In this document: positions 1 through 64,000 of the stretch, in pieces
Numbering within the stretch: the stretch's first letter is position 1
How the letters are laid out: each line of letters starts with the position of its first letter
Assembly: GCA_002748425.1 (NCBI GenBank)
Contig: PDSJ01000025.1
Coordinates: forward strand, 22,605 to 86,604
Length of the DNA stretch: 64,000 bases
Direction: 5' to 3'
Source: a candidate division KSB3 bacterium
GTDB lineage: Bacteria > Moduliflexota > Moduliflexia > Moduliflexales > Moduliflexaceae
The notes under the pieces: generated by a model
Seen by the model: only the letters and a program-made list of their open reading frames with translations
The model's database searches: none
What the model was told of the DNA's origin: nothing
Position numbers and translations under genes: made by a program

Positions 1-2
1 TC

Positions 3-380
3 GTAGCGAAAAATCAGGGAAGGCAGCCGCCAGAATCTGGCAGATCCTCACTTTCAGAAGCTGAAAAACTGCGTGCTTCGGCGACAGCCCAATACAAGGC
101 CGGGAATATCAAGGAAGCCATCCGTCTGCTCGAAAAAGCTGAACTTGCAGAGCCGAATAACCGTAAAATCGCCCAAGAACTTGAGATCGCCCGGACTGCC
201 TTAAAAGAACTCATTACGACTCACCTCAATGAAGGCATCAAACTGTTCAACGAGGACTCGCTGGAAGAAGCAATTCAAGAGTGGGACAAAGTGCATGAAC
301 TCGATCCCGGCAACAAGCAGGCTATCAAATATCGCGAAAAAGCCGAAAAGCGTCTCAATGCCTTGAAGAACACTCAGTAA
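3..380 (+). CDS. TPR-repeat protein, C-terminal fragment (5' end outside window)
   Basis: Frame 3 is open from the window edge to TAA at 378-380. The translation (…AQYKAGNIKEAIRLLEKAELAEPNN…NEGIKLFNEDSLEEAIQEWDKVHELDPGNKQAIKYREKAEKRL) has TPR-like helical repeat periodicity. Confidence 0.45.
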   Translation, partial: VAKNQGRQPPESGRSSLSEAEKLRASATAQYKAGNIKEAIRLLEKAELAEPNNRKIAQELEIARTALKELITTHLNEGIKLFNEDSLEEAIQEWDKVHELDPGNKQAIKYREKAEKRLNALKNTQ

Positions 381-433
381 GGCTGATACACGCCAAAGCC
401 CTGCCTGACTGAGCACACTGAGAGCTCTTATCG

Positions 434-676
434 TTACGCGTCCTCAATATTCTTTTTGTGAACAGATGACGCTGGAGGCCTGAAAGAGCTGTTTGGGGCC
501 GCTTCACGCTCTCTGCTCTCCTCATCAAGTGTCTGTCGAACTTCATGGGCTGTTCTTCTGAATTCGGCAAGGCCCCGCCCAAGAGTTCTCGCCAGTTCCG
601 GCAGTTTTTCCGGCCCGACTACCAGTAAGGCGATGACAAAGATCACAAGCAGTTCCGGCATTCCAATTCCAAACAT
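434..676 (-). CDS. tatA: Twin-arginine translocase subunit TatA/E
   Basis: 80 aa. N-terminus [28 protein letters not shown] is the canonical TatA transmembrane helix followed by an amphipathic helix. Confidence 0.85.
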
Positions 677-971
677 GGATTTTCACCTCACTTTTCTGCA
701 CACAATCCTCTCACAATGCTGAACGCCACCCCGTTGCACTGCGAAAATTCTCTCGAGTTTCAGAATGAGTTTCCTGCTGGCAGGCTAGGATGATTCTTTC
801 TTTCGTGTCAATAGTTTGTTCACATTTTTTTTGGGCTTGACAGATCAAGAACTCCGGCCTACTTTTAGGAGTGGAAGTGATTTGTAGAGCCTAATAAAAT
901 CAGACTTATATCCGACTTGCCCTATTCATTAGAAGGATAGCGCTTTTCAGGATCCAGGGAGGAAGTATGCG

Positions 972-1268
972 ATGATTTCAGGAAAAAGTTTTGCGTTTAC
1001 AGGTGAAATGTCAACAATGTCCCGTAAACACGCTCAAGAGGAAGTCCTGAGCAAAGGCGGATCGATCCCAAGCAGTGTGACACGCGATCTGGATTATCTG
1101 GTCGTGGGAAATCTGGACTCTCCACTGATTAAGGTACATGGAAAACGAGGGAAAAAATTTCTCAAAGCTGAAGAGCTGAACGAGCGCGAACAGACCATCC
1201 AAATTATTACCGAGGGACAATTTATTGATATGCTGCAATCAGAGGTGCTGAAAAAAGTAGATGCGTGA
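972..1268 (+). CDS. BRCT domain protein (LigA C-terminal-like)
   Basis: FAFTGEMSTMSRKHAQEEVLSKGGSIPSSVTRDLDYLVVGN…KAEELN matches the BRCT domain pattern of NAD-dependent ligases. Confidence 0.65.
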   Translation: MISGKSFAFTGEMSTMSRKHAQEEVLSKGGSIPSSVTRDLDYLVVGNLDSPLIKVHGKRGKKFLKAEELNEREQTIQIITEGQFIDMLQSEVLKKVDA

Positions 1269-1300
1269 TTTTCCTGAAGAGATTCATTGATGAATACATG

Positions 1301-1337
1301 CCAAAAGCGTTCTTTCCAAGAGGGGGAACGCTTTTGG
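1301..1337. terminator. Putative bidirectional hairpin between convergent genes
   Basis: Perfect 12-bp inverted repeat CCAAAAGCGTTC…GAACGCTTTTGG with a 13-nt loop, between the BRCT gene (+) and the lipase gene (-). The flanking U-tract is weak. Confidence 0.4.
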
Positions 1338-1353
1338 CCTTTGCAGACCACAG

Positions 1354-2277
1354 TCATCCCAGCGGATCAGAGCCGTTGCCCTCCAGAGCATTCCACAAAT
1401 GCAGCGTATAAAAAAGCGGGACATGATCTTGAATTCCCCTGGGAATAAAATAAAATTCACCGGAGGACAGATTATTCAGCGTCTGCCTGATATTTCGCAA
1501 TTCAGCCTGAATGCCGTTACGATACCTGTCCAGTACTTTGGGCGCATGGTGCATCTTGCCGTGACGGTCGAGAAAGTACAGTTCGCCAACATGAAAGTAG
1601 AACCCCGGCAGAGGAAGCTCAGTGACAATATCGTTATTATAGACGATCCGGTACGCCGCAATCTGAAAATGTTCCCGAAATCGTTTATCCCCAACTCGAG
1701 GTGAACCAAAAGTATACAGCCCCTGGACCTTCTTGTAACGTTCGGCCGCAAGTGTGGCTAAAGCCGCTCCCAGACTGTGACCCGTCATCCAGAGTCTTCG
1801 GGAAGGGCAGTGAACCTGCTTGAGACATTCGGAAAGTTCTGGCCAGACTTCGTCGAGCGCCCGCTGAAATCCCTGATGCACTTTCATCCCCCGACCAGTA
1901 TCGACCGGCAGGACATTGAGGTCTGTTTTGACATCCATCCAGATGTTGCGGATGTCCCTTGAACCCGGACGCAGACGACTTTCAGTTCCCCGAAAGGCCA
2001 AGATCGCAAGCTGCGTATTCGCAATGAGAAAACAATCCGTACTATCTCCGCTGAAAGACCACAGCTCTGGAAAACCGGCGCGCGCGAAACGGGGACGCGC
2101 AAAGGCTTCATCAGCATACGACAAGCTTGCAATTTCTGCCAGCCACCAGGCATTCACTACATCGAAGCTTTCTGCATACGGATTGAAAGGATAGCGCTCA
2201 CACTCATAAAAATAATTATAGTCGTAATAAGGCGGCGCGATATTCTGCCAAGAGATCTTGGGTAGGTCTCGTTTCAT
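1354..2277 (-). CDS. Class-3 lipase / alpha-beta hydrolase family protein
   Basis: GHSLGAALATLAA nucleophile elbow (GHSLG) in a lipase_3-like context. Confidence 0.7.
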   Translation of the reverse strand: MKRDLPKISWQNIAPPYYDYNYFYECERYPFNPYAESFDVVNAWWLAEIASLSYADEAFARPRFARAGFPELWSFSGDSTDCFLIANTQLAILAFRGTESRLRPGSRDIRNIWMDVKTDLNVLPVDTGRGMKVHQGFQRALDEVWPELSECLKQVHCPSRRLWMTGHSLGAALATLAAERYKKVQGLYTFGSPRVGDKRFREHFQIAAYRIVYNNDIVTELPLPGFYFHVGELYFLDRHGKMHHAPKVLDRYRNGIQAELRNIRQTLNNLSSGEFYFIPRGIQDHVPLFYTLHLWNALEGNGSDPLG

Positions 2278-2305
2278 AATCTGGCATCATGAGAAATATG
2301 TCTTG

Positions 2306-3205
2306 TCATTCCGGCTCCGCACGTCCGCTAAGTGTGGCATCCGGATTTCCAGATTCCATCGAGCTCAGTTCGCCGATAAAACTTCCCACCAGCACTTTGC
2401 TCTTTACTTTCACGGGAATTCGTCGTTTATCGGCAGTGATCCAGACAAAGAGCTTCGCGTCATCACTTTCTTTAAAGACGCCTCCGATGCCCTGGGTGGA
2501 CGGCTGCAATTTATAGGTTTCGTAGCGTGTGCCGTCAATAGTCAGTGTTTCTTTTTTCATGACCTTCACGACTCCGGTCACTGTTTTTCTGCCGTCGGTA
2601 ACAGGTCGTTCTATGTTCATGCCTTCCTGGAAATCCGCAAGCCTGGTAAAATACAACGCAGACAACGGATCGAAGGTTCCAGGAGGGATGTCGATCCAGG
2701 GATATTCCCTTCCTTTATCAACTCGTGTCTGCCTCGTCTTCGCGGCATTCCAGTCAAACTCGACTAAAACATTGCGTTTGTATCGACCTTCCCGTTGTTT
2801 CTTTTTATAGCGCAGGGAACGGCTCATGTCTAAGCTTGTAAATCCCTCGATTTTATCACGCACTTTATAAAAAACATCCACAAAGGAATTTGTCCTGGCC
2901 GTCATGACAAAATGATACGCAAGTTCACCGTTCACGCGGCTGGCCGGCTTCACTTCAAGGCTTGCTTTTCCTGCAGGAATACTGCCCCATTTCAGAATAA
3001 AATTCAATTTTTCACCCGGAGAAAAGGGCAGAACCACGTCCTTATAAGAACTCTGCTCTTGAATATCTTCACGAACAACTCCGTTTAAGGCGCTCCGGCT
3101 CTCTGTGCTACACGTTACTATTCCGATCGCAACTGCTGCGAAAAACACAATCACTTTCTTCCATATCTGCTGCGTCGCTGCCATATCATATTTTACCACC
3201 ATCAC
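2306..3205 (-). CDS. DUF3108-like secreted protein
   Basis: N-terminal hydrophobic segment. The motif 'GEKLNFILKWGSIPAGKASLEV' and overall pattern resemble DUF3108. Confidence 0.4.
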   Translation of the reverse strand: MMVVKYDMAATQQIWKKVIVFFAAVAIGIVTCSTESRSALNGVVREDIQEQSSYKDVVLPFSPGEKLNFILKWGSIPAGKASLEVKPASRVNGELAYHFVMTARTNSFVDVFYKVRDKIEGFTSLDMSRSLRYKKKQREGRYKRNVLVEFDWNAAKTRQTRVDKGREYPWIDIPPGTFDPLSALYFTRLADFQEGMNIERPVTDGRKTVTGVVKVMKKETLTIDGTRYETYKLQPSTQGIGGVFKESDDAKLFVWITADKRRIPVKVKSKVLVGSFIGELSSMESGNPDATLSGRAEPE

Positions 3206-3490
3206 GAACCTTCTCTTTTCTGTACTCAGTTCTTGCCCTGTGCTGCAGGGAGTCCTCAGGAAGCGTTGTCTCCTGCAATCTCACAAAAAAATGCTTTGCT
3301 GCTCATGAAAAGTTTACAAAGAATACGAAAAAAGATCAAGTATTTTCTGGAAGGATTTCTTCTCACAGGAATTTTCTTGCAAAAGTCGAAGACCTCGGAA
3401 TAATCGGTTCCAGGACAGGCTATCCTGGATCCCTGGACACTCCAGGAGGAAAAGCTCAACATCGACACACTGAATCCAGAAGGCAGATAC

Positions 3491-4591
3491 ATGTATCAAC
3501 GAATCGTCATAAAATTAGGCACAAGCGTTCTCACCGGTGGGAGTCCGCATTTCGATCGTGCGCACATGGTTGAACTGGTTCGGCAGTGTGCCGCGTTACA
3601 GCGTCAGGGAAAAGATGTGATCATCTGCAGCTCCGGAGCCATGGCTGCCGGACGGGAACGTCTGAATTTTCCACAGCTTCCTAACACTATCAGTAACAGA
3701 CAGATGCTGGCGGCAGTTGGACAAAGCCACCTCATGCTGCTCTGGGAGAATCTCTTTGACATTTACAATATCCATGTCGGACAACTGTTGCTGACACGAG
3801 CGGATGTGGAAGATCGCCGGCGCTATTTAAATGCCCGCGATGCCTTGCGGGCCTTGTCGGAACATCGAATCATTCCGATTATCAACGAAAACGACGCAGT
3901 CGCCACGACAGAGATTAAGGTTGGAGATAACGACAATCTCTCAGCTCTGGTCGCCTTGCTCGCCGAAGCGGATTTACTGCTCTTGCTAACGGATCAGGAG
4001 GGGTTGTTTACAGCCGACCCGCGCACAGAACCGAACGCCCGCCTGCTTTCGACGGTTGAGAGCATTGATGAAAAGCTCTATCAACTTGCCGGGAAGAGCG
4101 TGAGCGGCTTGGGAGTCGGAGGAATGATCACCAAAATCCAGGCTGCCGATACGGCCCGGAGGGGCGGTGTGGAGGTGGTGATTGCCAGGGGCTGGACACG
4201 AAACGTGATCCGCAAAGTCGTTGCGGGGGACAAAATCGGGACGCGGTTTCTTGCACAGGATACGCCGCTGGACAATCGAAAACGCTGGATTTTTGCCGGA
4301 CCGAATCCGGCCGGCCGGATTCGCGTCGATGATGGAGCGTCTCACGCACTGTGCCGTAAACACAGCAGCCTGCTGCCTTCTGGGATCACAGCAATTGAAG
4401 GCCGTTTCACCCGAGGTGATACCGTATCGCTGCTCGACGCCCGCGGCAGCGAGATCGCGCGTGGCATTTCACGCTACAACAGCCAGGACCTCTACAGGAT
4501 CAAAGGCTGTCAGTCAGAACAAATCGCTGAACGGCTCGGTTACATGAGCAGTGCGACGGTCGTTCACCGTAACGATTTAATTTTAGTCTAG
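3491..4591 (+). CDS. proB: Glutamate 5-kinase (with PUA domain)
   Basis: [10 protein letters not shown]…[11 protein letters not shown]… is the amino-acid kinase fold. The C-terminal PUA region is present and proA lies immediately downstream. Confidence 0.9.
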
Positions 4592-4601
4592 AGAGGGAAA
4601 G

Positions 4602-5867
4602 ATGAGAGACTTAGTACAGATGGGACAGGCGGCCAAAGCTGCCGGACGAAAATTAGCCGCTCTGACGAGCGAACGCAAGAATGCCGCCCTGCTGGCGATA
4701 TCCGACGAATTAACTGCGCAGTCTGCCAGAATTTTAGAAGAAAACGCCAAAGACCTTGAGCAAGGTCGGGCCAGGGGGCTGAGCGAGGCCCTGCTCGACC
4801 GCTTGCTCTTAACAGAAGAGCGACTGGCCTCATTGGCAGCAGATATCCGAAGCGTGGCGGCGCTCCCCGATCCGGTCGGCACGGAACTTGAAAACCGAGT
4901 TCTGCCGAACGGTATTCGCCTGAGCAAACGCCGGATTCCGATTGGTGTTATCGGTGTGATTTACGAAGCCCGGCCCAATGTCACGATCGATATTGCGAGT
5001 CTGTGCGTGAAGACAGGCAACGCCATTATTTTACGGGGCGGCAGCGAAACTCTGCAGAGCAACATTGCCCTTGTAAACGTCATTCAAGCTGCCCTGGAAC
5101 AGCAGAACCTCCCGAAGACAGCGGTACAATACATCGACAATCCTGACCGCGCACTGGTCACTGAACTGCTGCGGCTTGATACAGCTATCGATATGATCGT
5201 GCCGCGCGGCGGAGCCGGACTGCACGCGCTCTGCAAGAAGCAGAGCACGATTCCGGTGATTAGCGGTGGAATGGGCATTTGTCATATTTACGTCGATCAG
5301 AGCGCTGATCTCACACGAGCTGTAGACATCGTCGAGAACGCTAAAGTCCAGCGTCCCAGCGTCTGCAATGCCCTTGATACGCTGCTCGTGAATCACGCCG
5401 CAGCACAGGAATTTTTGCCGAAAGTGGCTGAGCGTCTGGCCCGCAGCAAGGTCGAGCTGCGAGCCGACCAGCGAGCCTTTGAAATCCTTCAGCAAAGCGG
5501 CTATGGAACTATGACGGTGCATGCCGGACCAAAAGATTTCGAGCAGGAATGGTTGTCACTCATCCTGGGGATTAAGATCGTCGATTCCCTGGAAGAAGCC
5601 ATCGATCACATCCAGGACCACAGCATGGAGCACAGCGACTGTATTCTGACAAATGACATCGCCCATGCCACTCGATTTGTCAATGAAGTCACGTCCTCTG
5701 CAGTCTTTGTAAACGCCAGCACCCGTTTTAACGACGGCGGTCAGTTCGGTCTTGGGGCCGAAGTCGCTATCAGTACACAAAAACTCCATGCCCGAGGGCC
5801 GATGGGACTAGAGGCACTGACGACGTATAAATGGATCGGCATTGGTCATGGTCATATTCGCCTGTGA
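4602..5867 (+). CDS. proA: Gamma-glutamyl phosphate reductase
   Basis: Aldehyde dehydrogenase-family protein of ProA length with ProA motifs, lying 11 nt after proB. Confidence 0.9.
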
Positions 5868-6041
5868 ACGTCCTTGTCATTGAAGACCTGCTTGAAGAGC
5901 GGCAGCTTCAGAGTGTTCCGTAACAGACAACATGAAACAATCAATGAGTTTCCACGGAAATGCTCTCAGGGCTTGAGGCATGCTGCTTATCGTATCATCG
6001 TCACGAACAAGGGCATCGGAAGACCGTGTGCGGGGGAACGC

Positions 6042-7037
6042 ATGAGAACAATCCCTTTACTAATTATCGCCGGACCGACGGCTATCGGAAAGACGCGTGT
6101 GGCGATTGAAGTCGCAGAATCGCTGAACGGAGAAATTGTTGGGGCCGATTCGATGCAGATTTACCGGTATATGGACATCGGAACAGCCAAGCCAAGTCCT
6201 GCCGAACGCAGCCGTATTCCCCATCATCTGCTGGATGTTCGCGATCCTGATCAGGAATTTTCCGTAGCGGAGTATGTTACTGAAGCAACAGCCGCGATCC
6301 GATCTATCTACGCACGAGGAAGATTACCTGTCCTGGTCGGAGGAAGCGGTCTGTATATTGAAAAATTGCTGTACGGAATTTTCAAAGGACCGGGCCGGGA
6401 TGAAAATTTCCGGCAGGAAATGCAGGCCCTGGCCGCACGATCCGGACCGCAGGCAATTTATGAAAGGCTTCAGCACTGTGATCCTGATACGGCAAAACGT
6501 GTGCATCCGAACGATTTAGTCAGAACGATCAGAGCGTTGGAAGTCTTTCAGCTCAGCGGTCTGCCGATCTCAGTTCATCAGAGAGAAGCCACCACGCCGA
6601 TTTCCAGGTATGAGGCAATGTTTTGTGTTCTATACGCTGAACGTGAAGCCGTATATCACCGCATCAATACCCGCGTCGAGCTGATGGCTGCAGGAGGTCT
6701 TGTGGACGAGGTCCGCAGTTTATACGCACGAGGCTACGATCGCAAATTACGTTCGATGCAATCGCTGGGTTACAAGGAAATCGGGAATTTCCTGGCCGGA
6801 GAATGCGATCTGCCGTCTGCGCTTGAGCTGATGAAGCGCAACACCAGACGTTATGCCAAACGTCAATTGCTGTGGTTTCGTAAGTATGAGCATGCGCGAT
6901 GGATTGAACGAAGACCAATGGAAGATGTGGAAAAGGACCGTTCTTCTCCCTCACGATCAATTCTCACGGCATGGGCATCCTATAAAAGCGGATCGTCAGC
7001 ATGCGTTGACTCGGAGTCCTCTGGGCGCTCTTCCTGA
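6042..7037 (+). CDS. miaA: tRNA dimethylallyltransferase
   Basis: IIAGPTAIGKTRVAIEVAESLNGEIVGADSMQIYRYMDIGTAKPS is the P-loop plus MiaA signature. The ORF is open from 5874, but the in-frame ATG at 6042 gives a normal-length MiaA. Confidence 0.85.
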   Translation: MRTIPLLIIAGPTAIGKTRVAIEVAESLNGEIVGADSMQIYRYMDIGTAKPSPAERSRIPHHLLDVRDPDQEFSVAEYVTEATAAIRSIYARGRLPVLVGGSGLYIEKLLYGIFKGPGRDENFRQEMQALAARSGPQAIYERLQHCDPDTAKRVHPNDLVRTIRALEVFQLSGLPISVHQREATTPISRYEAMFCVLYAEREAVYHRINTRVELMAAGGLVDEVRSLYARGYDRKLRSMQSLGYKEIGNFLAGECDLPSALELMKRNTRRYAKRQLLWFRKYEHARWIERRPMEDVEKDRSSPSRSILTAWASYKSGSSACVDSESSGRSS

Positions 7038-7312
7038 TCCTCGTCTTCCGACGGGACCTGTACGCCGATCGATCGCAAAAATTTTTTGTCCGTTTCGCTG
7101 AATCTGAAGCCGGTCATCAAGGGCGACGGAGTCTCAGCGCGTTCGTTGCGGCGTTGAATCATGATCCCCGAGAACACAGTCAGAAGGATATCGTAGCCTT
7201 TCTCCCTCGCAGTCTCAAAAATTTCATTCAACTTCTCAGAACCCTGCAATAACTCCTGGAGAATGCCAGCGATCGCCATCGCAAATTGTTGCTTCTGTTC
7301 CTCATCTCTCAT
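6980..7312 (-). CDS. Hypothetical acidic protein
   Basis: 110-aa ORF with an Asp/Glu-rich tail. It is convergent with miaA and overlaps its 3' end by 58 nt. No recognisable family. Confidence 0.3.
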   Translation of the reverse strand: MRDEEQKQQFAMAIAGILQELLQGSEKLNEIFETAREKGYDILLTVFSGIMIQRRNERAETPSPLMTGFRFSETDKKFLRSIGVQVPSEDEDQEERPEDSESTHADDPLL

Positions 7313-7381
7313 ACGTGTGTTTCCTTCTTTTCAAACAGCCCCCTGATGGGCTGCAACATGCTTTTCTCAAGCTGTCTTTTG

Positions 7382-8749
7382 TTATTCATCCTGATACAGA
7401 CGGATTTTTTTATGCAGATAGGTGCGTTCGATACCGAGCGTCTGCGCTGTTTTGGTGATATTCCCCTGATGCGCCTTCAGGCAGGCCAGGATATAGCGCT
7501 TTTCAAAAGCGCTTCTGGCTTCCTTCAGAGGACTCCAGGGGGGAGCGAAGGATAGGCCCTGAGGCTGAGGCCGCCGACGTCCTCCATCGAGAATACTCCC
7601 AGGGATATGCTCGGGCCGAATAGTACTTCCAGCGACCATGATCACTAAGCGCTCGATCACATTTTTCAATTCCCGAATATTGCCGGGCCAGACATAATTC
7701 ATCAATATCTCGACAGCGTCAGGTGTAATACTTTTGAGTCGTCGTCCATTTTCCAAAGAAAAATCTTCGAGGAAATGTGCGATCAGCAGTGGAATATCCT
7801 CACGGCGTTCGCGCAGAGGTGGGACGTAAAAAGGGATCACATTTAAACGGTAATAGAGGTCTTCCCGAAAATTGCCCTTATCAATCTCCTCGTCCAGATT
7901 TTTATTCGAGGCCGCAAAGACACGAAAATCCGCTTCCAGGACTTCAGAACTGCCGACCCGCTCGAATTGCTGCTCCTGGAGCACCCGCAGGACTTTGGCC
8001 TGAGTTGTCAGACTCATATCCCCGATTTCATCAAGAAATAATGTGCCTTCATGCGCCAGCTCGAATTTTCCCACTTTTTTTGCCGTTGCCCCAGTAAACG
8101 CGCCTTTTTCATGGCCGAAGAGCTCACTTTCAATCAATTCCTGAGGAATCGCCGCACAATTGATCTCGACAAAAGGATTTTTGGCCCGCAGGCTTTGACG
8201 ATGCAATGCGCGCGCAATGAGTTCTTTGCCGGTCCCATTTTCGCCGTAAATCAGTACGCGGCCGTTTGTTGGAGCCGCAGTGTCGATCCGCTCGCGGATT
8301 TTCTGCATCGCCCGGCTTTGACCAATCATCTCATACTTGCGCTCAAAACGTTGACGCAGAACCAGATTTTCCTGGAGCAGACGCCGTTGATCTAAGGCCC
8401 GCTCGACCATGATAAGGGTTTTTTCGAGCGACAAGGGTTTCTCTAAAAAATCATAGGCACCGAGCTTTGCAGCTTTGACAGCACTTTCAATATTCCCGTG
8501 CCCTGAGATGACGATTACTGGCATGTCAGGATGGGTGTTTTTGACCTTTTCCAGGACCTGAAGCCCGTCCATGCCTGGCATCCACAGGTCCAGCAGCATC
8601 AAATCCGGAAGCTGTCGCTCGATCTCCTGTAAAGCGCTTTGTCCGTCCTGTGCGGCTCTGACTTTATACCCCTCGTCTTCAAAAATCCCGGTCAGCGACG
8701 AGCAGATACGTTTCTCGTTGTCAACAATAAGCAATTCTGCTGTTTTCAT
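7382..8749 (-). CDS. Sigma-54-dependent response regulator (NtrC/NtrX family)
   Basis: Receiver domain (LIVDNE…[14 protein letters not shown]), AAA+ sigma-54 activator core ([15 protein letters not shown]…[21 protein letters not shown]) and a C-terminal Fis-type HTH. Confidence 0.9.
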
Positions 8750-10932
8750 GATACGTTTGTTGTCTTTCGAAAAGGCAGAGTCGGGAGTTCGATACGAAAA
8801 ACCGTCCCGTGAGGATGCCTGTCTTCCAGGCGAATCCGACCATCATGCTCACCGATGATTTTATGGACAATCGCCAGGCCCAAACCGCGGCCGCTGCCTT
8901 TTGTCGAAAAATACGGAATAAATAAACGTTCTTTAAGCGCTTCGGGAATGCCGGGGCCGGAATCAGCAATTGTAATGATCACGACTTTCCGACGGGCATC
9001 ATAACAAGTCTGGAAGATGATTTCACCGTGCTCCCCCATCGCTTGAATCGCATTATCGATCACATTCACAAAGACCTGCTTCAACTGACGCGGGTCGGCC
9101 GGGATACGAGAGATGTCCTGTGACAACCGGGTGCGGAATACGATATGTGTATAATACACTGCGTACGAAGACACGGTTTTTTTCAGCAGCTTGTGCAGAT
9201 CGACCAGTGTTTTGTTCACTGCTGGCATTCTTGCAAAGCGAGAGAATTCATCAACAAGGTGTCGCAAGCCGTCAACTTCGTCAATAATCGTTTTCGTACA
9301 TTCTTCAAAAATTTCGTCATATCTGGGAGATTTTTTCTCAGCTTGCCGTCGCAGGCGTTGGGCTGAAAGCTGTAAGGGCGTCAGCGGATTCTTGATTTCA
9401 TGAGCCAGGCGGCGGGCCACTTCCCGCCAGGCAGCTATACGTTGAGCATTCAGTAATTGTGTCAGATCGTCAAATACGATTAACGTCCCGATCCGTCTGT
9501 CCTGCTCGTCAGACATTGTCGTCACGCTCACCAGCAGCGACAGAGTCTTGCCGTCGATGTCCACTTCTATCTGCTCCTCATAATTTTCCCCCTGCCGCTC
9601 GTTCGTTGAACGCAGTATCGAGATGACGCGCTTCATGCCGGGCTTCTCAAAAAACACACGGTAATGCTCATGCAGGACAGTCTCTTGCGGGATATGCAGA
9701 ATGCGCGAAGCAGCCCGGTTAAAGGTCGTAATTTCTCCGTCAGGGCTTAAGGACACGACACCGGTGATGATATTTTCCAAGACCATTTCGATATAGCGTC
9801 TGCGCTCTGTCAGGGTCTCGGTCATTGTTTTCAAGGTGCTGGTCATCTGGTTAAACGAGTCAACCAGAATACCGACTTCATCATTCGCTTCGACTTCAAC
9901 CTTGTATTCAAGGTCGCCTTTTGCGATCGACTCTGTGCCAAGCGCGAGCTGTTGGATCGGAATCGTCATCCCTTTTGCCAGATGCATACCAAACCAGATC
10001 GCCGAAAAAAAGACGAGGAGCGTAATCAGAAGAAAGGTCAGGAGATATGTTCCCAGAATCGGCATCTTATGGATTTTAATCTGTTTATACTGTTCGAAGC
10101 TTCTGCGAATGCTTTTCATCTTCGATGCCAGATTTCCATCGACAAAATAATCGACCAGCAACACGCCGATGGTCCGCTCGGAATCTGGATTCGAATGAAT
10201 CGGAACGATTGATTTGATTAAATCTCCTTCGGCAAGAGAATCCTGAAGAGAGCGTGCTTTTCCAGTTTGGCCGACGTCAAGAATCCCACTGAGCGCAATA
10301 TGAAAATCCCCGATCGGGACATTCGGATTGATGGCGTAGGCCAGACGATCGCCACCGAGCGTATAGATCTCGATCGCTCCCAAATTAAACTCCTGCTGCT
10401 TTTCGCTGAGAAAATGCTGCAAACTGTCCTCTTCCTGTAACAAGCGCCTGTCAGTCAGTACTTCGCTGATCTGCTCGGCAAAGTACAGGGAGTTGTTGAT
10501 TGAGTTGCGGTAAAACGTCTGAGCGACTTCCAAAGCTTCGCGCAGAGAATGCTCGATCTGTTCATTAAACCATCCCTCAATGCTTTGGGTCAGGAGATTG
10601 CCGGCAATGACGAAAAGCAGGACAGAAGGGATCAGGGTCAAGACAATGAACGATGCGATCAATTTTGTCTGGAATTTCGATCCGAGGATGTTATTTTTCC
10701 GTTCGAGATACAGCTTCGCCAGATTCCTCACGACCACCACGATCAGGACGATAAGCAGAATGATATTGAGGTTGGCCAGACTGAATACCAGAAGATTGTT
10801 GATCACCGGCACCGGTTTGTTCAACTGTTGGATCAGCAGCTCGATCGCGGTCAAAGACGCGAGGAACACCAGAATAAGTCCGCCGATTCGGCGTGTGCGG
10901 CGTATTTTATATTCAGAGCTGTGGATCGTCAT
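8746..10932 (-). CDS. Sensor histidine kinase, NtrY-like (TM-HAMP-PAS-HisKA-HATPase)
   Basis: N-terminal multi-TM region, HAMP, PAS, the H-box LAHEIKNPLTPLQL and a C-terminal ATPase domain. There is a 4-nt ATGA overlap with the downstream regulator. Confidence 0.85.
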   Translation of the reverse strand: MTIHSSEYKIRRTRRIGGLILVFLASLTAIELLIQQLNKPVPVINNLLVFSLANLNIILLIVLIVVVVRNLAKLYLERKNNILGSKFQTKLIASFIVLTLIPSVLLFVIAGNLLTQSIEGWFNEQIEHSLREALEVAQTFYRNSINNSLYFAEQISEVLTDRRLLQEEDSLQHFLSEKQQEFNLGAIEIYTLGGDRLAYAINPNVPIGDFHIALSGILDVGQTGKARSLQDSLAEGDLIKSIVPIHSNPDSERTIGVLLVDYFVDGNLASKMKSIRRSFEQYKQIKIHKMPILGTYLLTFLLITLLVFFSAIWFGMHLAKGMTIPIQQLALGTESIAKGDLEYKVEVEANDEVGILVDSFNQMTSTLKTMTETLTERRRYIEMVLENIITGVVSLSPDGEITTFNRAASRILHIPQETVLHEHYRVFFEKPGMKRVISILRSTNERQGENYEEQIEVDIDGKTLSLLVSVTTMSDEQDRRIGTLIVFDDLTQLLNAQRIAAWREVARRLAHEIKNPLTPLQLSAQRLRRQAEKKSPRYDEIFEECTKTIIDEVDGLRHLVDEFSRFARMPAVNKTLVDLHKLLKKTVSSYAVYYTHIVFRTRLSQDISRIPADPRQLKQVFVNVIDNAIQAMGEHGEIIFQTCYDARRKVVIITIADSGPGIPEALKERLFIPYFSTKGSGRGLGLAIVHKIIGEHDGRIRLEDRHPHGTVFRIELPTLPFRKTTNVS

Positions 10933-11232
10933 GCAATGTACTCACAAATTTCAGGGACGCTCTCCGCAGAAAAATTCAAAATTTGTCCTGCGCAGAGGAC
11001 TGTCAAGAAATAAGTCTTCAACGAAAAGACGCTCCTGTTCACAGAGAGCAGAATCTGTGACAACGAGGGACAGGAAAAGGAATTCTTCAGGCAATGTGTA
11101 AAATTATATTGACAGCAATGCAGTGATTTGCGATCCTACATAAGGTGAAATGTACACATTGCCCTATTCAGCAGCTTTTCTCTCATGCATGGATGAGAAG
11201 CCTCGCTGAGCTGGGCGAGAAGACGCTCGTGT

Positions 11233-11880
11233 GTGTACTATGGAACTTTTAAGAGAGAGTTGTTGTCTAATGACTCGATAAGCGCGAAAAAGAAGACGAT
11301 TCGACAAAAAAAAACGCAGAGCCGACACTCAGATGAAGATCTTGTTGCAGCCTCCCAACGAGGTGAGACACAAGCGTTTGAGTTACTGATACTTCGGTAT
11401 CAACGTCAGATTTTTAACCTGATCTATCAAATGACTCATAATGCTGAAGTTGTCGAGGATCTGGGACAAGATATTTTTCTTGCAGCGTTTAAAGCGATCA
11501 AAGGGTTCCAGTCAAAATCTTCATTTTTTACCTGGCTCTATCGGATCGCGATCAATCATTGTAAAAATTATCTTGTGTCCTCGAACAGAGCGCAAGATTT
11601 TGAGCTGCGCTATCAGGCAGAGCAAGACAAAAACTCAGCAACGGATGATTACGAGAGGGACCCGGCAAACCGCTTATTAGCGAAAGAGTTTGCTGAGGAG
11701 ATGGAAAAGGCTTTTGCACAACTTCCGCCGGAGCAGAGAATTGTCTTAACGCTCTGTGAATTTCAAGGGCTTTCTTATCAGGAAATCTCTGAGATAGTGG
11801 ATTGTCCGATTGGGACGGTCCGCTCTCGTCTTTCACGAGCGAGAGCGGCGTTAGAAAAGGCTCTTGGTACTTATCTGTGA
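11233..11880 (+). CDS. ECF (sigma-24/RpoE-like) RNA polymerase sigma factor
   Basis: LVAASQRGETQAFELLILRYQRQIFNL…WLYRIAINHCKNY is the sigma-70 region 2 signature. A region 4 HTH is at the C-terminus. The true start may lie downstream of 11233. Confidence 0.85.
   Translation: MYYGTFKRELLSNDSISAKKKTIRQKKTQSRHSDEDLVAASQRGETQAFELLILRYQRQIFNLIYQMTHNAEVVEDLGQDIFLAAFKAIKGFQSKSSFFTWLYRIAINHCKNYLVSSNRAQDFELRYQAEQDKNSATDDYERDPANRLLAKEFAEEMEKAFAQLPPEQRIVLTLCEFQGLSYQEISEIVDCPIGTVRSRLSRARAALEKALGTYL
11242..11270 (+). promoter_or_regulatory. Candidate sigma-E-type promoter (GGAACTT-N17-TCTAA)
   Basis: GGAACTT at 11242-11248 and TCTAA at 11266-11270 nearly match the E. coli rpoE P2 promoter (GGAACTT-N16-TCTAAC). 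It lies inside the 5' end of the predicted ECF sigma ORF. Confidence 0.35.
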
Positions 11881-11933
11881 GCCCCGGGTAAATACTTTAT
11901 TTGGCTGGGAACTCGACAGAATTATAATCGATT

Positions 11934-12656
11934 ATGAACTGTGACGCCTATCGCATTCTCATTAGTGCTTATATCGATGGAGAGTTATCAGACAGTGACG
12001 CGCAGTGTTTAAAAGCACACCTTACAAGCTGCACACCCTGTTTCCTTTGCTTACAGGAGCAGGAGAAGATGCAGGCCGCCATAAAACGTTATACTTTTAT
12101 GCAGGAAGTCCCGGGCGTTCCAGAGACGTTTTCTGCAAAAATCATAGCACAGCTCGAAAACGAGCTTCAACAACTTCCGTCCCTCTCTTATACTGAACGC
12201 CTTGCCGCTCGATGTCGCGCTGATGTACGTAAGTTTGTCGATGCCTGGATCGGCAGTCTGAAGCTCCGCCCTTTTACATGGACCGTATCAGCAGGTTTCT
12301 TTTTTCTTTCTTTTTCTGCGTTGCTGATGAATGAGTTCTATCTGCAGCCATCAGGATCCTATCTTGCAGAGCCGCAAACGCCCGATTTCGAGATGGCTTC
12401 ACGTGAAGAAAGCTTTAGCAAAACAGTCAAGCAGTTTGAAGAGACGGCATTGGCCGGAGCAGACCGTGAGTTCGACGGCTCCGACTTCATCGTTATTGCA
12501 GAATTGGATAACGAATCCGCCCCTCTCCCAACTCTCCAAAATTGCGATCCAATGCAAGATTACGTCTATTCACACGTAGTTGAGGCTTATCAAGATCGTT
12601 TGAGTGAGGATGCAATGCTGATCGGTTATGTTCAGAAGGCGCACTTTCTTCAGTAG
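11934..12656 (+). CDS. Anti-sigma factor, zf-HC2 (RsrA/ChrR-like zinc finger) type
   Basis: The N-terminus AYIDGELSDSDAQCLKAHLTSCTPCFLCLQE carries the HxxxCxxC motif, and the gene lies immediately downstream of the ECF sigma. A predicted TM segment is at about aa 110-130. Confidence 0.7.
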   Translation: MNCDAYRILISAYIDGELSDSDAQCLKAHLTSCTPCFLCLQEQEKMQAAIKRYTFMQEVPGVPETFSAKIIAQLENELQQLPSLSYTERLAARCRADVRKFVDAWIGSLKLRPFTWTVSAGFFFLSFSALLMNEFYLQPSGSYLAEPQTPDFEMASREESFSKTVKQFEETALAGADREFDGSDFIVIAELDNESAPLPTLQNCDPMQDYVYSHVVEAYQDRLSEDAMLIGYVQKAHFLQ

Positions 12657-12708
12657 CCTCGATCTCTTCCCGACTGCACTCAGCATGAAGCTGCAGTACA
12701 CAAACTCA

Positions 12709-13830
12709 ATGAAATATCGTGTATCACACAATACTCTCCGTTATCTCCCCATCAGAAGACGCCAGTTCGTATTTCTTTTTGCTCTCACAGGCTTTTGGGT
12801 GGGAACGGCAGGTGCTGAAAAACATCTGGTCTTTGACGACATTATCCGCATCTTGGATTACTCGGAGAAACAATTCAGCTATTTAGGCGCGAAGTTCGTC
12901 ATTGATTACAGTCCGAGTCGACGCTCAACCACTTTTGTGAAAGTCACGCACAGTTCAGGATTGCGCAAAAAAGAGGTCGCCTCCTTAACACCTGGGGAAT
13001 CATCGCAAGTGATTCTTGATGATGGAAAATTTCTCTGGCACTACATTCCTTCCCAAGGTTCTGTGGTAAAAAAGAAGCATCGGATGACCCTGGGCAGGAT
13101 TTCGAAACGTATCGCCAGCCAGGGCGAGTTGATTCAACACAATTATAATATCCACATTAAACAGATTCCTCACAAGTCCAGCGGACTCAGCGACACACAA
13201 ATTCCATCGGTCAGCGGCGATGTGATGGTTGCCTTTGAGCCCAAAGCACATGACCGCCCTTCATGGAAAATTTGGCTTGAACGTGAGCATGGGCTGATCG
13301 TCAGAACTGAGGTCTACGATACCAAAGGGAACCTGGCGCTTTTATCGGCATTCTCTGAACTTACATTTCAACCGAAACTCTCGAAAAAATCGTTTATTAT
13401 GAAAGTGCCCAAGGGAACAACCGTCCGGAAGTCAGTGGAAAAATACTTTCATACAGTTGAAGAAGCCCAGGAAGAAACCGGGTTTCCAATCGTGGAACCG
13501 GAATATATTTCTCAGGGCTTTAAACTGGCTTCAGTGATCCAGTCACCTTCGAAACGCGGTGAAAAAGTACAGTTGTCATACCTTGACGGCATTAGCTCGA
13601 TCTCGATTTTTGAAGAGAAACATGCAGACGCGAGGAATGAGAACGCTTCTGACGACAGCAAAGAAGTCAGCATCAACCAAAGCATAAAAGGCACGTTTCA
13701 CGATCACGGCCTGCTCAAAATTCTGCGTTGGAGACTTGGACAAGATTTCTCTATCACTCTCGTCGGAGAGGTCGCAGACAGCGAATTGCTGAAAATCGCT
13801 GCGTCGCTTAGTGTGAGTAGCTCCCCATGA
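12709..13830 (+). CDS. Hypothetical secreted protein in the mucB/rseB position
   Basis: It sits between the anti-sigma and htrA-like genes, as in algU-mucA-mucB-mucD. The ORF is open from 12628, but 12709 (or 12685) removes the overlap. Family assignment is by context only. Confidence 0.35.
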   Translation: MKYRVSHNTLRYLPIRRRQFVFLFALTGFWVGTAGAEKHLVFDDIIRILDYSEKQFSYLGAKFVIDYSPSRRSTTFVKVTHSSGLRKKEVASLTPGESSQVILDDGKFLWHYIPSQGSVVKKKHRMTLGRISKRIASQGELIQHNYNIHIKQIPHKSSGLSDTQIPSVSGDVMVAFEPKAHDRPSWKIWLEREHGLIVRTEVYDTKGNLALLSAFSELTFQPKLSKKSFIMKVPKGTTVRKSVEKYFHTVEEAQEETGFPIVEPEYISQGFKLASVIQSPSKRGEKVQLSYLDGISSISIFEEKHADARNENASDDSKEVSINQSIKGTFHDHGLLKILRWRLGQDFSITLVGEVADSELLKIAASLSVSSSP

Positions 13831-14966
13831 AACCTAGCCTTTATGACCACTTCACTCAATGCACATCACGATCTATTCTCTTCATAGCCGGATGTCTTTT
13901 TGCCCTCAGCGCTAGCGATTCCTGTCTGGCACAATGCGTCCAGGGCATCCCTCTCTCCTTTGCTGATATTGCCGAATCGATTCAACCTTCGGTCGTCAAC
14001 ATCAGCAGTTCGAAGACTGTCAGCACCGTCATCACAAGAGCTGAAGACGAACAGACAGAAAGCCCATTCTACGAAAAAAATTCTGCGAACTGTTTTCAAT
14101 ACCGCCACCTCGGGTCGGGCCTGCTTATTGATGCGGAAGGCTATATCATCACGAACCACCATGTTATCGAAAGCGCTGACGAAATTCGCGTCAAGCTGAC
14201 GGACAGCCGGACATTTCAAGCCGACATCATCGGTCACGATATCAAAACAGATATTGCCCTGATTAAAATTCACAGCGATCAACGAGACTTTCCGCTTGCT
14301 GTATTAGGAGATTCCGATGCAATACGCGTTGGGGAATGGGTGATTGCTGTGGGAAATCCTTACGGCTTATCCCACACCGTGACAGCCGGTATTATCAGTG
14401 CTAAGAGCCGTGTCATCGACGGACCGTATGACGATTTCATCCAGACCGATGCCTCGATCAACCCTGGCAACAGTGGAGGCCCTTTGATCAACATTCAGGG
14501 TCAGGTGATTGGCATTAATACCGCGGTTTTCAGCAATGCCCCGGGAAACGGTTTTGCACAGGGCATCGGTTTTGCCATTCCGATCAATCTTGTGCGCCGG
14601 GTCATCAGCGATTTACGGCATTACGGTAAAGTCAAACGAGGCTGGATCGGGGTTGTCATTCAAGAGGTCACAGAGGAACTGGCAGCATCTTTCAATCTCC
14701 CGGACACAAGAGGCGCAATGGTCACTGACATCATTCCGGACGGGCCAGCCGATATCGCCGGACTCTTTCATGGAGACGTTATCCTGCAATTCAACGAAAG
14801 CGGCATCCAGCATTCAATCGATCTTCCGCGTATTGCGGCCGACAACCCTCCAGGTACGGAATGCGTCTTACGTGTGAATCGAGATGGCGAAGAGCTCGCC
14901 GTCACGATCGTGCTCGGCGAATTCCCTGACAGCCGGGAAGCTCTCACTCCTTCTGAAGAAAATTAA
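13827..14966 (+). CDS. HtrA/DegP-family periplasmic serine protease (trypsin domain plus one PDZ)
   Basis: The catalytic motifs TNHHV (His), DIALIKI (Asp) and GNSGGPL (Ser) are present, with a C-terminal PDZ-like region. Confidence 0.9.
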   Translation: MKPSLYDHFTQCTSRSILFIAGCLFALSASDSCLAQCVQGIPLSFADIAESIQPSVVNISSSKTVSTVITRAEDEQTESPFYEKNSANCFQYRHLGSGLLIDAEGYIITNHHVIESADEIRVKLTDSRTFQADIIGHDIKTDIALIKIHSDQRDFPLAVLGDSDAIRVGEWVIAVGNPYGLSHTVTAGIISAKSRVIDGPYDDFIQTDASINPGNSGGPLINIQGQVIGINTAVFSNAPGNGFAQGIGFAIPINLVRRVISDLRHYGKVKRGWIGVVIQEVTEELAASFNLPDTRGAMVTDIIPDGPADIAGLFHGDVILQFNESGIQHSIDLPRIAADNPPGTECVLRVNRDGEELAVTIVLGEFPDSREALTPSEEN

Positions 14967-15119
14967 TGCAATCGCGTGAGAATCCTCTTGTTACATGGTG
15001 GGCGTCCGCAGCGGAAGCATGATTCTCATCTGCCGATTGTCGTCATACGACCGATCTCCCAATTCGAGAACGCAACGCAAGTATTCTTGTCAACATCAGT
15101 TGCGACCACTCTGCATCGT

Positions 15120-16190
15120 TTACACAGCGCGAAGAACGTGCTTTGCGATCTCTTCGAGCGGCAAAACCTTGTCGATCCCTCCGCGCTTAATCGCCTCATT
15201 CGGCATACCAAACACGACGGATGTGGCTTCATCTTGTGCGATATTCAGCATCGCGCCGGCCTCTTTCATCTCCAACATGCCGCGGGAGCCGTCATCACCC
15301 ATCCCGGTCATGATCACGCCCACAGCATTTCGCCCGGCGTAACGGGCAGCGGAGCGGAAGAGCACATCCACCGAGGGACGATGGCGGCAAACCAGGGGAC
15401 CATCGGTCACATTAACATAATAGTGGATACCGTTGCGGCGAATCAGGGTATGCCGGTTGCCTGGAGCGATCAATGCTCTGCCCGGAATCACAGCATCAGT
15501 ATCTTCCGCTTCTTTCACCGTCATTGTACATAAATCGTCTAAACGTTTCGCAAAGGCTCTGGTAAAGTTCTCCGGCATGTGCTGTACGATGACAATACCC
15601 GGCGCATTCCTGGGCATCGCTTCCAAAAAGACACGCAGGGCTTCCGTTCCCCCGGTTGATGCCCCCACGACAACGACTTTTTCAGCAGTCTGAAGTACCC
15701 TATGCAGCTTCGAGGGCCTTGCCAGGACAGCATCAGCAGTCAGCTTTGGCTCAACATTACGGGACGTTATAATTTTTTTGGGACGGGCGACTGCCGCAGC
15801 CTTCACAATATCGCAGATTCGAACACTGTACTCCTTCAGGAATTCCGGGGTAGCTTTTTTCGGTTTCTGGATCACCTCGACAGCTCCATATTCTATGGCT
15901 GTCAATGTGCTTTCAGAAGCTTTTTTGCTCAACGCAGAGCAGATGACTACCGGAATCGGCTGCCGAATCATCATTTTCCGCAGAAATGTCAGTCCGTCCA
16001 TACCGGGCATTTCGATGTCCAGAGTCATGACATCAGGCATCTCCTTTTCGATCTTCCTTTCTGCAAGAAAAGGGTCCGGAGCCGTCGCCACGACCTTGAT
16101 ATCGGGATCAGCTGATAGAATTTTTTTGAGCATCTGGCGCATTAATGCGGAATCATCAACGATAAGTACTTTAACAGGTTTTTTCTGCAT
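15120..16190 (-). CDS. cheB: Chemotaxis protein-glutamate methylesterase, response regulator
   Basis: Receiver domain ([13 protein letters not shown]…[12 protein letters not shown]) plus a C-terminal methylesterase domain (GASTGG…IVQHMP). Confidence 0.9.
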
Positions 16191-16310
16191 ACGTCCACTA
16201 AATTAGTGCTACACCCACGTCCCATCCATCCAGCACCGACGTGACAGATTCTTTCGTATTCAGTTGCATCATCTGAATGTTCACCGCCGTCCGAAAACAG
16301 CTGAACGAAG

Positions 16311-17462
16311 TCATCCGGTCGTTTTCCACCAACGCCAGATTCCGAGCACCAGCAGGAAAAGCGAGACTGTCTGACTCCAAAACAACATCAAACCCGGCCG
16401 GGCAACAATCCATTCTAAAAAATTCGGCATCAGGTTTTGACTATTTCCTTCCCAGCCGCTTCTCAACGTCCCGACATCGCCGTGATATAACATGGCGATT
16501 GTGCCATTTCCAAGTGTCAGATGTATCAGCGATCCCCATACCTTGTCGAGCAGCAAGCCTTCTCCGTTACGAAGCGCATGCTCCTGGCCGCCCAAGTCCG
16601 TGAGAAACAGCTGTCCGTCCAAAATTGTGGATATCTGGCGGACGAAGGTATCCGCAATTCCAATAAACTCGTCAACACGTGTCAATATCAGATCCTGTAT
16701 CGGGAGAAGAAGAGCCAGTCGCACCTGTCCCTCCTTCGCTAATGTGACATCAAAGGTGAACTGCCTGCTCGCTGGTTTTAACACAATCAAGCTGGGAATC
16801 GAAAAATCGTACTGAACGGCAGGTCCGTCGGATGGCGCAATCAAGATCGTTCCTCTGGCATTTACCTGGACTGTAAGCTCGGAATTCTGCGCAAGCTCCA
16901 GGCAGATACGATACTGATCCGGGCGTCCGGCATTACTGATTTTGACGACAGTGTCTGCCGGCAGAACAAGAGTGGTCAGCGTCAACGTACTCTGAGCAGG
17001 ATCAATCGTCGAAAGCCGCACGGCCAGGCCTCCACCTTGAGACTTCGGATTGGCTATTGTCTGAGCTGCCCGGCCGGGAGAACGAGGAATATAAATTTCC
17101 TCTAATTCAGAAATACCCAATGCACTCAGAACCAACGCGTCAGCCAGAATCGCCTGCTTTGACAGGGTAAATTCTAATTCACTGGCGTTCAGGTTCAGCT
17201 CGATCTCCGTCGAAGGAATCCTCAGCACAAGTAAGAGGCTAATGCACAGCGAGACCGCCGCGAGAACGGCAATTGTCGGCCAACGCTTCGGCTTCATTTT
17301 CGGAACAGTGGACTCCTGAATCTCTACAACGCGTTCCAGGCGTTCCAGGCGTTCCAGGCGTTCCAACCCCTCTTCAGTGAACACATCCGGGTTCTGATAC
17401 GCTTCATGCCCTAATTTTTGTGCTTCACTATGCAAATATTTACGTAATTTTTGAGCGCTCAT
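16311..17462 (-). CDS. Hypothetical membrane-anchored protein with an (LER)n repeat
   Basis: One TM helix (WPTIAVLAAVSLCISLLLVL) preceded by ERLERLERLERV. No recognisable family. Confidence 0.4.
   Translation of the reverse strand: MSAQKLRKYLHSEAQKLGHEAYQNPDVFTEEGLERLERLERLERVVEIQESTVPKMKPKRWPTIAVLAAVSLCISLLLVLRIPSTEIELNLNASELEFTLSKQAILADALVLSALGISELEEIYIPRSPGRAAQTIANPKSQGGGLAVRLSTIDPAQSTLTLTTLVLPADTVVKISNAGRPDQYRICLELAQNSELTVQVNARGTILIAPSDGPAVQYDFSIPSLIVLKPASRQFTFDVTLAKEGQVRLALLLPIQDLILTRVDEFIGIADTFVRQISTILDGQLFLTDLGGQEHALRNGEGLLLDKVWGSLIHLTLGNGTIAMLYHGDVGTLRSGWEGNSQNLMPNFLEWIVARPGLMLFWSQTVSLFLLVLGIWRWWKTTG
17331..17366. repeat. 9-bp tandem repeat, about 4 copies (cgttccagg), coding for LERLERLER
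   Basis: Direct tandem copies are visible in the sequence, inside the 16311-17462 CDS. The unit length keeps the reading frame. Confidence 0.8.
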
Positions 17463-17522
17463 AAGACTTCTGGGGAGCGAAAATCATGCCATGATGGTGT
17501 GCTCTCTTCCAGACTCCAAGCT

Positions 17523-18338
17523 TCACCCTTTATGATAGAACCAGTATTCAACATTTACCACTCCACCTTTGACAAATACCGCCCCAATCTGTAAATAATA
17601 GATCCCCGGAACTGACGGCTTGGGAATCTCAAAATGGATGCCCCGGTTTTCAGGATAATACCCGTATCCGAGCGCCTTACCGTCCAGAATAAAGGCTTTT
17701 GGAGAACCGTCGGCATCAAGCGTGGCGACACTGACATAGACTTCACTCAGCTCCTGTGTCGGCCAAATCACAAGTTGGTAGGCTGGCGACGAAGTCTCAG
17801 TCGACGGATTTTGGCTGATTCGCAAGGGGAGATAAACATCCTTCACCATACCGTTGCTGAGCTTATAGGATGCCCAGCCCAAGACTCCAAGATTATTCCG
17901 TGAGATCGAAAGCTGCCGAAGAATAGTGAGCGGCCACACATAGCGCGATTCGTCCGCCTGACGTTTCGTATCCATACGATAATAGAGTCCGGCCTGCAGC
18001 GACTGAGCCTGCAAAAAGACGTCTCTCGGCTGCGGAACACTCCAATCCACCATAAGCTTCTGCCCGGAATCAAGATCGAAGTCGTCAAAGCGTTCCACAA
18101 ACGACACCACTCGCAGAGTGCCGGTAAGCATCCGAAACCGGGAATTAGAGGCATACAGCCCTTCACAGGAATCACCTCTGAACTGATAGCTTAACGCATT
18201 CGGCGAACTGCCTGTCAACCGTGGATCGCAGGGACTACTTTCCCCCGCTGTGACTGATAAAGCTGTCATTTCGAAAAGAAGGTAAAGAAGAAACATCACA
18301 GTCCGGAGAACGCGAAAAATCGATTGATGATCATACAT
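17523..18338 (-). CDS. Hypothetical secreted protein
   Basis: N-terminal signal-like segment MFLLYLLFEMTALSVTAGESS. No recognisable domain. Confidence 0.4.
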   Translation of the reverse strand: MYDHQSIFRVLRTVMFLLYLLFEMTALSVTAGESSPCDPRLTGSSPNALSYQFRGDSCEGLYASNSRFRMLTGTLRVVSFVERFDDFDLDSGQKLMVDWSVPQPRDVFLQAQSLQAGLYYRMDTKRQADESRYVWPLTILRQLSISRNNLGVLGWASYKLSNGMVKDVYLPLRISQNPSTETSSPAYQLVIWPTQELSEVYVSVATLDADGSPKAFILDGKALGYGYYPENRGIHFEIPKPSVPGIYYLQIGAVFVKGGVVNVEYWFYHKG

Positions 18339-18505
18339 AATCTGTTACCTCATCAGCAAAAAGACGTATTTAAAGAAACTTTCTTTTTGTCGTAATTATA
18401 TCCACTATACAATAAATATATCTTACAGATAAGCGCAAGGAAAAAAACAAGATCGGCGTTCAGAGAGCTTTCGATCATTCAGCAAAGCCTGTAAGATACG
18501 TTTTC

Positions 18506-18535
18506 ATTTTTGTCAACTTTTGTCAACTTTTGCCA
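18506..18535. repeat. Triple 10-bp direct repeat (ttttgtcaac x2, then ttttgccaac) in the divergent intergenic region
   Basis: Seen directly in the sequence. On the minus strand it reads GTTGACAAAA x2, a TTGACA-like element, about 160 bp upstream of cheY. Confidence 0.6.
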
Positions 18536-18691
18536 ACAGGAGATATGACCTCGCAACGCGGAAAATTTCTGGAAAGAAAAATGGTGGATGTTATTATGTT
18601 GACAAATTTGTCCCGGTATGTAAACTTTTGAATTGTTTTCCTTAGGTTCATTAACGGCACAGCGAATCATCCAGCTCAGTGAGGAGAGCTT

Positions 18692-19057
18692 ATGCCAAAA
18701 TCGATCTTAATCGTCGACGATTCTGCGATCATTCGAAATTCATTAGGCTTTCTACTTGAGACGGAAGGCTTCGAGGTACAGACAGCCGCCAACGGAGTCG
18801 AAGCTCTTGAGAAAGTGCAAAGCGAACAATTTGACACGATTATTGCGGATATCAACATGCCGAAAATGCATGGCTATGATTTGATTAAAGAAATCCGAAA
18901 ACGCAGCAATTATCAAGATGTGCCGATTATCATCCTCACGACAGAAGAGGAAGCGGCCAACAAGAAAAAAGGCTTTGAAGCAGGGGCTAATCTCTTTCTG
19001 ATCAAACCAACTGAGCCGAAAAAAATGGTAAAGTACGTAAAAATGTTCCTCAATTAA
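18692..19057 (+). CDS. cheY: Single-domain chemotaxis response regulator
   Basis: 121 aa. ILIVDDS…DTIIADINMPKMHG…IIILT receiver motifs are present, and it is the first gene of the che operon. Confidence 0.9.
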   Translation: MPKSILIVDDSAIIRNSLGFLLETEGFEVQTAANGVEALEKVQSEQFDTIIADINMPKMHGYDLIKEIRKRSNYQDVPIIILTTEEEAANKKKGFEAGANLFLIKPTEPKKMVKYVKMFLN

Positions 19058-19064
19058 TACTGGC

Positions 19065-21191
19065 ATGGACAAGCACATTCATACACTCATACAGCAGTCT
19101 CAATCTCCTGACCCGGATATCCGCAGGCAGAGTCTTATCACCCTCGGAAAAAGCCGACCGTGCAGAGCGCGTCAAGAGGTCATCGAGACCTTAATCGCTT
19201 CGTTGGATGACAAACATCTGTCGGTCAGGGAAGCCGCTGAACAAGGTCTGCTTGCGTTGAAAGATCGCGATGTTGCGGAGGCACTCATCCAATGTCTATC
19301 GACGGACTCGCCGACCGCAACGCTCAACTATGCCGTCGAAATTCTGGGTCAAATCGGTAATGCTGCCATCGATCAAATCCTGCAGCTTCTGGAAAGCAGA
19401 AATCATAACATTCGGAAGTTCGGCTGCGACATTTTGGGACAATTGAAATATCGTGAGAGCGTCTACAAGTTGATCGAGCACTTGAACGATCCCCATGTCA
19501 ACGTTGCGATCGCGGCCGGTGAAGCGTTGGGAAACATCCGGCATCCTGAAGCGGTTCCCTATTTGATCCATGCGCTGCATCATCAGGATACCTGGATGCG
19601 CTGCATTGCCGCCGAAGCCCTTGGCAAGATCGGCGATCCACGCGCTGTCGATCCTTTTATTTCCATGCCTGCCGACGAAGATCCAATCGTCCTCTATACG
19701 GTCATCAAGGCGATGGGAAATTTTCGTGAACAACACGTGCTTCCCTATATTCTCTCTGCGTTGCAGAGTAGCCCGATGTTTGCGCCTTCTGCCGTCCAGG
19801 CGATCGAACATCTTGCGCGGCATCTCGGGGAGAATGTCTACAAAGAGGTTCGCCATACAGGCCTCGGCGAGCATTTTCTGCGTCTTCTCTCAAGCGACAA
19901 TCACGATGTTCTGCAAAGCGCCGTTATTCTTGCAGGGCAAACCCAGCTTCAAGATGCTGTTCATCCATTGGGACAACTTCTCAATCACAAGAGTGAAGAC
20001 ATCGTCAATGACGCAATCAATGCGCTTGCACATATCGGTGAAGCAGCACTTGAAGAAATCCACAGTCTTTTCGAACAAAACTTCGGGCAATGCAGTTCAG
20101 GGACGCTGGAACAAGAACCTGGAGAAACGCTTTTCCCTTCTGCAAACATCCCGATTATCCGAGTTCTCGGCCGGATCGCATCACCACAATCCATCGTGTT
20201 CCTGATTCGCGCGTTGGATGAAGGCTTTGCCGACGACATTCGGGTCGAAGCCGTTGCAGCTCTGGCGCAGACGTTAAGCCGCATCCCGGATTTAGCATGC
20301 CGTCTGGAGGAACGCGACGGCCTGTTCGGATCTGCGCTGAATACGCTCATCGCGGGACTGTCCGATTCAAGCGTTGCTCTCAGAATATGTACTGTAAACG
20401 CGCTGGGAGACATCGGCCTGCCTCAGGCGTATGCCCCACTGCTGGAGCTGCTGAAAGATCCTTCACTGACCATTTCCGATGCCGCATCACAGGCGCTGAC
20501 CAAAATTCGCGGCATCGACATTGAGGACAAAATCGAATCGGTCCGCTTTCTCATTAAAGGTGCTGACCACCACACATTGCCCGATACCGTGACAGCGTCA
20601 ATCCTGCGCACAATATATCGCATGGCAGGAGAAACTGAAGCCGATTTTCTGCTCTCGTACCTTGATCACCCATCAGACCTTGTTACCGTTGCCGTACTCG
20701 AAGCCTGTCTGAATTTTTCCTGCTCACTTCCAGCGTTCACCCGGCTTGTCGAGAACATTCGTCCGTTTCTGTCTGCCGACGATGTCCAGGTGAGAATCGC
20801 TGCCCTGCATGCTTTGCGACATTGGGGAATAGAAGAGCTGAACTGCGGGCGATCTGCCGAAGATATTACCGCACAGATTTTCGACGATATCATGGCGCGA
20901 CTTCACGATCCCCATCCCAGGGTGCAAGGTGAAGCGTGTCGGCAGATTTCTCTCCTGTGCCCTCATCTGCCCCTTGAACAGCCTCTTCGCAAGACACTGC
21001 TTACGGTCTTACTCTCGCTGATCCAGACTGAGGAAATCATGGTACAAATCGCTGCAGCCGAGGCTGTCGCCGTACTGCAACCGTATATCCCGGACACACA
21101 CCATGCTGTTCCAGTGCTGCAAAGGCTTTTGACACAGGCCGATGATATGCAACTGCGAAACGCTTTGCAAAAAACACTGGCTGTGTTATAA
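19065..21191 (+). CDS. HEAT/PBS-lyase repeat protein (che-cluster associated)
   Basis: Recurrent roughly 30-aa units, for example VRE(A)AAEALG.IGDP.AV..L, across 708 aa. Confidence 0.75.
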   Translation: MDKHIHTLIQQSQSPDPDIRRQSLITLGKSRPCRARQEVIETLIASLDDKHLSVREAAEQGLLALKDRDVAEALIQCLSTDSPTATLNYAVEILGQIGNAAIDQILQLLESRNHNIRKFGCDILGQLKYRESVYKLIEHLNDPHVNVAIAAGEALGNIRHPEAVPYLIHALHHQDTWMRCIAAEALGKIGDPRAVDPFISMPADEDPIVLYTVIKAMGNFREQHVLPYILSALQSSPMFAPSAVQAIEHLARHLGENVYKEVRHTGLGEHFLRLLSSDNHDVLQSAVILAGQTQLQDAVHPLGQLLNHKSEDIVNDAINALAHIGEAALEEIHSLFEQNFGQCSSGTLEQEPGETLFPSANIPIIRVLGRIASPQSIVFLIRALDEGFADDIRVEAVAALAQTLSRIPDLACRLEERDGLFGSALNTLIAGLSDSSVALRICTVNALGDIGLPQAYAPLLELLKDPSLTISDAASQALTKIRGIDIEDKIESVRFLIKGADHHTLPDTVTASILRTIYRMAGETEADFLLSYLDHPSDLVTVAVLEACLNFSCSLPAFTRLVENIRPFLSADDVQVRIAALHALRHWGIEELNCGRSAEDITAQIFDDIMARLHDPHPRVQGEACRQISLLCPHLPLEQPLRKTLLTVLLSLIQTEEIMVQIAAAEAVAVLQPYIPDTHHAVPVLQRLLTQADDMQLRNALQKTLAVL

Positions 21192-21197
21192 TACATT

Positions 21198-22028
21198 ATG
21201 ACGCTGCAACAACAACAGGATTTTGAAATCATCCGCGATCTCATCTGGGAGAAAAGCGGCATCTATTTCGAAAACACGAAACGCCAGTATTGTTTACGGC
21301 GCCTGCAAAACCGCATGATCCTGCGTGGTTGTCGGGGCTTGAAAGAGTATTATCATATTTTACAATATGAATCGTCCGGCGCTGAACTCTCAGAACTCCT
21401 TAACCTGCTGACAACGACTGAAACCTACTTTTTTCGTAATACTCCGCAGCTGCGTTCTTTTCAGGAAGAAATTCTCCCCGACATTCTCCGGCGAAAGCAG
21501 CAGAACGGCGAAACTCACCTGCATTTTTGGAGCGCCGGATGCTCTTCGGGCGAAGAAGCATATACGATTGCGATGCTTCTGCTGGAAACGCTTCCGGAAA
21601 ATCATGCGTGGAAGATCAGTATTGCTGGAACCGATATTAACACAGACGTCTTGATAAAAGCGAGGGAAGCAGTATATTCCGAACGCGCTCTGCGTGATAC
21701 GCCGGAGACCTATATCCACAAATACTTTCAGAAGGAAGGGGACCTCTACCGTCTCAGCGACCGTGTAAAAAATATGGTACGATTTCGCAAAGGCAATCTG
21801 ATCCAATCGGACGATGCCTCATTATTACAAAGCCTTGACTGTATTTTTTGTCGAAATGTGCTGATTTATTTCAATCTTGAATCATGCCGCCAAGTGATAG
21901 AAATTTTCTACAACAACCTGGCGCGTCACGGATATTTGCTCTTAGGCCACTCTGAATCGCTGTATCGGATCACAGCGATTTTTGCACTTAAAAAGTTACA
22001 GCATTCTTTGGTGTACTACAAAGAATAA
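21198..22028 (+). CDS. cheR: Chemotaxis protein methyltransferase
   Basis: TTETYFFRNTPQL… and HFWSAGCSSGEEAYTIAMLL are the SAM-binding CheR motifs. Confidence 0.9.
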   Translation: MTLQQQQDFEIIRDLIWEKSGIYFENTKRQYCLRRLQNRMILRGCRGLKEYYHILQYESSGAELSELLNLLTTTETYFFRNTPQLRSFQEEILPDILRRKQQNGETHLHFWSAGCSSGEEAYTIAMLLLETLPENHAWKISIAGTDINTDVLIKAREAVYSERALRDTPETYIHKYFQKEGDLYRLSDRVKNMVRFRKGNLIQSDDASLLQSLDCIFCRNVLIYFNLESCRQVIEIFYNNLARHGYLLLGHSESLYRITAIFALKKLQHSLVYYKE

Positions 22029-22104
22029 CGGCGTAAACGCTGTAGATGAACCGTCGGGAGAAGACCGTCTTGTACCAACGTTCACGACCGTCAGGTTTTT
22101 GGCT

Positions 22105-22623
22105 ATGCACACACATAATGATTATTTTTCGATGCATACGACAGAGACAAGCCACGATGCTTCTGAAGAAATCCAATTAGTGAGCTTTTTCCTTGGAGGA
22201 GATGAGTTTGGGGCGGATATCCTCATGGTCCAGGAAATCATCAGAATACAGCCAATCACGCGCGTCCCCAATGCACCTCATTTTGTCGAAGGCGTCATTA
22301 ATCTTCGTGGGAAGGTTATCCCAATCGTTGACTTGCGAAAGCGCTTAAACGTCAGCGGGACGGCAGAGGATCCACGTAAAGTTCGCGTCATCGTTGTCGA
22401 TGTCGAGGGCAAAATTACCGGTTTTATTGTCGACTCAGTCTCTCAGGTCCTTCGCATCCCCCAGAGCACTATCGACCCCGCTCCTTCCATCGTCAGCGTA
22501 GATATCGATTCAGAATATATTGTCGGGGTCAGCAAGTTGACTGATAGACTCTTAATACTGCTTAATTTTAACAAAATCTTATCAAAAAAGGAAACACGGG
22601 AACTACAGGAGGTTCAGCTCTAA
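22105..22623 (+). CDS. cheW: Chemotaxis coupling protein
   Basis: LVSFFLGGDEFGADILMVQEIIRI…INLRGKVIPIVDLRKRL is the CheW domain. The ORF is open from 21982, and the ATG at 22105 or 22132 gives a normal CheW length. Confidence 0.85.
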   Translation: MHTHNDYFSMHTTETSHDASEEIQLVSFFLGGDEFGADILMVQEIIRIQPITRVPNAPHFVEGVINLRGKVIPIVDLRKRLNVSGTAEDPRKVRVIVVDVEGKITGFIVDSVSQVLRIPQSTIDPAPSIVSVDIDSEYIVGVSKLTDRLLILLNFNKILSKKETRELQEVQL

Positions 22624-22687
22624 CATTCCGGGCCGAACGTACATGGTGCAGCCTCAGAATTAAAAAACTGAACAATTTCCCATAATT

Positions 22688-23929
22688 ATGACATATTGGT
22701 TGAACATAAAAAATTTTACAGTGCGCAGCTTGCTTGTAGTCGGCAGTATTATTCTTCTGGTAAGCGGCCTCCAGCTGTTCTACGTCCAACATGTCTTGCG
22801 CGAAACGGAATTCCTGTTCAGCTCCCTCCCGATGAAGCTTTATATCGGGCTGTGCCTGATCGACACGCTTTTACTGCTCGGCTTGTGGGTCGGTATCCTG
22901 AAATTGTATCATGTTTCAATCACCCGCCCATCCAAAGAGCTTGCCCCTGTTATCCGTGACATGCAGACAGATCATCTTGACCTGGTATCATATCTCAAGG
23001 ACACCGGCTGTTCTGACATTCATCTCCTGGCACAGGCCTCCGAGCACATGCTGCAACGGGTCAAGAGTCTCATTTCCCAAGTTCATGAAATCGGACAGCA
23101 TATCCTCAAGACCTCGAGAAGTATCTTCGCCACATCCAAGAAACAGTCACAGCACTTTACATATCAAGCCGGGTCTTCCGGCGACTTAACTTCAGCCATA
23201 CAAGAATTGATCCTCACGACAGAGCTTATCAGTGATGGAGTGAGCGCTGTGGTCAAACTTGCCGGGCAGACTCTGCAATTTACAGAGCAAGGACAGCAGT
23301 CGGTCCAGGCCGTTGTCAAAAGCATGGAAGATATCCATCATTCATCGCAAGTCAGCTCGAATAAAATCATGGCGCTGAGTAAGCAATCCGGTCACATCAA
23401 CGAAGTGGTCAAAACTATCGATCGTATGATCGAAGATACAAAGTTGATCGCCTTTAATGCGACCATAGAAGCTGCGCGAGCAAAGGACCAGGGCAGAGGA
23501 TTCAGCGTGGTATCGCTTGAAATCAAACGTCTGGCCGAAGGCGTCTTTGAATCCACTGAAGCGATAAAGGAGCTGATTCAGGACATTCTGGAAACGTCAC
23601 ATGCCCTTGTGATGGCGCATGAGGAGGAGATGAAAACCGTCCATCGCGGCACCTTGCTTGTCGAAAAGGCCGGAACGTCTTTAGAACACATTTTTGAGAT
23701 GCTTCGCTCCACAACTGATTCCGCTCAACACATTGTCACGGCCGCTCAACAGCAGCAAAGCGCAAATACGATGGTGTTGCAATCTGTCGAACAGGCCAGA
23801 CAATCAATGAACCGCTTTTCCCTGGAATCACAGCAGCTCGCTCGCGCAAGTGCGGAACTGAATATTCTGGCTGAGGGACTGGGGCAAATCCTCTCAGGAT
23901 ATACTCCTCAGAACAGCCCGGGAGAATGA
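22688..23929 (+). CDS. Methyl-accepting chemotaxis protein (short periplasmic loop)
   Basis: Two N-terminal TM helices and a highly conserved signalling hairpin (LIAFNATIEAARAKDQGRGFSVVSLEIKRLAE). Confidence 0.8.
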   Translation: MTYWLNIKNFTVRSLLVVGSIILLVSGLQLFYVQHVLRETEFLFSSLPMKLYIGLCLIDTLLLLGLWVGILKLYHVSITRPSKELAPVIRDMQTDHLDLVSYLKDTGCSDIHLLAQASEHMLQRVKSLISQVHEIGQHILKTSRSIFATSKKQSQHFTYQAGSSGDLTSAIQELILTTELISDGVSAVVKLAGQTLQFTEQGQQSVQAVVKSMEDIHHSSQVSSNKIMALSKQSGHINEVVKTIDRMIEDTKLIAFNATIEAARAKDQGRGFSVVSLEIKRLAEGVFESTEAIKELIQDILETSHALVMAHEEEMKTVHRGTLLVEKAGTSLEHIFEMLRSTTDSAQHIVTAAQQQQSANTMVLQSVEQARQSMNRFSLESQQLARASAELNILAEGLGQILSGYTPQNSPGE

Positions 23930-23936
23930 AAGGAGC

Positions 23937-26153
23937 ATGTCGGAAGAAGAGCTTATTCGTGAATTTATCGCTGAAGCCGAGGAACATTTATCCACCCTGG
24001 AACCAAATCTTCTCCGTCTGGAACGCGCCCCGAACAATCAAGAAATCATCAATGACATCTTTGTCGCTGCCCACAGCATTAAGGGCACGGCTTCCTATGT
24101 CGGTTTAACCCATATCAGCAATTTTACACACAGCCTGGAACACCTGCTGGATCGCCTTCGTAAAGGCAGTCTCAGCAGCTCACCAGCCCTGATCGACAAC
24201 CTGCTGCAAGGGGTCGATATGTTGAAAGAATTCGTACGCTGCGCCGCACTCGGGCAGCCGGCTCCCGATTCCCAGGAAATAACTCAGCGTCTTTTGCAGT
24301 GGGGAGCTGAGAGCTCTGTCGTTTACGAATATGAGCAGTCTGAAACGCCTGAACCTGACGCTCAGGATGATGATTTCGCAGCGCAGCTTGAACACCTGGA
24401 GTCTGAAGATGCAGAAATTTTTGTAGACATCGCCGGACAACAATTCGAGATTATTCGACAGGCTCTGGAAAAAATTCGATATGAGCTGCTCTCAGCACCA
24501 TCTGAAAGTCCTCCCACTGCACTTACAAGGCTTATCAAAGCTTTTCGAACGATGAAATCATCAGCGCCGCTCCTCAATATCGACGACATACAGCAGCTGT
24601 TCGAACGGCACGATCATCGCTTCAGCAAGCTGGAAGCTCCATCTCACATCCTTACGGAAGAAGACCTGCACGACATCACTGGCATGATTCAGGAGCAGGA
24701 AGCGACTGTTCGGCGTATTTCACACCACAGCTCCGGGACAGCGTCAACTTTCCCTCAGTCATCGACAAGGACGTCGCAAAACTTCATGCCAAGTCTTGAG
24801 AGCAGACAGCGCCAGACTCTCCGGGTAGACGCCAGACGGGTCGACCAGCTTCTTAATCTGGCTGGTGAACTCACGATCAATCGCGCTCGTCTCGAACAGC
24901 TCAGTACACAGATCAAAGACCTGTATGAGGCCCTGCGATCAGGCAAGTCGTCACTCGGTCCGACGTCCGCGTTTGATCCCAGGCTGACACTCCGCACGGT
25001 CAAAAAATTGAAAGAGTTCTCCAGCGAAATCACGCAGGATATCGGACGAATCAGCAATCAAATGCAAGAAAGCACGATGCGTATCCGCATGGTGCCGATC
25101 GGCCAGGTACTGAATCGCTTTCCAAGAATGGTACGCGATCTTTCCAGACAGGCCCAAAAAGAGATTGCTGTCAGGATTCATGGCGCTGAGACAGAGCTGG
25201 ACAAAAGTGTGATCGAACTGATTGGCGAGCCATTGATTCACGTGATCCGCAACGCGATCGATCATGGCATCGAAAGGCCTGAAGAGCGTGAGCGTCAGGG
25301 AAAAACGCGACAAGGTCTCATCGAGATCTCTGCATATTATGAGGGAAATCAGGTACTCGTCGAAATTGTAGATGACGGTCGAGGGCTTGACAAAAAACTC
25401 ATTACGGAAAAAGCCGTCGAGCAGCAGCTCATCAGCCAGCAGGAGGCCAACAGCTTGCATGACAAAGAGCTCAGCTCTCTGATTTTTCACAGCGGTTTCA
25501 GCACGGTTGAGACGGTCAGTAGTCTTTCCGGCCGGGGTGTCGGCCTCCACGTTGTCAAACGCTATCTGGAAAAAATCAACGGGACCGTCGAAGTGGAGTC
25601 TTTCTGGGCCAAAGGCTGCCGCTTTATACTTCGACTTCCTCTGACTCTGGCAATTATTCCGGCTTTAATGGTTCAAGTAAGCACAGAAATTTTTGCCGTT
25701 CCTCTTATTTCAGTTGAAGAGGCGCTCCGCATCCTTCCGAGTGAAATTCACACGGTTGAGTCTCACAGAGTCATTGATCTGCGGGGGAAAATGCTGCCTG
25801 TTTTCGATCTGGCCGAATTCTTTGGAGCAACACTGTTTGAGGATTATGAACGCCTGTATGCGACACACGCTGAATGTGACCTGCTAGAGTACGAGGAAGA
25901 AAAAACGCTCTACGCGCTTATTCTCAATGACGGATTCTGTACGATTGCTGTGCTCGTTGATCGCTTTCTGGGCGAGAACAATATTGTCGTTAAACCCTTG
26001 AATGACAGCCTGCTGAATGTTAAAGGGATCTCCGGAGCATCAATCAGAGGCGACGGCCGGATTTCACTGGTCATCGATCCCGTATCGCTCTGCAGCCTGG
26101 CCACCAGAGATCTGCAACACCGTCATCGTGCCCGTCCTAAGACCGACCAATGA
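23937..26153 (+). CDS. cheA: Chemotaxis histidine kinase
   Basis: Hpt (AHSIKGTASYVGL), a dimerisation/HATPase region (HGIE…DDGRGLD, GRGVGL) and a C-terminal CheW-like domain. Confidence 0.9.
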   Translation: MSEEELIREFIAEAEEHLSTLEPNLLRLERAPNNQEIINDIFVAAHSIKGTASYVGLTHISNFTHSLEHLLDRLRKGSLSSSPALIDNLLQGVDMLKEFVRCAALGQPAPDSQEITQRLLQWGAESSVVYEYEQSETPEPDAQDDDFAAQLEHLESEDAEIFVDIAGQQFEIIRQALEKIRYELLSAPSESPPTALTRLIKAFRTMKSSAPLLNIDDIQQLFERHDHRFSKLEAPSHILTEEDLHDITGMIQEQEATVRRISHHSSGTASTFPQSSTRTSQNFMPSLESRQRQTLRVDARRVDQLLNLAGELTINRARLEQLSTQIKDLYEALRSGKSSLGPTSAFDPRLTLRTVKKLKEFSSEITQDIGRISNQMQESTMRIRMVPIGQVLNRFPRMVRDLSRQAQKEIAVRIHGAETELDKSVIELIGEPLIHVIRNAIDHGIERPEERERQGKTRQGLIEISAYYEGNQVLVEIVDDGRGLDKKLITEKAVEQQLISQQEANSLHDKELSSLIFHSGFSTVETVSSLSGRGVGLHVVKRYLEKINGTVEVESFWAKGCRFILRLPLTLAIIPALMVQVSTEIFAVPLISVEEALRILPSEIHTVESHRVIDLRGKMLPVFDLAEFFGATLFEDYERLYATHAECDLLEYEEEKTLYALILNDGFCTIAVLVDRFLGENNIVVKPLNDSLLNVKGISGASIRGDGRISLVIDPVSLCSLATRDLQHRHRARPKTDQ

Positions 26154-26193
26154 GATCAAAACGGACACGTCGATACCGGCACGGAACGCGTTC

Positions 26194-26874
26194 CTATTTG
26201 ATATTCCCCCAGATTCGCACCTGAATCAGAGGAAGAGACTCCAGTGTTGTCTTAATATTCAACCAGCCCGACAGTAATCCTTTGGGCGTATCTGGCAGCA
26301 GTTCGGCCTGCAACAGCACTTCACCATCCGGAGGAATCGTCATTGAGGAGAGTGACACATTGATAGATGGCAGCGAAGAATCGATTCCGAGCAGCTCCAC
26401 CGAATTTCCCGAATAATTCTTCAGTATGACGGAAGCATATTTCGCGTTTTCTCCACGAAAGCGGAGGACCCTGTTTGGCACAACATCGACATCCACCAGC
26501 ACATTCGTATGAACCGTCAATGAAAACGCAGCATGTTGCGGATCGTTGCTTTCTACCTTTATGACCTGTCGGGTACTGCGCCTCCGGGCTCTGGTTCGGA
26601 TGGTGACAGCGACTCTGATTTCACCACCAGGAGGGATTTCGTTGCCGTCCGGCAACTTCACGTTACAACCTCAGCCGCCTTTAGCCTTGAGGATACTCAA
26701 CATGCTGTCACCGTGATTTTTAAAGACAAAATAGTGCGTCAGGGTCTGATTTGGCTCTACATCGCCAAAATCAAAATGAAGACCATCGACGACTTCGAGC
26801 CGGGGACTCGCCTCCACGATCTCTAAACTCCCAAGAAGGAGAAAGAGGGCAACGAAAATACTTGATCTTTTCAT
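26194..26874 (-). CDS. DUF1573 family protein interrupted by an in-frame TGA at the conserved Cys (candidate selenoprotein or pseudogene)
   Basis: ORFs 26671-26874 and 26194-26661 are in the same frame. HFDFGDV…FVFKNHGDSMLSILKAKGG-TGA-GCNVKLPDGNEIPPGGEIRVAV aligns to the DUF1573 core …SCGCT…, with the TGA (26671-26673) at the first Cys. Confidence 0.5.
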
Positions 26875-27158
26875 AGAATTATAGTACCTCTGGACTATGC
26901 ACGGCGTCTCCCGGGCGCGAACACAAATTCAGGAAACGAAATTTCAGAACATTCACGAAGAGTGAACAATGGGCGCATCATCAGCCCTACTAATATTTGG
27001 CATGGTCAGAAAAAGTCAATAAATTGTCGAAAAAAACCCTGGGACGGATAAAAAAGTCGCTATAGAATCCTTAGGAACCAGCCTACGAGCAGTTATTACG
27101 ATCAACAGCGACATGCAAAATCACAAGATCGTGACAGCCAGCCCAACAGGAGCTTTCA

Positions 27159-28331
27159 GTGAACATGGTCACTCGAAAAACTATCGAATATTTGAGTCTT
27201 TGTTGTCTTCTCATCATACTCGGCCTCATTCTTGTCAACGCGTTCAGGAAGGGTGAATACATTCCTCTTTCCGTCACACGCTCCACAGCGCCATTTCCAG
27301 ACAAGACATCAGAACGTCTCAGTCACAGCCTCCAGAAAATCTTCGAGCAGTCCGCTCTGATACACGCTTATCGCAAAACGTCTGCAACGCCTCCTGACAA
27401 CGGAGAAGAGCATCCCGGCAAGCGGCAGCGGCAGGAATACCACGCTCGTTTAGAGCGAAAAGCAGAGCTTCCACGTGTTATCGAGCGTATTTCAACGGAA
27501 ATCGAATCACATGGCGGTAAGATCTTTCAAACCTACGTCGATTCCCACAAACAGCAGGCTGTGATCGTCATCGGTGTGGAGTCTGCCATTACCCACCAAC
27601 TTGTCTTGACCTGGAAGCCACCTGTTACAACGCCGACACCCCCAACGACCCCATCTGAGCCTCCAGCGAGATTTCGGGCTGCGATCATCATCGATGATTT
27701 GGGAAGTAATCTCTCCTTTATCAACAGTCTGCTGGACTTAAACGCAGATTTGACCTACTCCATTCTCCCCCATCTTCAGAAGTCAACGGAAATTGCCACC
27801 ATGCTCCATGAGCGTCAAAAGGAAATTTTGCTGCATCTCCCGATGGAGCCCCAGGACTATCCAGCCATCTCACCTGGAAAAGGGGCGCTGTTCAGCCGGA
27901 TGACCCGCGATCAAATTCAACGCACAATTGAATGGGATTTGCAAAGCGTGCCGTTTGCTTCAGGTGTCAATAATCATATGGGGTCGAAGCTCACATCAAA
28001 CTGGGGCGCAATGAAAGCCGTATTAGAGTATCTCCACGCGCACAAGCTTTTTTTTGTGGACAGCCGGACTTCCGGATCGACTATCGCCTACACACTTGCA
28101 CAGCAGATCGGTTTGCAAAGTGCGCAACGCCAGGTGTTTCTCGACGTTGTTCCTGAAACGCAGGCCGTGAAAGCACAGCTGCAAAAACTTGCTTTACTCG
28201 CAGAACAAGGTAAGCCTGCTATTGCCATCGGTCATCCGAAATCCGCAACCCTGAAGGCCTTGCAAAACATGCTACCGGAATTTAGAGCTCGTAATATCCA
28301 GATCGTAAGAATCTCAGAGTTTACTCATTAA
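27159..28331 (+). CDS. Divergent polysaccharide deacetylase family protein (YibQ-like)
   Basis: N-terminal TM segment. AIIIDDLGSN…LPHL…NNHMGSKLTS matches the PF04748-type pattern. Confidence 0.65.
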   Translation: MNMVTRKTIEYLSLCCLLIILGLILVNAFRKGEYIPLSVTRSTAPFPDKTSERLSHSLQKIFEQSALIHAYRKTSATPPDNGEEHPGKRQRQEYHARLERKAELPRVIERISTEIESHGGKIFQTYVDSHKQQAVIVIGVESAITHQLVLTWKPPVTTPTPPTTPSEPPARFRAAIIIDDLGSNLSFINSLLDLNADLTYSILPHLQKSTEIATMLHERQKEILLHLPMEPQDYPAISPGKGALFSRMTRDQIQRTIEWDLQSVPFASGVNNHMGSKLTSNWGAMKAVLEYLHAHKLFFVDSRTSGSTIAYTLAQQIGLQSAQRQVFLDVVPETQAVKAQLQKLALLAEQGKPAIAIGHPKSATLKALQNMLPEFRARNIQIVRISEFTH

Positions 28332-28383
28332 GCTGCATGCAATAATGGAATCATACTGCACATAACGCCTGCCGAGACTCCAC

Positions 28384-28749
28384 TTAGCAGAACGCATTCT
28401 GGATATGGTCGAGCGTGTGAGTCCCATTTGACAGGTTGAGCGTAATGCCGATGACATCGAATCGGAATTGCGTATTCACCAGATTACGCTGGGCAATGTA
28501 AAACAGTGCTGTACGTTTCACGTGCTGCTGTTTACGGGGCGTGACTGAGTTATAGGCCGGCCCATAGGCCGCGGAGCTTTTCGTCCTCACTTCCAGAAAT
28601 ACAACCATATTCCGATCTCCGGCGATCAAATCAATCTCCCCCAGCTTACAACGAAAATTCCGTTCAAGCACAGTATAGCCCTGCCGCAGAATATACTCAT
28701 AGGCCAACTGTTCCCCTTTTTTGCCGATCTTCACGCGTTCTTGCGACAT
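28384..28749 (-). CDS. yraN: YraN/UPF0102 family endonuclease-like protein
   Basis: GEQLAYEYILRQGYTVLERNFRCKLGEIDLIAGDRNMVVFLEVRTKS is typical of UPF0102. The ORF is open from 28782, and the later ATG was chosen. Confidence 0.8.
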   Translation of the reverse strand: MSQERVKIGKKGEQLAYEYILRQGYTVLERNFRCKLGEIDLIAGDRNMVVFLEVRTKSSAAYGPAYNSVTPRKQQHVKRTALFYIAQRNLVNTQFRFDVIGITLNLSNGTHTLDHIQNAFC

Positions 28750-29125
28750 ATACACCTCTCTCCATTCAGAAATTCTGAACACCCTTATTCCGCTGTTCCC
28801 TCATGAAAACTGCTAAGTTCCCAAAACGTCAAGAATTCTTCAGATCCATGACATCGTGAATGAAATACCCGTATAAGAAAATCTCTTACAACCGATTTTT
28901 GCTCTTTGCGTCTGAATACTCATAGCATTTCCTCCAGTTGCCATCAGCAGCTGATCCAAAAAAAATCGCTGATTGTTCGCTGCCAAAGAGGTGATAAGAA
29001 TTTTCACTTGACTTCTTCGGCGGCTATTATGATGGTATATAAACCTTTGTTAATTTATGCTGTCATAGCGTGTAACAGACACCATTTTCGGAACGTCCGA
29101 AAGAGCCTGTCTCCAGGGAGGTACC

Positions 29126-30634
29126 ATGATGACTGTAGGAAAAATGCTTGAGGAATCGGCCCAACGCTTTCCCCGTAAATGCGCCATTAAATTTCAAAAG
29201 CGCAAGATTTCATATCGCGAGCTCCATGAATTAAGCCACAGGGCTGCTCACGGCCTTCTGGCCCTGGGACTCTCGAAAGGCGATCGGGTCGGGATTTTCA
29301 GCGATAATTGCCCGGAGTACATTATCAGCTATTTTGCCGCCTTAGCGTTCGGCGGCGTTGCTGTCCCCATCAACAGCTTCCTGACTGGGAATGAAGTCAA
29401 ATACATTGTTGATAACTGCGGCATTAAAGTGCTCGTCACCTCAAAAAGATTTCTCCGCACGCTCCAGCCTGTTCTGCAACAGATGGAGTCACTCAAACGT
29501 GTCATTGTGATCGACGGCCCGGACCAGAGCGAACACATGGCCTTTGCAACATTACTGCAATCCAGCAGAACAGAGCCTCCTTGCCACGACCTTTCCTCCG
29601 ACGATCTGGCGGTCTTTATCTACACATCCGGTACGACCGGCCATCCCAAAGGCGCAATGCTTTCGCACGGCAACTTAGTGAGCAATACCGAAGACTCACT
29701 TGAGGTCTTTAATGTGGTTCCAAAAGATAAATTCCTCTTATTCTTACCGATGTTTCACTCGTTCACCTTTACGACCTGCGTTTTGCTGCCGATTTTGTCA
29801 GGATCAACAATTGTCCTGATCGGTTCGGTGAAATCGATGGATGCGATCAGGAAAGCAATTATTTTCGATCGCGTAACAGTTTTTGTTGGCGTGCCTGCCG
29901 TATACAATGTATTGGCGAACAAGGACTTACCCAAAATCCTACGTTACATCAATGCGATTCGGGCGTTCGTGTCCGGATCGGCACCTCTGCCGGGTCCGGT
30001 GATCGGCAAAATCGAAAAAAAATTCAGAAGCGCCTTGTGCGAGGGATACGGCCTGTCAGAAGCCTCTCCGGTCGTGGCCGTCAATCCCTTATTCGGCACT
30101 CGGAAGCCAGGTACTGTCGGTTTGCCTTTGCGACGCGTTCAGGTGAAAATCGTCGATGCCAACCACAACGAACTACCAGTCGGAGAAGTCGGTGAACTGG
30201 CTGTAAAAGGGCCAAACGTCATGCAAGGCTATTATAATATGCCTGAAGAAACTGCAAAGACCATTGTCGATGGCTGGCTGCTGACCGGGGATGTTGCAAA
30301 GCTGGATGAAGAGGGCTATATTTCCATTGTAGACCGCAAAAAAGAAATGCTGCTGGTACGCGGAGTCAACGTCTATCCCCGCGAGATCGAAGCTGTACTG
30401 TATCAGCATCCGAACATCGTCGAATGTGCTGTCATTGGGGTGCCTGACGAGACAAAAGGTGAGGTCCCGAAAGCGTTTATCGTTGTTCGTGACGGAGAAG
30501 CGCTTTCAGAAAAAGATGTACGTGCCCACTGCAAGAAACATCTGGCAGGATACAAACTCCCCAGGTTTATTGAATTTAGACCGTCGCTTCCGAAGAACGC
30601 CACTCAGAAAATTATGAAGCGTAATCTTCGCTGA
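29126..30634 (+). CDS. Long-chain fatty-acid-CoA ligase (AMP-dependent synthetase)
   Basis: YTSGTTGHPKGAML is the AMP-binding motif I, with GYGLSE and the rest of the adenylate-forming domain pattern. Confidence 0.85.
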   Translation: MMTVGKMLEESAQRFPRKCAIKFQKRKISYRELHELSHRAAHGLLALGLSKGDRVGIFSDNCPEYIISYFAALAFGGVAVPINSFLTGNEVKYIVDNCGIKVLVTSKRFLRTLQPVLQQMESLKRVIVIDGPDQSEHMAFATLLQSSRTEPPCHDLSSDDLAVFIYTSGTTGHPKGAMLSHGNLVSNTEDSLEVFNVVPKDKFLLFLPMFHSFTFTTCVLLPILSGSTIVLIGSVKSMDAIRKAIIFDRVTVFVGVPAVYNVLANKDLPKILRYINAIRAFVSGSAPLPGPVIGKIEKKFRSALCEGYGLSEASPVVAVNPLFGTRKPGTVGLPLRRVQVKIVDANHNELPVGEVGELAVKGPNVMQGYYNMPEETAKTIVDGWLLTGDVAKLDEEGYISIVDRKKEMLLVRGVNVYPREIEAVLYQHPNIVECAVIGVPDETKGEVPKAFIVVRDGEALSEKDVRAHCKKHLAGYKLPRFIEFRPSLPKNATQKIMKRNLR

Positions 30635-30647
30635 ACAGACGGGTGGA

Positions 30648-32225
30648 ATGATGGATCTTAGAAATCCCAAGATGACTGTTGCAACACTGATCGAGCAGGC
30701 AGTGGCGGAACATGGACGTCGAAAATGTCTGACCTACGAGAAAACCACATACAGCTACAGACAGCTCGGTTGGAAAATTGAGCAGACGGCAAAGGGTCTT
30801 CATCAACTCGGTGTTGAAAAAGGTCATCGCATCGGCTTATTTCTTGCGAACTGTCCAGAGTATATTTTTGCGTATTTCGGGAATCTCAAACTCGGAGGGG
30901 TGAATGTTCCGATCAATACCTTTCTTTCGAGCAGTGAAGTGCAATTTATTCTGGACGACTGTGAAATCTCGGTCGTCATTACCGATAATACTCTGTATAA
31001 AGTTCTTGAGCCGATCCTTCCAGAGCTGCGCCATCTGCAACATGTGATCATTGTCGGCGATGACGTTCCGGGAACAATCGCATTCAACAGCTTCGAACAA
31101 TCCTCGTTTGAGCCTGCCGACTGGATTCCGCCATCCCATGAAGATGTGGCGGTTATTCACTATACCTCTGGCACGACAGGCAGACCCAAAGGGGCGATGT
31201 TAAGCCATAAAAACTTGCTGGCAGCCATCGATTCGAATACCGACATCATTAAAATTTCTCACCGCGACAAAATTATCGTCTTTCTCCCGATGTTCCACGT
31301 ATTTACCTTTGTCGTCTGCATTCTTGCAACATTCAGCCGGGGAACACAGATCATCCTCCTTGGCTCAATTCGTCCGTTTAAACGAATCGGCAAGGCGATC
31401 ATGCGCTATCGCATCAGCGTCCTTGTTGGGGTTCCCCAGGTCTTTAACGCATTGGCCAACCTCGATGTGCCTTGGTTTTTCCGCTTTATCAACCCCATAC
31501 GAGTCTGCGTATCCGGCGGAGCACCATTATCGGTCGAGGTACTTGAAAAATTCAAACAAAAATTTGGTATTCCTCTCCTGGAAGGTTATGGCTTGTCCGA
31601 AACCACTGGAGGGATTTGCGTCAATCCGCTGAAAGGGCCACAGAAACCTCTCTCCATTGGCCCCCCAATCAAAGGCGTCGAAGTCAAAATCCTCGACGAA
31701 GACGATATCGAACTCGGAGTCGATAATGTTGGTGAACTGCTGGTCAAGGCCGACAACGTCATGCTCGGTTATTATAATCAGCCCGAAGAAACCGCACAGG
31801 CCTTGCAGGATGGCTGGTTACGCACTGGAGACATGGCAAAACGCGACAAGGATGGCTATCTGTACATTGTTGATCGCAAAAAGGATATGCTGATTGTGCG
31901 CGGGATGAATGTTTACCCGAGAGAAGTCGAAGAAATTCTCAATACCCATCCGAAAGTCGAGGAATGCGTTGTGATCGGCGTACCGGACAAGCAACGCGGC
32001 GAAGTACCGAAAGCGATCATCACCCTGAAAGAAAACACCCCGGCCACGGAAAAAGAGTTCCGAAAATTCTGCCACGAAAAAATCGCAATGTATAAAAACC
32101 CCAAATATTTTGAATTTCGGAAGACACTCCCCAAAACAGCTACGGGAAAAGTTCGCAAAGACATTCTCAAGCGGGAAGAATTCGAAAAACAGCAGCAGGC
32201 GACAGAAGAAAAAATTTTTATCTAG
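30648..32225 (+). CDS. Long-chain fatty-acid-CoA ligase paralogue
   Basis: YTSGTTGRPKGAMLSHKNL and GYGLSETTG. It is collinear with the upstream paralogue. Confidence 0.85.
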   Translation: MMDLRNPKMTVATLIEQAVAEHGRRKCLTYEKTTYSYRQLGWKIEQTAKGLHQLGVEKGHRIGLFLANCPEYIFAYFGNLKLGGVNVPINTFLSSSEVQFILDDCEISVVITDNTLYKVLEPILPELRHLQHVIIVGDDVPGTIAFNSFEQSSFEPADWIPPSHEDVAVIHYTSGTTGRPKGAMLSHKNLLAAIDSNTDIIKISHRDKIIVFLPMFHVFTFVVCILATFSRGTQIILLGSIRPFKRIGKAIMRYRISVLVGVPQVFNALANLDVPWFFRFINPIRVCVSGGAPLSVEVLEKFKQKFGIPLLEGYGLSETTGGICVNPLKGPQKPLSIGPPIKGVEVKILDEDDIELGVDNVGELLVKADNVMLGYYNQPEETAQALQDGWLRTGDMAKRDKDGYLYIVDRKKDMLIVRGMNVYPREVEEILNTHPKVEECVVIGVPDKQRGEVPKAIITLKENTPATEKEFRKFCHEKIAMYKNPKYFEFRKTLPKTATGKVRKDILKREEFEKQQQATEEKIFI

Positions 32226-32233
32226 CTGGCAAA

Positions 32234-32305
32234 AGCCGGCGATAGGACTTGAACCTACGACCTGCTGATTACGAATCAGCTGCTCTACCACTGAGCTACG
32301 CCGGC
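32234..32305 (-). tRNA. tRNA-Thr (anticodon CGU)
   Basis: The reverse complement folds as a cloverleaf: GCCGGCG acceptor stem, GCUC/GAGC D-stem, anticodon loop UUCGUAA, T-loop GGUUCAAGUCC. Confidence 0.85.
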
Positions 32306-32365
32306 ACGTGCAGCCGTTTCACGCTCGTCAGTGATACGACTGTGAGGAATGCGGAAGATGAGAAA

Positions 32366-32438
<73 letters not shown>

Positions 32439-32521
32439 ATATCTGTTGTGTTCTGATGGTCGTTATCATATTACGCAGCGCATTTTTGTCAAGAGTTTTT
32501 TACGTTTCCCGAAAATTTCCA

Positions 32522-33883
32522 TCAGATCGACTGGCTCTCAAAGATCAAGATTCCCCGTAACACGTCAACTCCTCGCTGCAACTGTACATCTTTTTGGAGA
32601 AGCATCTCAACTTCTTTAGCAACAACGCTTTCTTCAGATTCTGGTTCTTCGCTCTCTTCATTGACAGTCTCCTCCTCCTCGTCCAGCACGCTTTCCGTCT
32701 GCTCTTCATTCTCAGCAGAGACACTCTGATCCCCAGCCTCTTCTGCTGCTGCCTCCTCTTCCGGATTTGGAGCGCCTGCGACCTGGTCGGCAGGCACGAT
32801 AATATCAGGAGTAATTCCTTTCTCATGGATTGTACGCCCACTTGGAGTATAGTATCTCGCTGTTGTTAAACGCAAGCCAGAATTATCACTCAGCGGAATC
32901 ACACTCTGCACCGAACCTTTTCCATAGGTTTGTGTTCCGACGATGATCGCTCGTGAATGATCCTGCAACGCGCCGGACACAATTTCAGACGCACTTGCAC
33001 TTCCGTGATTCACCAGCACGACCATCGGATAATTCGGATGTGTAAATTCCTGGTGCGCCACAAAACGCATGTCCTGATTCTTCTTGCGGCCTTCGGTATA
33101 CACGATCAACTTTCCTTTTTCAAGGAATTTATCAGACACTTCCACTGCAGCATTCAACAAGCCCCCCGGATTACTTCGCAAATCCAAAATCAGCGCTTCA
33201 ACATGTTGCTCTTCCAAGTCCCGTAATGCCTCCTCAATCTCATCTGCGCTGTCATCCTGAAACTGACGTAAACGAATATAGCCGATATGATCGCTTAACA
33301 TCCGGTGGCTGGAGCTGTCCAACTCGATAATACCCCGCGTGATCGTAAATTCTTTTGGCTTTTCAAAGCCTTCGCGCAGAATCGAAATGGTGATCTGGGT
33401 TCCTTTTGGCCCCCGTAACAACTTAACTGCTTCAATGAGTGTCATATCCCTGGTGGGAAGCTCTTCAATCTTGACGATCCGATCGCCGGCCAGGACCCCG
33501 GCACGAAACGCAGGAGTATCATCGATCGGAGCAATCACTGTCAACTGCTCGTCTTTAATCCCAATCTGAATTCCCAACCCCCCGAAATTGCCGCGAGTTT
33601 CCACCTGCATTTCCTGATATACATCAGGCGGCATGAAAGAGCTGTGGGGATCGAGCGTTTTCAGCATACCGTTAATGCCGCCGTAAATAACATCCTGAAT
33701 ATCGGCATCTTCGACATAATTGGTCTGAATCAGATAGAGGACTTCGCTGAAAATTTTCAGTTTTTCATAGGTCTCAGTCTGTGTGGCAAGGACTTTATCG
33801 GCAATGCCGGCCCCCATGACGAGCGCCGCAAACAGTGCAAGAATAAGAAAAATAATGTGCTGACTTCGTAAGTGTTTCTGCAT
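32522..33883 (-). CDS. S41 carboxyl-terminal processing protease (CtpA/Prc-like) with PDZ domain and acidic C-terminal tail
   Basis: GGLGIQIG (PDZ), the catalytic region LVNHGSASASEIVSGALQD…GKGSVQ, and a C-terminal E-rich tail. Confidence 0.9.
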   Translation of the reverse strand: MQKHLRSQHIIFLILALFAALVMGAGIADKVLATQTETYEKLKIFSEVLYLIQTNYVEDADIQDVIYGGINGMLKTLDPHSSFMPPDVYQEMQVETRGNFGGLGIQIGIKDEQLTVIAPIDDTPAFRAGVLAGDRIVKIEELPTRDMTLIEAVKLLRGPKGTQITISILREGFEKPKEFTITRGIIELDSSSHRMLSDHIGYIRLRQFQDDSADEIEEALRDLEEQHVEALILDLRSNPGGLLNAAVEVSDKFLEKGKLIVYTEGRKKNQDMRFVAHQEFTHPNYPMVVLVNHGSASASEIVSGALQDHSRAIIVGTQTYGKGSVQSVIPLSDNSGLRLTTARYYTPSGRTIHEKGITPDIIVPADQVAGAPNPEEEAAAEEAGDQSVSAENEEQTESVLDEEEETVNEESEEPESEESVVAKEVEMLLQKDVQLQRGVDVLRGILIFESQSI

Positions 33884-34038
33884 CTCGGTTCCTCCAGTTC
33901 AATCCTCACGACAAGGTCAGACTGACTGATTACTTGTAAAGATTGGCAATAATTAATTTCCTGTTCAAAGGATCTATAAGAGCGTGTACATTTTTGTCAA
34001 GAGATCCCCCCCCCTGCTTTTCCAGAAGAATCGCGCCC

Positions 34039-34824
34039 CTAGCGATGAGGGCTTATCAGGAGAAGCACAAACAAAAAAATTCCCAGGGCATCATGCTGCC
34101 AGGTCTGCCTGGAGTGGGTCCAAAAAAACACAGAGCGCAGCGCCCGAAGGTGGCGTGGGGCCTTGATTGAACCATAGCCCTGTCTGGCATGTTCCGGATC
34201 TTCAAGATTTCGATTCATGCACCACACATCCCATCCACGGTGAAATGTCGCCAGGTTGGCAAAGACTGCAATACAGAGCATCCCAAAATACAGGCGATCG
34301 AAAAGACAGGCGATCGCAAAAACAATGATTCGCTCAGGACGTTCCATATAGCCTGCATTGAATTTTCCAGGCAGCAGTGATTCGGCGCGGGCACGGACAT
34401 AACTTGTCATAATTCCCCCCATTGCAGCCAGGGACGACACGATGACAAAAAGTACATCGCCTTTCACGGCAAAGTAAACGAGTGCGCCGCTAAACAGACA
34501 CATATCTGAATAACGATCAGTGACGGAATCCAGAAACGCTCCAAAGCGAGTCTCCTGTCCTGACATTCTGGCAACTGCGCCATCAAGGGTGTCGAAAATA
34601 TTGGCCAGAAGGATCACCGCTCCTGCAGTGATATGCATCCAATTGATTCCCGTGACGTCACGCACGCCCAAAGCTAGCAGCACGGCCCCCAGAACGTTGA
34701 TGACCACCCCGGCGAGCGTCAAGATATTCGGCGAGAAACCTTTTTCAATCAGAAAACGCGCACACGCATCACGTCCCCGGCTCCCCAGCTTTCCGAGAGT
34801 CTTACCAATGATATCTTTGTTCAT
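34039..34824 (-). CDS. CDP-alcohol phosphatidyltransferase family protein
   Basis: DTLDGAVARMSGQETRFGAFLDSVTDRYSD matches the D-G-x2-A-R-x8-G-x3-D-x3-D signature. Several TM helices. Confidence 0.75.
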   Translation of the reverse strand: MNKDIIGKTLGKLGSRGRDACARFLIEKGFSPNILTLAGVVINVLGAVLLALGVRDVTGINWMHITAGAVILLANIFDTLDGAVARMSGQETRFGAFLDSVTDRYSDMCLFSGALVYFAVKGDVLFVIVSSLAAMGGIMTSYVRARAESLLPGKFNAGYMERPERIIVFAIACLFDRLYFGMLCIAVFANLATFHRGWDVWCMNRNLEDPEHARQGYGSIKAPRHLRALRSVFFWTHSRQTWQHDALGIFLFVLLLISPHR

Positions 34825-35112
34825 GATTTTCCTTCAGTCAAGAGGAGGATAAACACTGCTGCAGTTATGTGTGAAATCCATCGCATGCACACAGCCCACA
34901 TAAGCCAGAAAAACGCAAAACCGCGACTTGTCAAGTTTTTTTACTTTCCTGAAAAGCAAAGTCGTTTAAAATCCTTTTTTTCTTGACAAAAGGGGAACGT
35001 TGATACATATTTTTTATACGTTGTCTTCACAGCAACGGCATTCAAAAAAAATACTGCCCGCAGGGTTTCGAGAAACAGTATCACAGGGAACAGTACGTTA
35101 AGGAGATCGAGT

Positions 35113-35556
35113 ATGTCGATAGAAACAAGGGAAGTGAGAAATACTGGGGGGACTCGCAGTATTGCCTCCAGAGGAGGGTTCTACGGGTCAAAAGCATATA
35201 TTGAGAACCGGGATTCCGCCCCAGGGGCTGTTGTCAAAGTCGAATTTTACAAAGACATTGACGGCATTGCAACCGGCTATGAATATCTGGACGTCAATCA
35301 ATATATCCAGATTCCTGATTTTGATATGATTGCCTGCAGCGTTGGCTATCGAGACAGACCTCCGGTTCAGGCTGTCATCTGGAATGATTCGACAAATGCC
35401 GAACTGTGGATTTTTAAAGAATTCGCCGGAGCACGACATTATATCGATTTTCTCCCGCCGATTCCAGGCGACGGACATGGAGCGTTTTCCTACCGATTTC
35501 AGATTTGTGCCGGCGAAGAATTCCGCTTTCTTGCTGTCGCTCCATTGCGCCAATAA
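35113..35556 (+). CDS. Hypothetical protein
   Basis: Strong SD (AAGGAG) 7 nt upstream of the ATG. 147 aa with no recognisable domain. Confidence 0.4.
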   Translation: MSIETREVRNTGGTRSIASRGGFYGSKAYIENRDSAPGAVVKVEFYKDIDGIATGYEYLDVNQYIQIPDFDMIACSVGYRDRPPVQAVIWNDSTNAELWIFKEFAGARHYIDFLPPIPGDGHGAFSYRFQICAGEEFRFLAVAPLRQ

Positions 35557-35628
35557 GCCAAGACAGAAGACTGACGCGCAGACAAGATTTTATATTACTC
35601 TATATTCTCAGGAAGGTGGTGGGGCAGA

Positions 35629-35880
35629 GTGGCAGACGTAACATTAAAAGATCAGCTAAAAACGATTATTTCAAAAGCAACCGGAGGATCTGTCGCGGCC
35701 GATCAAATCGGTGATGACGTACCCTTAATGGATCTCGGAGTTGATTCTATGGCTGGACTGGAAGTTGTCATGGAGTTGGAAACACAGTTCGGGGTGTCGA
35801 TCACTGACATGGAAGCCGGCAAAGAAGCCTTTACCTCAATCAACTCTCTCGCCAAATTTGTCGAAGAGAACCAGAGCTGA
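35629..35880 (+). CDS. Acyl carrier protein-like (phosphopantetheine attachment site)
   Basis: 83 aa. LMDLGVDSMAGLEVVMELE contains the conserved DSL/DSM serine motif. GTG start with an AGGTGG SD. Confidence 0.7.
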   Translation: MADVTLKDQLKTIISKATGGSVAADQIGDDVPLMDLGVDSMAGLEVVMELETQFGVSITDMEAGKEAFTSINSLAKFVEENQS

Positions 35881-35894
35881 TTCCATAATAAACA

Positions 35895-35928
35895 GGCCGG
35901 ACAGAATCTGTTCGGCCGCTCTTTTTCT
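35895..35928 (+). terminator. Rho-independent terminator after the ACP gene
   Basis: GGCCGGACAG-aat-CTGTTCGGCC stem (one G:U) followed by TCTTTTTCT. Confidence 0.7.
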
Positions 35929-36107
35929 GCGTTGTCTGGCTCGTCGTACAATACAGGGTGAGTGCACCATTTGTACGCTGAACGGCCTGCTGAAGAACAA
36001 CATTCCGAATAAGACCTTCTCGTAGTCAGGCGGGAGATGTTTTCGCTCACGTCAATGTCTTTATGACAGACACAGCTCTTTGTGAAACAAGCCAGACAAG
36101 GTGAAAC

Positions 36108-36135
36108 AGTCATGTGTTTCACCTTGCGCAGCTCA
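36108..36135 (-). terminator. Hairpin terminator downstream of comEA
   Basis: Perfect 11-bp inverted repeat AAGGTGAAACA/TGTTTCACCTT with a 6-nt loop, 14 nt after the comEA stop. A modest U-rich tail follows on the minus strand. Confidence 0.5.
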
Positions 36136-36149
36136 GGCAAGAGACACAC

Positions 36150-36611
36150 TTAGTTCTTCTGAGATTTTTTCTGAGTCTTCTCTCCGCTTTGTTTAGCGTC
36201 TTCTTTTGATTTCTTTGCTGCGTTCTTCTCTGAGGATTTCTTCTCTGTTGCTTTCTTCTTTGTGCCTTTCCTGGCCGCCTTCACGTCGACAAGCGCCTTA
36301 ATTTTCTCAAGCTTCTTCTCGCCAATACCTTTCACATCTATGAGAGCTTCCACGCTTTCATACGGTCGTCCGTCAATAATTGCCTGTGCCAGCTTTGGTC
36401 CGATTCCCGGGAGGTCCATCAGCTCTTCAAGGGATGCCGAATTGAGATCAATCAGAGCCTCGCTTGTCTTCTTCGTGCTCTCCTTTTTCGTGTCAGCAGC
36501 CGTTTTTCCCTTTGCATCAGCTTTTTCCCCTTCTTCTGCAGCCGTAAGCAAAGAAGATGCGAACACAAGCGCCAGCATGAGCGTCAATGAGACCAATAGT
36601 TTCCTTGCCAT
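36150..36611 (-). CDS. comEA: ComEA-like helix-hairpin-helix DNA-binding protein
   Basis: [48 protein letters not shown] is the tandem HhH motif. The ATG at 36611 has an AGGAGGGGG SD and a signal peptide. The ORF is open to 36731. Confidence 0.75.
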
Positions 36612-36967
36612 ACTGTCCCCCTCCTTATTGCTGAGATGAACACATCGTGAGCGATACGCCATCAGACAGTGAATATCGCACAGAATAATACATAAATTTA
36701 AAATTTTACTGTCAACGTTTCCATCAGTCAAGAAAAAAATTCACTCATTCTGAATATTTTTATTGCGATCCCTTCAAAAAAAAACCTCCTTCTGAAGAAT
36801 CGAAAGCCGATGGGAAACAGTTTGATATCCCCATTTGAGACTTCACTTCACGATGAAACAATTTTTTTGTTGACATTTTTGTCATAAGGCAAGTCATAGT
36901 GTTATTTTCACAATTTATCTTTTTGATTTTATGGATGAATACAAGATGGATAGAATGGAGGCATTCG

Positions 36968-38011
36968 ATGCAACCCAGCAGTCATCCATATTCTTTTATC
37001 TCAATATTCAGACAATGGCGAAAACTGTTGCTCACCTGCTTCGTCCCTTATCTGCTGGCGTTCTCTCCAGAACTCATCAACGACATCGATATTGTGTCAA
37101 TTCGTGAGATACGTATTGCTCAAAAAGATGGGGAGCCTCTGCTGGATACGACGATCGTGATTCGTAACAGTGGAGCGAATACAATTAAATTTACAAATTG
37201 TACGTTCGAGTTGGCAGTGGCAGCAGAGCATTCCGAAGAGCTATTTCTTGGAACAGCTCAGACCGAAGAAATACTTTTACAGGGCAGGGAAGCAAAATCC
37301 GTTGATTTTGTCGATTCCGACGTGCGTCTTGCCATCCGGCCGGGAACCGCTTTGCCCACCTTGGCCCAAACGCTCGTCTCGACGCCTGCAATTAACCGAT
37401 TGATGACCCAGGCCACCCCACAACTTCAATTACATCTCCGTGGAAGATTCGATGTCGGTTTGAAGGCCGAACGGGCATGGGGCTATCAACAGGGAGTGAG
37501 AATCGATTGGCTTGTGACGCCTGAAATACACAACACAGTACTTGCTTCGGCCATCAAATCCATGCTTTCCGGCACCGTATCAAATACTGCAACACCCGCT
37601 GACAGAAAGATATCGCAGATTCACGGGCTTCATGAAAAAACCGTCCCCCCATCGTCTGCTTCACAAAATTCGTATATTGTCTTGTTTGGCTCCAATCAAT
37701 CGAACATGGATCAAGACGCGAAAGTCAACTTAGCAGCATGGTGGAAAGGACATCAAGAGAATTCGGGCCAAAAGGCGTTGTACCTAGAGGGACACGGGGA
37801 TTTAAGTGGGACTGACAGGGGGAATCAGAACATGTCTCTGAAACGCGTACGTGCCGTATATGATTATCTTTTTTACGATCTTGGAGTCACGGCACACCAT
37901 GTCGTCATGACAGGTTTTGGGAAAACCCGCCCGCTCACCACTGATAGCAGCCCGGAAGCGCAAGCTGCCAACCGAAGAGTCGAAATCTTTATCAGGCCCA
38001 TAGAACCATAG
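36968..38011 (+). CDS. OmpA-family protein with N-terminal WHy/LEA_2-like domain (paralogue 1 of 4)
   Basis: C-terminal OmpA_C-like region (RVRAVYDYL…GFGKTRPL…NRRVEIFI). The N-terminal domain is shared with 38048-, 39456- and 44935-CDSs. The ORF is open from GTG 36899, and the ATG at 36968 has a GGAGG SD. Confidence 0.65.
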   Translation: MQPSSHPYSFISIFRQWRKLLLTCFVPYLLAFSPELINDIDIVSIREIRIAQKDGEPLLDTTIVIRNSGANTIKFTNCTFELAVAAEHSEELFLGTAQTEEILLQGREAKSVDFVDSDVRLAIRPGTALPTLAQTLVSTPAINRLMTQATPQLQLHLRGRFDVGLKAERAWGYQQGVRIDWLVTPEIHNTVLASAIKSMLSGTVSNTATPADRKISQIHGLHEKTVPPSSASQNSYIVLFGSNQSNMDQDAKVNLAAWWKGHQENSGQKALYLEGHGDLSGTDRGNQNMSLKRVRAVYDYLFYDLGVTAHHVVMTGFGKTRPLTTDSSPEAQAANRRVEIFIRPIEP

Positions 38012-38047
38012 AACATTGACGCACGAAGAACATATAAGGAGAGCCAG

Positions 38048-39334
38048 GTGTCACCACTGCTTTGGAAAAAGGGCTGTGTTGCAGTAGTATGCTGTAGTGC
38101 GATGGTTATTATGGGCTTCTCTTTCTCAGTGATCAATGGTTTGGATCTGCGGTCTGTTCGGGATATACGCGTTTATGAGGAACAAGGATATGTAATGCTT
38201 GAAGCGTTGGTGACAATTCGCAATAGCAGCGGAAAGACGGTTCATATCAAAAATGCTCGTTTCACGCTGGTCGTTATGCCCGATGAGCACAGTAGCCATC
38301 CTCTCGGAGAACTCCCTGTCGAAGAGGCGTTAATCCCATACGCACCTGAAGGCGATGCAGCACATGATGATGTTGTCATACCGATTCTTATGAAGCTCGG
38401 CTCAAACCGATCTGCGCTCCGCGCACTCGCAGAGGCCTTGCAACACACATTGTCGCACAACGATCGCCAGCGCCTCTCATTAGGGCTAAAAGGTGCTCTC
38501 GATCTTGGCATACAGGACAGAGGCAGCTGGGTCTATGAAGAACGTTTTACTCTTGACTGGACGCTCTCTCCGGAGCTCGAAACCGCCCATCTTAACGATG
38601 TGCTCCAATCTGTGATCAACCCACCATCCCAAACTTCTCGTGTCGCCCTGACAGCATCTCCGACTGAAATGCCGACTCCGCAACCTGTTCCAGTCCCGCC
38701 AACGCCTACAGTGAATTCAACGGTAATGCCGAAAATCGAAATCGAAGCAGAAAGAGGGCTCGATGGCGTCTGCCTGAGAGAGGTATGCAATGAATGCAAT
38801 ATTCCGTGCAACGTCTGCCAAAAGCTGCTTCAAAGTACAGAGCATAAGAGCTATCCCGACGAAGACACTCTTCGCCGAGCTCTCTCGGCTTCTTTTAGTA
38901 CCGACATGCCGGCGCTGAAAAAAAATGCTATGACATGCCTCACAGAAGAATGTCAAATCCGAAAATTGGTCGTCTATTTCCGCTTTGATGAAAGCCTTAT
39001 CGAGAACTTGGAAGAGTATCCCCACCAGTTAGAGAAAGTGGCGACGTGGGCAAATCAACACACAGTAATTAAAGAGCCTTTGATACTGTATATTAACGGC
39101 TATGCTGATATTCGAGGGACAGCAGTCTATAACCTTCAACTCTCGATAAAACGTGCTGAATCGGTCTATCGTTACTTGACCCAACATTTCCCTGTTCAAT
39201 GGAATAGAGACGAGTGCGTGGTTCAAGGATTCGGAGAACAATTTTTAGTTTCACAGGGAAGCGACGAACTGTCTCATCAACAGAACCGGCGGGTCGAATT
39301 ATATCTCGCTCGCCGGTCAACACGACCGAAATAA
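38048..39334 (+). CDS. OmpA-family protein with WHy/LEA_2-like domain, PT linker and Cys-cluster (paralogue 2)
   Basis: C-terminal YINGYADIRGT…LSIKRAESVYRYL…NRRVELYL is OmpA-like. The Cys cluster is CLREVCNECNIPCNVCQ. GTG start with an AAGGAG SD. Confidence 0.65.
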   Translation: MSPLLWKKGCVAVVCCSAMVIMGFSFSVINGLDLRSVRDIRVYEEQGYVMLEALVTIRNSSGKTVHIKNARFTLVVMPDEHSSHPLGELPVEEALIPYAPEGDAAHDDVVIPILMKLGSNRSALRALAEALQHTLSHNDRQRLSLGLKGALDLGIQDRGSWVYEERFTLDWTLSPELETAHLNDVLQSVINPPSQTSRVALTASPTEMPTPQPVPVPPTPTVNSTVMPKIEIEAERGLDGVCLREVCNECNIPCNVCQKLLQSTEHKSYPDEDTLRRALSASFSTDMPALKKNAMTCLTEECQIRKLVVYFRFDESLIENLEEYPHQLEKVATWANQHTVIKEPLILYINGYADIRGTAVYNLQLSIKRAESVYRYLTQHFPVQWNRDECVVQGFGEQFLVSQGSDELSHQQNRRVELYLARRSTRPK

Positions 39335-39455
39335 AGAACGATGGGAAAGGAGGGATGGCCTTTATGAAGGGTGTATAAGTCTGTTTTGACAGCAGGGACC
39401 TCGCGTAGAATAGAAACAGCTTTATCAATATGTCAATTGGAGAGGAGAAAATATC

Positions 39456-40265
39456 ATGAAAAAGTCGATCCTTTTTGTCTGTGCCGTTACGTTGTCGCTG
39501 GCGGGAATCGTATCAGCAGGATACGCAGATACGGTTGAGCTGATCGATCATCTCAGTATTGAAAAAATTGTCAGTGTTGAGGTACGCCCGCTCTTTATCA
39601 TCACTAAGCAGAGCTTTATCGGACTTCGAGGAGAAAAGGTGCCGGAAAATATTCTTTCAAGCCCGAATCTGCAAGCATTGACAGATCAGAAGTTTGATGG
39701 CCGTGAGGTCTTTGTCGCTGCGTTGGAGCAGGCGCTTGGCACAGCCGTGTTACACCAGAAGGTGCAAAACAATTCGATAAAAACCTTATTACTGCGCCAC
39801 GCCAAACAGCATCCGTCATCGCGCAGCTCGTATTATTTGGATGTCGTTGTCGATATTCTGAATAACAACGACATTGATCTCAAATTGACCGAATGCACCT
39901 TCGATTTTTTCATTCACGATGAAGAGGCGATCGGTGAGATGACTAAAATTGGAACCGATGAATTTCAGAAAGGGAAAGAAATTTACCTGACTGCCAACCC
40001 GACAAGCGAAGCGGGAAAGGTTGCGCACGTGAAATTCGAAGTCGCAATGGGGACCGATAAGAATGCGGTCTTCGATACAGTAGCACATCTGCTCAACTTT
40101 ATAGGAAATCCGAAAGATGGGGACTATCTCTTCATTAATGGGCGCTTTAACCTCGGCATGAAGTCGAAAAAAGGCTGGACCTATGGCGAAGCAATCCGTG
40201 TCGACTGGATGTTCTGCCCAACCATGCAGCAACAGCTTCCGCTTAGCGAGTGTTTTGTGAAATAG
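39456..40265 (+). CDS. Secreted WHy/LEA_2-like domain protein (paralogue 3)
   Basis: Signal peptide MKKSILFVCAVTLSLAGIVSA. Motifs NNNDIDLKLTECTFDFFI and INGRFNLGMKSKKGWTYGEAIRVDWMFCP are shared with the other paralogues. Confidence 0.6.
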   Translation: MKKSILFVCAVTLSLAGIVSAGYADTVELIDHLSIEKIVSVEVRPLFIITKQSFIGLRGEKVPENILSSPNLQALTDQKFDGREVFVAALEQALGTAVLHQKVQNNSIKTLLLRHAKQHPSSRSSYYLDVVVDILNNNDIDLKLTECTFDFFIHDEEAIGEMTKIGTDEFQKGKEIYLTANPTSEAGKVAHVKFEVAMGTDKNAVFDTVAHLLNFIGNPKDGDYLFINGRFNLGMKSKKGWTYGEAIRVDWMFCPTMQQQLPLSECFVK

Positions 40266-40349
40266 CGCTCCAGCTCGCGATCAGGAGGTCGGGATTTCCA
40301 AGGGGGATTCCGGCCTCAAGCAGCTTTTTTGCATTCCGTTCTATGGACA

Positions 40350-43253
40350 ATGGATAAACACGACACAAACAGGCTACACATCAAACAGGTTGATGTCGAG
40401 AAAATTCCTCTGAGCCCTAATAAAGTTCTGTACCACATTAGTGACCGGTTTCTTATCAACGATCTTGATGATGAGGGGAAGGAGATTTGGAAAGAGGTTC
40501 AGCCTGGAGAAAACGTCTATTTAGGCCAGGAGCACTTGGTCTTTCCTCCCCAGATATTTTTTGGGAACGAACGCATTACTCTCAGTGCATACGATGTCTA
40601 TTGGGCTAAAACCTTTCGTAAGGGATTCTTTTCAGCGGAGAAGAGGGTCTTTTGCAATCAGATCCCTTTTCGAGCCGAGCCCGGCACACTGACGGGAATC
40701 ATGGGGCCCTCTGGTGCCGGAAAAACCGTTCTGCTGAACCTGTTAAGCGGCTATATATGTTCTCCTCGTAATTATGGGCAGGTCTTTATTAATGGGAGTT
40801 ACGACGTGCATAAAGAGCGCCGAATTCTGGGTCGGACGATCGGATATGTTCCGCAAGACGATACGCTGATTCCTCAACTCACTGTCCAGCAATCGCTAGA
40901 TTACTGTTTTCAGCTGCGCTATTCCGGCGTACCGAACAATTTACAGCAGCATATCATTGAAGACGCCTGTCAAAAGGCGGGATTCTCCAGAGAAAGCCTG
41001 CCAGATTTACTCGCAGCAAAAATCGGATCGCCTGACGAAAAAACTCTGAGCGGCGGAGAGCGCAAGCGCGTGAATATCGCCCATGAGTTGATTCGCCACC
41101 CCTTGCTGCTGTTTCTGGATGAACCCACATCCGGGCTTTCGTCAGTCGATGCCGACACGGTAACCCAGTCCTTAAAAGAGTTATGCACACGGACCAATAT
41201 TACGATTATTCTCACAATCCATCAGCCGAGCCGCGAATCATTTGATTTACTCGATCGTCTGCTGATCGTGAACCAGGGAGGCAATCTTGCGTATCTGGGC
41301 GATCCGCAAGACGCTGTGGCATATTTTGCGGGGCACGCTGGCATGACCTATCAGGCCCGACAGAACCCTGCTGAATTTATTTTACGCGCTCTGAACAGGT
41401 GGACAGCCTCATTAGCCGCCTCAAACAGCGTCACTGCACTGTCTCCTGAAAAAAGTATTACAGAGGCGTATTATCGCCAACCCGGATATTTTTCATTCAA
41501 CTTGACAGAATCGCTACTGGAAACTCTTCGGGATCAGGGAATGGCGTCTGAGGCCTTAGAACGGCTTGCTCCGCTGAAAAACCGGCGATTTCTCTGGAGA
41601 TCGGAGTATCGCAAAACCCTGAAAACGGCTTTAGGGCAGGGGTATGATGTGGAACAACGCGAGGTCCTCCGTCAGGTCGTTCAGAAAGGACATCCTGTCC
41701 GTTTGTCTGATATCCATCAAGAACGACTGCGTGATATTCCAAACCTGAGTACGTCATTCTTTCAGCAATTCCGAGTCTTGTTCCGCCGGAATCGGTCCGT
41801 GACTCATGCCGAGATCAAGACCCGGCTTTTTCAATCCTTTCAGCCCATCGCAATCGCTCTGCTAATGCTGCTCGCATTTTCCTGGTATTCACAGGATTAT
41901 TACAGCGAAGACATTTTTGCCAGGGTCGGCTGCTATTTCACCCAGAAGGTCAAGCAAGGCCAACAAATTCGGACCTGGAAAGATTTGCCTATTGCGAAAG
42001 CGCAGGCATACTCTCAACCACATCTGATGAGCGAGGGAGCGGCCAACCGTCGAGCGGCTATCTTTTTCTTACTTGTCGCTGCCTGCATCTGGCTCGGCAT
42101 CATCAATTCGTGTCAAGAAATTGTCGCTGAACGTACCGTCGTCAAACGGGAAGCCAAAAGTATTGTACGCATTTTTCCCTATCTCGTCGCAAAAATCATC
42201 TTTTTGGGATACATTTGTCTGAAACAGAGCCTGCTCTTATTGGCGATCATCTTTTTACCCAACATGCTTCTGACTACTGAGCGCTGGCGGCCGCTTTTCT
42301 CTGAAGGCTTCCGGAACCTTCTGCTAAAATTTCAGCTTTTCCCCAAAGCCAACTTCTTCTACGGAGCGGCCATTCTTGCGATTCTGTTTATCACCACCTG
42401 TGTGGCGTCATGGATGGGCTTAGGCATCTCGGCATTTGCACCGACTCCAAAAACCGCATTAACGATGGTTCCACTGTTGATTATCCCCCAATTATTGTTG
42501 GGAGGGCTTATCCGCCCGATCAAAGATATTGGGCGTCCGGAGAGCATCATGCTGACGCCGCAGGCCTTTTCGGAATTACGCCGGCACGTGCCGGATACAA
42601 TTCTGGACCAGCTTCAGGACTTCAAAAACCGTCCTTTTGCCAGAGAGCATGATTTTGTAGTCGGAATCCGTAGTCGAATCGGCGATAACGCCATGGCAGA
42701 CTATCGAGACATGCTGGTTGAACAGGCCCGCGTAACGACTCGCTGGGATCGAGCGCTCTTTTACGCCGGCGGCCTTCATCATCTGATGCTGCAAAAATGG
42801 GCTTTTAAAGCGCTCTTGCTTTATGACTCTCTCGGGAGGCTGCGCGTCCTGAAAAAAATTGTAGATTTCGACCGTTACCGGGAATATGAATATATTCAGT
42901 TTGAGGAACAGAGGCTCGTGGAAATGTTTTTCCCCGTGTCATTAGATAGCGCATATTATACGGCGCAGGAATATCAGAATTTCCTTGCAGACTTTCCGGA
43001 TGCAACAACAATGCTTCAGGACATTATCCACTTCGACAGGGTCGGAAACGTGTCTCTTCAGCTCTCAGATTTATCTGAAAGGGAACGCCAGGCTCTTCCT
43101 CGAGGCTCAGAAGACAATATCCTGGCGCACCGCGCACCGAAGCGCCAGATTTATGCTCTATTAACGCATACGTTTATCATCATAGTTGTGCTCTACGGAT
43201 TTTTTGTGCTTGTCCCGACCTATTGGTGGCTGCGAAAAAGCTTACTGACCTAA
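40350..43253 (+). CDS. ABC transporter, fused ATPase plus ABC-2-type permease (ABCG/White-like) with roughly 100-aa N-terminal extension
   Basis: Walker A GPSGAGKTVLLN, signature LSGGERKRVNIA, Walker B LLFLDEPTSGLS, then about 500 aa of multi-TM domain. The ORF is open from TTG 40329. Confidence 0.85.
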   Translation: MDKHDTNRLHIKQVDVEKIPLSPNKVLYHISDRFLINDLDDEGKEIWKEVQPGENVYLGQEHLVFPPQIFFGNERITLSAYDVYWAKTFRKGFFSAEKRVFCNQIPFRAEPGTLTGIMGPSGAGKTVLLNLLSGYICSPRNYGQVFINGSYDVHKERRILGRTIGYVPQDDTLIPQLTVQQSLDYCFQLRYSGVPNNLQQHIIEDACQKAGFSRESLPDLLAAKIGSPDEKTLSGGERKRVNIAHELIRHPLLLFLDEPTSGLSSVDADTVTQSLKELCTRTNITIILTIHQPSRESFDLLDRLLIVNQGGNLAYLGDPQDAVAYFAGHAGMTYQARQNPAEFILRALNRWTASLAASNSVTALSPEKSITEAYYRQPGYFSFNLTESLLETLRDQGMASEALERLAPLKNRRFLWRSEYRKTLKTALGQGYDVEQREVLRQVVQKGHPVRLSDIHQERLRDIPNLSTSFFQQFRVLFRRNRSVTHAEIKTRLFQSFQPIAIALLMLLAFSWYSQDYYSEDIFARVGCYFTQKVKQGQQIRTWKDLPIAKAQAYSQPHLMSEGAANRRAAIFFLLVAACIWLGIINSCQEIVAERTVVKREAKSIVRIFPYLVAKIIFLGYICLKQSLLLLAIIFLPNMLLTTERWRPLFSEGFRNLLLKFQLFPKANFFYGAAILAILFITTCVASWMGLGISAFAPTPKTALTMVPLLIIPQLLLGGLIRPIKDIGRPESIMLTPQAFSELRRHVPDTILDQLQDFKNRPFAREHDFVVGIRSRIGDNAMADYRDMLVEQARVTTRWDRALFYAGGLHHLMLQKWAFKALLLYDSLGRLRVLKKIVDFDRYREYEYIQFEEQRLVEMFFPVSLDSAYYTAQEYQNFLADFPDATTMLQDIIHFDRVGNVSLQLSDLSERERQALPRGSEDNILAHRAPKRQIYALLTHTFIIIVVLYGFFVLVPTYWWLRKSLLT

Positions 43254-43274
43254 GGTCAACGAAAGAGGAAAACG

Positions 43275-44093
43275 ATGACAATACTCCCGGAGCCGGTTCG
43301 GTTTACGTCACAGGAATATGAACGTTTTTTAGACAATTATCCTCATGTCGAACGGGCGTTATCTGATCCCTTTATCAGCGAAGAAGGAGAAACGATCCCT
43401 TTAATCAAACATGTCAACGAGGGAGTATTGATCTATCTCGATCTCCTTTCCTGCGAGCAGGAGAAAGAACTTGGCGCTGCCGCTTTACGCGAACTCAACA
43501 AACGTCTTTTATCAGAAAGAAACTATCACCCCAAAATACACATTGCAATACTCGGAATCACGCTTGCTACGATGATCGCCATCGGATGGAGACTGTTTTT
43601 TCTCCAAGATGTACGGGAACCTCCCTTGGCGACACCCACAGCAATTCCGACGCCGGTTCACACGTCGGCTCCGCCGCGCCCTGTGCCAACGCTGCGTCCA
43701 ACTTTTAGCCCGATACCGACAGCAAAACCGATTCCGACCTTTACTCCAAAGCCGAGATCGACTCCGACGGTGAAGGCGACACCCAAACCTCTTTACATCA
43801 GTGGAGTGTATGTACAAGACGCCAACAAAAATTTTGTTCCTGAACTTGACGGGAAATACTTGGTCAAACCTCTCGAAGTCCTGACACTTGAAGTACAACT
43901 GGAACATTCTGAGCATCGAGAGTTCTCGATAGAATATACACCAATGTACGGCACACTGCAAGCCCCGTCACGCTATATTGCACCCAATAAGCCCGGTGAG
44001 TTCGATTTGATCGTCGTGAAGGTCAGTGATGCTGAAAGCGGACTCCTGCTCGCTCAGGAGAGCGTCAAAATCAAGATTATCGATTCTTATTAA
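43275..44093 (+). CDS. Membrane-anchored Pro/Thr-linker protein with C-terminal beta-domain 'Y'
   Basis: TM segment (IAILGITLATMIAIGW), a PT-rich linker, and a C-terminal approximately 95-aa domain homologous to the C-terminus of the next CDS. Confidence 0.5.
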   Translation: MTILPEPVRFTSQEYERFLDNYPHVERALSDPFISEEGETIPLIKHVNEGVLIYLDLLSCEQEKELGAAALRELNKRLLSERNYHPKIHIAILGITLATMIAIGWRLFFLQDVREPPLATPTAIPTPVHTSAPPRPVPTLRPTFSPIPTAKPIPTFTPKPRSTPTVKATPKPLYISGVYVQDANKNFVPELDGKYLVKPLEVLTLEVQLEHSEHREFSIEYTPMYGTLQAPSRYIAPNKPGEFDLIVVKVSDAESGLLLAQESVKIKIIDSY

Positions 44094-44181
44094 TAACGTT
44101 CGTATCTACGAGCGCGCGTTGTCGGAAGCCAAAATCCAGAAATTGTACCATAAAAATAAGCCGTTAACTAAGGAGGTAAAC

Positions 44182-44907
<726 letters not shown>

Positions 44908-44934
44908 ATACAATTAAGGAACAGGAGGATGATC

Positions 44935-46107
44935 ATGAAAAAATATCTGATAACTATGGTAGTGATCGTGGCGTGTATCATGGGAGCTTCTTCTGCCGTA
45001 TGGGCTTCGGCCATGGCGGAATTAATCGAGCATATCGGAGTCGCAAAAATTGTGAGTATGGAGATCAGGCCTCTCTATCGCGTGACTGAGGAAACGCTGG
45101 CCTGGCTTAAAGCGGAGAACGTTCCAGAACAAATTTGTCTAAATCCTCAGTTGCTGAGTCTCAAAGATCAGACATACGATGGACGCGACGCGTTTCTGAG
45201 TGCTTTAGAACGTGCCCTGGACAGTGCTGATCTTGACCAGGAGATCGAAGGTGACACGGTTAGAATCTTGCTCCTGCGCTATGCCAGACAGCGTCCCTCC
45301 GAGAGGCATTCCGGTATTCTGGATGTCGCGATCGATATCAGCAACAGCAACGACCGCGACATCAAATTAACCGAATCGCTTTTCGACTTCTCATTGCGCG
45401 ATGAAGAAGCGATGGGTGGAATGATTCAACTGGGAAAAGACGTTGTCTATCGCAATACAGACATTGATCTGCCAGCGAACCCTGAGCATGATCCGGAAAA
45501 GGTTACGCGGGTCGTCTTTTCTATTGAATTGCAGGATGAGAGGAAGTCCTCATTCGATCCCCTTGTACACCTGCTGAACTTCAGCGGCAATCCCGCGCAG
45601 GACGATTACTTGTTTGTCAATGCGCGCTTTACTCTGGGTATGAAGTCGAGTAAAGGCTGGACCTATGGTGAAGCCATTCGCGTGGAGTGGATGTTCTGTC
45701 CGGACATGCAGAATCAATTACCGTTACAAGAATGCTTTATCGAGCTTCCTCCTCCGGCACCTGATTTTCCGGGAACGGTTTCCAGCCCGCTTTCGATCGC
45801 CTGTGACAATCTGGTTAAGGCCGGAAGAAACATCATTAAAAAACGCACGGATTATTATATCGCAGATCTCGGGGAAACGGCCGGAACCTTTCACCTTGAT
45901 TTTGAGACCTATACTGAACCGGACCAGATCCTCGTTGAGTACGAAGGAAAAGTGTTGTATGATACCGGCTGCGTCGGGGCTTCCGGCTCTGAAACGATCG
46001 CGTATTCCGGTACAACGTCATCAATGAAAGTTAGTGTCACTTCTCGTTGCCGCCGCGTCGGTCCATCGGTTACTGATTGGGATTTCAAACTGAGCTGCCC
46101 GGAATAG
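44935..46107 (+). CDS. Secreted WHy/LEA_2-like domain protein with C-terminal extension (paralogue 4)
   Basis: Signal peptide. SNSNDRDIKLTESLFDFSL and KGWTYGEAIRVEWMFCP closely parallel the 39456 CDS. Confidence 0.6.
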   Translation: MKKYLITMVVIVACIMGASSAVWASAMAELIEHIGVAKIVSMEIRPLYRVTEETLAWLKAENVPEQICLNPQLLSLKDQTYDGRDAFLSALERALDSADLDQEIEGDTVRILLLRYARQRPSERHSGILDVAIDISNSNDRDIKLTESLFDFSLRDEEAMGGMIQLGKDVVYRNTDIDLPANPEHDPEKVTRVVFSIELQDERKSSFDPLVHLLNFSGNPAQDDYLFVNARFTLGMKSSKGWTYGEAIRVEWMFCPDMQNQLPLQECFIELPPPAPDFPGTVSSPLSIACDNLVKAGRNIIKKRTDYYIADLGETAGTFHLDFETYTEPDQILVEYEGKVLYDTGCVGASGSETIAYSGTTSSMKVSVTSRCRRVGPSVTDWDFKLSCPE

Positions 46108-46197
46108 ACCTCTACCTGTAACGGATTGGAGGAATCGGTTCTGTTCCATTCTCCTCTTCGTTACAGACAGACAATATTCGGCTGGATTCAAGAACGT

Positions 46198-47589
46198 ATG
46201 CAACATATTTTTCGAAAGAGAATAGTTTTCTGCTGGTGGCTGAGCATGGCGGTCGTCATGACTGCTTGGTCCATCAGGGCAGAGCCGATAGCCCTGAAAC
46301 TGGTATGCGATCCTGATGTTCGTGAGATCGCCGCCGGGCAGTTTCCTGATGGAATTTTGATCGAAGCGCAGACCAATATGCATGATCTCAGTTATCGCTG
46401 GACGTATACAGGCCCTGGAACGTTACAAGGGAACCCTGCGGATTCGTATATCCTGTACCGCCCGGAAGCTGTGCAGCACAAACAGAGCGAACAGGCAGTC
46501 ATCACGCTGACAGTAAGCGATGGCAGCGGGACCGTGAAGACCCAGCACGTCAGCTTCAAACTTCTGCCCGCAGCTTCGCCCGCGCCGAGTACGCTCGCGA
46601 CAACCCGCACAACTCTCCCGGCAGCAGCTCCTGAACCGACCACTGAAAAACTCACCATCCTCAGCGATCCTCCAATTGAGACGATTTATATGCTCGGAGA
46701 AAAGAAAAATGCGGAAATTATCTTGATGGCTCAGACTTCAAAAAACAATGCCGAATTCGAGTGGACTCTGAATGGACCGGGTGCTTTAGAGGGAGATACG
46801 AGCAGTTCAATCGTGCTGTATATTTTGCCTGAAAGCCTCCCACAACGGTTTGATCAGGCTGAAATCCGTGTGACAGTACAAAACGCTTCAGGGGAAAACG
46901 CGATCGCCAACATGATAATCAAGCTTATGGCTCCAGACGATACAGTTCCAGCGCTTTCGCCTGAAGTTCTTGAGTTTCGCACACAGTTCGACTTCGTTCC
47001 TGTATCTGCCGGAACGCATGACATCTCGAAATATTTGCAGCAGTATCTTCGATTTCTTGTCAGAAAGCATGTCGTCATCCAACATGATTTTTTCATCCAG
47101 GCCCATGAAGTGACCGTTGGGCAATTCCGGGAATACGTGAGAAGTCTGAGTTGGGAAGAAAAGAAGCGGATCGGAACGCGTTGGGAACGGGGTCGGACCG
47201 AAAAGCTCTACGATGACGACCGTCCGGTAGAGAATGTGAGCTGGCAGGATGCAGCCGCTTATGCAAGATGGGCCAGCGAAAAAACTCAATGGACTTTAGG
47301 GCTGCCGACGATCGAACAATGGGCTGCGGCTTGCGTGACATATCCTGGATTTGCGCCAGTGCTTTCTCCGTCCGACGGTCAGCCTCTGTCGACAATCCGC
47401 CATAAGGTCGACCATTTGCTTGGAAACCTCCGGGAATGGTCTGTTACGTCCTGTGAAGATGGAGGATATTTTTTACTTGGAGAGAATTATATGAGCGATC
47501 GTAACGACCCGGCTTCAATCGGCCGGAAACAATGTGCTTCGGGAAGCTGGAATGGAATCGGTTTTCGATTGATACGAGAGACCCGATAA
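46198..47589 (+). CDS. Secreted protein with 2 GPG-domains plus C-terminal FGE-sulfatase (SUMF1/formylglycine-generating-enzyme-like) domain
   Basis: FGE-family hallmarks DRPVENVSWQDAAAYARWAS, LGLPTIEQWAAAC, GNLREWS and GSWNG…GFRL. The GPG motifs are SYRWTYTGPGTL and EFEWTLNGPGAL. The ORF is open from TTG 46126. Confidence 0.75.
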   Translation: MQHIFRKRIVFCWWLSMAVVMTAWSIRAEPIALKLVCDPDVREIAAGQFPDGILIEAQTNMHDLSYRWTYTGPGTLQGNPADSYILYRPEAVQHKQSEQAVITLTVSDGSGTVKTQHVSFKLLPAASPAPSTLATTRTTLPAAAPEPTTEKLTILSDPPIETIYMLGEKKNAEIILMAQTSKNNAEFEWTLNGPGALEGDTSSSIVLYILPESLPQRFDQAEIRVTVQNASGENAIANMIIKLMAPDDTVPALSPEVLEFRTQFDFVPVSAGTHDISKYLQQYLRFLVRKHVVIQHDFFIQAHEVTVGQFREYVRSLSWEEKKRIGTRWERGRTEKLYDDDRPVENVSWQDAAAYARWASEKTQWTLGLPTIEQWAAACVTYPGFAPVLSPSDGQPLSTIRHKVDHLLGNLREWSVTSCEDGGYFLLGENYMSDRNDPASIGRKQCASGSWNGIGFRLIRETR

Positions 47590-47660
47590 CTCTCATAATA
47601 TTGAGAGAATCCAGGCCTGTACTACGTTGATTATAGTGCAACCTTTTAATGGGAGAAAAA

Positions 47661-49724
47661 ATGAAATTTGCTCGTAGAGGAACCCTGTGTGTTATCGCGC
47701 TTTTTCTATGCATTATGCTGCCGCATATCGCGTTTACCGAAATTTCTCGGCCGTCTCACAAAGACATGATGAGATATCCTCTGCACTGGGAATGTTTGCA
47801 TAAAGAAGATCGTACTGATTTAAGCAGGGGCACAGAATATCAATTAGGTGCGTTTCTGCATTATGGAAGTGACACGAGCCTTCGGCTGCAGTACTGGGAC
47901 GATTGGGGATCAAATGCGGGACAATTTAGCGTCAGTGTGGGCATCACGATTATTCCATATATCCAGAAGATCGGACACAATGAAGGATACTTTTTCGTCC
48001 CTGACATTCAAGCCAAACCCAAGAAGAGCAAAGGGTATTTTTTAGCGTGTTCCCCACTTGACACCAGGAACGTTCTGAATCATCCCGAATGGTATCCAAG
48101 CGTTCTCCTGACACCCAAAAAAGAACAAGAAGCAACTACCGCCTTACAAGCTCAACTCAAAACCTTTCTCCAACGGCTTCCCACGTTTGACTTTTATCGA
48201 GCATCTCAAAAGCCGCTTGCGGTTCGCCTCTCTTATTATGATGGGCTTGTGCATTACGGCGGAGGAAAAAAGCTCCATACATTAAAAGACATTCTGAAGG
48301 TCTTTTTTAGGGAGAAAAAAACGGCGCTATTTCTCGATGGGTGGAAACAAGGAGAGATCTATCTTGCGGTGTTTGAAAAAAAAAACAAGAACATGTTATT
48401 TAATTTTACGTATCACCCCAAAGACATCCCAGTAAGCGGAAGCCCCTTACAGACTTCAATCCTGGCTCAACTTCCTTTACCTCGCACACAAATCTTTTTT
48501 CCGACGCCGATCGCCATACCCAGAGCTCTTGTGACTGCTACAGAGACACCGATCTCCACACCCAGCCCTATAGCGATTGCCACAGCAACACCGACCGCCA
48601 CGCCCAGCCCTACAGCGACTGCCACAGCAACACCGACCGCGACACCCAGCCCTATAGCGATTGCCACAGCAACACCGACCGCGACACCCAGCCCTATAGC
48701 GATTGCCACAGCAACACCGACCGCGACACCCAGCCCTACAGCGACTGCCACAGCAACACCGACCACGACACCCAGCCCTACAGCGACTGCCACAGCAACA
48801 CCGACCACGACACCCAGCCCTATAGCGACTGCCACAGCAACACCGACCGCCACGCCCAGCCCTACAGCGACAGCAACACCGACACCGCTTCCGCCAAAAT
48901 TTCCAGCAGTTGTTGATCCGGGGAACGTGCCGTATGATTCAAGCTCAAAATTTGTGCTGTTCTTTAACCGGGAAGCCTGTGAGCGTTCCTCTCTGACAGA
49001 AGCAGACCTTAATTTCTATCTTTACACGGCAGCCATGATGAACGACATACAAGCTCCGGAAAATGTGTACGCCCTGGTTGCAAAAGGCGATAAACGCTTG
49101 ACCGCCTGCGTGCCCGGACAAAAAGACGGTGAACGTATTGTCTTCCAAATGCATTCGAATGTCGTTGCGGGAAAACGACTGGTGATGGTGGTGGAAAATT
49201 CTCAGGGCTTGAGCGCCGCTGGAGGGAAACATATCAAACGGGGAATCATGCGTTGGCTGCAAGAGCTGAAAGAACTCGAGCGCTCTCTTCCTCTGAGCCT
49301 CTTTGTCGTGCGCGGTGGAAACGACGTGCAGGAATTTCTGCGAGGGGAGGATTTGTCACGACTGCCGTTTGAGAGTCAAAATGATGCGTTACCTTCATTG
49401 GTCGGATTGGTCAGCGAATATCTCAATTTCATCGGTCAGGGCTTTCAGCCTCTCCATAATCTTGCCCACATCGGTCAGAAAACGATGCAAGACGGTGTAA
49501 AAAAAGTGTTATATTTGACGGATAGTTACGGTATTCCTGACACAATTGACGATTCACAGGTCGGGACCCTGTTAGGATGGAAACTCGACGGAGTCGAGGT
49601 GACTGTGCTCACCAACGGTGATTGTGCAAAGTGGGACTATAAACATCTTGTCAACTGCGAACAATTACCTCAGATATTAACTGAAACGTTTATGAAAAAT
49701 CGTTTGAAAAACTGGCTGAACTGA
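47661..49724 (+). CDS. Secreted protein with ([14 protein letters not shown])n Pro/Thr/Ala tandem-repeat linker
   Basis: Signal peptide [26 protein letters not shown]. Eight 14-aa repeats, with globular regions on both sides. Confidence 0.6.
48555..48890. repeat. 42-bp tandem repeat, about 8 copies, coding (inside CDS 47661-49724)
   Basis: Near-identical 42-nt units (…cccagccctatagcgattgccacagcaacaccgaccgcgaca…) in frame with the CDS. Confidence 0.85.
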
Positions 49725-49845
49725 AACACACGAGAAGACTGCAGGGATGATTTTAAGACGGATGAAAAAATCGGGGAAGATTGAACAGTGAAAGTTTGCT
49801 TCATCTCTCTTACGTCTATCTTTATCGTTCCAGAAGGAGGAACAT

Positions 49846-52290
49846 TTGATGAATAGACAACACGTGTTGAGGATATTGGGGATGTGTCTCTGGGTGATCG
49901 GAAGCTTTTCCATGCAGGGTTGGGCGCAGTCGGAAAAATTAAAGGCGCAATCCGGCAGTTGTCAGGGCTTTGAATTTCCGCTGGCCCCGGACGGAGGCAT
50001 CGATTGGCCGCATACGGTCAAAGTACTCAAACACGATACGCCCGTCTATGCCGATGCCCTGTCGCTGACTCCATTGGACGGGCTTTTTCTGAGTTTCAAT
50101 AAAAGCCTGGAAGTTCTGGAGTCTCAGGGCAGCAGATTGCAAGTGCGTACTCTGGGTAGTCTCGATCCCCTCGGCTGGGTGGAAAGTTCGACGCTCTTAT
50201 GTGCGCTCCGCCCCCAGAGCAGTTTTTCTTCGGGCTTGGAGCAAAAACTCTATATTAAAACAGCAACGGAAATCCGGAAGGAGAAACCGACAACTGTTCA
50301 AGCATATCCCTCTCCCAACTTACAGGGCCCTGAAGAAGCTTCCCGCGAACTTTCCCGATTCACTGGGTATTTTGTCTTTGACTATAATTCAGAATATAAA
50401 AGCTATTTACTGGGTGAGTCCTATCAGCTCGATCAAACGAGTTCGCTGGTAGGCTGGGTAAGCGAAGAAAACGGCTTTCTGTGGGACACGGCTTACGGTT
50501 TACGGCCGGCAGAGGACCTGATCTTTCCTGAAAGCCACGAGCTGGCCGGTCAGGAAAGAACGATCTGCGCGTATCAAACGATCGAAGACGCGCTGGAAAA
50601 TCGTCGCTGCCTGCCGATTCTGGGTGGCAACCGCTGGTACCGCTACGAAGATCGTATCCCGCTACTCGATCGTGTGATTCAGAACCGGAGAGCTTTCTAT
50701 AAAGTCGTGCTTCCGATGGCCGGTATGGGTGTCAAATATGAAGAACGTGACGGAAAGATTCGTATCATTGAACCCGGAAAATTTTCGGAGAACCCAGGCA
50801 TCAATTCAGTGCTGTCAATGAAACGCATCGATGTGCTGTTTTTAATTGATGGAACCAAAAGTATGATGCCCTATATCGAAGCGGTGAGAGGATCAAAAAA
50901 AGAAGGACGAAAAGGAGTCATCCAGGACATTATTGACAGTTTACAGCAAGACGATGCCTTTCAGGAGGCGCAATTTCGCTTTGCCTTTCGTATCTATCGG
51001 GACCGGTACGCCGGTGAAAAAAATCTCGGTGAGGGTTTGCCCCTTTCTACAGTATGCGAATTGACAAATGAAGCTAAAGCTGAGAACATACGGAGCTTCG
51101 AACAGAAGATCGATACAATCGCCGTCACGACCAGTGAACAGGACGATTACGCTGAAAACCTCTTTGGCGGTATCAGGCAGGCAGTGCGGGATTTAGCCCC
51201 TTGCCCCAACAACACAAAGCTTCTGTTCGTTATCGGTGATTGCGGCTATGATGCCAGTATGCAGAAACAGCCTTTGAGTACAGAAGATTTGCTGACTCGT
51301 TTGAAAGGAGATGATGAGTTCAAGAGCATCGTTCCGTTCTTTATCCAGACGCCCAGCAGCCGCGATGCCATGCGGCAGCCTGAGAAATACGATCAGGCCT
51401 ACCGCCTTTTCCACGAACAAGGTGAACGGATTTTGCGTGAAATTTTGGGACCCAGCCGACTCAGCGAAATTGGAAATTATCTCATGAGTACGACTGACGC
51501 CGAGTTGAACTCGAAAATTATCACCGGTATTAAACAATTCAGCAACACTCAAGCCATCAACGAACTGGTACTGGACTTGCGTGGAGGAACCCCCTTGAAA
51601 GATGCCATTCAGCGCTTGCAAGGCAGTCAGGAATTTAAAAATATTCCCGGACTCTTCTGGGATTTGGTGAAACAAGGCAGTTGTAAAAAATTGGGAGAGC
51701 AATGTGAAGAACGCATTTATGATACCATTCAAACAGCATATATTCCGATCTCGGACGACGTGGTTGAAGATATTTGGCTGAAGAGCAACGATCTGGAAAA
51801 ATGGAAAGACTTATTACGGGATTTTGAGAACTTGAGTAATCTGAGTGGTACGGAGTTACGCGAAACCTTTGTGTATGCCCTCAGAGATTCTGTGGAAAAA
51901 GTGATCCGCAAACCTTTGTACAAAGATACCGGTCAATCGTTGAAAGAGTTCCTGAAGCGTAAAGGGGGCCTGCCGGTGCGGGAGAACTCCCCATTGTTCA
52001 GCTACAGCATCGACGACCTGCGCGATCCGGACACCGTGCCGGACTGTGAGATCATCCGTCTGGCTGCGTGGGTCAACAGCGTCAAGCAAATGTTGAGCAT
52101 TGTGCTTCGAGGCAAAGATCGTCCCAAATTCATTGAACGCGAATTTCCGGGCCAATGCCCAAGCGGCGAGGCGATCCCGTTCATCGACGGCGACATCGAC
52201 TTTGTGCCTTTGGGAGAGTCTGACATGCGTTATGATCACAGCTTCCAGAAAGCGCACGTGTACTGGGTGCCCAAAGAATTTTTACCTTAA
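49846..52290 (+). CDS. Secreted von Willebrand factor A (vWA) domain protein with conserved N- and C-terminal modules
   Basis: AGGAGG SD and signal peptide. vWA motifs DVLFLIDGTKSM (MIDAS DxTxS), …TTSEQDD…, and KLLFVIGDCGYD. The termini are homologous to the next CDS. Confidence 0.7.
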   Translation: MMNRQHVLRILGMCLWVIGSFSMQGWAQSEKLKAQSGSCQGFEFPLAPDGGIDWPHTVKVLKHDTPVYADALSLTPLDGLFLSFNKSLEVLESQGSRLQVRTLGSLDPLGWVESSTLLCALRPQSSFSSGLEQKLYIKTATEIRKEKPTTVQAYPSPNLQGPEEASRELSRFTGYFVFDYNSEYKSYLLGESYQLDQTSSLVGWVSEENGFLWDTAYGLRPAEDLIFPESHELAGQERTICAYQTIEDALENRRCLPILGGNRWYRYEDRIPLLDRVIQNRRAFYKVVLPMAGMGVKYEERDGKIRIIEPGKFSENPGINSVLSMKRIDVLFLIDGTKSMMPYIEAVRGSKKEGRKGVIQDIIDSLQQDDAFQEAQFRFAFRIYRDRYAGEKNLGEGLPLSTVCELTNEAKAENIRSFEQKIDTIAVTTSEQDDYAENLFGGIRQAVRDLAPCPNNTKLLFVIGDCGYDASMQKQPLSTEDLLTRLKGDDEFKSIVPFFIQTPSSRDAMRQPEKYDQAYRLFHEQGERILREILGPSRLSEIGNYLMSTTDAELNSKIITGIKQFSNTQAINELVLDLRGGTPLKDAIQRLQGSQEFKNIPGLFWDLVKQGSCKKLGEQCEERIYDTIQTAYIPISDDVVEDIWLKSNDLEKWKDLLRDFENLSNLSGTELRETFVYALRDSVEKVIRKPLYKDTGQSLKEFLKRKGGLPVRENSPLFSYSIDDLRDPDTVPDCEIIRLAAWVNSVKQMLSIVLRGKDRPKFIEREFPGQCPSGEAIPFIDGDIDFVPLGESDMRYDHSFQKAHVYWVPKEFLP

Positions 52291-52346
52291 AAAGTCAGAG
52301 AAAAGCACCGACAGTTCTGATAACGATAGACGTAACGTAACTCTTT

Positions 52347-53771
52347 ATGAGGGAACTACTTCAAAAAATTTGCAGGGTATGCTTAGTGCTTGCAGGCTTG
52401 TTAAACGTCTGCTCTGTCCAAGCACCAGCCGGGCCGGGGAGTTGCGAGCAGTTCGAATTCCCTTTTACCCGTGATGGAGAGCTGGACTGGCCGCATAGGG
52501 TCAAGGTACTTCGGCAGGACAGCCTTGTGTATGCGGACGAAGATGTTGATACACCGTTGAAGGACGTTTCGCTAGATTTTAACTCCAGCTTAAAGGTCGT
52601 TACGGCTCGTGATAAACGGCTGTTCGTCCGCAGGCCGGATTCCAATGATGCGCTGGGGTGGATCGAACGCAGCGACCTCTTATGTAGCGTGACGCCCTTG
52701 ATCTCGGAATCGGGGCTCGAACAAAAGTTTTACGCCTTCACCAAGGCTGACGAACTTGGGAATCCCCCGCAGACAGGACACGTGTACACCGTTCCTGAAA
52801 CGAACAGTATCGATGGAGACATCGCCGCTCTTGACCGTCTCAAAACTTTTTATGGATATACAGTCTTTGATCGCGACACAGACGCTGGAACCTACCTTTT
52901 AGCCGAAGTTCAGCAGATCGATGAGGTCTCGAATTTACTCGGCTGGTTCCCCGCAAAAGACGGTGTCCTCTGGGATTCCGCTTATGGGCTTCGTCCAGCA
53001 TCTGAACGCACGATCTGCGCTTATCTGAGTCTTGAAGATGCCCGGCAGCAAAGGCACTGCCAGCCGATCCAGGGTGGCGCCCGATGGTATCGTTTCCAGG
53101 AGCGTCTCCCCCTTCTCGATCGGGTTGAAGACAATGGGAAGCCTTTGTATCGTGTACTGCTCTCCTTTTATCAGATCGTCATGCCGTTCGAACGCCTCTA
53201 TCAGCATGTGAGCGTAGGCTATATTCCCGTGTCCGACGAGATTGCGGAAGATGTCTACCTGACCAGCTCAGAGATGGAGAAATGGAAAGACCTTTTGCAG
53301 CTCTTTGATGCGCTTGAGACGGTGAGCAGAACTGAATTACGCACGGCCTTTGTCAATGGATTCACGAACTCCATCGAAAGAATTTTTCGGAAAGCGCTGT
53401 ACGGCAATACCCATGTCCCTTTGTCCGAATTCTTGCAGCAAGCCTGCGGTTTGGTGGTTCGCCAGGATTCTCCATTATTTTGCTACAGTATCGACAATTT
53501 GTCCGATCCGTTGGTGGTCCCGGATTGTGAACTCACTCGTCTGCGACTTTGGGGGAAAGCCCATGCTGACATGCTTGAGATCGTATCCTACGGCACTAAA
53601 CGGCCTGAATATGAATACGAAAAATTGTCCGAGACCTGCCCCTCCGCCGATCATATTCCAATCGTGAGTGGGGAAATCGAAGCACATCCCCTGGGGGACG
53701 CTGACATGCGTTACGATCATCGTTTTCAAGGATCTCATATCTACTGGGTTCCAAAGGAATTTTTGCCCTGA
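52347..53771 (+). CDS. Secreted paralogue of the vWA protein lacking the vWA domain
   Basis: The N-terminus (SCEQFEFPFTRDGELDWPHRVKVL…GWIERSDLLC) and the C-terminal roughly 190 aa (…DPLVVPDCELTRL…DADMRYDHRFQGSHIYWVPKEFLP) are near-collinear with the 49846 CDS. Confidence 0.65.
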   Translation: MRELLQKICRVCLVLAGLLNVCSVQAPAGPGSCEQFEFPFTRDGELDWPHRVKVLRQDSLVYADEDVDTPLKDVSLDFNSSLKVVTARDKRLFVRRPDSNDALGWIERSDLLCSVTPLISESGLEQKFYAFTKADELGNPPQTGHVYTVPETNSIDGDIAALDRLKTFYGYTVFDRDTDAGTYLLAEVQQIDEVSNLLGWFPAKDGVLWDSAYGLRPASERTICAYLSLEDARQQRHCQPIQGGARWYRFQERLPLLDRVEDNGKPLYRVLLSFYQIVMPFERLYQHVSVGYIPVSDEIAEDVYLTSSEMEKWKDLLQLFDALETVSRTELRTAFVNGFTNSIERIFRKALYGNTHVPLSEFLQQACGLVVRQDSPLFCYSIDNLSDPLVVPDCELTRLRLWGKAHADMLEIVSYGTKRPEYEYEKLSETCPSADHIPIVSGEIEAHPLGDADMRYDHRFQGSHIYWVPKEFLP

Positions 53772-53773
53772 TT

Positions 53774-54538
53774 ATGCTCCGATGTACTGTTGAGAATATT
53801 AGCCTTGAACGCAACCACGACTTTAAATTGTGTATCCCGAGCCTTGAAGTCTGCACAAAAGGGCACAATGCCATAACCAAACTACCCCTTATGGGAAAAA
53901 GCGGAGCTGGCAAAAGTACGTTACTCAACCTGATGGCAGCGGTTGAATGGCCGGATACGGGAGGGATTTCCTGGGAGTTTCCAGATCGGGACGCGCCGAT
54001 CACCTGGTCTAAAAATGGTCCTTCCCCGGCACAAGTGCGCTTGCTGCGCCGAAGATATTTCGGATTTGCCTTTCAGGACAGTACCTTACTGACACACATG
54101 AGCGTGCGGGAGAACTTGTCCTATCCGCTAATTTTAAACGGCTTGCCGCCGTGCCAGGCTTATGAAGCCGCCTGGAATGCACTGGATCGGGTGCTGCTTG
54201 ATGATGAGCGTTCCTATAAAAACGAACTGTTCAGACAGTTTCCGTCGAAACTTTCAGGGGGGCAACGCCAGCGCACAGCGCTGGTGCAGGCCATGATTCA
54301 CAACCCCTGTGTGCTCTTTGCCGATGAACCTACCGGCAGTCTGGATCGCGCAACGCGCAAGCAAGTGATGCAATCCCTCTATAATTGGGTCGATGACCAA
54401 CGTTACTGCGGAAAACGCCTGCTGCTCTGGGTGACGCATCATGAAAACGATCCCTGCGATGCCGGTGCTCAATGGATTCTCAAGGTGGATTCCGGAAGTC
54501 ATACCCTGCTTCCATTCAATTGTCACGAAACGCAGTAA
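53774..54538 (+). CDS. ABC transporter ATP-binding protein (LolD/MacB/FtsE-like)
   Basis: Walker A GKSGAGKSTLLN, signature LSGGQRQRTALVQA, Walker B VLFADEPTGSLD. Confidence 0.85.
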   Translation: MLRCTVENISLERNHDFKLCIPSLEVCTKGHNAITKLPLMGKSGAGKSTLLNLMAAVEWPDTGGISWEFPDRDAPITWSKNGPSPAQVRLLRRRYFGFAFQDSTLLTHMSVRENLSYPLILNGLPPCQAYEAAWNALDRVLLDDERSYKNELFRQFPSKLSGGQRQRTALVQAMIHNPCVLFADEPTGSLDRATRKQVMQSLYNWVDDQRYCGKRLLLWVTHHENDPCDAGAQWILKVDSGSHTLLPFNCHETQ

Positions 54539-56328
54539 TGTACTCACAGCGTATGAAAAACGTTTGGGATAAAAATATTCGCGCCTGTCTGGTCCTGGCC
54601 TGGAAAGAATTTTGCTTGCCTTTCCACTACCGAAAATCCGGATGTCCGGGTGGACGGGATTTTGTGTGGCTCAGTACCTTTATGGCGCTGATTCTGACTC
54701 TGATGTTTCTGCTGCTGGGAAGCCGCGAGGGTATGTTGAATCGTTTTGTCGACGTCTTTCTGGGAAACGTCAAGGACTATGGCGTCCCGATTTCCGTGAC
54801 GAATAACTTGTTAAGCGCAGGAGGGATAAATGCGATCGACAGCTCAGTGCTTCAGGCTGTCAATGAGCTGCCGCATATCACGATCTTTCCCTACCGGCCA
54901 CTTGAAGCTGCCTTACATCCACTCATCAAACTGGCTGACGACAAGATATGGCAGAACAGGCAGGAGAACGGGAGCAAAATTGGACCAGACTTCGATGGTC
55001 GGGCCGTCTATCCCGAGGATCCGCTCTGGGGCGAGACAGGCGATCTGCATACGTTTCCTTTAGAAATAATCGCCAGCCGCTCTGCTTTTCGGAAATATTT
55101 CGACTTCGAAGCCTATCGGGAGAGTTTACAGCAAGAACTGCCGGAGCAATTATTTCAGGAACTCCCTGTTCACGTTGATTTTGCAGCGAAAAGCCCTTTC
55201 AAACAGATCTGGCTGAAAGTCACTCTGGGCCTGGAAGAGGAGCTATACCCGTTTCGAGTCCGCTGGGTGACGCGCTTTCCAGTGGTCGATCGTCTTGCCT
55301 ATCTGTTTCCTTTGAGTACCTATCAGGTCTTAAAGGCGGCCCATGACTTCCCTGAATTGCGATATTTTCCAGAGGCGCAAGGACCAGTGAACATGCGAAT
55401 TCAAGAAATTTCGATTGAAAAAAATCAGGAGAGTACAAAAAATGGCAAAGACATAGCACTCCGCGAATTTGCTGAAAAGACTGGGGGAACACTGAGGAAC
55501 TATCGAGGAGATTTTTTGATCTCCTTCAATAGACCGTTAGCAGCTTTTCGGCTGGATGCATACGCGCAGCAATATGGAATAAGCTACTGGCCCATGGATA
55601 CGATTCCATCGGATCCGATCGCATTTCAGCAAGGCATTCTCAGCCTGCCCTGTAAACGGGTGCCGCCTGAAACGCTTCAGGAATTGGATGAGGCGTGTAA
55701 TGCTGAGAGTGTGCATGCTCTTCAACTGGATGTCACCTCCGGGGGACAGGGATTTCATCGGGCACAGGTCTATGTTGCCGACCGGACTTTTCTTGCTGCT
55801 GCGGTTGAACGGCTTCTGCAAATCAAGCAGCAGGCCCTCTCGATTCATCCCTCATATCAGGACGCCTTAAATCGTTTCAGCTTTTTAAGTAAAGTGCTGA
55901 ACGTGATAGAGAAACCCTTCACCTGGTTTGTTGGAGTATTTTTACTATCATTCATGGCTATCCAATTGGCCACGTTGATCGGCCATCACCGCCATCGTTA
56001 CGGTCTGTTACTGGTCAAGGGGATGGAGTGGTGGCAGATTTACTGTATGCTCTTGACACAGCTTGCCATGGCCTTGGGGCTGGGGCTGATCGCCGCCTTA
56101 GGGATTATTACTGCGGCGCGACGCTTTTTGCAGGCGGCGATTGTCGTAGTTGCGGAAGAGTACGCCGAAACAGTCAGTCTTGCAGACGTCGATCTGCTGC
56201 CGCTGACATGGGGAGATTATCTGCCGGCGACCGCTCTTGTCCTGCTTCTCGCCTGGGGACTAGCTACACTGATGTTATACATGATGCCGTTGCGGCAGCG
56301 TACTCATCCGGCAATGCTTTTGCACTAG
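54538..56328 (+). CDS. FtsX-like (MacB/LolC-type) ABC transporter permease
   Basis: N-terminal TM helix, a large periplasmic domain, and a C-terminal FtsX motif RYGLLLVKGMEWWQIYCMLLTQLAMALGLGLIAALG followed by two more TM helices. The ATG overlaps the upstream TAA (TAATG). Confidence 0.7.
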   Translation: MYSQRMKNVWDKNIRACLVLAWKEFCLPFHYRKSGCPGGRDFVWLSTFMALILTLMFLLLGSREGMLNRFVDVFLGNVKDYGVPISVTNNLLSAGGINAIDSSVLQAVNELPHITIFPYRPLEAALHPLIKLADDKIWQNRQENGSKIGPDFDGRAVYPEDPLWGETGDLHTFPLEIIASRSAFRKYFDFEAYRESLQQELPEQLFQELPVHVDFAAKSPFKQIWLKVTLGLEEELYPFRVRWVTRFPVVDRLAYLFPLSTYQVLKAAHDFPELRYFPEAQGPVNMRIQEISIEKNQESTKNGKDIALREFAEKTGGTLRNYRGDFLISFNRPLAAFRLDAYAQQYGISYWPMDTIPSDPIAFQQGILSLPCKRVPPETLQELDEACNAESVHALQLDVTSGGQGFHRAQVYVADRTFLAAAVERLLQIKQQALSIHPSYQDALNRFSFLSKVLNVIEKPFTWFVGVFLLSFMAIQLATLIGHHRHRYGLLLVKGMEWWQIYCMLLTQLAMALGLGLIAALGIITAARRFLQAAIVVVAEEYAETVSLADVDLLPLTWGDYLPATALVLLLAWGLATLMLYMMPLRQRTHPAMLLH

Positions 56329-56452
56329 TTCAAAGGCTGAACGAGGATAGATGAACGTCTCATGGGCGAGCGACGTGTCGTTGTCATGAAATTGAATCAA
56401 ATGAGCGCCTTGCCGCTCTTGATCTTGAGAGTTACTTAATTAAGGAGTTCTT

Positions 56453-57868
56453 ATGATGACAAAATCAGGACAGACTGGATTATACGCCTCCATCTTGATG
56501 ATTCTTATGACTATCTGCCTTTCACAACACGTCTGTGCTCAGCCTTCCGTTGTGCTGATTGCGAAGCCCAAAACGCACACAATTACTCTTGGCGAACGCC
56601 CGGAGAAGATCGTGCTCAAGGCCCGTACCAGCGGCGAAGTTGAGTTTCTGTGGGAACTGGACGGACCTGGATCATTTGAGGGTGATGCAACGACGCGGGA
56701 ACTCGTGTATCTTCCGCCGTCGTCTATAACGGCCGACAGCACGGAAGTCACAATCTCAGTAACGGTCAACACTACACGAGGCGAATCCGCCAGCGATCGC
56801 ATAACGTTCGAGCTTCGTGAACCTGTCGAGAGTCCTTTCCCCACGGCGACGCCGGTTTCGGAAACGGTTCCCCCTTCCGAGTCCCTCGAATCATCCCCAA
56901 AGGCCGGCAATCTCTATGTGCTTATTCTGGGGGCAGAAGAGTATCAGGATGAACGTATTCAGCCGATTCAGTTTGCTCATCAGGACGCAGAGGCTTTGTA
57001 CGAAGCCTTCATAGACCCGGATATCGTCGGAGTTCCGGAAGAGCGGGTGAAGATGGTTTTCGGGCCTGACTTCATTGATAGAAATATTAAACGAACGTTG
57101 GGAAAATGGCTGTCGGATCGTGTGACGGACGAGGACCTGCTTCTGATCTATTATACCGGATATCAGGCGCAAGAGAACGCAGAGTACTACTGGCTGACCT
57201 TCGATGCAGAGCTTGATGACCTTTTCAGCACAGCGGTCAGTGAGGAAGAATTCACAGAAATGCTCGAGCGTTTGGCACCGAAAGCTGCGATCTTTTTAGT
57301 TGACGCTGCGCCTTTTGCTGCAGAAACCTCTGAGGAAGACGAAGCAGCGTCGGAGGAGATTAGCCTCTCAGCGTTTCAGGTGTTTTCAGAAGCACGACGG
57401 CTACTCATCCAGGCGTCTGACGGCATGCGCTTCTCCCAGCGTCTGACAAAACAGCAGCACGGAGAATTCGGCTATCTGCTCCTGCAAGCTTTTCAGGGCA
57501 ATGCTGCTTCATCCATCAACGGCCAGCTCACGTTTGCCGAACTGTGGACCTATCTTAAAAAACAGACAGAGAACAACGAAGAGAGCTTGCAGCCTGTACT
57601 CCGGGGGAAGCGCGATCTCGACATCGTGCTGATGGCTGCGAGAGCAGAAAACATCGCGTCAGACAATTCTGATGAAACAGCTTCCATCGAAATTTCAAGA
57701 GACGACACCGGAAAAGAACGGATTATTGAAATTTACCGCCACGGCGACATTTCAGCGGCACAATTCAAAAAAGCCCTTGATATTCTTCAATCAGGAGAAA
57801 CAGATCAAATCCTCGATGATTTTTTACAGGGAACAATTTCGCTTGAAATATTTTCGGAAATTTTTTAG
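56453..57868 (+). CDS. Secreted GPG-domain protein with catalytically degenerate caspase-like (C14) domain and conserved C-terminal tail
   Basis: AAGGAG SD and signal peptide. GPG motif EFLWELDGPGSF…YLPPSS. The caspase-like region LYVLILGAEEYQ…LLLIYYTGYQAQ…AIFLVDAAPF is homologous to the 61611 CDS, but His is replaced by Tyr and Cys by Ala. Confidence 0.6.
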   Translation: MMTKSGQTGLYASILMILMTICLSQHVCAQPSVVLIAKPKTHTITLGERPEKIVLKARTSGEVEFLWELDGPGSFEGDATTRELVYLPPSSITADSTEVTISVTVNTTRGESASDRITFELREPVESPFPTATPVSETVPPSESLESSPKAGNLYVLILGAEEYQDERIQPIQFAHQDAEALYEAFIDPDIVGVPEERVKMVFGPDFIDRNIKRTLGKWLSDRVTDEDLLLIYYTGYQAQENAEYYWLTFDAELDDLFSTAVSEEEFTEMLERLAPKAAIFLVDAAPFAAETSEEDEAASEEISLSAFQVFSEARRLLIQASDGMRFSQRLTKQQHGEFGYLLLQAFQGNAASSINGQLTFAELWTYLKKQTENNEESLQPVLRGKRDLDIVLMAARAENIASDNSDETASIEISRDDTGKERIIEIYRHGDISAAQFKKALDILQSGETDQILDDFLQGTISLEIFSEIF

Positions 57869-57922
57869 GCACATTTACCACATTCTATACATTATTCTTA
57901 ACAGTATTCGGAGTGTATCAAG

Positions 57923-60544
57923 ATGACAGCCTTACAAAACAGCAGAAACATACGTTGGAAAATTTTTGTCGGGATGGCAAGCCTTTCTCTCTTATTCAGT
58001 TCGACAGGATGGGCGGAGAAGATAGTCTGGCATGACTACAAATACCCATTAAAGGAGACGATTCGCGTGTTTCAGCATGAAGAATATGCCATCGAAAGCG
58101 TTGATGTTCAGGTCTCTCTTCCCTCACAATTTTTGCGCCATCATAAGGAGATCGAACTTCTCGTGTATCTGAGAAGTCGAACCGTTACGTCTAAAGGCAA
58201 AACCGGATTTCACGATTTCTCCCCGCTGATCCGGGTGAATAATGCATTCATAAAGCGTTATAAAATTCCCGTCAAGAAGACACCCAGCCGGCAGCACCAG
58301 GTCGTACGCATTGCACGCAAGGATTTAAAGCCTGGGGGCAACACACTGCAATTCACCTTCAAATGGCATCACAGTGGCTGGTCCTGTTCTGGAAAGGGTT
58401 GTGGATATGAAATTACCAAGATGGTTTTTAAAGATGCTCCAAAACCGACTCCCACTCCCACTCCGACCAGAACGCCCACGCCGCGTCCCCGTAAAAAGAC
58501 AACGGTTCTGAGGCCGACTGCGACGCCCACGCCTTCTCCAGTTATCAGTCTGTTGGAACAGGCCGATAGATACGTTGAGAAAAAGTGGTTTCTAACGCCC
58601 AAGGAGACAAATGCCTTTGATACGTATAAGCGAGTTCTTCGTATATCGCCCTCTAATATGCATGCCAGAAAGAAACTCTATGAAATGATGAAAGGCTACA
58701 AAAGCTGGGGAGATAATAATTACAAAGAGGGCGCGCATGAAAAAGCAAAATCCTATTACGAGCGCTACATGACTATTGCACGATATGTGAAGGATGAGCT
58801 TCGTTCCCAGTTCTCCGGACAGATCGAACAGGATTTTACAATGGTGTCGGACCGTCTGGAACTGATTGAAAATCCACCGACGCCGACACCAAGCCCGGAG
58901 CCGCTTAGTGACGATCTGCCAGTCATTGAAATCTCAACGGAACTGCCTGAAAAATGTGAGTCAGAAGAGCTGACCTTGCAGGGAAGTGTCAAGGACGATC
59001 TGGGAGTAACGGGTATCTACTTCTTCCTTAATAGCGAAGCACATGAAGAGCTCACCTTCCCGGAGGACGAATCGCTCGTGGAACAACCCTTTGAAACGAC
59101 CTTTTCGTTAAGCCCCGGCGATAACACCATCAGCATTGAAGCTCGCGATACCAGTGGGCAGCGTATGACCTGGGACACGCGTCTCACGAGACAACTCCCA
59201 CCTGAAACACCGCCTGTTGCGCCGACGCCACAGCTTCCCCTTCTCGACGAATATCCTGACATTATCTTTCTTCCGGAACTTCCCTCTGAAACACAAGAGC
59301 CGTACATACATGTCGAGGGCCATGTGAAGGACGACCGAGGAATTCAGGATTTTAAAATCAGCATCCGCCGTCCGGATTCAACTTGGTTTGAGGTACTGAG
59401 AAATGTAACTTTTGACGGAACGAACTTTTCAGCAGATATTCGTCTGGAAATCGGCGAGACAACGCTCATGCTCGTGGCCGCAGACACACTCGGGCAATTG
59501 ACGAAAAAAGAAGTGATGATTCAGAGAAGATCGGAAACTAAAGCGCCAGATCAGGACGACGGGAACTCGGCTTCTGAATTTGGAGAACACGCGCCTGAAA
59601 ACACAGCGCCAGCCGTCAAGCGTGTTGTCATTCTTGTGGCTGCCGAAGAGTATCTCGATGCTGCAATACCGCCCTATCAATGCGCTGAGAACGATGTACA
59701 CAAAGTCTACGAGTTCTTCACTGATCCTGAACGCGGCGGGCTTCCGCAAGAACAGGTCATACTGTTGACAGGAACTGACGTCACCGAGCGAACACTGAAA
59801 AAGACTTTCGGAGAATGGCTCAGGCAGCAGGCAAAAGCCGGGGATATCAGCCTGCTGGTCTATTTCATCGGCTATGGGGGCTGCGAACACGATCGACGCT
59901 ATTGGCTCAGTCATGACACAACTCTTGATGATATTTTCAGTACTTCACTGGATTTACGAAAAATCAACACATTACTTTCACGGATTCCGACGCAATTCGT
60001 AACAATTTTTCTCGATACGGTGTTCCTGGGCGGAGAACAGTCCGGCGCAGCGGAGCCTTTGTGGAAAATTCTATCAGGAGAAGGGCGGGCCATTGCAGCC
60101 GCTTCACACGGAAAGACCCCGCATATCTGCGATGATGAACAGTCGGGCAGCTCCTTCACATCATCATTTCTCCAGGGACTCGCAGGAGAAGCAGACCTCA
60201 ACAGCGACGGAAAGATTTATAGCCCGGAATTATGGGAATTTATGAGTCGGAGCCTGACGAATGCAGCCGACGGTGCAGAAAGGCTCCATCCAGTGCTTGT
60301 GGGAGAACTGCCTCACGAATTGCTCGTGACGCTGCCGTTGCCAGAGGAAAAGCTGTCAGCATCCGGCGAAAAAAAGCGCCCGGATGCCAAAGATGCCATT
60401 ATCGACATCTACCGCAACGGCCATATTTCGGCCGATCAGTTCAAACGAGCGCTGCAGATCTTAAAAAACGGCGAAACAGATCGACTCCTTGAAGACTATC
60501 TTGACGGAAAGATTCCACTTGATATCTTTAAGGACACTTTTTAA
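57923..60544 (+). CDS. Large secreted protein with PT linkers, degenerate caspase-like domain and the same conserved C-terminal tail
   Basis: Signal peptide and PT linkers (PKPTPTPTPTRTPTPRP). The caspase-like region VVILVAAEEYLD…SLLVYFIGYGGCEHD…VTIFLDTVFLGG has no His/Cys dyad. The tail IIDIYRNGHISADQFKRALQILKNGETD is shared with the 56453 CDS. Confidence 0.6.
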   Translation: MTALQNSRNIRWKIFVGMASLSLLFSSTGWAEKIVWHDYKYPLKETIRVFQHEEYAIESVDVQVSLPSQFLRHHKEIELLVYLRSRTVTSKGKTGFHDFSPLIRVNNAFIKRYKIPVKKTPSRQHQVVRIARKDLKPGGNTLQFTFKWHHSGWSCSGKGCGYEITKMVFKDAPKPTPTPTPTRTPTPRPRKKTTVLRPTATPTPSPVISLLEQADRYVEKKWFLTPKETNAFDTYKRVLRISPSNMHARKKLYEMMKGYKSWGDNNYKEGAHEKAKSYYERYMTIARYVKDELRSQFSGQIEQDFTMVSDRLELIENPPTPTPSPEPLSDDLPVIEISTELPEKCESEELTLQGSVKDDLGVTGIYFFLNSEAHEELTFPEDESLVEQPFETTFSLSPGDNTISIEARDTSGQRMTWDTRLTRQLPPETPPVAPTPQLPLLDEYPDIIFLPELPSETQEPYIHVEGHVKDDRGIQDFKISIRRPDSTWFEVLRNVTFDGTNFSADIRLEIGETTLMLVAADTLGQLTKKEVMIQRRSETKAPDQDDGNSASEFGEHAPENTAPAVKRVVILVAAEEYLDAAIPPYQCAENDVHKVYEFFTDPERGGLPQEQVILLTGTDVTERTLKKTFGEWLRQQAKAGDISLLVYFIGYGGCEHDRRYWLSHDTTLDDIFSTSLDLRKINTLLSRIPTQFVTIFLDTVFLGGEQSGAAEPLWKILSGEGRAIAAASHGKTPHICDDEQSGSSFTSSFLQGLAGEADLNSDGKIYSPELWEFMSRSLTNAADGAERLHPVLVGELPHELLVTLPLPEEKLSASGEKKRPDAKDAIIDIYRNGHISADQFKRALQILKNGETDRLLEDYLDGKIPLDIFKDTF

Positions 60545-60545
60545 T

Positions 60546-61544
60546 ATGCACCGAATGAAGACAACAAGAGCTCAAACATTGAACATAACGTGCTTCTGCC
60601 TTTTGACCGCACTTGTCTGCAATGTGAATTCTGTGCATGCGCAAGATATTTTGCTGGAGATTGAGGTGGAACCAAACCTCCGAACGCTGCGACTCGACGG
60701 AAAGATGCAAGACATTTCTCTGGTCGCTCAGAGCACTCGACAAGATCTCGCGTTTAAATGGACATTGCAGGGGCCGGGTAACCTTTTAGGGGATGATGAA
60801 AGTCCCGGAATTTTTTATCTGCCACCGAAAACACTCGATGCCGGGATGCCGTCGCAAGCCAGCGTTGTCTTGAACGTCCATGACGATCGAGGCAGCCAGG
60901 CCAGCAAAAAAATTATTTTCCAGTTGCTCAATGCTCCAGAACCGTTATCACCTTCCGAAGCGGAAGAGCCTCCCCCCACGCCTGACAGATTATCCCCTTC
61001 TCACTCCACTCCGCTGGTATTTCATATCAGCTGTCGGTATCATCCGTCTCATGAAAAAACATTTCGTCCCATAAACGAGGGAAGCGTTCTCCACTCCGGC
61101 GATCATTATCGCATTGTCTTTACCCCGCAACAAGACGCATACGTCTATATTTACCAGATCGACGACAGCGGACTGGTCTTTCAACTTTTTCCGATGGATC
61201 GTTTTAGGGGAAGGCCAGTGAATAATTTCAATCCGGTACAAGCCGGGAGGGACTATTATGCGCCGGGCAAAGAAATGTCTTTTGTACTGGATGAACTGAC
61301 TGGAACCGAACGCATATATTTTCTTGCATCCCGCAAACAAAACCGTTTTTTAGAAGAACGTTACGAGCAACTGCAAAAGGAGCCACCATCGCAACAGGAG
61401 GCCCTGTTTCATGAGCTTCTGCGACAGGTGATGGACCAGCACGGCATCGAATATACGAAACCCCACGATTTTGACGCCATACAGGATAGTCTGGAGAGTT
61501 TATGTCAAGGTTGTGTGTACACGTTATCGTTCGAGCATAGATAA
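60546..61544 (+). CDS. Secreted GPG-domain protein with C-terminal DUF4384-like beta domain (tentative)
   Basis: Signal peptide. GPG motif AFKWTLQGPGNL…FYLPPKT. The C-terminal GDHYRIVFTPQQDAYVYIYQIDDSGLVFQLFP…PGKEMSFVL pattern resembles DUF4384. The ORF is open from 60489, overlapping the previous gene. Confidence 0.5.
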   Translation: MHRMKTTRAQTLNITCFCLLTALVCNVNSVHAQDILLEIEVEPNLRTLRLDGKMQDISLVAQSTRQDLAFKWTLQGPGNLLGDDESPGIFYLPPKTLDAGMPSQASVVLNVHDDRGSQASKKIIFQLLNAPEPLSPSEAEEPPPTPDRLSPSHSTPLVFHISCRYHPSHEKTFRPINEGSVLHSGDHYRIVFTPQQDAYVYIYQIDDSGLVFQLFPMDRFRGRPVNNFNPVQAGRDYYAPGKEMSFVLDELTGTERIYFLASRKQNRFLEERYEQLQKEPPSQQEALFHELLRQVMDQHGIEYTKPHDFDAIQDSLESLCQGCVYTLSFEHR

Positions 61545-61610
61545 AAGCTGAGTATATGTCGAATTTCACAGGTAGACAGCATGTTTTTTACGCAAAGGAG
61601 GGACACTCTC

Positions 61611-63593
61611 ATGACAAAATCAATAGCTGGTCTGGCAGGATGTCTGTTTACAGCCTTCTGCGTTCCAGGACTGCTTTTTGCCCAAGGTGGTGTCAAGGAT
61701 ACTGATTTTTACAGTAAAAGCTGGGCAGTCGTGATCGGAATTAATGATTATCAAAACCATCAGTATAATCTGGAATATGCGGTCAACGACGCGGAAGCCA
61801 TGGCGCTGCGCTTCGAACACATGGGTTTTGAAGAGGTCATCCCTGTCATCGATGCAGACGCGACCCGGGAAAATATTCTGCAATTACTGACAGTAGAATT
61901 GCCTCAAAAAATCGAGGAAAACGACCGACTGGTGATTTTTTATGCCGGACACGGGGCAAGCGGTCAACTTATGAATCCGGACGAGTGGATCAGCGGACAG
62001 GACCGGGTGGGCTTTCTGGTGCCCCATGACGCGGTCTTTGACTTCAAGAGTCTCGACGACAACGCGATCGCGATTGAGAATTATCAGAGCTTTCTGGAAG
62101 AGACGCATTTTATCTCACTCGAAGATTTACGGAACGTGTCGGATTCGATTCGCGCCAAACAGATCCTCTACATTCTTGACGGCTGCTACTCCGGCTTTCT
62201 GGATCCTGCGGCCTATAAATTCCGGTCAGCTCGACGGACGGCGTTTGTCGGGGAATCGAGCGCGACAGCTCATGGAACGCAGCGGGGCTTAGAGATAAAT
62301 CCTCCAAGGCCCGCTGACAATGAGTCGCAACGAGGCATGAAGCTTTCAGTCGACGATTCCGGGCCGCTCCACGAAGAAAAAAAATTGGCCTCCCGGCCGA
62401 CGGTTCAGATCCTGACGGCCGGAAGTTCCGGAGAGCCGGTTGTAGAAAAAGGCGGACACGGCATTTTCACGTTCTATCTTTTACGGTCATTGGACGGCTT
62501 TATTGACGATAACGCCAATTGCGTTGTGCGAGTCAGCGAGATGGCCTATTATCTCAGAGAAGTCGTGCCAAAAGCGTCAAGAGGTCAGCAAACGCCTTTA
62601 TTCGGACGTATCAGCGGCGAAGGGGATATGATTTTCGTGCCGTCAATCTGTAATCCTCTGGAGGAGAAAGATCTCGCAGCTCCGACAGCAGATTCAGACT
62701 GGCAGAAGGCCGAAGCCTACAAGGCCAAAACACAAGGAGGCTATAAAGAGCCAACGCACATCGTAGTGGATCACGCCCGTCATCTCTATGTCTTAGACAG
62801 CAAACGGCAAAAAATTTTTCAATTCGACAGCGCGGGAAATTTCTTGTCTGACGATTTCAGCTTTGTGCAAGACGGCAGGCAATGGATCCCGCATTCAATG
62901 GCTGTCAGAGCAAATGACGATCTCTGGGTATTTTACAAAGCCCCAGGCAAGCAGAAAGAGCCTGGGAAGATTCTTGTGTTTCAGCCCACTGGAGAGACTG
63001 GGGACAATTGGGCTGGAGCACTGGCGATCGATTCCTGCGATTTTGGCGAAAAGCCGTTTCCCTCCCAGGCCTTGATCGCCCTGGATTGGGAAGATAATCT
63101 CTTGCTGCTCGATCAGGAACAGGAGACTCACATGAAATGCGACAGTGACGGAATGTTGGTCCTGCAAAAAGGCCCGGAAGGCGACTATGCCCGTTTTAAA
63201 GGGGCTCAGGGAATGACGGTCGATAATTTCGGCTACCTTTACATCGCCAATACCGAAGGACACGGTATACAAAAATTTTTCGACGGACAATGGATCAAAA
63301 CCCGCTGGCCGCAATTGAAAGGAAATGATAAGCTGTACTTCAAACGTCCGCACGGGCTTGCAGTAGATCAGCAGCTCTTTGTGTATGTCGCAGATACTGA
63401 AAATCACCGCATTAAAAAATACACCAATAAAGGTGAAAAGCTTTTAAGCTGCTGGGGGAAAAAGAATGCTGCAAAGGGTAGCAAGTATGGTCAGTTCAAG
63501 AAGCCAAAGGATGTGGCTGTCAGTCCTGACGGGCGCTATGTGTATGTGGCGGATACAGGCAACAAACGCGTTCAACGTTTTATTAATCAATGA
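61611..63593 (+). CDS. Secreted caspase-like cysteine peptidase (C14, intact His/Cys dyad) fused to NHL-repeat beta-propeller
   Basis: AGGAGG SD and signal peptide MTKSIAGLAGCLFTAFCVPGLLFAQG. Caspase motifs WAVVIGINDYQ, VIFYAGHGASG (His) and ILDGCYSGF (Cys). C-terminal NHL-type repeats (YIANTEGHGIQKF, VYVADTENHRIKKY, VYVADTGNKRVQRF). Confidence 0.75.
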   Translation: MTKSIAGLAGCLFTAFCVPGLLFAQGGVKDTDFYSKSWAVVIGINDYQNHQYNLEYAVNDAEAMALRFEHMGFEEVIPVIDADATRENILQLLTVELPQKIEENDRLVIFYAGHGASGQLMNPDEWISGQDRVGFLVPHDAVFDFKSLDDNAIAIENYQSFLEETHFISLEDLRNVSDSIRAKQILYILDGCYSGFLDPAAYKFRSARRTAFVGESSATAHGTQRGLEINPPRPADNESQRGMKLSVDDSGPLHEEKKLASRPTVQILTAGSSGEPVVEKGGHGIFTFYLLRSLDGFIDDNANCVVRVSEMAYYLREVVPKASRGQQTPLFGRISGEGDMIFVPSICNPLEEKDLAAPTADSDWQKAEAYKAKTQGGYKEPTHIVVDHARHLYVLDSKRQKIFQFDSAGNFLSDDFSFVQDGRQWIPHSMAVRANDDLWVFYKAPGKQKEPGKILVFQPTGETGDNWAGALAIDSCDFGEKPFPSQALIALDWEDNLLLLDQEQETHMKCDSDGMLVLQKGPEGDYARFKGAQGMTVDNFGYLYIANTEGHGIQKFFDGQWIKTRWPQLKGNDKLYFKRPHGLAVDQQLFVYVADTENHRIKKYTNKGEKLLSCWGKKNAAKGSKYGQFKKPKDVAVSPDGRYVYVADTGNKRVQRFINQ

Positions 63594-63675
63594 GAATGCC
63601 GGGAATTGAGAGCTTGCAGAAAAAACAAGAGAGCTTGCAAGCCCCATTCTCATGCCTGACAATGGAGGAAAGATC

Positions 63676-64000
63676 ATGATCAATCGTCAAGTAATGAAGT
63701 CTGTCGCTTGTGTCGTGTTTGTAAGTTATGTATCAGTCTTTAACGCTGAGTGCATACAGGCAGCGGAGTTAAAGCTGCTGCCTGAACATTGGCTGTTGAC
63801 TGCCCAGGCCGGGGACACAACAGCCGTCATCGACAGTGTGGCCGGCAAAGAAGCGCAGCAAGCCGTGTATTCCAGTAAAATCCAGCGTCTTGAGGCCAAC
63901 ATCAACCGCAAGCGGGGCACCAGAAACACGTTGATGACAGTGACGGTCTCATCCGGTCTCATTGGAGTCGGTGTTGCACTCGGGGCTTCATCGATTTATG
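63676..64000 (+). CDS. Secreted hypothetical protein, N-terminal fragment (3' end outside window)
   Basis: GGAGG SD 7 nt upstream of the ATG. Signal-like MKSVACVVFVSYVSVFNAEC. Open to the window end. Confidence 0.45.
   Translation, partial: MINRQVMKSVACVVFVSYVSVFNAECIQAAELKLLPEHWLLTAQAGDTTAVIDSVAGKEAQQAVYSSKIQRLEANINRKRGTRNTLMTVTVSSGLIGVGVALGASSIY

Follow-up and report, generated by a model that had tools for sequence, protein, structure and literature searches.

The locus described here raises the question of whether an in-frame UGA codon, located where DUF1573 proteins carry the first Cys of their conserved motif, specifies selenocysteine (Sec), or whether it terminates, or has disrupted, a gene. 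The window, i.e. the whole stretch of DNA that was analysed, comprises 64,000 nt of contig PDSJ01000025.1 from a candidate division KSB3 (Moduliflexota) bacterium. On its minus strand, a frame opened by the ATG at 26874 contains an in-frame TGA at 26673..26671 and then remains open to the TAG at 26196..26194. The translation across the site is ...SILKAKGG*GCNVKLPDGNEIPPGGEIRVAV..., and both the position of the UGA at the first Cys of the DUF1573 motif and the translation given in the first-pass annotation, in which this UGA had been proposed as a candidate Sec codon, were reproduced.

Reading through the UGA gives a 226-residue protein that is predicted to be exported (Table 1). When Cys was substituted for the stop, residues 33-124 matched the Pfam family PF07610 (DUF1573) with an E-value of 7e-15 and a score of 55.3 bits (model positions 7-97 of 98), which exceeds the gathering threshold of 26.1 bits, and a related Ig-like family, PF22544, also matched the read-through protein (E 3.9e-9). 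The PF07610 match runs across the UGA, in line with the earlier statement that the DUF1573 consensus is kept if this codon is read as Sec or Cys. Cys70 matches the second Cys of the 'CGC' motif found in the Cys forms of DUF1573, and no family match was obtained for the C-terminal domain (residues about 125-226). Direct reading of the N-terminal sequence revealed a basic n-region, a hydrophobic core, and a small-x-small site, and the orthologue N-termini have a like layout, ending in AQA, VQA, or LLA before A/V-P. We infer from these features that the N-terminal 22 residues are a signal peptide and that the protein is presumably destined for the periplasm or the cell surface.

Table 1. Coordinates of the features of the predicted selenoprotein gene and of a small ORF found beside it in relatives (window positions, except where a locus number is given)
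Feature	Position	Strand	Remarks
Predicted complete selenoprotein gene	26194..26874	-	226 codons including one UGA (Sec68); TAG stop at 26194-26196
Predicted signal peptide, MKRSSIFVALFLLLGSLEIVEA	26809..26874	-	Putative cleavage after residue 22; read by eye from the sequence
In-frame UGA, proposed Sec codon	26671..26673	-	Residue 68; position 1 of the U-G-C motif
Cys70 codon (TGT), partner Cys of the U-G-C motif	26665..26667	-	TGC/TGT in 17/17 orthologues
SECIS-like hairpin	26641..26656	-	6-bp stem GUUGCC/GGCAAC, GGAC loop
DUF1573 / OS_HP2 domain	26503..26778	-	Residues 33-124; Ig-like (ASH/PapD-like) beta-sandwich across the UGA
Second, C-terminal beta-sandwich domain	26197..26502	-	Residues about 125-226; from the model of orthologue P0002; conserved in all orthologues
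Fragment annotated as a gene, 155-aa 'hypothetical protein CSA57_11075'	26194..26661	-	Start GTG four codons past the UGA
80-83-aa ORF	L023 9354-9599; L024 2278-2520; L025 2344-2586	-	
80-83-aa ORF	L027 749-1000; L028 851-1102; L030 851-1093	-	

The 155-residue ORF 3' of the TGA shows 99% identity to CSA57_11075 of a candidate division KSB3 bacterium (P0001). Among 20 homologues found in a collection of 5.8 billion proteins, 19 are fragments of 151-180 aa that start a few codons after the TGA position. Only one entry, P0002, a Logan call, is 'full-length'; it shows Trp where its DNA (L001) reads TGA, and it also ran 21 residues beyond the true TGA stop of L001; because both TGAs were rendered as Trp, the caller evidently used genetic code 4. 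In L001 and L023-L031, gene callers consistently split the gene into an N-terminal ORF of 48-70 aa and a C-terminal ORF of 151-180 aa.

Related loci were fetched from GTDB genomes, JGI metagenomes, and contigs encoding the database fragments. TGA is present at the same codon in all 19 orthologous loci, i.e. in 17 of the 17 distinct orthologues, which share the context K/R-G/A-G-TGA-G-C and 45-70% amino-acid identity with the window protein. The orthologues were derived from two published KSB3 genomes, several MAGs, and metagenomes. L004 is from bacterium UASB14 (Candidatus Moduliflexus flocculans) and L005 from UASB270, which was placed in a different class of the phylum in the KSB3 genome paper (PMC4312070); the other sources include two uncultured Moduliflexus MAGs and a 10.1-Mb ENA contig (L023, ERZ21831104:ctg97553c), whose orthologue is 70% identical. 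A signal peptide and beta-strands are conserved upstream of the TGA in the orthologues, and the remainder of the protein is encoded downstream. In addition, an independent Logan assembly of run SRR6011892 (L031) contains all 681 nt of the gene without a difference. The first-pass annotation had asked whether orthologues carry Cys or UGA at this position; the KSB3 orthologues invariably keep the TGA, and Cys occurs in distant homologues only. Every member of the two-domain KSB3 clade seen here thus appears to use Sec.

Both halves of the gene are under purifying selection. For the ten orthologue pairs that gave computable values, dN/dS ranged from 0.10 to 0.29 upstream of the TGA and from 0.10 to 0.28 downstream of it, at dS of about 0.4-2.4; on either side, variation was greatest at third codon positions. 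Of the 44 ORFs of at least 200 codons in the window, 18 end in TGA, which makes it the stop used most often, and the orthologues L001, L012, L013, L027, and L029 also terminate with it, so that the code has not been reassigned genome-wide. Scans of the window for split ORFs and for C-x-x-U/U-x-C contexts detected no plausible TGA-interrupted gene besides this one.

At the position of the UGA, six of the seven distinct distant homologues have Cys-Gly-Cys, mostly within S-C-G-C-T, and one has Cys-Gly-Ser. The codon is TGC or TGT in the Cys-form DUF1573 genes (Deltaproteobacteria, Bacteroidetes, and Nitrospiraceae MAGs), and the TGA of KSB3 and the Cys codons of the distant forms appear to constitute a classic Sec/Cys pair. 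Cys-type genes such as L006-L008, L015, and L018 have the domain, the ANE(I/V)PPGGE and NDP motifs, and the CGC position in common with the query, but they contain TGC/TGT rather than TGA, have no conserved hairpin in register, and share 29-39% identity with the query. Among the Cys forms that encode the same ANEIPPGGE peptide, no hairpin was found at the corresponding place. TGA occurs at the first Cys in two further DUF1573 genes, both distant and from metagenomes, L017 (TGA at 1219-1221) and L019 (TGA at 2023-2025), with the motifs T-U-G-C-T and S-U-G-C-T and identities of 25 and 35%, respectively. Each has its own, different 6-bp hairpin at a similar offset, suggesting that Sec forms exist in several DUF1573 lineages.

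The window gene contains a perfect 6-bp hairpin, GUUGCC-GGAC-GGCAAC, at 26656..26641 (minus strand). Its sequence and coordinates were as described in the first-pass annotation, but the spacing of 12 nt given there was wrong; the stem begins 14 nt past the TGA, and hence the apical loop begins 20 nt past it. The evidence for the hairpin within one sequence is only moderate. The fold of the 60 nt after the UGA was non-significant in the single sequence (z = -1.09), and a Watson-Crick stem of at least 6 bp occurs in the SECIS distance range after 3.5% of the TGA trinucleotides of the window, or after 1.3% when at least four G-C pairs are required. The hairpin motif itself occurs only once in the window.

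To compare the stem, the 48 nt that start at the UGA were aligned without gaps across the 17 orthologues; columns 18-23 pair with columns 28-33. Standard pairs were found in all 102 cells (102/102; 17/17 orthologues), and pairing fell to 17-66% when the partner columns were slid. One pair shows a compensatory change, from C-G to G-C, in L013 and L029, along with Leu-to-Ala and Gly-to-Ala replacements, and three stem pairs show one-sided changes compatible with G-U wobble. The covariation concerns one pair in two related sequences and probably represents a single evolutionary event. Synonymous diversity at the stem codons is 0.00-0.01 at +5, +6, +9, and +10 and 0.34 at +7, the gene mean being 0.53. 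Leu in the stem is always encoded by UUG (one of six codons), Gly by GGC, and Asn/Asp by C-ending codons, and the 3' arm, GGC AAC, has a synonymous diversity of 0.00-0.01. Low synonymous variation reaches past the stem, from codon -1, an invariant GGC in the 17 orthologues, to codons +11 to +15 (window 26629-26676, minus strand), where GAA-AUC-CCU-CCC-GGU is nearly invariant; the functional RNA element, or a context requirement of the UGA, may therefore exceed the hairpin. Conservation of the hairpin, on which the first-pass annotation had made its proposal depend, was thus found: its position and pairing are kept in 17/17 orthologues, one pair is compensatory, and synonymous change is close to zero. 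A lower helix in the MFE fold, pairing GAGG (including the GA of the UGA) with CCUC, was also considered and was rejected, as 82% of its cells pair, there is no covariation, and a Pro codon explains the pattern.

The combination of TGA and hairpin across the orthologues is clearly non-random. Because pairing is maintained and synonymous change is suppressed, because the Cys forms have no such hairpin, and because the distant Sec forms have hairpins of their own, the stem is under RNA-level selection and is tied to the TGA, as would be predicted for a SECIS element. In the consensus used by bSECISearch, the apical loop lies 16-37 nt after the UGA, is small, and has a G within the first two positions. 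The window hairpin resembles bacterial SECIS elements of the E. coli fdhF type in that it lies in the coding sequence directly 3' of the UGA and has a loop, GGAC, starting from 20 nt. It differs from them in its short stem (6-7 bp), in having no bulged U, and in the loop G, which is missing in 5/17 orthologues (loop position 1 is G in 12/17 and U in 5/17); furthermore, the comparison gives no support here for a lower helix including the UGA, and there is no covering Rfam family. A search of the window against Rfam at gathering thresholds yielded two tRNAs only and no SECIS or tRNA-Sec family. In form, position, and size, the hairpin is similar to a bacterial SECIS example shown in PMC13326102.

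No tRNA-Sec was found by ARAGORN in the window or the 19 related loci, and tblastn searches with E. coli SelA, SelB, and SelD as queries gave no match to selA, selB, or selD in the window or the fetched loci. A tRNA-seC(tca) gene is, however, listed for both UASB14 and UASB270 (PMC4312070, Table S6), the genomes that contain L004 and L005, and PMC1273633 describes selC and selB together as signatures of the Sec-decoding trait. These tRNA genes, which belong to the genomes of relatives, provide good indirect support for Sec decoding. A literature search found no paper that deals with Moduliflexus or KSB3 together with selenocysteine.

The first-pass annotation had named a TGC-to-TGA pseudogene or a sequencing error as the alternative, taken here as a former Cys gene with a nonsense mutation or with a fault of assembly or sequencing. 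Such an origin would account for the truncated hypothetical protein in the database and for the presence of Cys at this position in most DUF1573 proteins. However, both halves of the gene, the frame, and the TGA have been kept over a distance at which synonymous change is near-saturated, with dN/dS of 0.10-0.29 on both sides and no other frame disruption, and a nonsense pseudogene is thereby excluded. A sequencing error is likewise excluded because the second assembly (L031) is identical and because the TGA recurs in unrelated samples, being present in all 17 distinct orthologues. Conserved TGA and purifying selection on both sides thus effectively refute this alternative, whose remaining probability we consider to be negligible. 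It is also highly unlikely that two genes are present, i.e. that translation stops at the UGA and that the downstream ORF of 152-157 aa is started independently or by re-initiation, with GAGG from UGA-GG serving as the Shine-Dalgarno sequence and either the invariant UUG or the GUG of the window as the start codon. Gene callers do predict the split consistently, the GUG of the window has GAGG 7 nt before it, and the invariance of UUG at codon +6 could mean a start codon rather than a stem base. Yet the GUG of the window is unconserved (codon +4 is GCC, ACC, AUU, GUC, or others in the orthologues), the UUG is poorly spaced at 13 nt from GAGG, and a start codon would explain neither the conservation of the 3' arm nor the compensatory pair. 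Moreover, a single DUF1573 beta-sandwich (residues 33-124) extends across the junction, so that neither part would fold by itself, the piece 3' of the UGA would lack a signal peptide, and the Cys forms have their Cys at this point inside an uninterrupted ORF.

Programmed read-through of the UGA by an ordinary near-cognate tRNA (Trp or Cys), with no selenium and with the hairpin acting as a generic stimulator, is more difficult to separate by sequence analysis, which does not distinguish the inserted amino acid, and it would fit with the finding of no Sec machinery in the window or the fetched loci. We nevertheless judge it to be very unlikely. The UGA aligns with a conserved Cys, as is characteristic of Sec/Cys exchange, and the family already has its place among the catalogued selenoproteins; both published KSB3 genomes with orthologues contain tRNA-Sec genes, and the hairpin agrees in position and size with bacterial SECIS elements, e.g. 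that in PMC13326102. The reading that we favour, and consider very probable from the comparative evidence, is that SelB and a SECIS element direct the insertion of Sec at the TGA at 26673..26671, within a single 226-codon gene. The original proposal of a candidate Sec codon is therefore upheld by the conserved TGA, the purifying selection on both sides, and the conserved hairpin.

According to the established bacterial pathway, the hairpin, 14-29 nt downstream, would not yet have been unfolded when the ribosome arrives at the UGA. Sec would be delivered at the UGA in competition with release factor 2, and translation would then proceed to the TAG at 26194. The product would consist of a signal peptide and two Ig-like (ASH/PapD-like) beta-sandwiches, the first of which would be the DUF1573 domain with Sec-Gly-Cys in a turn, corresponding to the Cys-Gly-Cys of most DUF1573 proteins.

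DUF1573 has been linked to selenium in previous studies. OS_HP2 was described as a new selenoprotein family from the Olavius algarvensis symbiont metagenome (Zhang and Gladyshev 2007, PMC1976440) and was equated with pfam07610, having a UxC motif, in the GOS study, in which 2 Sec and 354 Cys sequences were reported (PMC2398784); 'DUF1573 domain-containing protein, UGC' is also listed in two reviews (PMC9312934 and PMC13188914). U68-G69-C70 of the window protein, located inside the PF07610 match, is the motif given for OS_HP2 in selenoproteome reviews. The best NCBIfam match was NF041425, 'OS_HP2 family (seleno)protein' (68.4 bits, E 5e-19, model positions 5-97 of 98), but the curated cut-off of 100 bits was not reached by the window protein, and scores of 76-95 bits were obtained for the KSB3 orthologues and for the further Sec and Cys forms that were tested. 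The window protein is, as judged from these scores, a homologue outside the trusted range of the NF041425 model. Scores under the curated cut-off are the probable reason why annotation pipelines truncate the gene. Like OS_HP2 of the O. algarvensis delta-1 and delta-4 symbionts, the window protein has the PF07610 domain, Sec as the first residue of U-G-C, and a stem-loop after the UGA. Unlike OS_HP2, the window clade is from KSB3/Moduliflexota rather than Deltaproteobacteria and has a second C-terminal beta-sandwich and a clade-specific hairpin, OS_HP2 having been compared by profile and description. In all likelihood, the gene belongs to the DUF1573/OS_HP2 selenoprotein family and falls in a two-domain clade specific to KSB3. 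It presents no novelty in kind, since DUF1573 with U-x-C is already known as the family OS_HP2.

The gene order is conserved across KSB3 and consists of UPF0102, Polysacc_deac_2, the selenoprotein gene, and the convergent cheA with a chemotaxis cluster. In the window, the chemotaxis cluster, convergent with the selenoprotein gene, occupies 18300-26153 on the plus strand and contains genes for cheA, an MCP, cheW, cheR, a HEAT-repeat protein, and a response regulator (CheY). The other side (27159-32225, plus strand) contains a divergent YibQ-like Polysacc_deac_2 polysaccharide deacetylase gene, UPF0102, and two AMP-binding ligase genes. This synteny was also seen in L023, L024, L025, L027, and L028. 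In relatives, a conserved ORF of 80-83 aa without a Pfam match lies between the deacetylase and selenoprotein genes (Table 1); in the source organism (L031), this ORF has not been called, and the corresponding gap in the window spans only 26875-27158. A pair of tRNA genes, tRNA-Thr(CGU) and tRNA-Phe(GAA), is located at 32234-32439 (minus strand), about 5.5 kb from the selenoprotein gene, and the same pair is present in the locus of the closest relative (L023 3895-4105, plus strand).

An AlphaFold model was built for the orthologue P0002 (mean pLDDT 81). In this model, residues 1-24, corresponding to the signal region, are disordered and are followed by two beta-sandwich domains, of which the C-terminal one has a pLDDT of 85-98, and the U-G-C motif is located in a turn between strands 62-68 and 73-76. 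Foldseek identified ASH/PapD-like Ig folds, with the best matches at E 2e-11 to 6e-10. The matches include HYDIN and other ciliary central-apparatus proteins, the SPD-2 domain of CEP192, pilus chaperones, and PDB 2qsv, a Porphyromonas gingivalis protein without an assigned function. The tandem beta-sandwich fold is shared with the ASH/PapD-like Ig domains and 2qsv, and PF22544 also matches the window protein, but identities are only 10-17% and the two-domain superpositions gave low TM-scores of 0.35-0.40. These matches to generic Ig/ASH folds provided no functional lead, and a sequence search of the PDB yielded no match. By analogy with other Sec/Cys pairs, the U-G-C site would most likely be either a redox-active selenenylsulfide or a soft-metal-binding site. 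With Sec in every member seen and with a chemotaxis cluster and a YibQ-like deacetylase gene as conserved neighbours across KSB3, the protein might also be imagined as a selenium-dependent extracytoplasmic component for redox or metal sensing that is tied to the chemosensory and gliding behaviour of the filaments, a proposal that we regard as speculative and unlikely; if true, such a chemosensory-linked role would give the DUF1573 domain its first assigned function.

Overall, the gene is a mis-annotated new member of a selenoprotein family that has been known since 2007, and as such it will not surprise a specialist. At least 17 orthologues are split likewise or read with the wrong genetic code, and the curated NCBIfam model NF041425 misses the whole KSB3 clade. 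As interpreted here, the gene documents Sec decoding in the candidate phylum KSB3/Moduliflexota. Because all the members seen retain Sec, they form a clean clade in which to ask why the C-G-C motif of DUF1573 benefits from selenium. The finding leaves the understanding of Sec recoding unchanged and offers a useful handle on the function of DUF1573.

What the first reader, a model, noticed from the sequence alone, without database searches (positions are those of the whole stretch)
36899..64000. 27-kb co-directional island of secreted/envelope paralogue families (WHy-like, GPG-domain, FGE-sulfatase, vWA, caspase/pseudo-caspase, DUF4384-like, two ABC exporters): candidate undescribed cell-surface sensing/conflict system
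Eighteen consecutive plus-strand genes nearly all carry signal peptides or TM anchors and Pro/Thr linkers. They are built from a small set of shuffled modules that each recur in several genes, which indicates local duplication and diversification. The domain repertoire (FGE-sulfatase, vWA, caspase, DUF4384-like, NHL) overlaps the repertoire reported for NTP-dependent and vWA-associated bacterial conflict systems. Here there is no MoxR/STAND NTPase, and the components are exported and paired with two ABC exporters. That architecture does not match any system I can name. A role in surface/periplasmic sensing with a proteolytic effector, or in kin recognition or programmed cell death, is inference only.
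Basis: partly seen in the sequence, partly recalled or inferred. Interest (0 to 1): 0.8.

Follow-up and report, generated by a model that had tools for sequence, protein, structure and literature searches.

The report
Conserved vWA plus FtsX-type ABC envelope cassette
The 27-kb block is real, but it is not shown to be one system: it contains at least two separately conserved envelope gene cassettes, and the central one (a secreted von Willebrand-A protein, two partner proteins and a MacB/FtsX-type ABC motor) recurs unannotated in several bacterial phyla and is absent from the literature I could search.

Summary
**Source.** The window comes from a candidate division KSB3 metagenome-assembled genome (GCA_002747525.1).

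**Observation: confirmed.**
- There are 17 complete co-directional genes plus 1 partial gene.
- Nearly all are exported or membrane-anchored.
- They share shuffled modules.
- Domains found: FGE-sulfatase, vWA, DUF4384, one active caspase-NHL, two pseudo-caspases and two ABC systems.
- No MoxR or STAND NTPase is present.
- "WHy-like" could not be verified.

**Interpretation: partly supported.** Conservation is nested rather than uniform.
- **Cassette B (g8-g13, 46.1-56.3 kb).** It comprises an FGE-like protein, the "g9" protein, a secreted vWA protein, an ABC ATPase and a four-TM FtsX/MacB-like permease.
  - 45 of 51 informative vWA loci carry the ATPase and permease directly downstream.
  - 46 of 51 carry an FGE-like and/or g9C partner upstream.
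  - Hosts include Magnetococcales, Thiotrichaceae, Rhodobacterales, Rhodospirillales, Desulfobacteraceae, Saprospiraceae and a Sagittula megaplasmid.
- **Pseudo-caspases g14 and g15.** They follow the cassette only in two nearer relatives.
- **Cassette A (g1-g7).** It is a rare unit that also occurs without an adjacent cassette B.
- **g16-g18.** These appear lineage-specific.

**Best mechanism (inferred).** A type VII ABC mechanotransducer drives a periplasmic vWA-centred complex. The evidence for a role in conflict or cell death is thin.

**Novelty.** This is a new variant of a known kind.

The parts
36899..38011 (+). g1: exported protein. It carries the g1/g2/g3/g7 shared beta module and a C-terminal OmpA-like peptidoglycan-binding domain (cassette A).
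   Evidence: Pfam OmpA E = 1.4e-12. Shared module shown by BLASTP. A homologue lies in cassette A of L080.
38048..39334 (+). g2: paralogue of g1. It has a signal/anchor segment, the shared module, a P/T linker, a Cys-rich segment and an OmpA-like domain.
   Evidence: Pfam OmpA E = 7.7e-11. g1~g2 E = 5e-20. P/T linker at residues 204-226.
39456..40265 (+). g3: exported protein with a helical N-terminal motif and the shared module. It has no Pfam family.
   Evidence: 49% identical to g7. No Pfam hit at E <= 5. Homologues sit just before the ABC-2 gene in L080 and L082.
40329..43253 (+). g4: fused ABC ATPase + ABC-2-type membrane domain (NBD-TMD order) with a ~240-aa C-terminal extension and an extra TM helix. 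It is the exporter of cassette A.
   Evidence: Pfam ABC_tran E = 3e-26 and ABC2_membrane E = 1e-10. TM segments. Homologues of 44-55% identity in L075, L080 and L082.
43275..44093 (+). g5: single-pass membrane protein. It has a cytoplasmic N-terminus, a P/T linker and an external C-terminal domain shared with g6.
   Evidence: TM helix at residues 87-110. g5~g6 C-terminus E = 1e-9. Conserved in L075 and L080.
44182..44907 (+). g6: exported protein with a 'GPG' Ig-like module, a P/T linker and the g5-type C-terminal domain. The ORF opens at 44026; the likely start is Met53.
   Evidence: BLASTP to g8, g14 and g16. Signal-like segment at residues 61-79 of the ORF.
44929..46107 (+). g7: paralogue of g3 with an extra Cys-rich C-terminal domain. 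It is the last gene of cassette A.
   Evidence: The family has only 6 members among 5.8 billion clustered proteins. Its contexts are L080/L081 and L082.
46126..47589 (+). g8: exported protein with two 'GPG' Ig-like modules and a divergent, probably non-catalytic FGE-sulfatase (C-type-lectin-like) domain. It is the first gene of cassette B.
   Evidence: Pfam FGE-sulfatase E = 2e-16. Homologues lie upstream of the vWA gene in 35 of 51 loci. The subfamily motif LLGNLREWS..C..LLGE[DN]Y..C..GFR lacks the RGGSW/CxxSYCxRYR signature.
47649..49724 (+). g9: exported protein with a variable N-terminal domain, a long P/T linker and a conserved ~280-aa C-terminal alpha/beta domain ('g9C') that belongs to no known family.
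   Evidence: An HMM of g9C finds a protein directly upstream of the vWA gene in 27 distinct genome loci (28 ids; L003 duplicates L021) and in L075-L077. No PDB sequence match. No profile similarity to the vWA domain.
49846..52290 (+). g10: secreted vWA protein and the signature gene of cassette B. Its order is signal peptide, beta-rich (SH3-like) N-terminal domains, a vWA domain with MIDAS D335-x-T337-x-S339...D465, a helical region, then a C-terminal domain ending in YWVPxEFLP.
   Evidence: AF2 model pLDDT 87, pTM 0.83. Foldseek matches integrin I domains, BatB and NorD vWA. Homologues hit TssR_VWA and VWA. Invariant columns and conserved Cys residues. 252 representatives at E <= 1e-30.
52347..53771 (+). 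g11: paralogue of g10 that keeps the N- and C-terminal domains but lacks the vWA and helical insert.
   Evidence: BLASTP gives g10[4-368]~g11[2-345] and g10[622-814]~g11[282-474]. The same extra gene occurs in L075, L076 and L033.
53774..54538 (+). g12: ABC ATPase of the LolD/FtsE/MacB (type VII) kind. Walker A, signature and Walker B motifs are intact.
   Evidence: Pfam ABC_tran E = 5e-24. The best NCBIfam models are a bacteriocin exporter, LolD, FtsE, DarD, DevA and MacB. It follows the vWA gene in 45 of 51 loci.
54538..56328 (+). g13: FtsX/MacB-type permease. It has TM1, a ~400-aa periplasmic domain and three C-terminal TM helices. Its start codon overlaps the g12 stop codon.
56453..57868 (+). 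g14: exported pseudo-caspase. It has a 'GPG' Ig-like module, a caspase-fold domain with His replaced by Tyr and Cys by Ala, and a conserved C-terminal tail.
   Evidence: NCBIfam caspase_w_EACC1 E = 2e-16. Dyad alignment. Homologues follow the permease gene in L075 and L077 only.
57923..60544 (+). g15: exported multidomain pseudo-caspase. Its order is a beta-sandwich N-terminal domain, a P/T linker, a TPR-like helical segment, Ig-like domains, a caspase fold (His replaced by Tyr, Cys by Val) and the same tail as g14.
   Evidence: caspase_w_EACC1 E = 1e-17. g14~g15 32% identity over 382 aa. Alignment.
60546..61544 (+). g16: exported protein with a 'GPG' Ig-like module and a DUF4384 domain.
   Evidence: Pfam DUF4384 E = 3.5e-13. 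A 40% identical homologue lies next to cassette A in L080. A DUF4384 gene lies near cassette B in L077.
61581..63593 (+). g17: exported caspase (C14) with an intact His-Cys dyad, fused to an NHL-repeat beta-propeller.
   Evidence: Pfam Peptidase_C14 E = 3e-14 and NHL E = 5e-24. FYAGHG and LDGCYS motifs. PADLOC caspase model E = 2e-14.
63652..64000 (+). g18 (partial in the window): a 344-aa exported or membrane protein with no Pfam family. It is the last gene of the co-directional run; an APH/PapZ_C kinase-like gene follows it.
   Evidence: Gene calls on the source contig PDPS01000022.1. Translation.

Best explanation
The block is a native stretch of a KSB3 (Moduliflexota) chromosome. Separately conserved envelope cassettes lie head-to-tail in it.

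**Cassette B (g8-g13) is the part that matters.**
- It is an operon-like unit encoding a type VII (MacB/FtsEX/LolCDE-type) ABC machine: ATPase g12 and four-TM permease g13, which has a ~400-aa periplasmic domain.
- It also encodes dedicated exported partners. These are the vWA protein g10 (with an intact MIDAS motif) and its vWA-less paralogue g11. The others are the FGE-sulfatase/C-type-lectin-like protein g8 and the g9 protein.

**Proposed mechanism (inferred, by analogy with FtsEX-EnvC and YbbAP-TesA).**
- ATP binding and hydrolysis by g12 in the cytoplasm is transmitted through g13 to its periplasmic domain.
- That domain then loads, remodels or releases a periplasmic complex built around the vWA protein.
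- The constant C-terminal modules of g8 and g9 would dock on the complex. Their variable N-terminal modules (Ig-like here, trypsin-like elsewhere) would act as the lineage-specific sensing or effector ends.
- On this view the ABC motor does outside the cytoplasm what MoxR ATPases do for cytoplasmic vWA proteins.

**Other parts of the block.**
- In KSB3 and two nearer relatives the cassette is extended by two catalytically dead caspase-fold proteins, g14 and g15.
- Cassette A (g1-g7) is a rare ABC-2 exporter with OmpA-anchored and other exported accessory proteins.
- g16-g18 (a DUF4384 protein, an active caspase-NHL and a membrane protein) are neighbours whose link to cassette B is unproven.
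For: **Shown.**
- Of 51 informative vWA loci, 45 have the ATPase and permease directly downstream, and 46 have an FGE-like and/or g9C protein upstream. All are on the same strand and in the same order.
- The hosts span Magnetococcales, Thiotrichaceae, Rhodobacterales, Rhodospirillales, Desulfobacteraceae and Saprospiraceae. A Sagittula stellata megaplasmid also carries the cassette, with start/stop overlaps between the genes.
- The g12 NBD scores best against the LolD/FtsE/MacB-type models.
- g13 has the 1+3 TM topology. Its periplasmic domain superposes on the MacB, LolC, LolE, YknZ and FtsX domains.
- g10 is a vWA protein with a conserved MIDAS motif, a signal peptide and about 10 conserved cysteines, which fits an oxidising compartment.
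- The g12 stop codon overlaps the g13 start codon, and g11 and g12 are 2 nt apart.
- The cassette-linked FGE-like domains form their own subfamily.
- The N-terminal modules of g8- and g9-type proteins vary. L077 has Trypsin_2, the window has Ig-like modules, and Magnetococcus has none.
- Nested conservation of g14 and g15. Independence of cassette A.

**From the literature.** Type VII ABC systems act by mechanotransmission on dedicated periplasmic partners (PMC5985334, PMC7668044, PMC12646458).
Against: - No interaction between g13 and g10, g8 or g9 was tested. The mechanism rests on gene order and analogy.
- The FtsX Pfam hit in the window protein is below threshold.
- MacB-type systems can also transport substrates, so an export role is not excluded.
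- 6 of 51 vWA loci lack a detectable ATPase/permease pair, and 5 of 51 lack both upstream partners.
- The biological role (what is sensed, bound or released) remains unknown.
Confidence: 0.5

Rival explanations
1. All 18 genes form one cell-surface sensing, conflict or programmed-cell-death system. In it the two ABC systems, vWA, FGE-like, DUF4384 and (pseudo)caspase components act together, with the g17 caspase as the proteolytic effector.
For: - The genes are tightly spaced and co-directional.
- Modules are shared between the sub-blocks. The 'GPG' Ig-like module occurs in g6, g8, g14 and g16.
- L075 keeps the g4-g15 order.
- DUF4384 genes lie next to cassette A in L080 and near cassette B in L077.
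- L077 replaces the Ig-like ends with trypsin-like proteases, so a protease theme recurs.
- The MC-1 and Thiomargarita loci sit beside TIR, TPR-S and AAA_15/21 genes.
Against: - None of g1-g3, g5-g7 or g14-g17 is found within +-10 kb of the vWA gene in the 69 species-level loci that carry it.
- Cassette A occurs without a neighbouring vWA cassette.
- The flank census shows no recurrent caspase, protease or defence family.
- PADLOC recognises no system.
- g14 and g15 are catalytically dead.
- Composition gives no sign of a mobile island.
Confidence: 0.12
2. Cassette B is a true exporter or assembly device. The FtsX-type ABC pump would extract or expel the neighbouring exported proteins (or a lipid or polymer they bind) to build an adhesive surface layer, sheath or matrix. 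The vWA, lectin-like and Ig-like domains would act as adhesins rather than as a regulated switch.
For: - MacB, LolCDE and YbbAP do move substrates out of the inner membrane or periplasm (PMC5985334, PMC12646458).
- The partners are built from typical adhesin parts: vWA, Ig-like, lectin-like and P/T linkers.
- Several hosts are filamentous, sheathed or aggregating: KSB3, Thiomargarita, Parabeggiatoa and Paralimibaculum aggregatum.
- Neighbouring cassette A carries OmpA anchors.
Against: - No membrane-fusion (HlyD/MacA) or outer-membrane factor gene is part of the conserved core.
- Many hosts are unicellular cocci or rods, such as Magnetococcales and Rhodobacteraceae.
- The strict one-to-one pairing with a single MIDAS-bearing vWA protein looks more like a partner than a cargo list.
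Confidence: 0.25
3. The island has no collective function. It is a lineage-specific accumulation of duplicated envelope protein genes that happen to lie on one strand beside two unrelated ABC transporters.
For: - Native composition.
- The g3/g7 and g14/g15 families are extremely rare.
- Promoter and terminator scans are not different from shuffled sequence.
Against: - The order and adjacency of cassette B are conserved across phyla.
- Cassette A synteny is kept at 36-56% protein identity in L080.
- These facts exclude chance for the sub-blocks, though not for their juxtaposition.
Confidence: 0.1

Closest known systems
Type VII ABC systems (MacAB-TolC, LolCDE-LolA, FtsEX-EnvC, YbbAP-TesA, BceAB)
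   Same: - A separate LolD/FtsE-like ATPase.
- A four-TM permease with a large periplasmic domain between TM1 and TM2 and a Porter/Sabre-like fold.
- Genes for exported partner proteins encoded alongside.
   Different: - The periplasmic domain is about twice the usual size, ~400 aa.
- The partners are a vWA protein, an FGE-like lectin-fold protein and a protein of an unknown family.
- The conserved core has no MacA/HlyD adaptor, amidase activator, lipoprotein chaperone or two-component system.
vWA-MoxR 'ternary' NTP-dependent conflict systems (Kaur, Burroughs, Iyer & Aravind 2020, PMC7159879)
   Same: - A MIDAS-bearing vWA protein next to an NTPase.
- Association in some lineages with caspase-fold, FGE-sulfatase ('FGS') and protease modules.
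- Variable appended modules.
- Enrichment in morphologically complex bacteria.
   Different: - There is no MoxR/AAA+ or STAND NTPase.
- The NTPase is an ABC ATPase coupled to a membrane permease.
- The vWA protein and its partners are exported.
- The paper mentions neither ABC nor FtsX.
Bacteroides aerotolerance (Bat) operon vWA proteins BatA/BatB
   Same: An envelope-associated bacterial vWA domain; BatB (3ibs) is among the structural matches.
   Different: From my recollection of the family, not checked here: the Bat operon uses a MoxR ATPase and membrane-anchored vWA proteins, and has no FtsX-type ABC, FGE-like or g9-type partner.
Prokaryotic orthocaspases and pseudo-orthocaspases (PMC6426788, PMC7475262)
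   Same: - g17 has the His-Cys dyad.
- g14 and g15 carry the His-to-Tyr change. The abstract of PMC6426788 describes pseudo-variants with Tyr and Ser in place of the catalytic His and Cys.
- All four papers returned mention FGE-sulfatase and three mention DUF4384, alongside caspase homologues. I did not read the texts to confirm fusion or neighbour relationships.
   Different: - Here the proteins carry signal peptides.
- They have a distinctive conserved C-terminal tail.
- g14 and g15 sit directly after a type VII ABC permease gene.
ABC-2/ABCG-type exporters (for cassette A)
   Same: The NBD-TMD order and the ABC2_membrane domain.
   Different: - g4 has a ~240-aa C-terminal extension with an extra TM helix.
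- It comes with a conserved retinue of exported proteins of unknown family and OmpA-anchored proteins.

Membership tests
Type VII ABC transporter superfamily (MacB/FtsX) | ATPase subunit of the LolD/FtsE/MacB clade with intact Walker A, signature and Walker B motifs | tested here: met
   For g12 the best NCBIfam models are the L_ocin_972 exporter, LolD, FtsE, DarD, DevA and MacB (E = 1e-32 to 1e-23), all below equivalog cut-offs. The motifs GKSGAGKST, LSGGQRQR and LLFADEPT can be read in the sequence.
Type VII ABC transporter superfamily (MacB/FtsX) | Permease with four TM helices and a large periplasmic domain between TM1 and TM2 | tested here: met
   The hydropathy profile places TM1 at about residues 64-85 and three TM helices at 486-602, with a ~400-aa loop between them. 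The AF2 secondary structure agrees.
Type VII ABC transporter superfamily (MacB/FtsX) | FtsX Pfam domain (PF02687) over TM2-TM4 | tested here: inconclusive
   The window protein scores E = 0.0058, 17.1 bits, against a cut-off of 25.5. PF02687 is recorded for the homologues P0122, P0124, P0129 and P0136 and for the Thiomargarita gene.
Type VII ABC transporter superfamily (MacB/FtsX) | Periplasmic domain with the Porter/Sabre fold of MacB and LolC | tested here: met
Type VII ABC transporter superfamily (MacB/FtsX) | Works by mechanotransmission to a periplasmic partner | not testable with these tools
   This needs biochemistry or structures of complexes.
vWA-MoxR conflict systems | Adjacent MoxR-type AAA+ ATPase | tested here: not met
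   No AAA+/MoxR domain occurs in any of g1-g17. None was recurrent in the flanks of the related loci.
vWA-MoxR conflict systems | vWA protein with a MIDAS motif | tested here: met
   D335, T337 and D465 are invariant and S339 nearly so in 65 sequences. The fold matches integrin I and NorD vWA domains.
vWA-MoxR conflict systems | Cytoplasmic location of the core | tested here: not met
   g10, g11, g8 and g9 have N-terminal signal-like segments and conserved cysteines. This is prediction only.
Caspase / peptidase C14 (active) | Catalytic His-Cys dyad | tested here: met
   This holds for g17 only, which has FYAGHG and LDGCYS. Pfam C14 E = 3e-14.
Caspase / peptidase C14 (active) | Catalytic His-Cys dyad in g14 and g15 | tested here: not met
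   g14 has Tyr and Ala at the dyad positions; g15 has Tyr and Val. Homologues in L075 and L077 also lack the Cys. The fold is supported by caspase_w_EACC1 at E = 1e-16 to 1e-17.
Formylglycine-generating enzyme (true FGE) | FGE-sulfatase domain carrying the catalytic Cys pair (the RGGS..CxxSYCxRYR signature, as I recall it) | tested here: not met
   The Pfam domain is present, E = 2e-16. The signature is absent in g8 and in the cassette-linked FGE-like homologues recovered. The signature itself is quoted from memory.
WHy / LEA_2 domain | Match to the family profile or fold | tested here: inconclusive
   g3 and g7 have no Pfam hit at E <= 5. g1 and g2 hit only OmpA at E <= 0.01. A profile of 11 module copies finds no LEA or WHy chain in the PDB.
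OmpA C-terminal peptidoglycan-binding domain | Pfam PF00691 above the gathering score | tested here: met
   g1 scores 48.2 bits and g2 42.6 bits against a cut-off of 27.2.

The most novel reading that the evidence does not exclude
Cassette B would be the extracytoplasmic counterpart of the MoxR-vWA switch. A type VII ABC motor imports ATP energy into the periplasm to arm or fire a MIDAS-dependent vWA complex. In KSB3-like bacteria that complex scaffolds pseudo-caspases and triggers an exported caspase. This would be an ATP-gated, envelope-located sensing and proteolysis (immune or kin-recognition) pathway with no described precedent.
Probability: 0.15. Interest if true: 0.8.

Novelty: new variant of a known kind. 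Interest (0 to 1): 0.55.

Why it matters
- **A new branch of a small group.** The papers retrieved list four type VII ABC systems in E. coli (FtsEX-EnvC, LolCDE-LolA, MacAB-TolC, YbbAP-TesA), each tied to a key envelope process.
  - A further conserved branch with its own exported partner proteins would add a new envelope machine.
  - The partners are a vWA protein, a lectin-fold protein and a protein of a new family. None has a specific Pfam family or curated name.
  - The family has at least 252 clusters at 50% identity across several phyla.
- **A possible answer to an energy problem.** The cassette would show how a MIDAS/vWA switch could be powered outside the cytoplasm.
- **A protease link.** In some lineages pseudo-caspases and trypsin-like proteases join the cassette. 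This connects it to the open question of what bacterial caspase homologues do.
- **Testability.** Cultured carriers make it directly testable: Sagittula stellata E-37, Magnetococcus marinus MC-1 and Amylibacter marinus.

Tried and rejected
1. **Foreign island.** Rejected. GC, GC3, codon usage and tetranucleotide profiles match the rest of the window.
2. **g9 C-terminal domain as a second vWA domain.** It looked vWA-like by eye. hhalign against the g10 vWA profile found nothing, and the PDB profile search found nothing.
3. **'WHy-like' module.** No Pfam or PDB sequence support.
4. **Pseudo-caspase side of the association.** The metagenome scan with the g14/g15 alignment returned a single 5-kb locus with no informative flanks.
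5. **Census of same-strand flanking genes in related loci.** No recurrent additional family was found. No caspase, trypsin or OmpA family was among the listed families.
6. **Promoter and terminator scans.** Counts were not different from shuffles.
7. **Known defence systems.** PADLOC gave only generic caspase and ABC-like hits.
8. **Phage origin.** No phage match for g10.
9. **Exact-sequence look-up of g11.** It failed because the annotated start differs.
10. **Literature.** The domain-combination searches returned only papers unrelated to the cassette, and the locus-tag search returned nothing.

Full report
**Source and observation**

The g10 product is identical to CSB45_02890 of a candidate division KSB3 bacterium. 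The window maps, reversed, near one end of contig PDPS01000022.1 of GCA_002747525.1.

Between 36899 and 63593 there are 17 complete + strand ORFs. An 18th starts at 63652 and continues beyond the window. Intergenic gaps are -1 to 124 nt.

Fourteen of the 17 proteins have an N-terminal hydrophobic segment. g4, g5 and g13 have internal TM helices, and g12 is a soluble ATPase. Pro/Thr linkers occur in g2, g5, g6, g8, g9 and g15.

All-against-all BLASTP confirms the shared modules:
- g1, g2, g3 and g7 share one module.
- The 'GPG' Ig-like module occurs in g6, g8 (twice), g14 and g16.
- g5 and g6 share a C-terminal module.
- g10 and g11 are paralogues, as are g14 and g15.
- The g4 and g12 NBDs are related.

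Composition does not differ from the first 36 kb. That upstream region holds ordinary chemotaxis, acyl-AMP ligase, S41 peptidase and tRNA genes.

**Domains**

Pfam gives the following:
- OmpA in g1 and g2.
- ABC_tran + ABC2_membrane in g4.
- FGE-sulfatase in g8.
- ABC_tran in g12 and a sub-threshold FtsX hit in g13.
- DUF4384 in g16.
- Peptidase_C14 + NHL in g17.

g3, g5, g6, g7, g9, g10, g11, g14 and g15 have no significant Pfam family. At E <= 5, g6, g10 and g15 give only sub-threshold hits.

g10 is nevertheless a vWA protein, on four lines of evidence:
- Homologues hit TssR_VWA and VWA.
- A 65-sequence alignment has invariant D335, T337 and D465 and near-invariant S339, which form a MIDAS motif.
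- The AF2 model is confident, with pLDDT 87 and pTM 0.83.
- The model matches integrin I domains, BatB and NorD vWA.

About ten conserved cysteines and a signal peptide argue for an oxidising, extracytoplasmic location. g11 is g10 without the vWA and helical insert.

g14 and g15 match NCBIfam 'caspase_w_EACC1' (E = 1e-16 to 1e-17). They have Tyr in place of the catalytic His and no Cys, whereas g17 keeps both residues.

The 'WHy-like' label for the g1/g2/g3/g7 module could not be verified. No MoxR, AAA+ or STAND domain is present.

**The second ABC system is of type VII**

- The g12 NBD scores best against the LolD, FtsE, DarD, DevA and MacB models.
- g13 has one TM helix, a ~400-aa loop and three C-terminal TM helices.
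- Its AF2 model (pLDDT 78) finds LolE as the top Foldseek hit (E = 1.3e-4), followed by BceB and YbbP.
- These scores are moderate, but they agree with the topology, the NBD type, and the PF02687 hits of homologues.

**Conservation is nested**

*The broad core.* A scan of one genome per species with the g10 family returned 71 loci, 69 of which carry a confirmed g10-family vWA gene. They came from Magnetococcales, Thiotrichaceae, Rhodobacteraceae, Azospirillaceae/Rhodospirillaceae, Hyphomicrobiales, Desulfobacteraceae and Saprospiraceae.
- tBLASTn of all 17 island proteins against these loci found only g8, g9, g10/g11, g12 and g13, plus g4 through its NBD. Nothing was found for g1-g3, g5-g7 or g14-g17.
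- Of 51 loci with enough downstream sequence, 45 carry the ATPase and the permease immediately after the vWA gene.
- With HMMs, 46 of 51 have an FGE-like protein (35) and/or a g9C-domain protein (21) upstream on the same strand.
- Magnetococcales use FGE-like/vWA/ABC/permease. Many alphaproteobacteria use g9/vWA/ABC/permease. KSB3, Desulfobacteraceae, Thiotrichaceae and Sagittula have both partners.
- The cassette-linked FGE-like domains form a distinct subfamily lacking the FGE catalytic signature.
- A census of further same-strand neighbours found nothing recurrent.
- The vWA family has 252 representatives (50% clusters) at E <= 1e-30 among 1.84 billion proteins.
- The cassette also sits on a 404-kb conjugative megaplasmid of Sagittula stellata E-37. 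There the vWA, g9-like and permease genes are annotated 'hypothetical protein'. The FGE-like and ATPase genes have only generic family names, and the start and stop codons overlap.

*Nearer relatives.*
- L075 (61% g10 identity) keeps the order g4, g5, g6, g7, extra Ig-like genes, g8 through g13, then a pseudo-caspase and a g15-like gene.
- L077 (55%) has trypsin-domain proteins carrying the g9 N-terminal module, a Trypsin_2+FGE-like protein, g9, g10, g12, g13, and g14- and g15-like genes.
- L076 (49%) has the core plus extra g11-like and g9-like copies and no caspase.

*Cassette A.* The g3/g7 family has only six members in 5.8 billion clustered proteins.
- In L080/L081 the run g1-like, g3-like, g4-like, g5-like, g6-like, g7-like is conserved at 36-56% identity.
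- There it is followed by unrelated opposite-strand genes, not by the vWA cassette. That contig does end just beyond a different ABC/FtsX pair.
- L082 shows g1-, g2-, g7- and g3-like genes before a g4-like gene.

The 27 kb is therefore best read in four parts:
- Cassette A (g1-g7), which is rare.
- Cassette B (g8-g13), which is broad.
- A lineage-restricted extension (g14, g15).
- Neighbours g16-g18.

**Mechanism**

*Shown:* gene content, order, topology, folds, motif conservation and distribution.

*Inferred:* function. Type VII ABC systems do not carry substrates across the membrane. They use ATP to move a periplasmic domain that acts on a dedicated partner, such as EnvC, LolA, MacA or TesA (PMC5985334, PMC7668044, PMC12646458).

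The core here lacks an adaptor or outer-membrane factor, an amidase activator, and a two-component system. What always accompanies the motor is one MIDAS-bearing vWA protein and one or two exported proteins. Those proteins have constant C-terminal modules and variable N-terminal modules.

My best reading is that the motor loads, remodels or releases a periplasmic vWA-centred complex. This would be the role that MoxR ATPases play for cytoplasmic vWA proteins. The variable ends of g8 and g9 would be the sensing or effector parts.

The main rival is an export or assembly role for adhesive surface proteins. The single-system conflict or cell-death model is not excluded in KSB3-like lineages, because:
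- modules are shared between the sub-blocks;
- proteases recur in the nearer relatives;
- DUF4384 genes recur near both cassettes.

However, it is not supported by the broad comparative data, by PADLOC, or by the flank census.

**Comparison with the known, and novelty**

The Kaur et al. 2020 catalogue of vWA-MoxR conflict systems mentions neither ABC nor FtsX. Searches for the domain combination and for locus tags found nothing relevant.

The cassette meets the testable features of the type VII ABC superfamily. It fails the defining MoxR feature of the vWA-MoxR systems. I rate it a new variant of a known kind: a new type VII ABC branch with vWA, FGE-like and g9 partners. Interest is moderate to good. 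The more exciting reading, an ATP-gated periplasmic vWA switch feeding a caspase output, remains possible at low probability.

Noticed in passing
window 52261-52290 and 53742-53771 (C-termini of g10 and g11): Both paralogues end in YWVPKEFLP-COOH. W807, P809 and P814 are invariant in a 65-sequence family alignment. This may be a docking or sorting tag.
   Followed up: partly
window 57721-57865 and 60400-60541 (C-terminal tails of g14 and g15): The pseudo-caspases and three of their four homologues in L075 and L077 share a conserved ~48-aa tail. The motif is IIEIYRxGxISAEQFKKALxILxxGExDQILEDFLxGKIxLExF. Only weak EF-hand-like Pfam hits were found, and only for g15.
   Followed up: partly
window 39591-39785 (g3), 41481-41680 and 42546-42730 (g4), 42954-43022 (g4 tail) versus 43299-43367 (g5): A ~50-aa helical motif of g3 recurs weakly twice inside the ABC exporter g4 (z = 4.7-6.0 against shuffles). 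The g4 C-terminal tail resembles the g5 N-terminus (z = 6.2). Topology makes homology uncertain.
   Followed up: partly
L084 (Sagittula stellata E-37 plasmid NZ_CP155730.1, 313055-322972): The FGE-like, 1068-aa hypothetical, vWA, ABC and permease genes lie on a 404-kb conjugative megaplasmid of a cultured roseobacter. Start and stop codons overlap. Four small hypothetical genes and a MotA/TolQ/ExbB gene follow.
   Followed up: partly
L001 (Magnetococcus marinus MC-1) and L003 (Ca. Thiomargarita nelsonii) flanks: Defence-like genes flank the cassette. MC-1 has ThsB_TIR, TPR-S and Cas_APE2256. Thiomargarita has AAA_15/AAA_21, a small vWA + PP2C pair and PhdYeFM. These were not recurrent across loci.
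   Followed up: partly
L076 2115-5135: A 1006-aa Tubulin_2 (bacterial tubulin-like) gene lies directly upstream of the FGE-like gene of the cassette. A Tubulin_2 hit also appeared once in the upstream census.
   Followed up: no
window 32522-33883 (-) and L080 10981-12846 (-): An S41/CtpB-like PDZ peptidase lies about 3 kb upstream of the island. Another S41 peptidase, next to a PG_binding_1 protein, lies beside cassette A in L080. This may be coincidence.
   Followed up: no
window 22688-26153, 29126-32225, 32234-32439: Upstream of the island are an MCP and a CheA gene, two tandem AMP-binding (acyl/aryl-CoA ligase-like) genes, and tRNA-Thr(CGU) and tRNA-Phe(GAA) on the minus strand.
   Followed up: no
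L080 15798-20638 (-): A second, different ABC_tran/FtsX pair (30% identity to g12) lies next to cassette A. It is followed by TRL, FGE-sulfatase, Gly-zipper, PG_binding_1 and S41 peptidase genes. FtsX-type ABC plus FGE-like pairings may therefore be a wider theme.
   Followed up: no

Follow-up and report, generated by a model that had tools for sequence, protein, structure and literature searches.

Do two exported caspase-like proteins that have lost their catalytic residues regulate the intact orthocaspase encoded beside them, or do they serve a purpose of their own? The question is raised by a locus within the 64,000-nucleotide stretch of DNA analyzed here (the window), which originates from an uncultured bacterium of the filamentous phylum KSB3. 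To our knowledge, there is no established mechanism for a bacterial pseudo-orthocaspase. The sequence-only reading of this DNA had described a trio composed of an active caspase and two of its paralogues, acting as regulators or decoys in the manner of eukaryotic cFLIP. As detailed below, the presence of a predicted exported orthocaspase beside two predicted exported, dyad-less C14-fold proteins was upheld, but not their close paralogy with the active enzyme.

Genetic organization of the locus

All genes from position 46126 to 64000 of the window are located on the (+) strand, and the three caspase-type genes (A, B and C) are co-oriented and closely spaced. The following features were distinguished:

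46126..47589, + strand: exported protein with an FGE-sulfatase domain (C-type-lectin fold) and two copies of an Ig-like domain common to A and D
47649..49724, + strand: 691-aa protein, function not assigned
49846..52290, + strand: 814-aa exported protein with a central vWA-like region (sub-threshold)
52347..53771, + strand: 474-aa paralogue of the 814-aa protein, without the central vWA-like part
53774..54538, + strand: ABC ATPase of LolD/FtsE/MacB type
54472..56328, + strand: FtsX/MacB-type permease with 4 TM segments and an extracytoplasmic loop of ~390 aa (residues 90–481) between TM1 and TM2
56453..57868, + strand: gene A, pseudo-caspase (471 aa)
57923..60544, + strand: gene B, pseudo-caspase (873 aa)
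60546..61544, + strand: gene D, signal peptide, Ig-like domain (homologous to that of A) and DUF4384
61611..63593, + strand: gene C, 660 aa from the ATG at 61611 (ORF open from 61581)
63676..64000, + strand: start of a downstream gene with a hydrophobic N-terminus, running off the window

The ORF listed for gene D begins with a TTG at 60489, and the first ATG past the stop codon of B is at 60546. A scan for promoters and terminators gave signals at background level only.

Genes A and B encode C14-fold proteins devoid of the catalytic dyad

The predicted domain architecture of the two proteins is as follows:

A, residues ~1–29: signal peptide
A, ~30–122: Ig-like domain, followed by an acidic/Pro linker
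A, ~153–395: pseudo-caspase C14 domain (Tyr237 and Ala286 in the dyad positions; pocket Asp178 and Asp284)
A, ~422–471: conserved helical tail, joined to the C14 domain by a linker
B, ~32–170: N-terminal beta domain, preceded by a signal peptide and followed by a Pro/Thr linker
B, ~198–316: TPR-like helical region, followed by two Ig-like (Glucodextran_B-like) modules
B, ~566–810: pseudo-caspase C14 domain (Tyr651 and Val700 in the dyad positions; pocket Asp591 and Asp698)
B, ~825–873: conserved tail

Full-length A and B gave no match with Pfam at E ≤ 0.1. When their C-terminal domains were scanned alone, Peptidase_C14 (PF00656) was detected in both (28.1 bits for A and 26.0 bits for B; gathering cut-off 21.4), and NCBIfam model NF047832 covered them end to end (positions 3–209 of 211; E values of 2e-16 and 1e-17, respectively), in agreement with the original proposal that both proteins align over the caspase fold. 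The domains have a caspase-type alpha/beta fold, and the MSA-based AF2 model of A is confident; it was used in place of a single-sequence AlphaFold model of full-length A (pLDDT 37.8), which was unusable. A phmmer search of PDB sequences with the A domain returned chance antibody matches only. Orthocaspases are distinguished from metacaspases by the absence of a recognisable p10 domain. In A and B, the Pfam C14 match extends to profile positions 195–198 of 233; past the Cys strand, an HG-F motif is conserved (130 of 155 domains have its His), and this region is included in the modelled fold.

The catalytic positions were assigned from three independent alignments: BLASTP to an intact C14 protein (P0002) and MAFFT alignments of 155 and of 14 domains. 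All three agree that both dyad residues are replaced in each protein, as had been noticed before. The His column is occupied by Tyr237 in A (YYTGYQ, nt 57149–57166) and by Tyr651 in B (YFIGYG, nt 59861–59878), and the Cys column by Ala286 in A (LVDAAP, nt 57296–57313) and Val700 in B (FLDTVF, nt 60008–60025); His and Cys are each present in 139 of the 155 aligned domains. A and B thus correspond to pseudo-orthocaspases, i.e. prokaryotic p20 proteins with a substituted dyad. Since they lack the catalytic His-Cys pair, they are non-peptidase homologues of C14.

A shifted dyad was looked for in both domains and none was found. The only cysteines of A (residues 22 and 28) lie within the signal peptide, leaving the mature protein without Cys, and those of the B domain (587, 654 and 736) fall in columns without a conserved nucleophilic Cys. 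In principle, B could still harbor a non-canonical nucleophile.

The acidic S1 pocket, composed of two Asp residues, is retained in A and B. With the pocket assignment modelled on TbMC2 Asp95/Asp211 (according to PMC6426788), the Asp two residues ahead of the Cys position is found in all 155 domains and the first pocket Asp in 150 of them, A and B being included in both counts. N-terminal hydrophobic segments with AxA-like cleavage sites, read off the sequence, suggest that both proteins are Sec-exported.

Gene C encodes a predicted active orthocaspase

The claim that C is catalytically intact was confirmed at codon level: His124 is encoded by CAC at 61950–61952 (within FYAGHGASG) and Cys202 by TGC at 62184–62186 (within ILDGCYSGF). 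The protein consists of a signal peptide, an orthocaspase domain with two insertions and an NHL beta-propeller, and it scores 53.6 bits with Peptidase_C14 (PF00656) and 83.6 bits with NHL. One insertion is an Arg/Lys-rich linker located after the Cys, at about residues 203–270 as numbered in the 670-aa ORF, and the pocket Asp residues lie within AVNDAE and LDGC. The motifs align with those of metacaspase-4 (HYSGHG, DSCHSG) and of relatives with an intact dyad (HC-intact). With a C14 match, both His and Cys, and an acidic pocket, C is predicted to be an active orthocaspase. A lipoprotein reading of its LAGC motif was rejected on sequence judgement, as the motif is too near the start and an AxA-like site (LFA/Q) follows.

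Scanning of metagenomes with C identified a single true relative that matches over its full length (L011), the other 79 matches being distant C14 domains. Homologues of the C family (44–47% identity) occur without A or B in Ca. Moduliflexus and Ca. Vecturithrix.

Relationship of A and B to C and to other C14 proteins

Comparison of the three proteins did not bear out the proposed paralogy between the active caspase and either A or B. The match between A and C (E value of 8e-5) extends across 85 residues only, B and C gave no match, and a profile built from A and B failed to detect C. A and B share 32% identity overall and ~60% in the tail. By these comparisons, A and B are paralogues of each other, while their relationship to C, within C14, is no more than a distant one. 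Since cFLIP is a close, heterodimerising paralogue, this distant relationship leaves the analogy without basis.

The two proteins are members of an exported subfamily, not described before, that combines a C14 domain with a conserved helical tail of ~50 aa. An initial homologue search with A retrieved only A itself and one distant TPR-C14 protein, and an exhaustive HMMER search was needed to recover the family (249 representatives at E ≤ 1e-30). Many of these match via the tail, and most are HC-intact. Profile scans with A+B or A-type alignments gave no match in the genome contigs (two scans) or the metagenome contigs. An NJ tree, calculated without bootstrap support, was treated as an indication only.

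Two further loci show members of this subfamily in other surroundings. At L007, HC-intact members are found outside the ABC/FtsX-A-B cluster, and tail-bearing relatives lack an FtsX-type transporter within the visible part of the contig. At L006, a pseudo member lies next to an active protein of the same subfamily, with no C-type protein beside it. Since HC-intact members occur outside the cluster (L007) and C homologues occur without A and B, the parts of the cluster are separable.

Conservation of the gene cluster

A-type and B-type genes were found in three other metagenomic loci (L001, L002 and L003). All four loci (window included) show the same succession of ABC ATPase, FtsX-type permease, A-type gene and B-type gene, with the ATPase directly upstream of the permease and the permease directly upstream of the A-type gene in each case. 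The families nearest to the ATPase are LolD/FtsE/MacB; the Pfam FtsX match of the permease is sub-threshold (17.1 versus 25.5 bits).

The catalytic Cys is absent from every positional counterpart of A and B in L001, L002 and L003. The residues in the dyad positions are Y/Y and Q/S in L001, Y/G in L002, and H/L and C/K in L003. At 30–42% identity, these counterparts keep long ORFs, the domain order, the fold, the S1-pocket Asp residues and the tail. Within the cluster, A and B evolve fastest (31–42% identity, compared to 75% for C), and this high divergence could reflect relaxed constraint instead of a specific role.

Apart from the window, the complete set (ABC/FtsX, A, B, D, C and the downstream gene) is present only in L003, on a 10-Mb contig that keeps the DUF4384 protein and a C orthologue (75% identical); in this locus an IS element is inserted between B and D/C. 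Three loci combine D, C and the downstream gene, the last of which comes directly after the C orthologue in L011 (55% identity) and L003 (70%). A and B are linked with the ABC/FtsX pair in four of four loci, versus two for C. As for the upstream genes, the FGE-sulfatase-domain protein heads the cluster in L002 and L003 too. Both loci also keep the 814-aa protein (56–61% identity), whose vWA-like signal is sub-threshold (16.5 versus 25.7 bits), and the 691-aa protein, the L002 orthologue of which has the TPR-like segment of B. The 474-aa paralogue is kept in L002.

Possible roles of A and B

We consider it likely that A and B are dead, Sec-exported pseudo-orthocaspases whose role in an envelope system is that of non-catalytic subunits for peptide binding or scaffolding. 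With the His/Cys dyad gone, and with the caspase fold and the two Asp residues of the basic-P1 (Arg/Lys) pocket kept, they would act as such subunits and not as proteases; any peptides bound would carry Arg or Lys. They are fixed parts of a conserved, same-strand envelope gene cluster comprising the FGE-sulfatase protein, two large exported proteins, the MacB/FtsX ABC transporter, A, B, the DUF4384 protein and C, and they may be functionally coupled with the transporter or with C. It is extremely unlikely that A and B are instead decaying relics of former proteases with no function of their own. They are indeed the least conserved proteins of the cluster, and the residues replacing the dyad vary among loci, as expected of unconstrained sites. 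However, their ORFs run intact over 471 and 873 codons, the pocket Asp never varies, core motifs have been preserved, the A–B tail is far more similar than the proteins as a whole, and the AF2 model is confident. Moreover, the pseudo state is common to counterparts at 30–42% identity, which implies long persistence after loss of the dyad. Since these dyad-less counterparts occupy the same place in the gene order and have kept fold, pocket and tail, A and B are best read as maintained pseudo-enzymes and not as decaying genes.

Regulation of C by A and B is a plausible prediction. As cFLIP-like regulators or decoys they would pair with the protease domain of C or compete for Arg/Lys substrates, tuning C outside the cytoplasm. 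The three genes are co-oriented and tightly spaced, the same set with a highly similar C orthologue recurs in L003, and the basic-P1 pocket is kept in A and B as in C. Precedents exist in the pairs TbMC4/TbMC3 and cFLIP/caspase-8 (PMC6426788), and inactive bacterial caspase domains have been proposed to be dominant-negative or peptide-binding modules (Kaur, Burroughs, Iyer, Aravind 2020, PMC7159879). This role nevertheless seems unlikely. Without close paralogy to C, A and B would not be expected to form a heterodimer interface of the cFLIP kind; linkage with C is confined to two loci, in one of which the IS element intervenes; C-family homologues exist without A and B; and the pseudo member at L006 adjoins an active protein of its own subfamily, not of C type. 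In addition, prokaryotic pseudo-orthocaspases were concluded to be most likely not regulators of true orthocaspases and probably independent of them (Klemencic, Asplund-Samuelsson, Dolinar, Funk 2019, PMC6426788). Another idea, that A and B are EnvC-like adaptors through which ATP-driven movement of the permease loop (to which they possibly dock by the tail) switches on an envelope hydrolase such as C, is quite improbable. It would account for the position of the ATPase and of the 4-TM permease with its large loop just upstream of the A and B types in all four loci, for the kinship of the ATPase with the LolD/FtsE/MacB families, and for pseudo-enzymes with an intact ligand pocket. However, the argument is one of synteny, the FtsX match of the permease stays below threshold, and the tail-bearing relatives at L007 lack such a transporter in the visible part of the contig. 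Decidedly improbable, too, is a cluster that forms an extracytoplasmic caspase-activation machine in a filamentous bacterium of multicellular type, in which ATP hydrolysis by the ABC transporter would move A and B, perhaps docked by their tails, as adaptors presenting substrates to C or switching it on. If true, dead proteases would here be put to a use like that of EnvC, at odds with the published conclusion that true orthocaspases of prokaryotes are not regulated by the pseudo forms.

Should A and B prove to be mere binding modules, they would represent a modest extension of pseudo-protease biology to another phylum. The locus provides a conserved genetic context for testing the independence of pseudo- from true orthocaspases: both genes always follow an FtsX-type ABC transporter and, on contigs that extend far enough, lie close to a true orthocaspase of high conservation. 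The tail-bearing exported C14 subfamily also permits direct comparison of active and dead members.

Comparison with known systems

The case of A and B is real, yet it has precedent among bacterial pseudo-proteases. The suggestion that such proteins are rarely noted in bacteria does not hold, since 858 of 9,994 bacterial orthocaspases (8.6%) were classified as pseudo-variants and the analogies with cFLIP and TbMC4 have already been published (PMC6426788). In that survey, His-to-Tyr was the commonest change of the dyad, and 90% of the pseudo-variants came from Alphaproteobacteria and Cyanobacteria (PMC6426788). A and B share with them (i) the p20/C14 fold with a replaced dyad, including the His-to-Tyr change, (ii) both S1-pocket Asp residues, (iii) fused extra domains and (iv) occurrence alongside true orthocaspases in filamentous/multicellular bacteria. 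They differ in their KSB3 host and in their dyad residues: Y/A and Y/V (counterparts Y/G, Y/Y, Q/S, H/L and C/K), as opposed to the YS, YN and QC clades. Further differences are the predicted Sec-type signal peptides, the Ig-like/TPR-like N-terminal modules, the C-terminal helical tail, and the arrangement as a tandem pair in a conserved cluster that also encodes a true orthocaspase and an FtsX-type ABC transporter.

cFLIP-L and caspase-8 are close paralogues that heterodimerise via the protease domain of cFLIP-L, whereas the kinship of A and B with C is remote. TbMC4, for its part, is processed by TbMC3. A and B have no death-fold domains, and their predicted location is extracytoplasmic.

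The vWA-MoxR (VMAP) ternary conflict systems, which are encoded by several genes in multicellular bacteria, likewise bring inactive caspase domains together with active peptidases and with FGE-sulfatase (FGS) and vWA domains (PMC7159879). No MoxR AAA+ ATPase, VMAP, NTPase or death-like adaptor was detected by Pfam analysis of the proteins encoded at 36.9–64 kb or by tblastn of the window with A–D and the two large exported proteins. Membership was rejected, the proteins of this region giving no MoxR/AAA_3 match and the only vWA-like signal being the sub-threshold one of the 814-aa protein. Moreover, the pseudo-caspases of the window are not fused to vWA, and the cluster includes an FtsX-type ABC transporter instead. 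Since the caspase-type and neighboring proteins have N-terminal signal-like segments, the system would be extracytoplasmic, unlike vWA-MoxR.

Among the PADLOC defence models, C matched a caspase model and the ATPase an ABC-like model, while A, B, D, the permease and the large exported proteins had no match. As both matches are generic, membership in a known anti-phage defence system was rejected.

In the FtsEX-EnvC-amidase system, a catalytically dead LytM protein transmits the movement of an FtsX-type ABC transporter to a hydrolase. The present cluster resembles it in placing an FtsX/MacB-type ABC transporter beside predicted exported pseudo-enzymes and a putatively active hydrolase. It differs in the enzyme fold, which is that of caspase and not LytM, and the parallel would be one of gene arrangement.

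Organization of the gene cluster

From ~36.9 kb to the end of the window, 17 large annotated ORFs all lie on the + strand. They include four co-oriented genes, termed A, B, D and C: A and B encode exported-type proteins with a C14 (caspase) domain, C encodes a C14-NHL protein containing the catalytic His and Cys (the dyad), and D encodes an Ig-like and DUF4384 protein. The main features, in order, are as follows.

first in the run from ~36.9 kb, +, two OmpA-domain proteins
after the OmpA-domain proteins, +, fused ABC-2 transporter (974 aa)
after the ABC-2 transporter, +, small proteins with the Ig-like domain of A and D
after the small Ig-like proteins, +, Ig-Ig-FGE-sulfatase protein, then a 691-aa protein
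49846-52290, +, 814-aa protein with a sub-threshold vWA-like centre
52347-53771, +, 474-aa paralogue of the 814-aa protein, without that centre
after the 474-aa protein, +, LolD/FtsE/MacB-like ATPase
after the ATPase and followed by A, B, D and C, +, 4-TM permease with a ~390-aa loop
56453-57868, +, A (471 aa)
57923-60544, +, B (873 aa)
60489/60546-61544, +, D
61581/61611-63593, +, C
57716-57865, +, ~50-aa helical tail of A
60395-60541, +, ~50-aa helical tail of B
56540-56830 (A), 60630-60980 (D), 44260-44550 and 46225-46965, +, Ig-like domains

Several of the co-oriented upstream proteins (36899-46107) match no family. The Ig-like domain (~95 aa, motif FxWxLxGPG) is found in A, in D, in the 44026 ORF and twice in the FGE-sulfatase protein; it gave no Pfam match. 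The 814- and 474-aa genes constitute a further paralogue pair of a full and a reduced version: the shorter protein corresponds to the longer one but lacks ~250 central residues, in which a DGTKS MIDAS-like motif and the sub-threshold vWA-like signal are located. Both genes are kept in the syntenic locus L002. The gene at 63676-64000, whose product is hydrophobic at its N-terminus and in one further segment, runs past the window end. It is located directly 3' of the C orthologue in loci L003 (70% identity) and L011 (55%), and probably belongs to the cluster.

A and B have a caspase fold but lack the catalytic dyad

The window matches a contig of an uncultured "candidate division KSB3 bacterium", and the NCBI entry "hypothetical protein CSA57_11210" has 100% identity with protein A. 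A Pfam scan of full-length A and B yielded zero matches; scanned alone, their C-terminal domains scored 28.1 (A) and 26.0 bits (B) against Pfam C14 (gathering score 21.4 bits) and spanned the NCBIfam caspase model end to end (E 2e-16 and 1e-17, respectively). A aligns with B over 380 residues (32% identity, E 1e-53), and over 258 residues (E 4e-16) with P0002, a bacterial C14 protein whose dyad is intact. An AlphaFold model of A residues 149-471, built from a 25-sequence alignment (pLDDT 86, pTM 0.73), matched MALT1 paracaspase in a Foldseek search (E 2e-10). These profile scores, alignments and structural match establish the caspase fold and rule out that the two domains belong to another one.

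In the alignment with P0002, IYYTGYQ and VDAAPFA of A face FYFAGHG and MDSCYSG. MAFFT alignment of 155 related domains, of which 139 have His in the His column and 139 have Cys in the Cys column, confirmed the dyad replacement reported in the sequence-only reading: Tyr237/Ala286 in A and Tyr651/Val700 in B. A shifted dyad was rejected for both proteins. The sole cysteines of A (22 and 28) lie within the signal peptide, and none of the domain cysteines of B is a conserved nucleophile, since Cys587 falls in a mostly Tyr/Phe/Cys column (a pocket-lining position), Cys654 in a mostly Pro column and Cys736 in a mostly Glu column. The set includes 20 pseudo-domains, 9 of which contain no Cys whatsoever.

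Asp95 and Asp211 of the S1 pocket of T. brucei MC2 bind basic P1 residues (PMC6426788). Their equivalents are Asp178 and Asp284 in A, and Asp591 and Asp698 in B, the second being invariant (155/155 domains). Cyanobacterial pseudo-orthocaspases are also reported to keep both pocket Asp residues (PMC6426788), and this shared retention suggests that A and B may have preserved peptide binding while losing catalysis.

The intact orthocaspase C

Pfam assigned Peptidase_C14 (53.6 bits) and NHL (83.6 bits) domains to C. The dyad codons had been placed correctly: CAC at 61950-52 encodes His (FYAGHGASG) and TGC at 62184-86 encodes Cys (ILDGCYSGF). Both residues fall in the His and Cys columns of intact relatives, and the motifs of C align with HYSGHG and DSCHSG, which are catalytic in Arabidopsis metacaspase-4. 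Two features set C apart from compact relatives. One is an insertion that separates the His strand from the Cys strand. The other is an Arg/Lys-rich linker of ~60 residues following the Cys (62190-62390; C residues ~203-270), which the L003 orthologue shares and compact relatives lack; as a candidate site of autoprocessing, it would suit a protease whose pocket accepts basic P1 residues.

The three proteins had been described as a trio of paralogues. However, the A-C match covers only 85 residues (E 8e-5), comparison of B with C gave no match, and the A+B profile did not detect C; they are better described as an A/B pair plus a distant family member.

A tail-bearing C14 subfamily

When HMMER was run exhaustively with the A+B profile, 249 representatives were identified at E <= 1e-30, many of them aligning up to the last residue. 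Common to this group is the C-terminal helical segment of ~50 residues (IYRxGxISxxQFKKAL..L..G..D.IL.DFL.GKI.LE.F), which is better conserved than any other part of A and B (~60% identical between them), is modelled with confidence in A, and gave only sub-threshold, EF-hand-like matches in Pfam. The tail defines a large C14 subfamily. Some relatives carry a Cys pair in the tail (F.C....C at the end).

Most members have both His and Cys in place, and their N-terminal modules vary (Ig-like, TPR-like, PEGA, very long repeat arrays). In an NJ tree without branch support, the dyad-less members nearest A/B (P0004-P0007, P0011, P0015, P0030 and P0039) are placed in one long-branched clade with two intact members, a pattern that fits either several independent dyad losses or a single loss plus tree artefacts. 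At locus L006 a pseudo member (Q/V in the His/Cys columns) precedes an intact one from the same subfamily, and the intact tail-bearing relative P0010 sits in an unrelated gene context.

Conservation of the cluster

Syntenic loci (residues in the His/Cys columns in brackets) and loci with C14-NHL homologues

L001, Logan SRR13394437: ABC, FtsX, A-type P0006 (Y/Y), B-type P0007 (Q/S)
L002, Logan SRR13394437: FGE, 706 aa, 825 aa, 484 aa, ABC, FtsX, P0004 (Y/G), B-like (cut by contig end)
L003, ENA, 10.1-Mb contig: FGE, 958 aa, 821 aa, ABC, FtsX, A-type P0011 (H/L), B-type 987 aa (C/K), 336 aa, IS element, DUF4384, C14-NHL, downstream gene
L011, PDWJ01001316.1 (metagenome_contigs collection): D, C, downstream gene (contig end)
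L009, Ca. Moduliflexus flocculans: C14-NHL homologue, 10001-11995
L010, Ca. Vecturithrix granuli: C14-NHL homologue, 10001-11992

In L003 an IS element (15627-17172; DUF772 and DDE_Tnp_1_2 transposase genes) splits the B-type gene from the DUF4384/C14-NHL pair. Identity between the window and L003 is highest for the true protease C (75%), followed by the ABC ATPase (64%), the 814-aa protein (56%), the permease (49%), the FGE protein (44%), D (43%) and the 691-aa protein (39%), and lowest for the pseudo-proteases (B 31-42%, A 34%). Despite this low conservation, the catalytic Cys is absent from every A-type and B-type counterpart in L001-L003.

The C-family homologues in L009 and L010 (44-47% identity), each preceded by four glycosyltransferase genes, have no A or B nearby. 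They are probably paralogues, since the L003 genome contains both a 75% and a 48% identical homologue of C. Their NCBI/UniRef name, "polysaccharide deacetylase", is probably a mis-annotation (Pfam: Peptidase_C14 and NHL).

Possible function and comparison with known systems

The most likely mechanism, which we consider probable, is that A and B act as non-catalytic subunits of a conserved envelope system, either binding Arg/Lys peptides or serving as a scaffold. Two further readings are less probable, more specific versions of this one. Regulation of C by A and B, in line with the sequence-only interpretation, would suit their shared cluster; Klemencic et al., who discuss cFLIP and TbMC4, consider it most likely that pseudo-variants in prokaryotes do not regulate true orthocaspases (PMC6426788), and we regard this role as unlikely. 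An EnvC-like coupling of A and B to the ABC transporter, whose genes directly precede A, seems quite improbable. Of the earlier proposal, the observation of dyad loss next to an intact caspase was upheld, and its interpretation is supported in part.

Such proteins had been thought rarely noted in bacteria, but neither the category nor the idea is new. Among 9,994 bacterial orthocaspases, Klemencic et al. found 858 with a substituted dyad, 90% of them from Alphaproteobacteria and Cyanobacteria, the commonest change being His-to-Tyr with Cys-to-Ser (PMC6426788). According to Kaur et al., inactive domains make up ~70% of the caspase domains that are fused to vWA components in conflict systems, with dominant-negative or peptide-binding roles proposed (PMC7159879). 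PADLOC matched no system to the cluster, and no MoxR or VMAP components were found among its proteins. KSB3/Modulibacteria are described as filamentous and gliding (PMC6390638). As far as the searches show, new aspects are the phylum, the presence of export signals, the subfamily with its tail, the arrangement as a tandem pair, and the fixed place of this pair after the genes of an FtsX-type ABC transporter, within a cluster that encodes a true orthocaspase as well.
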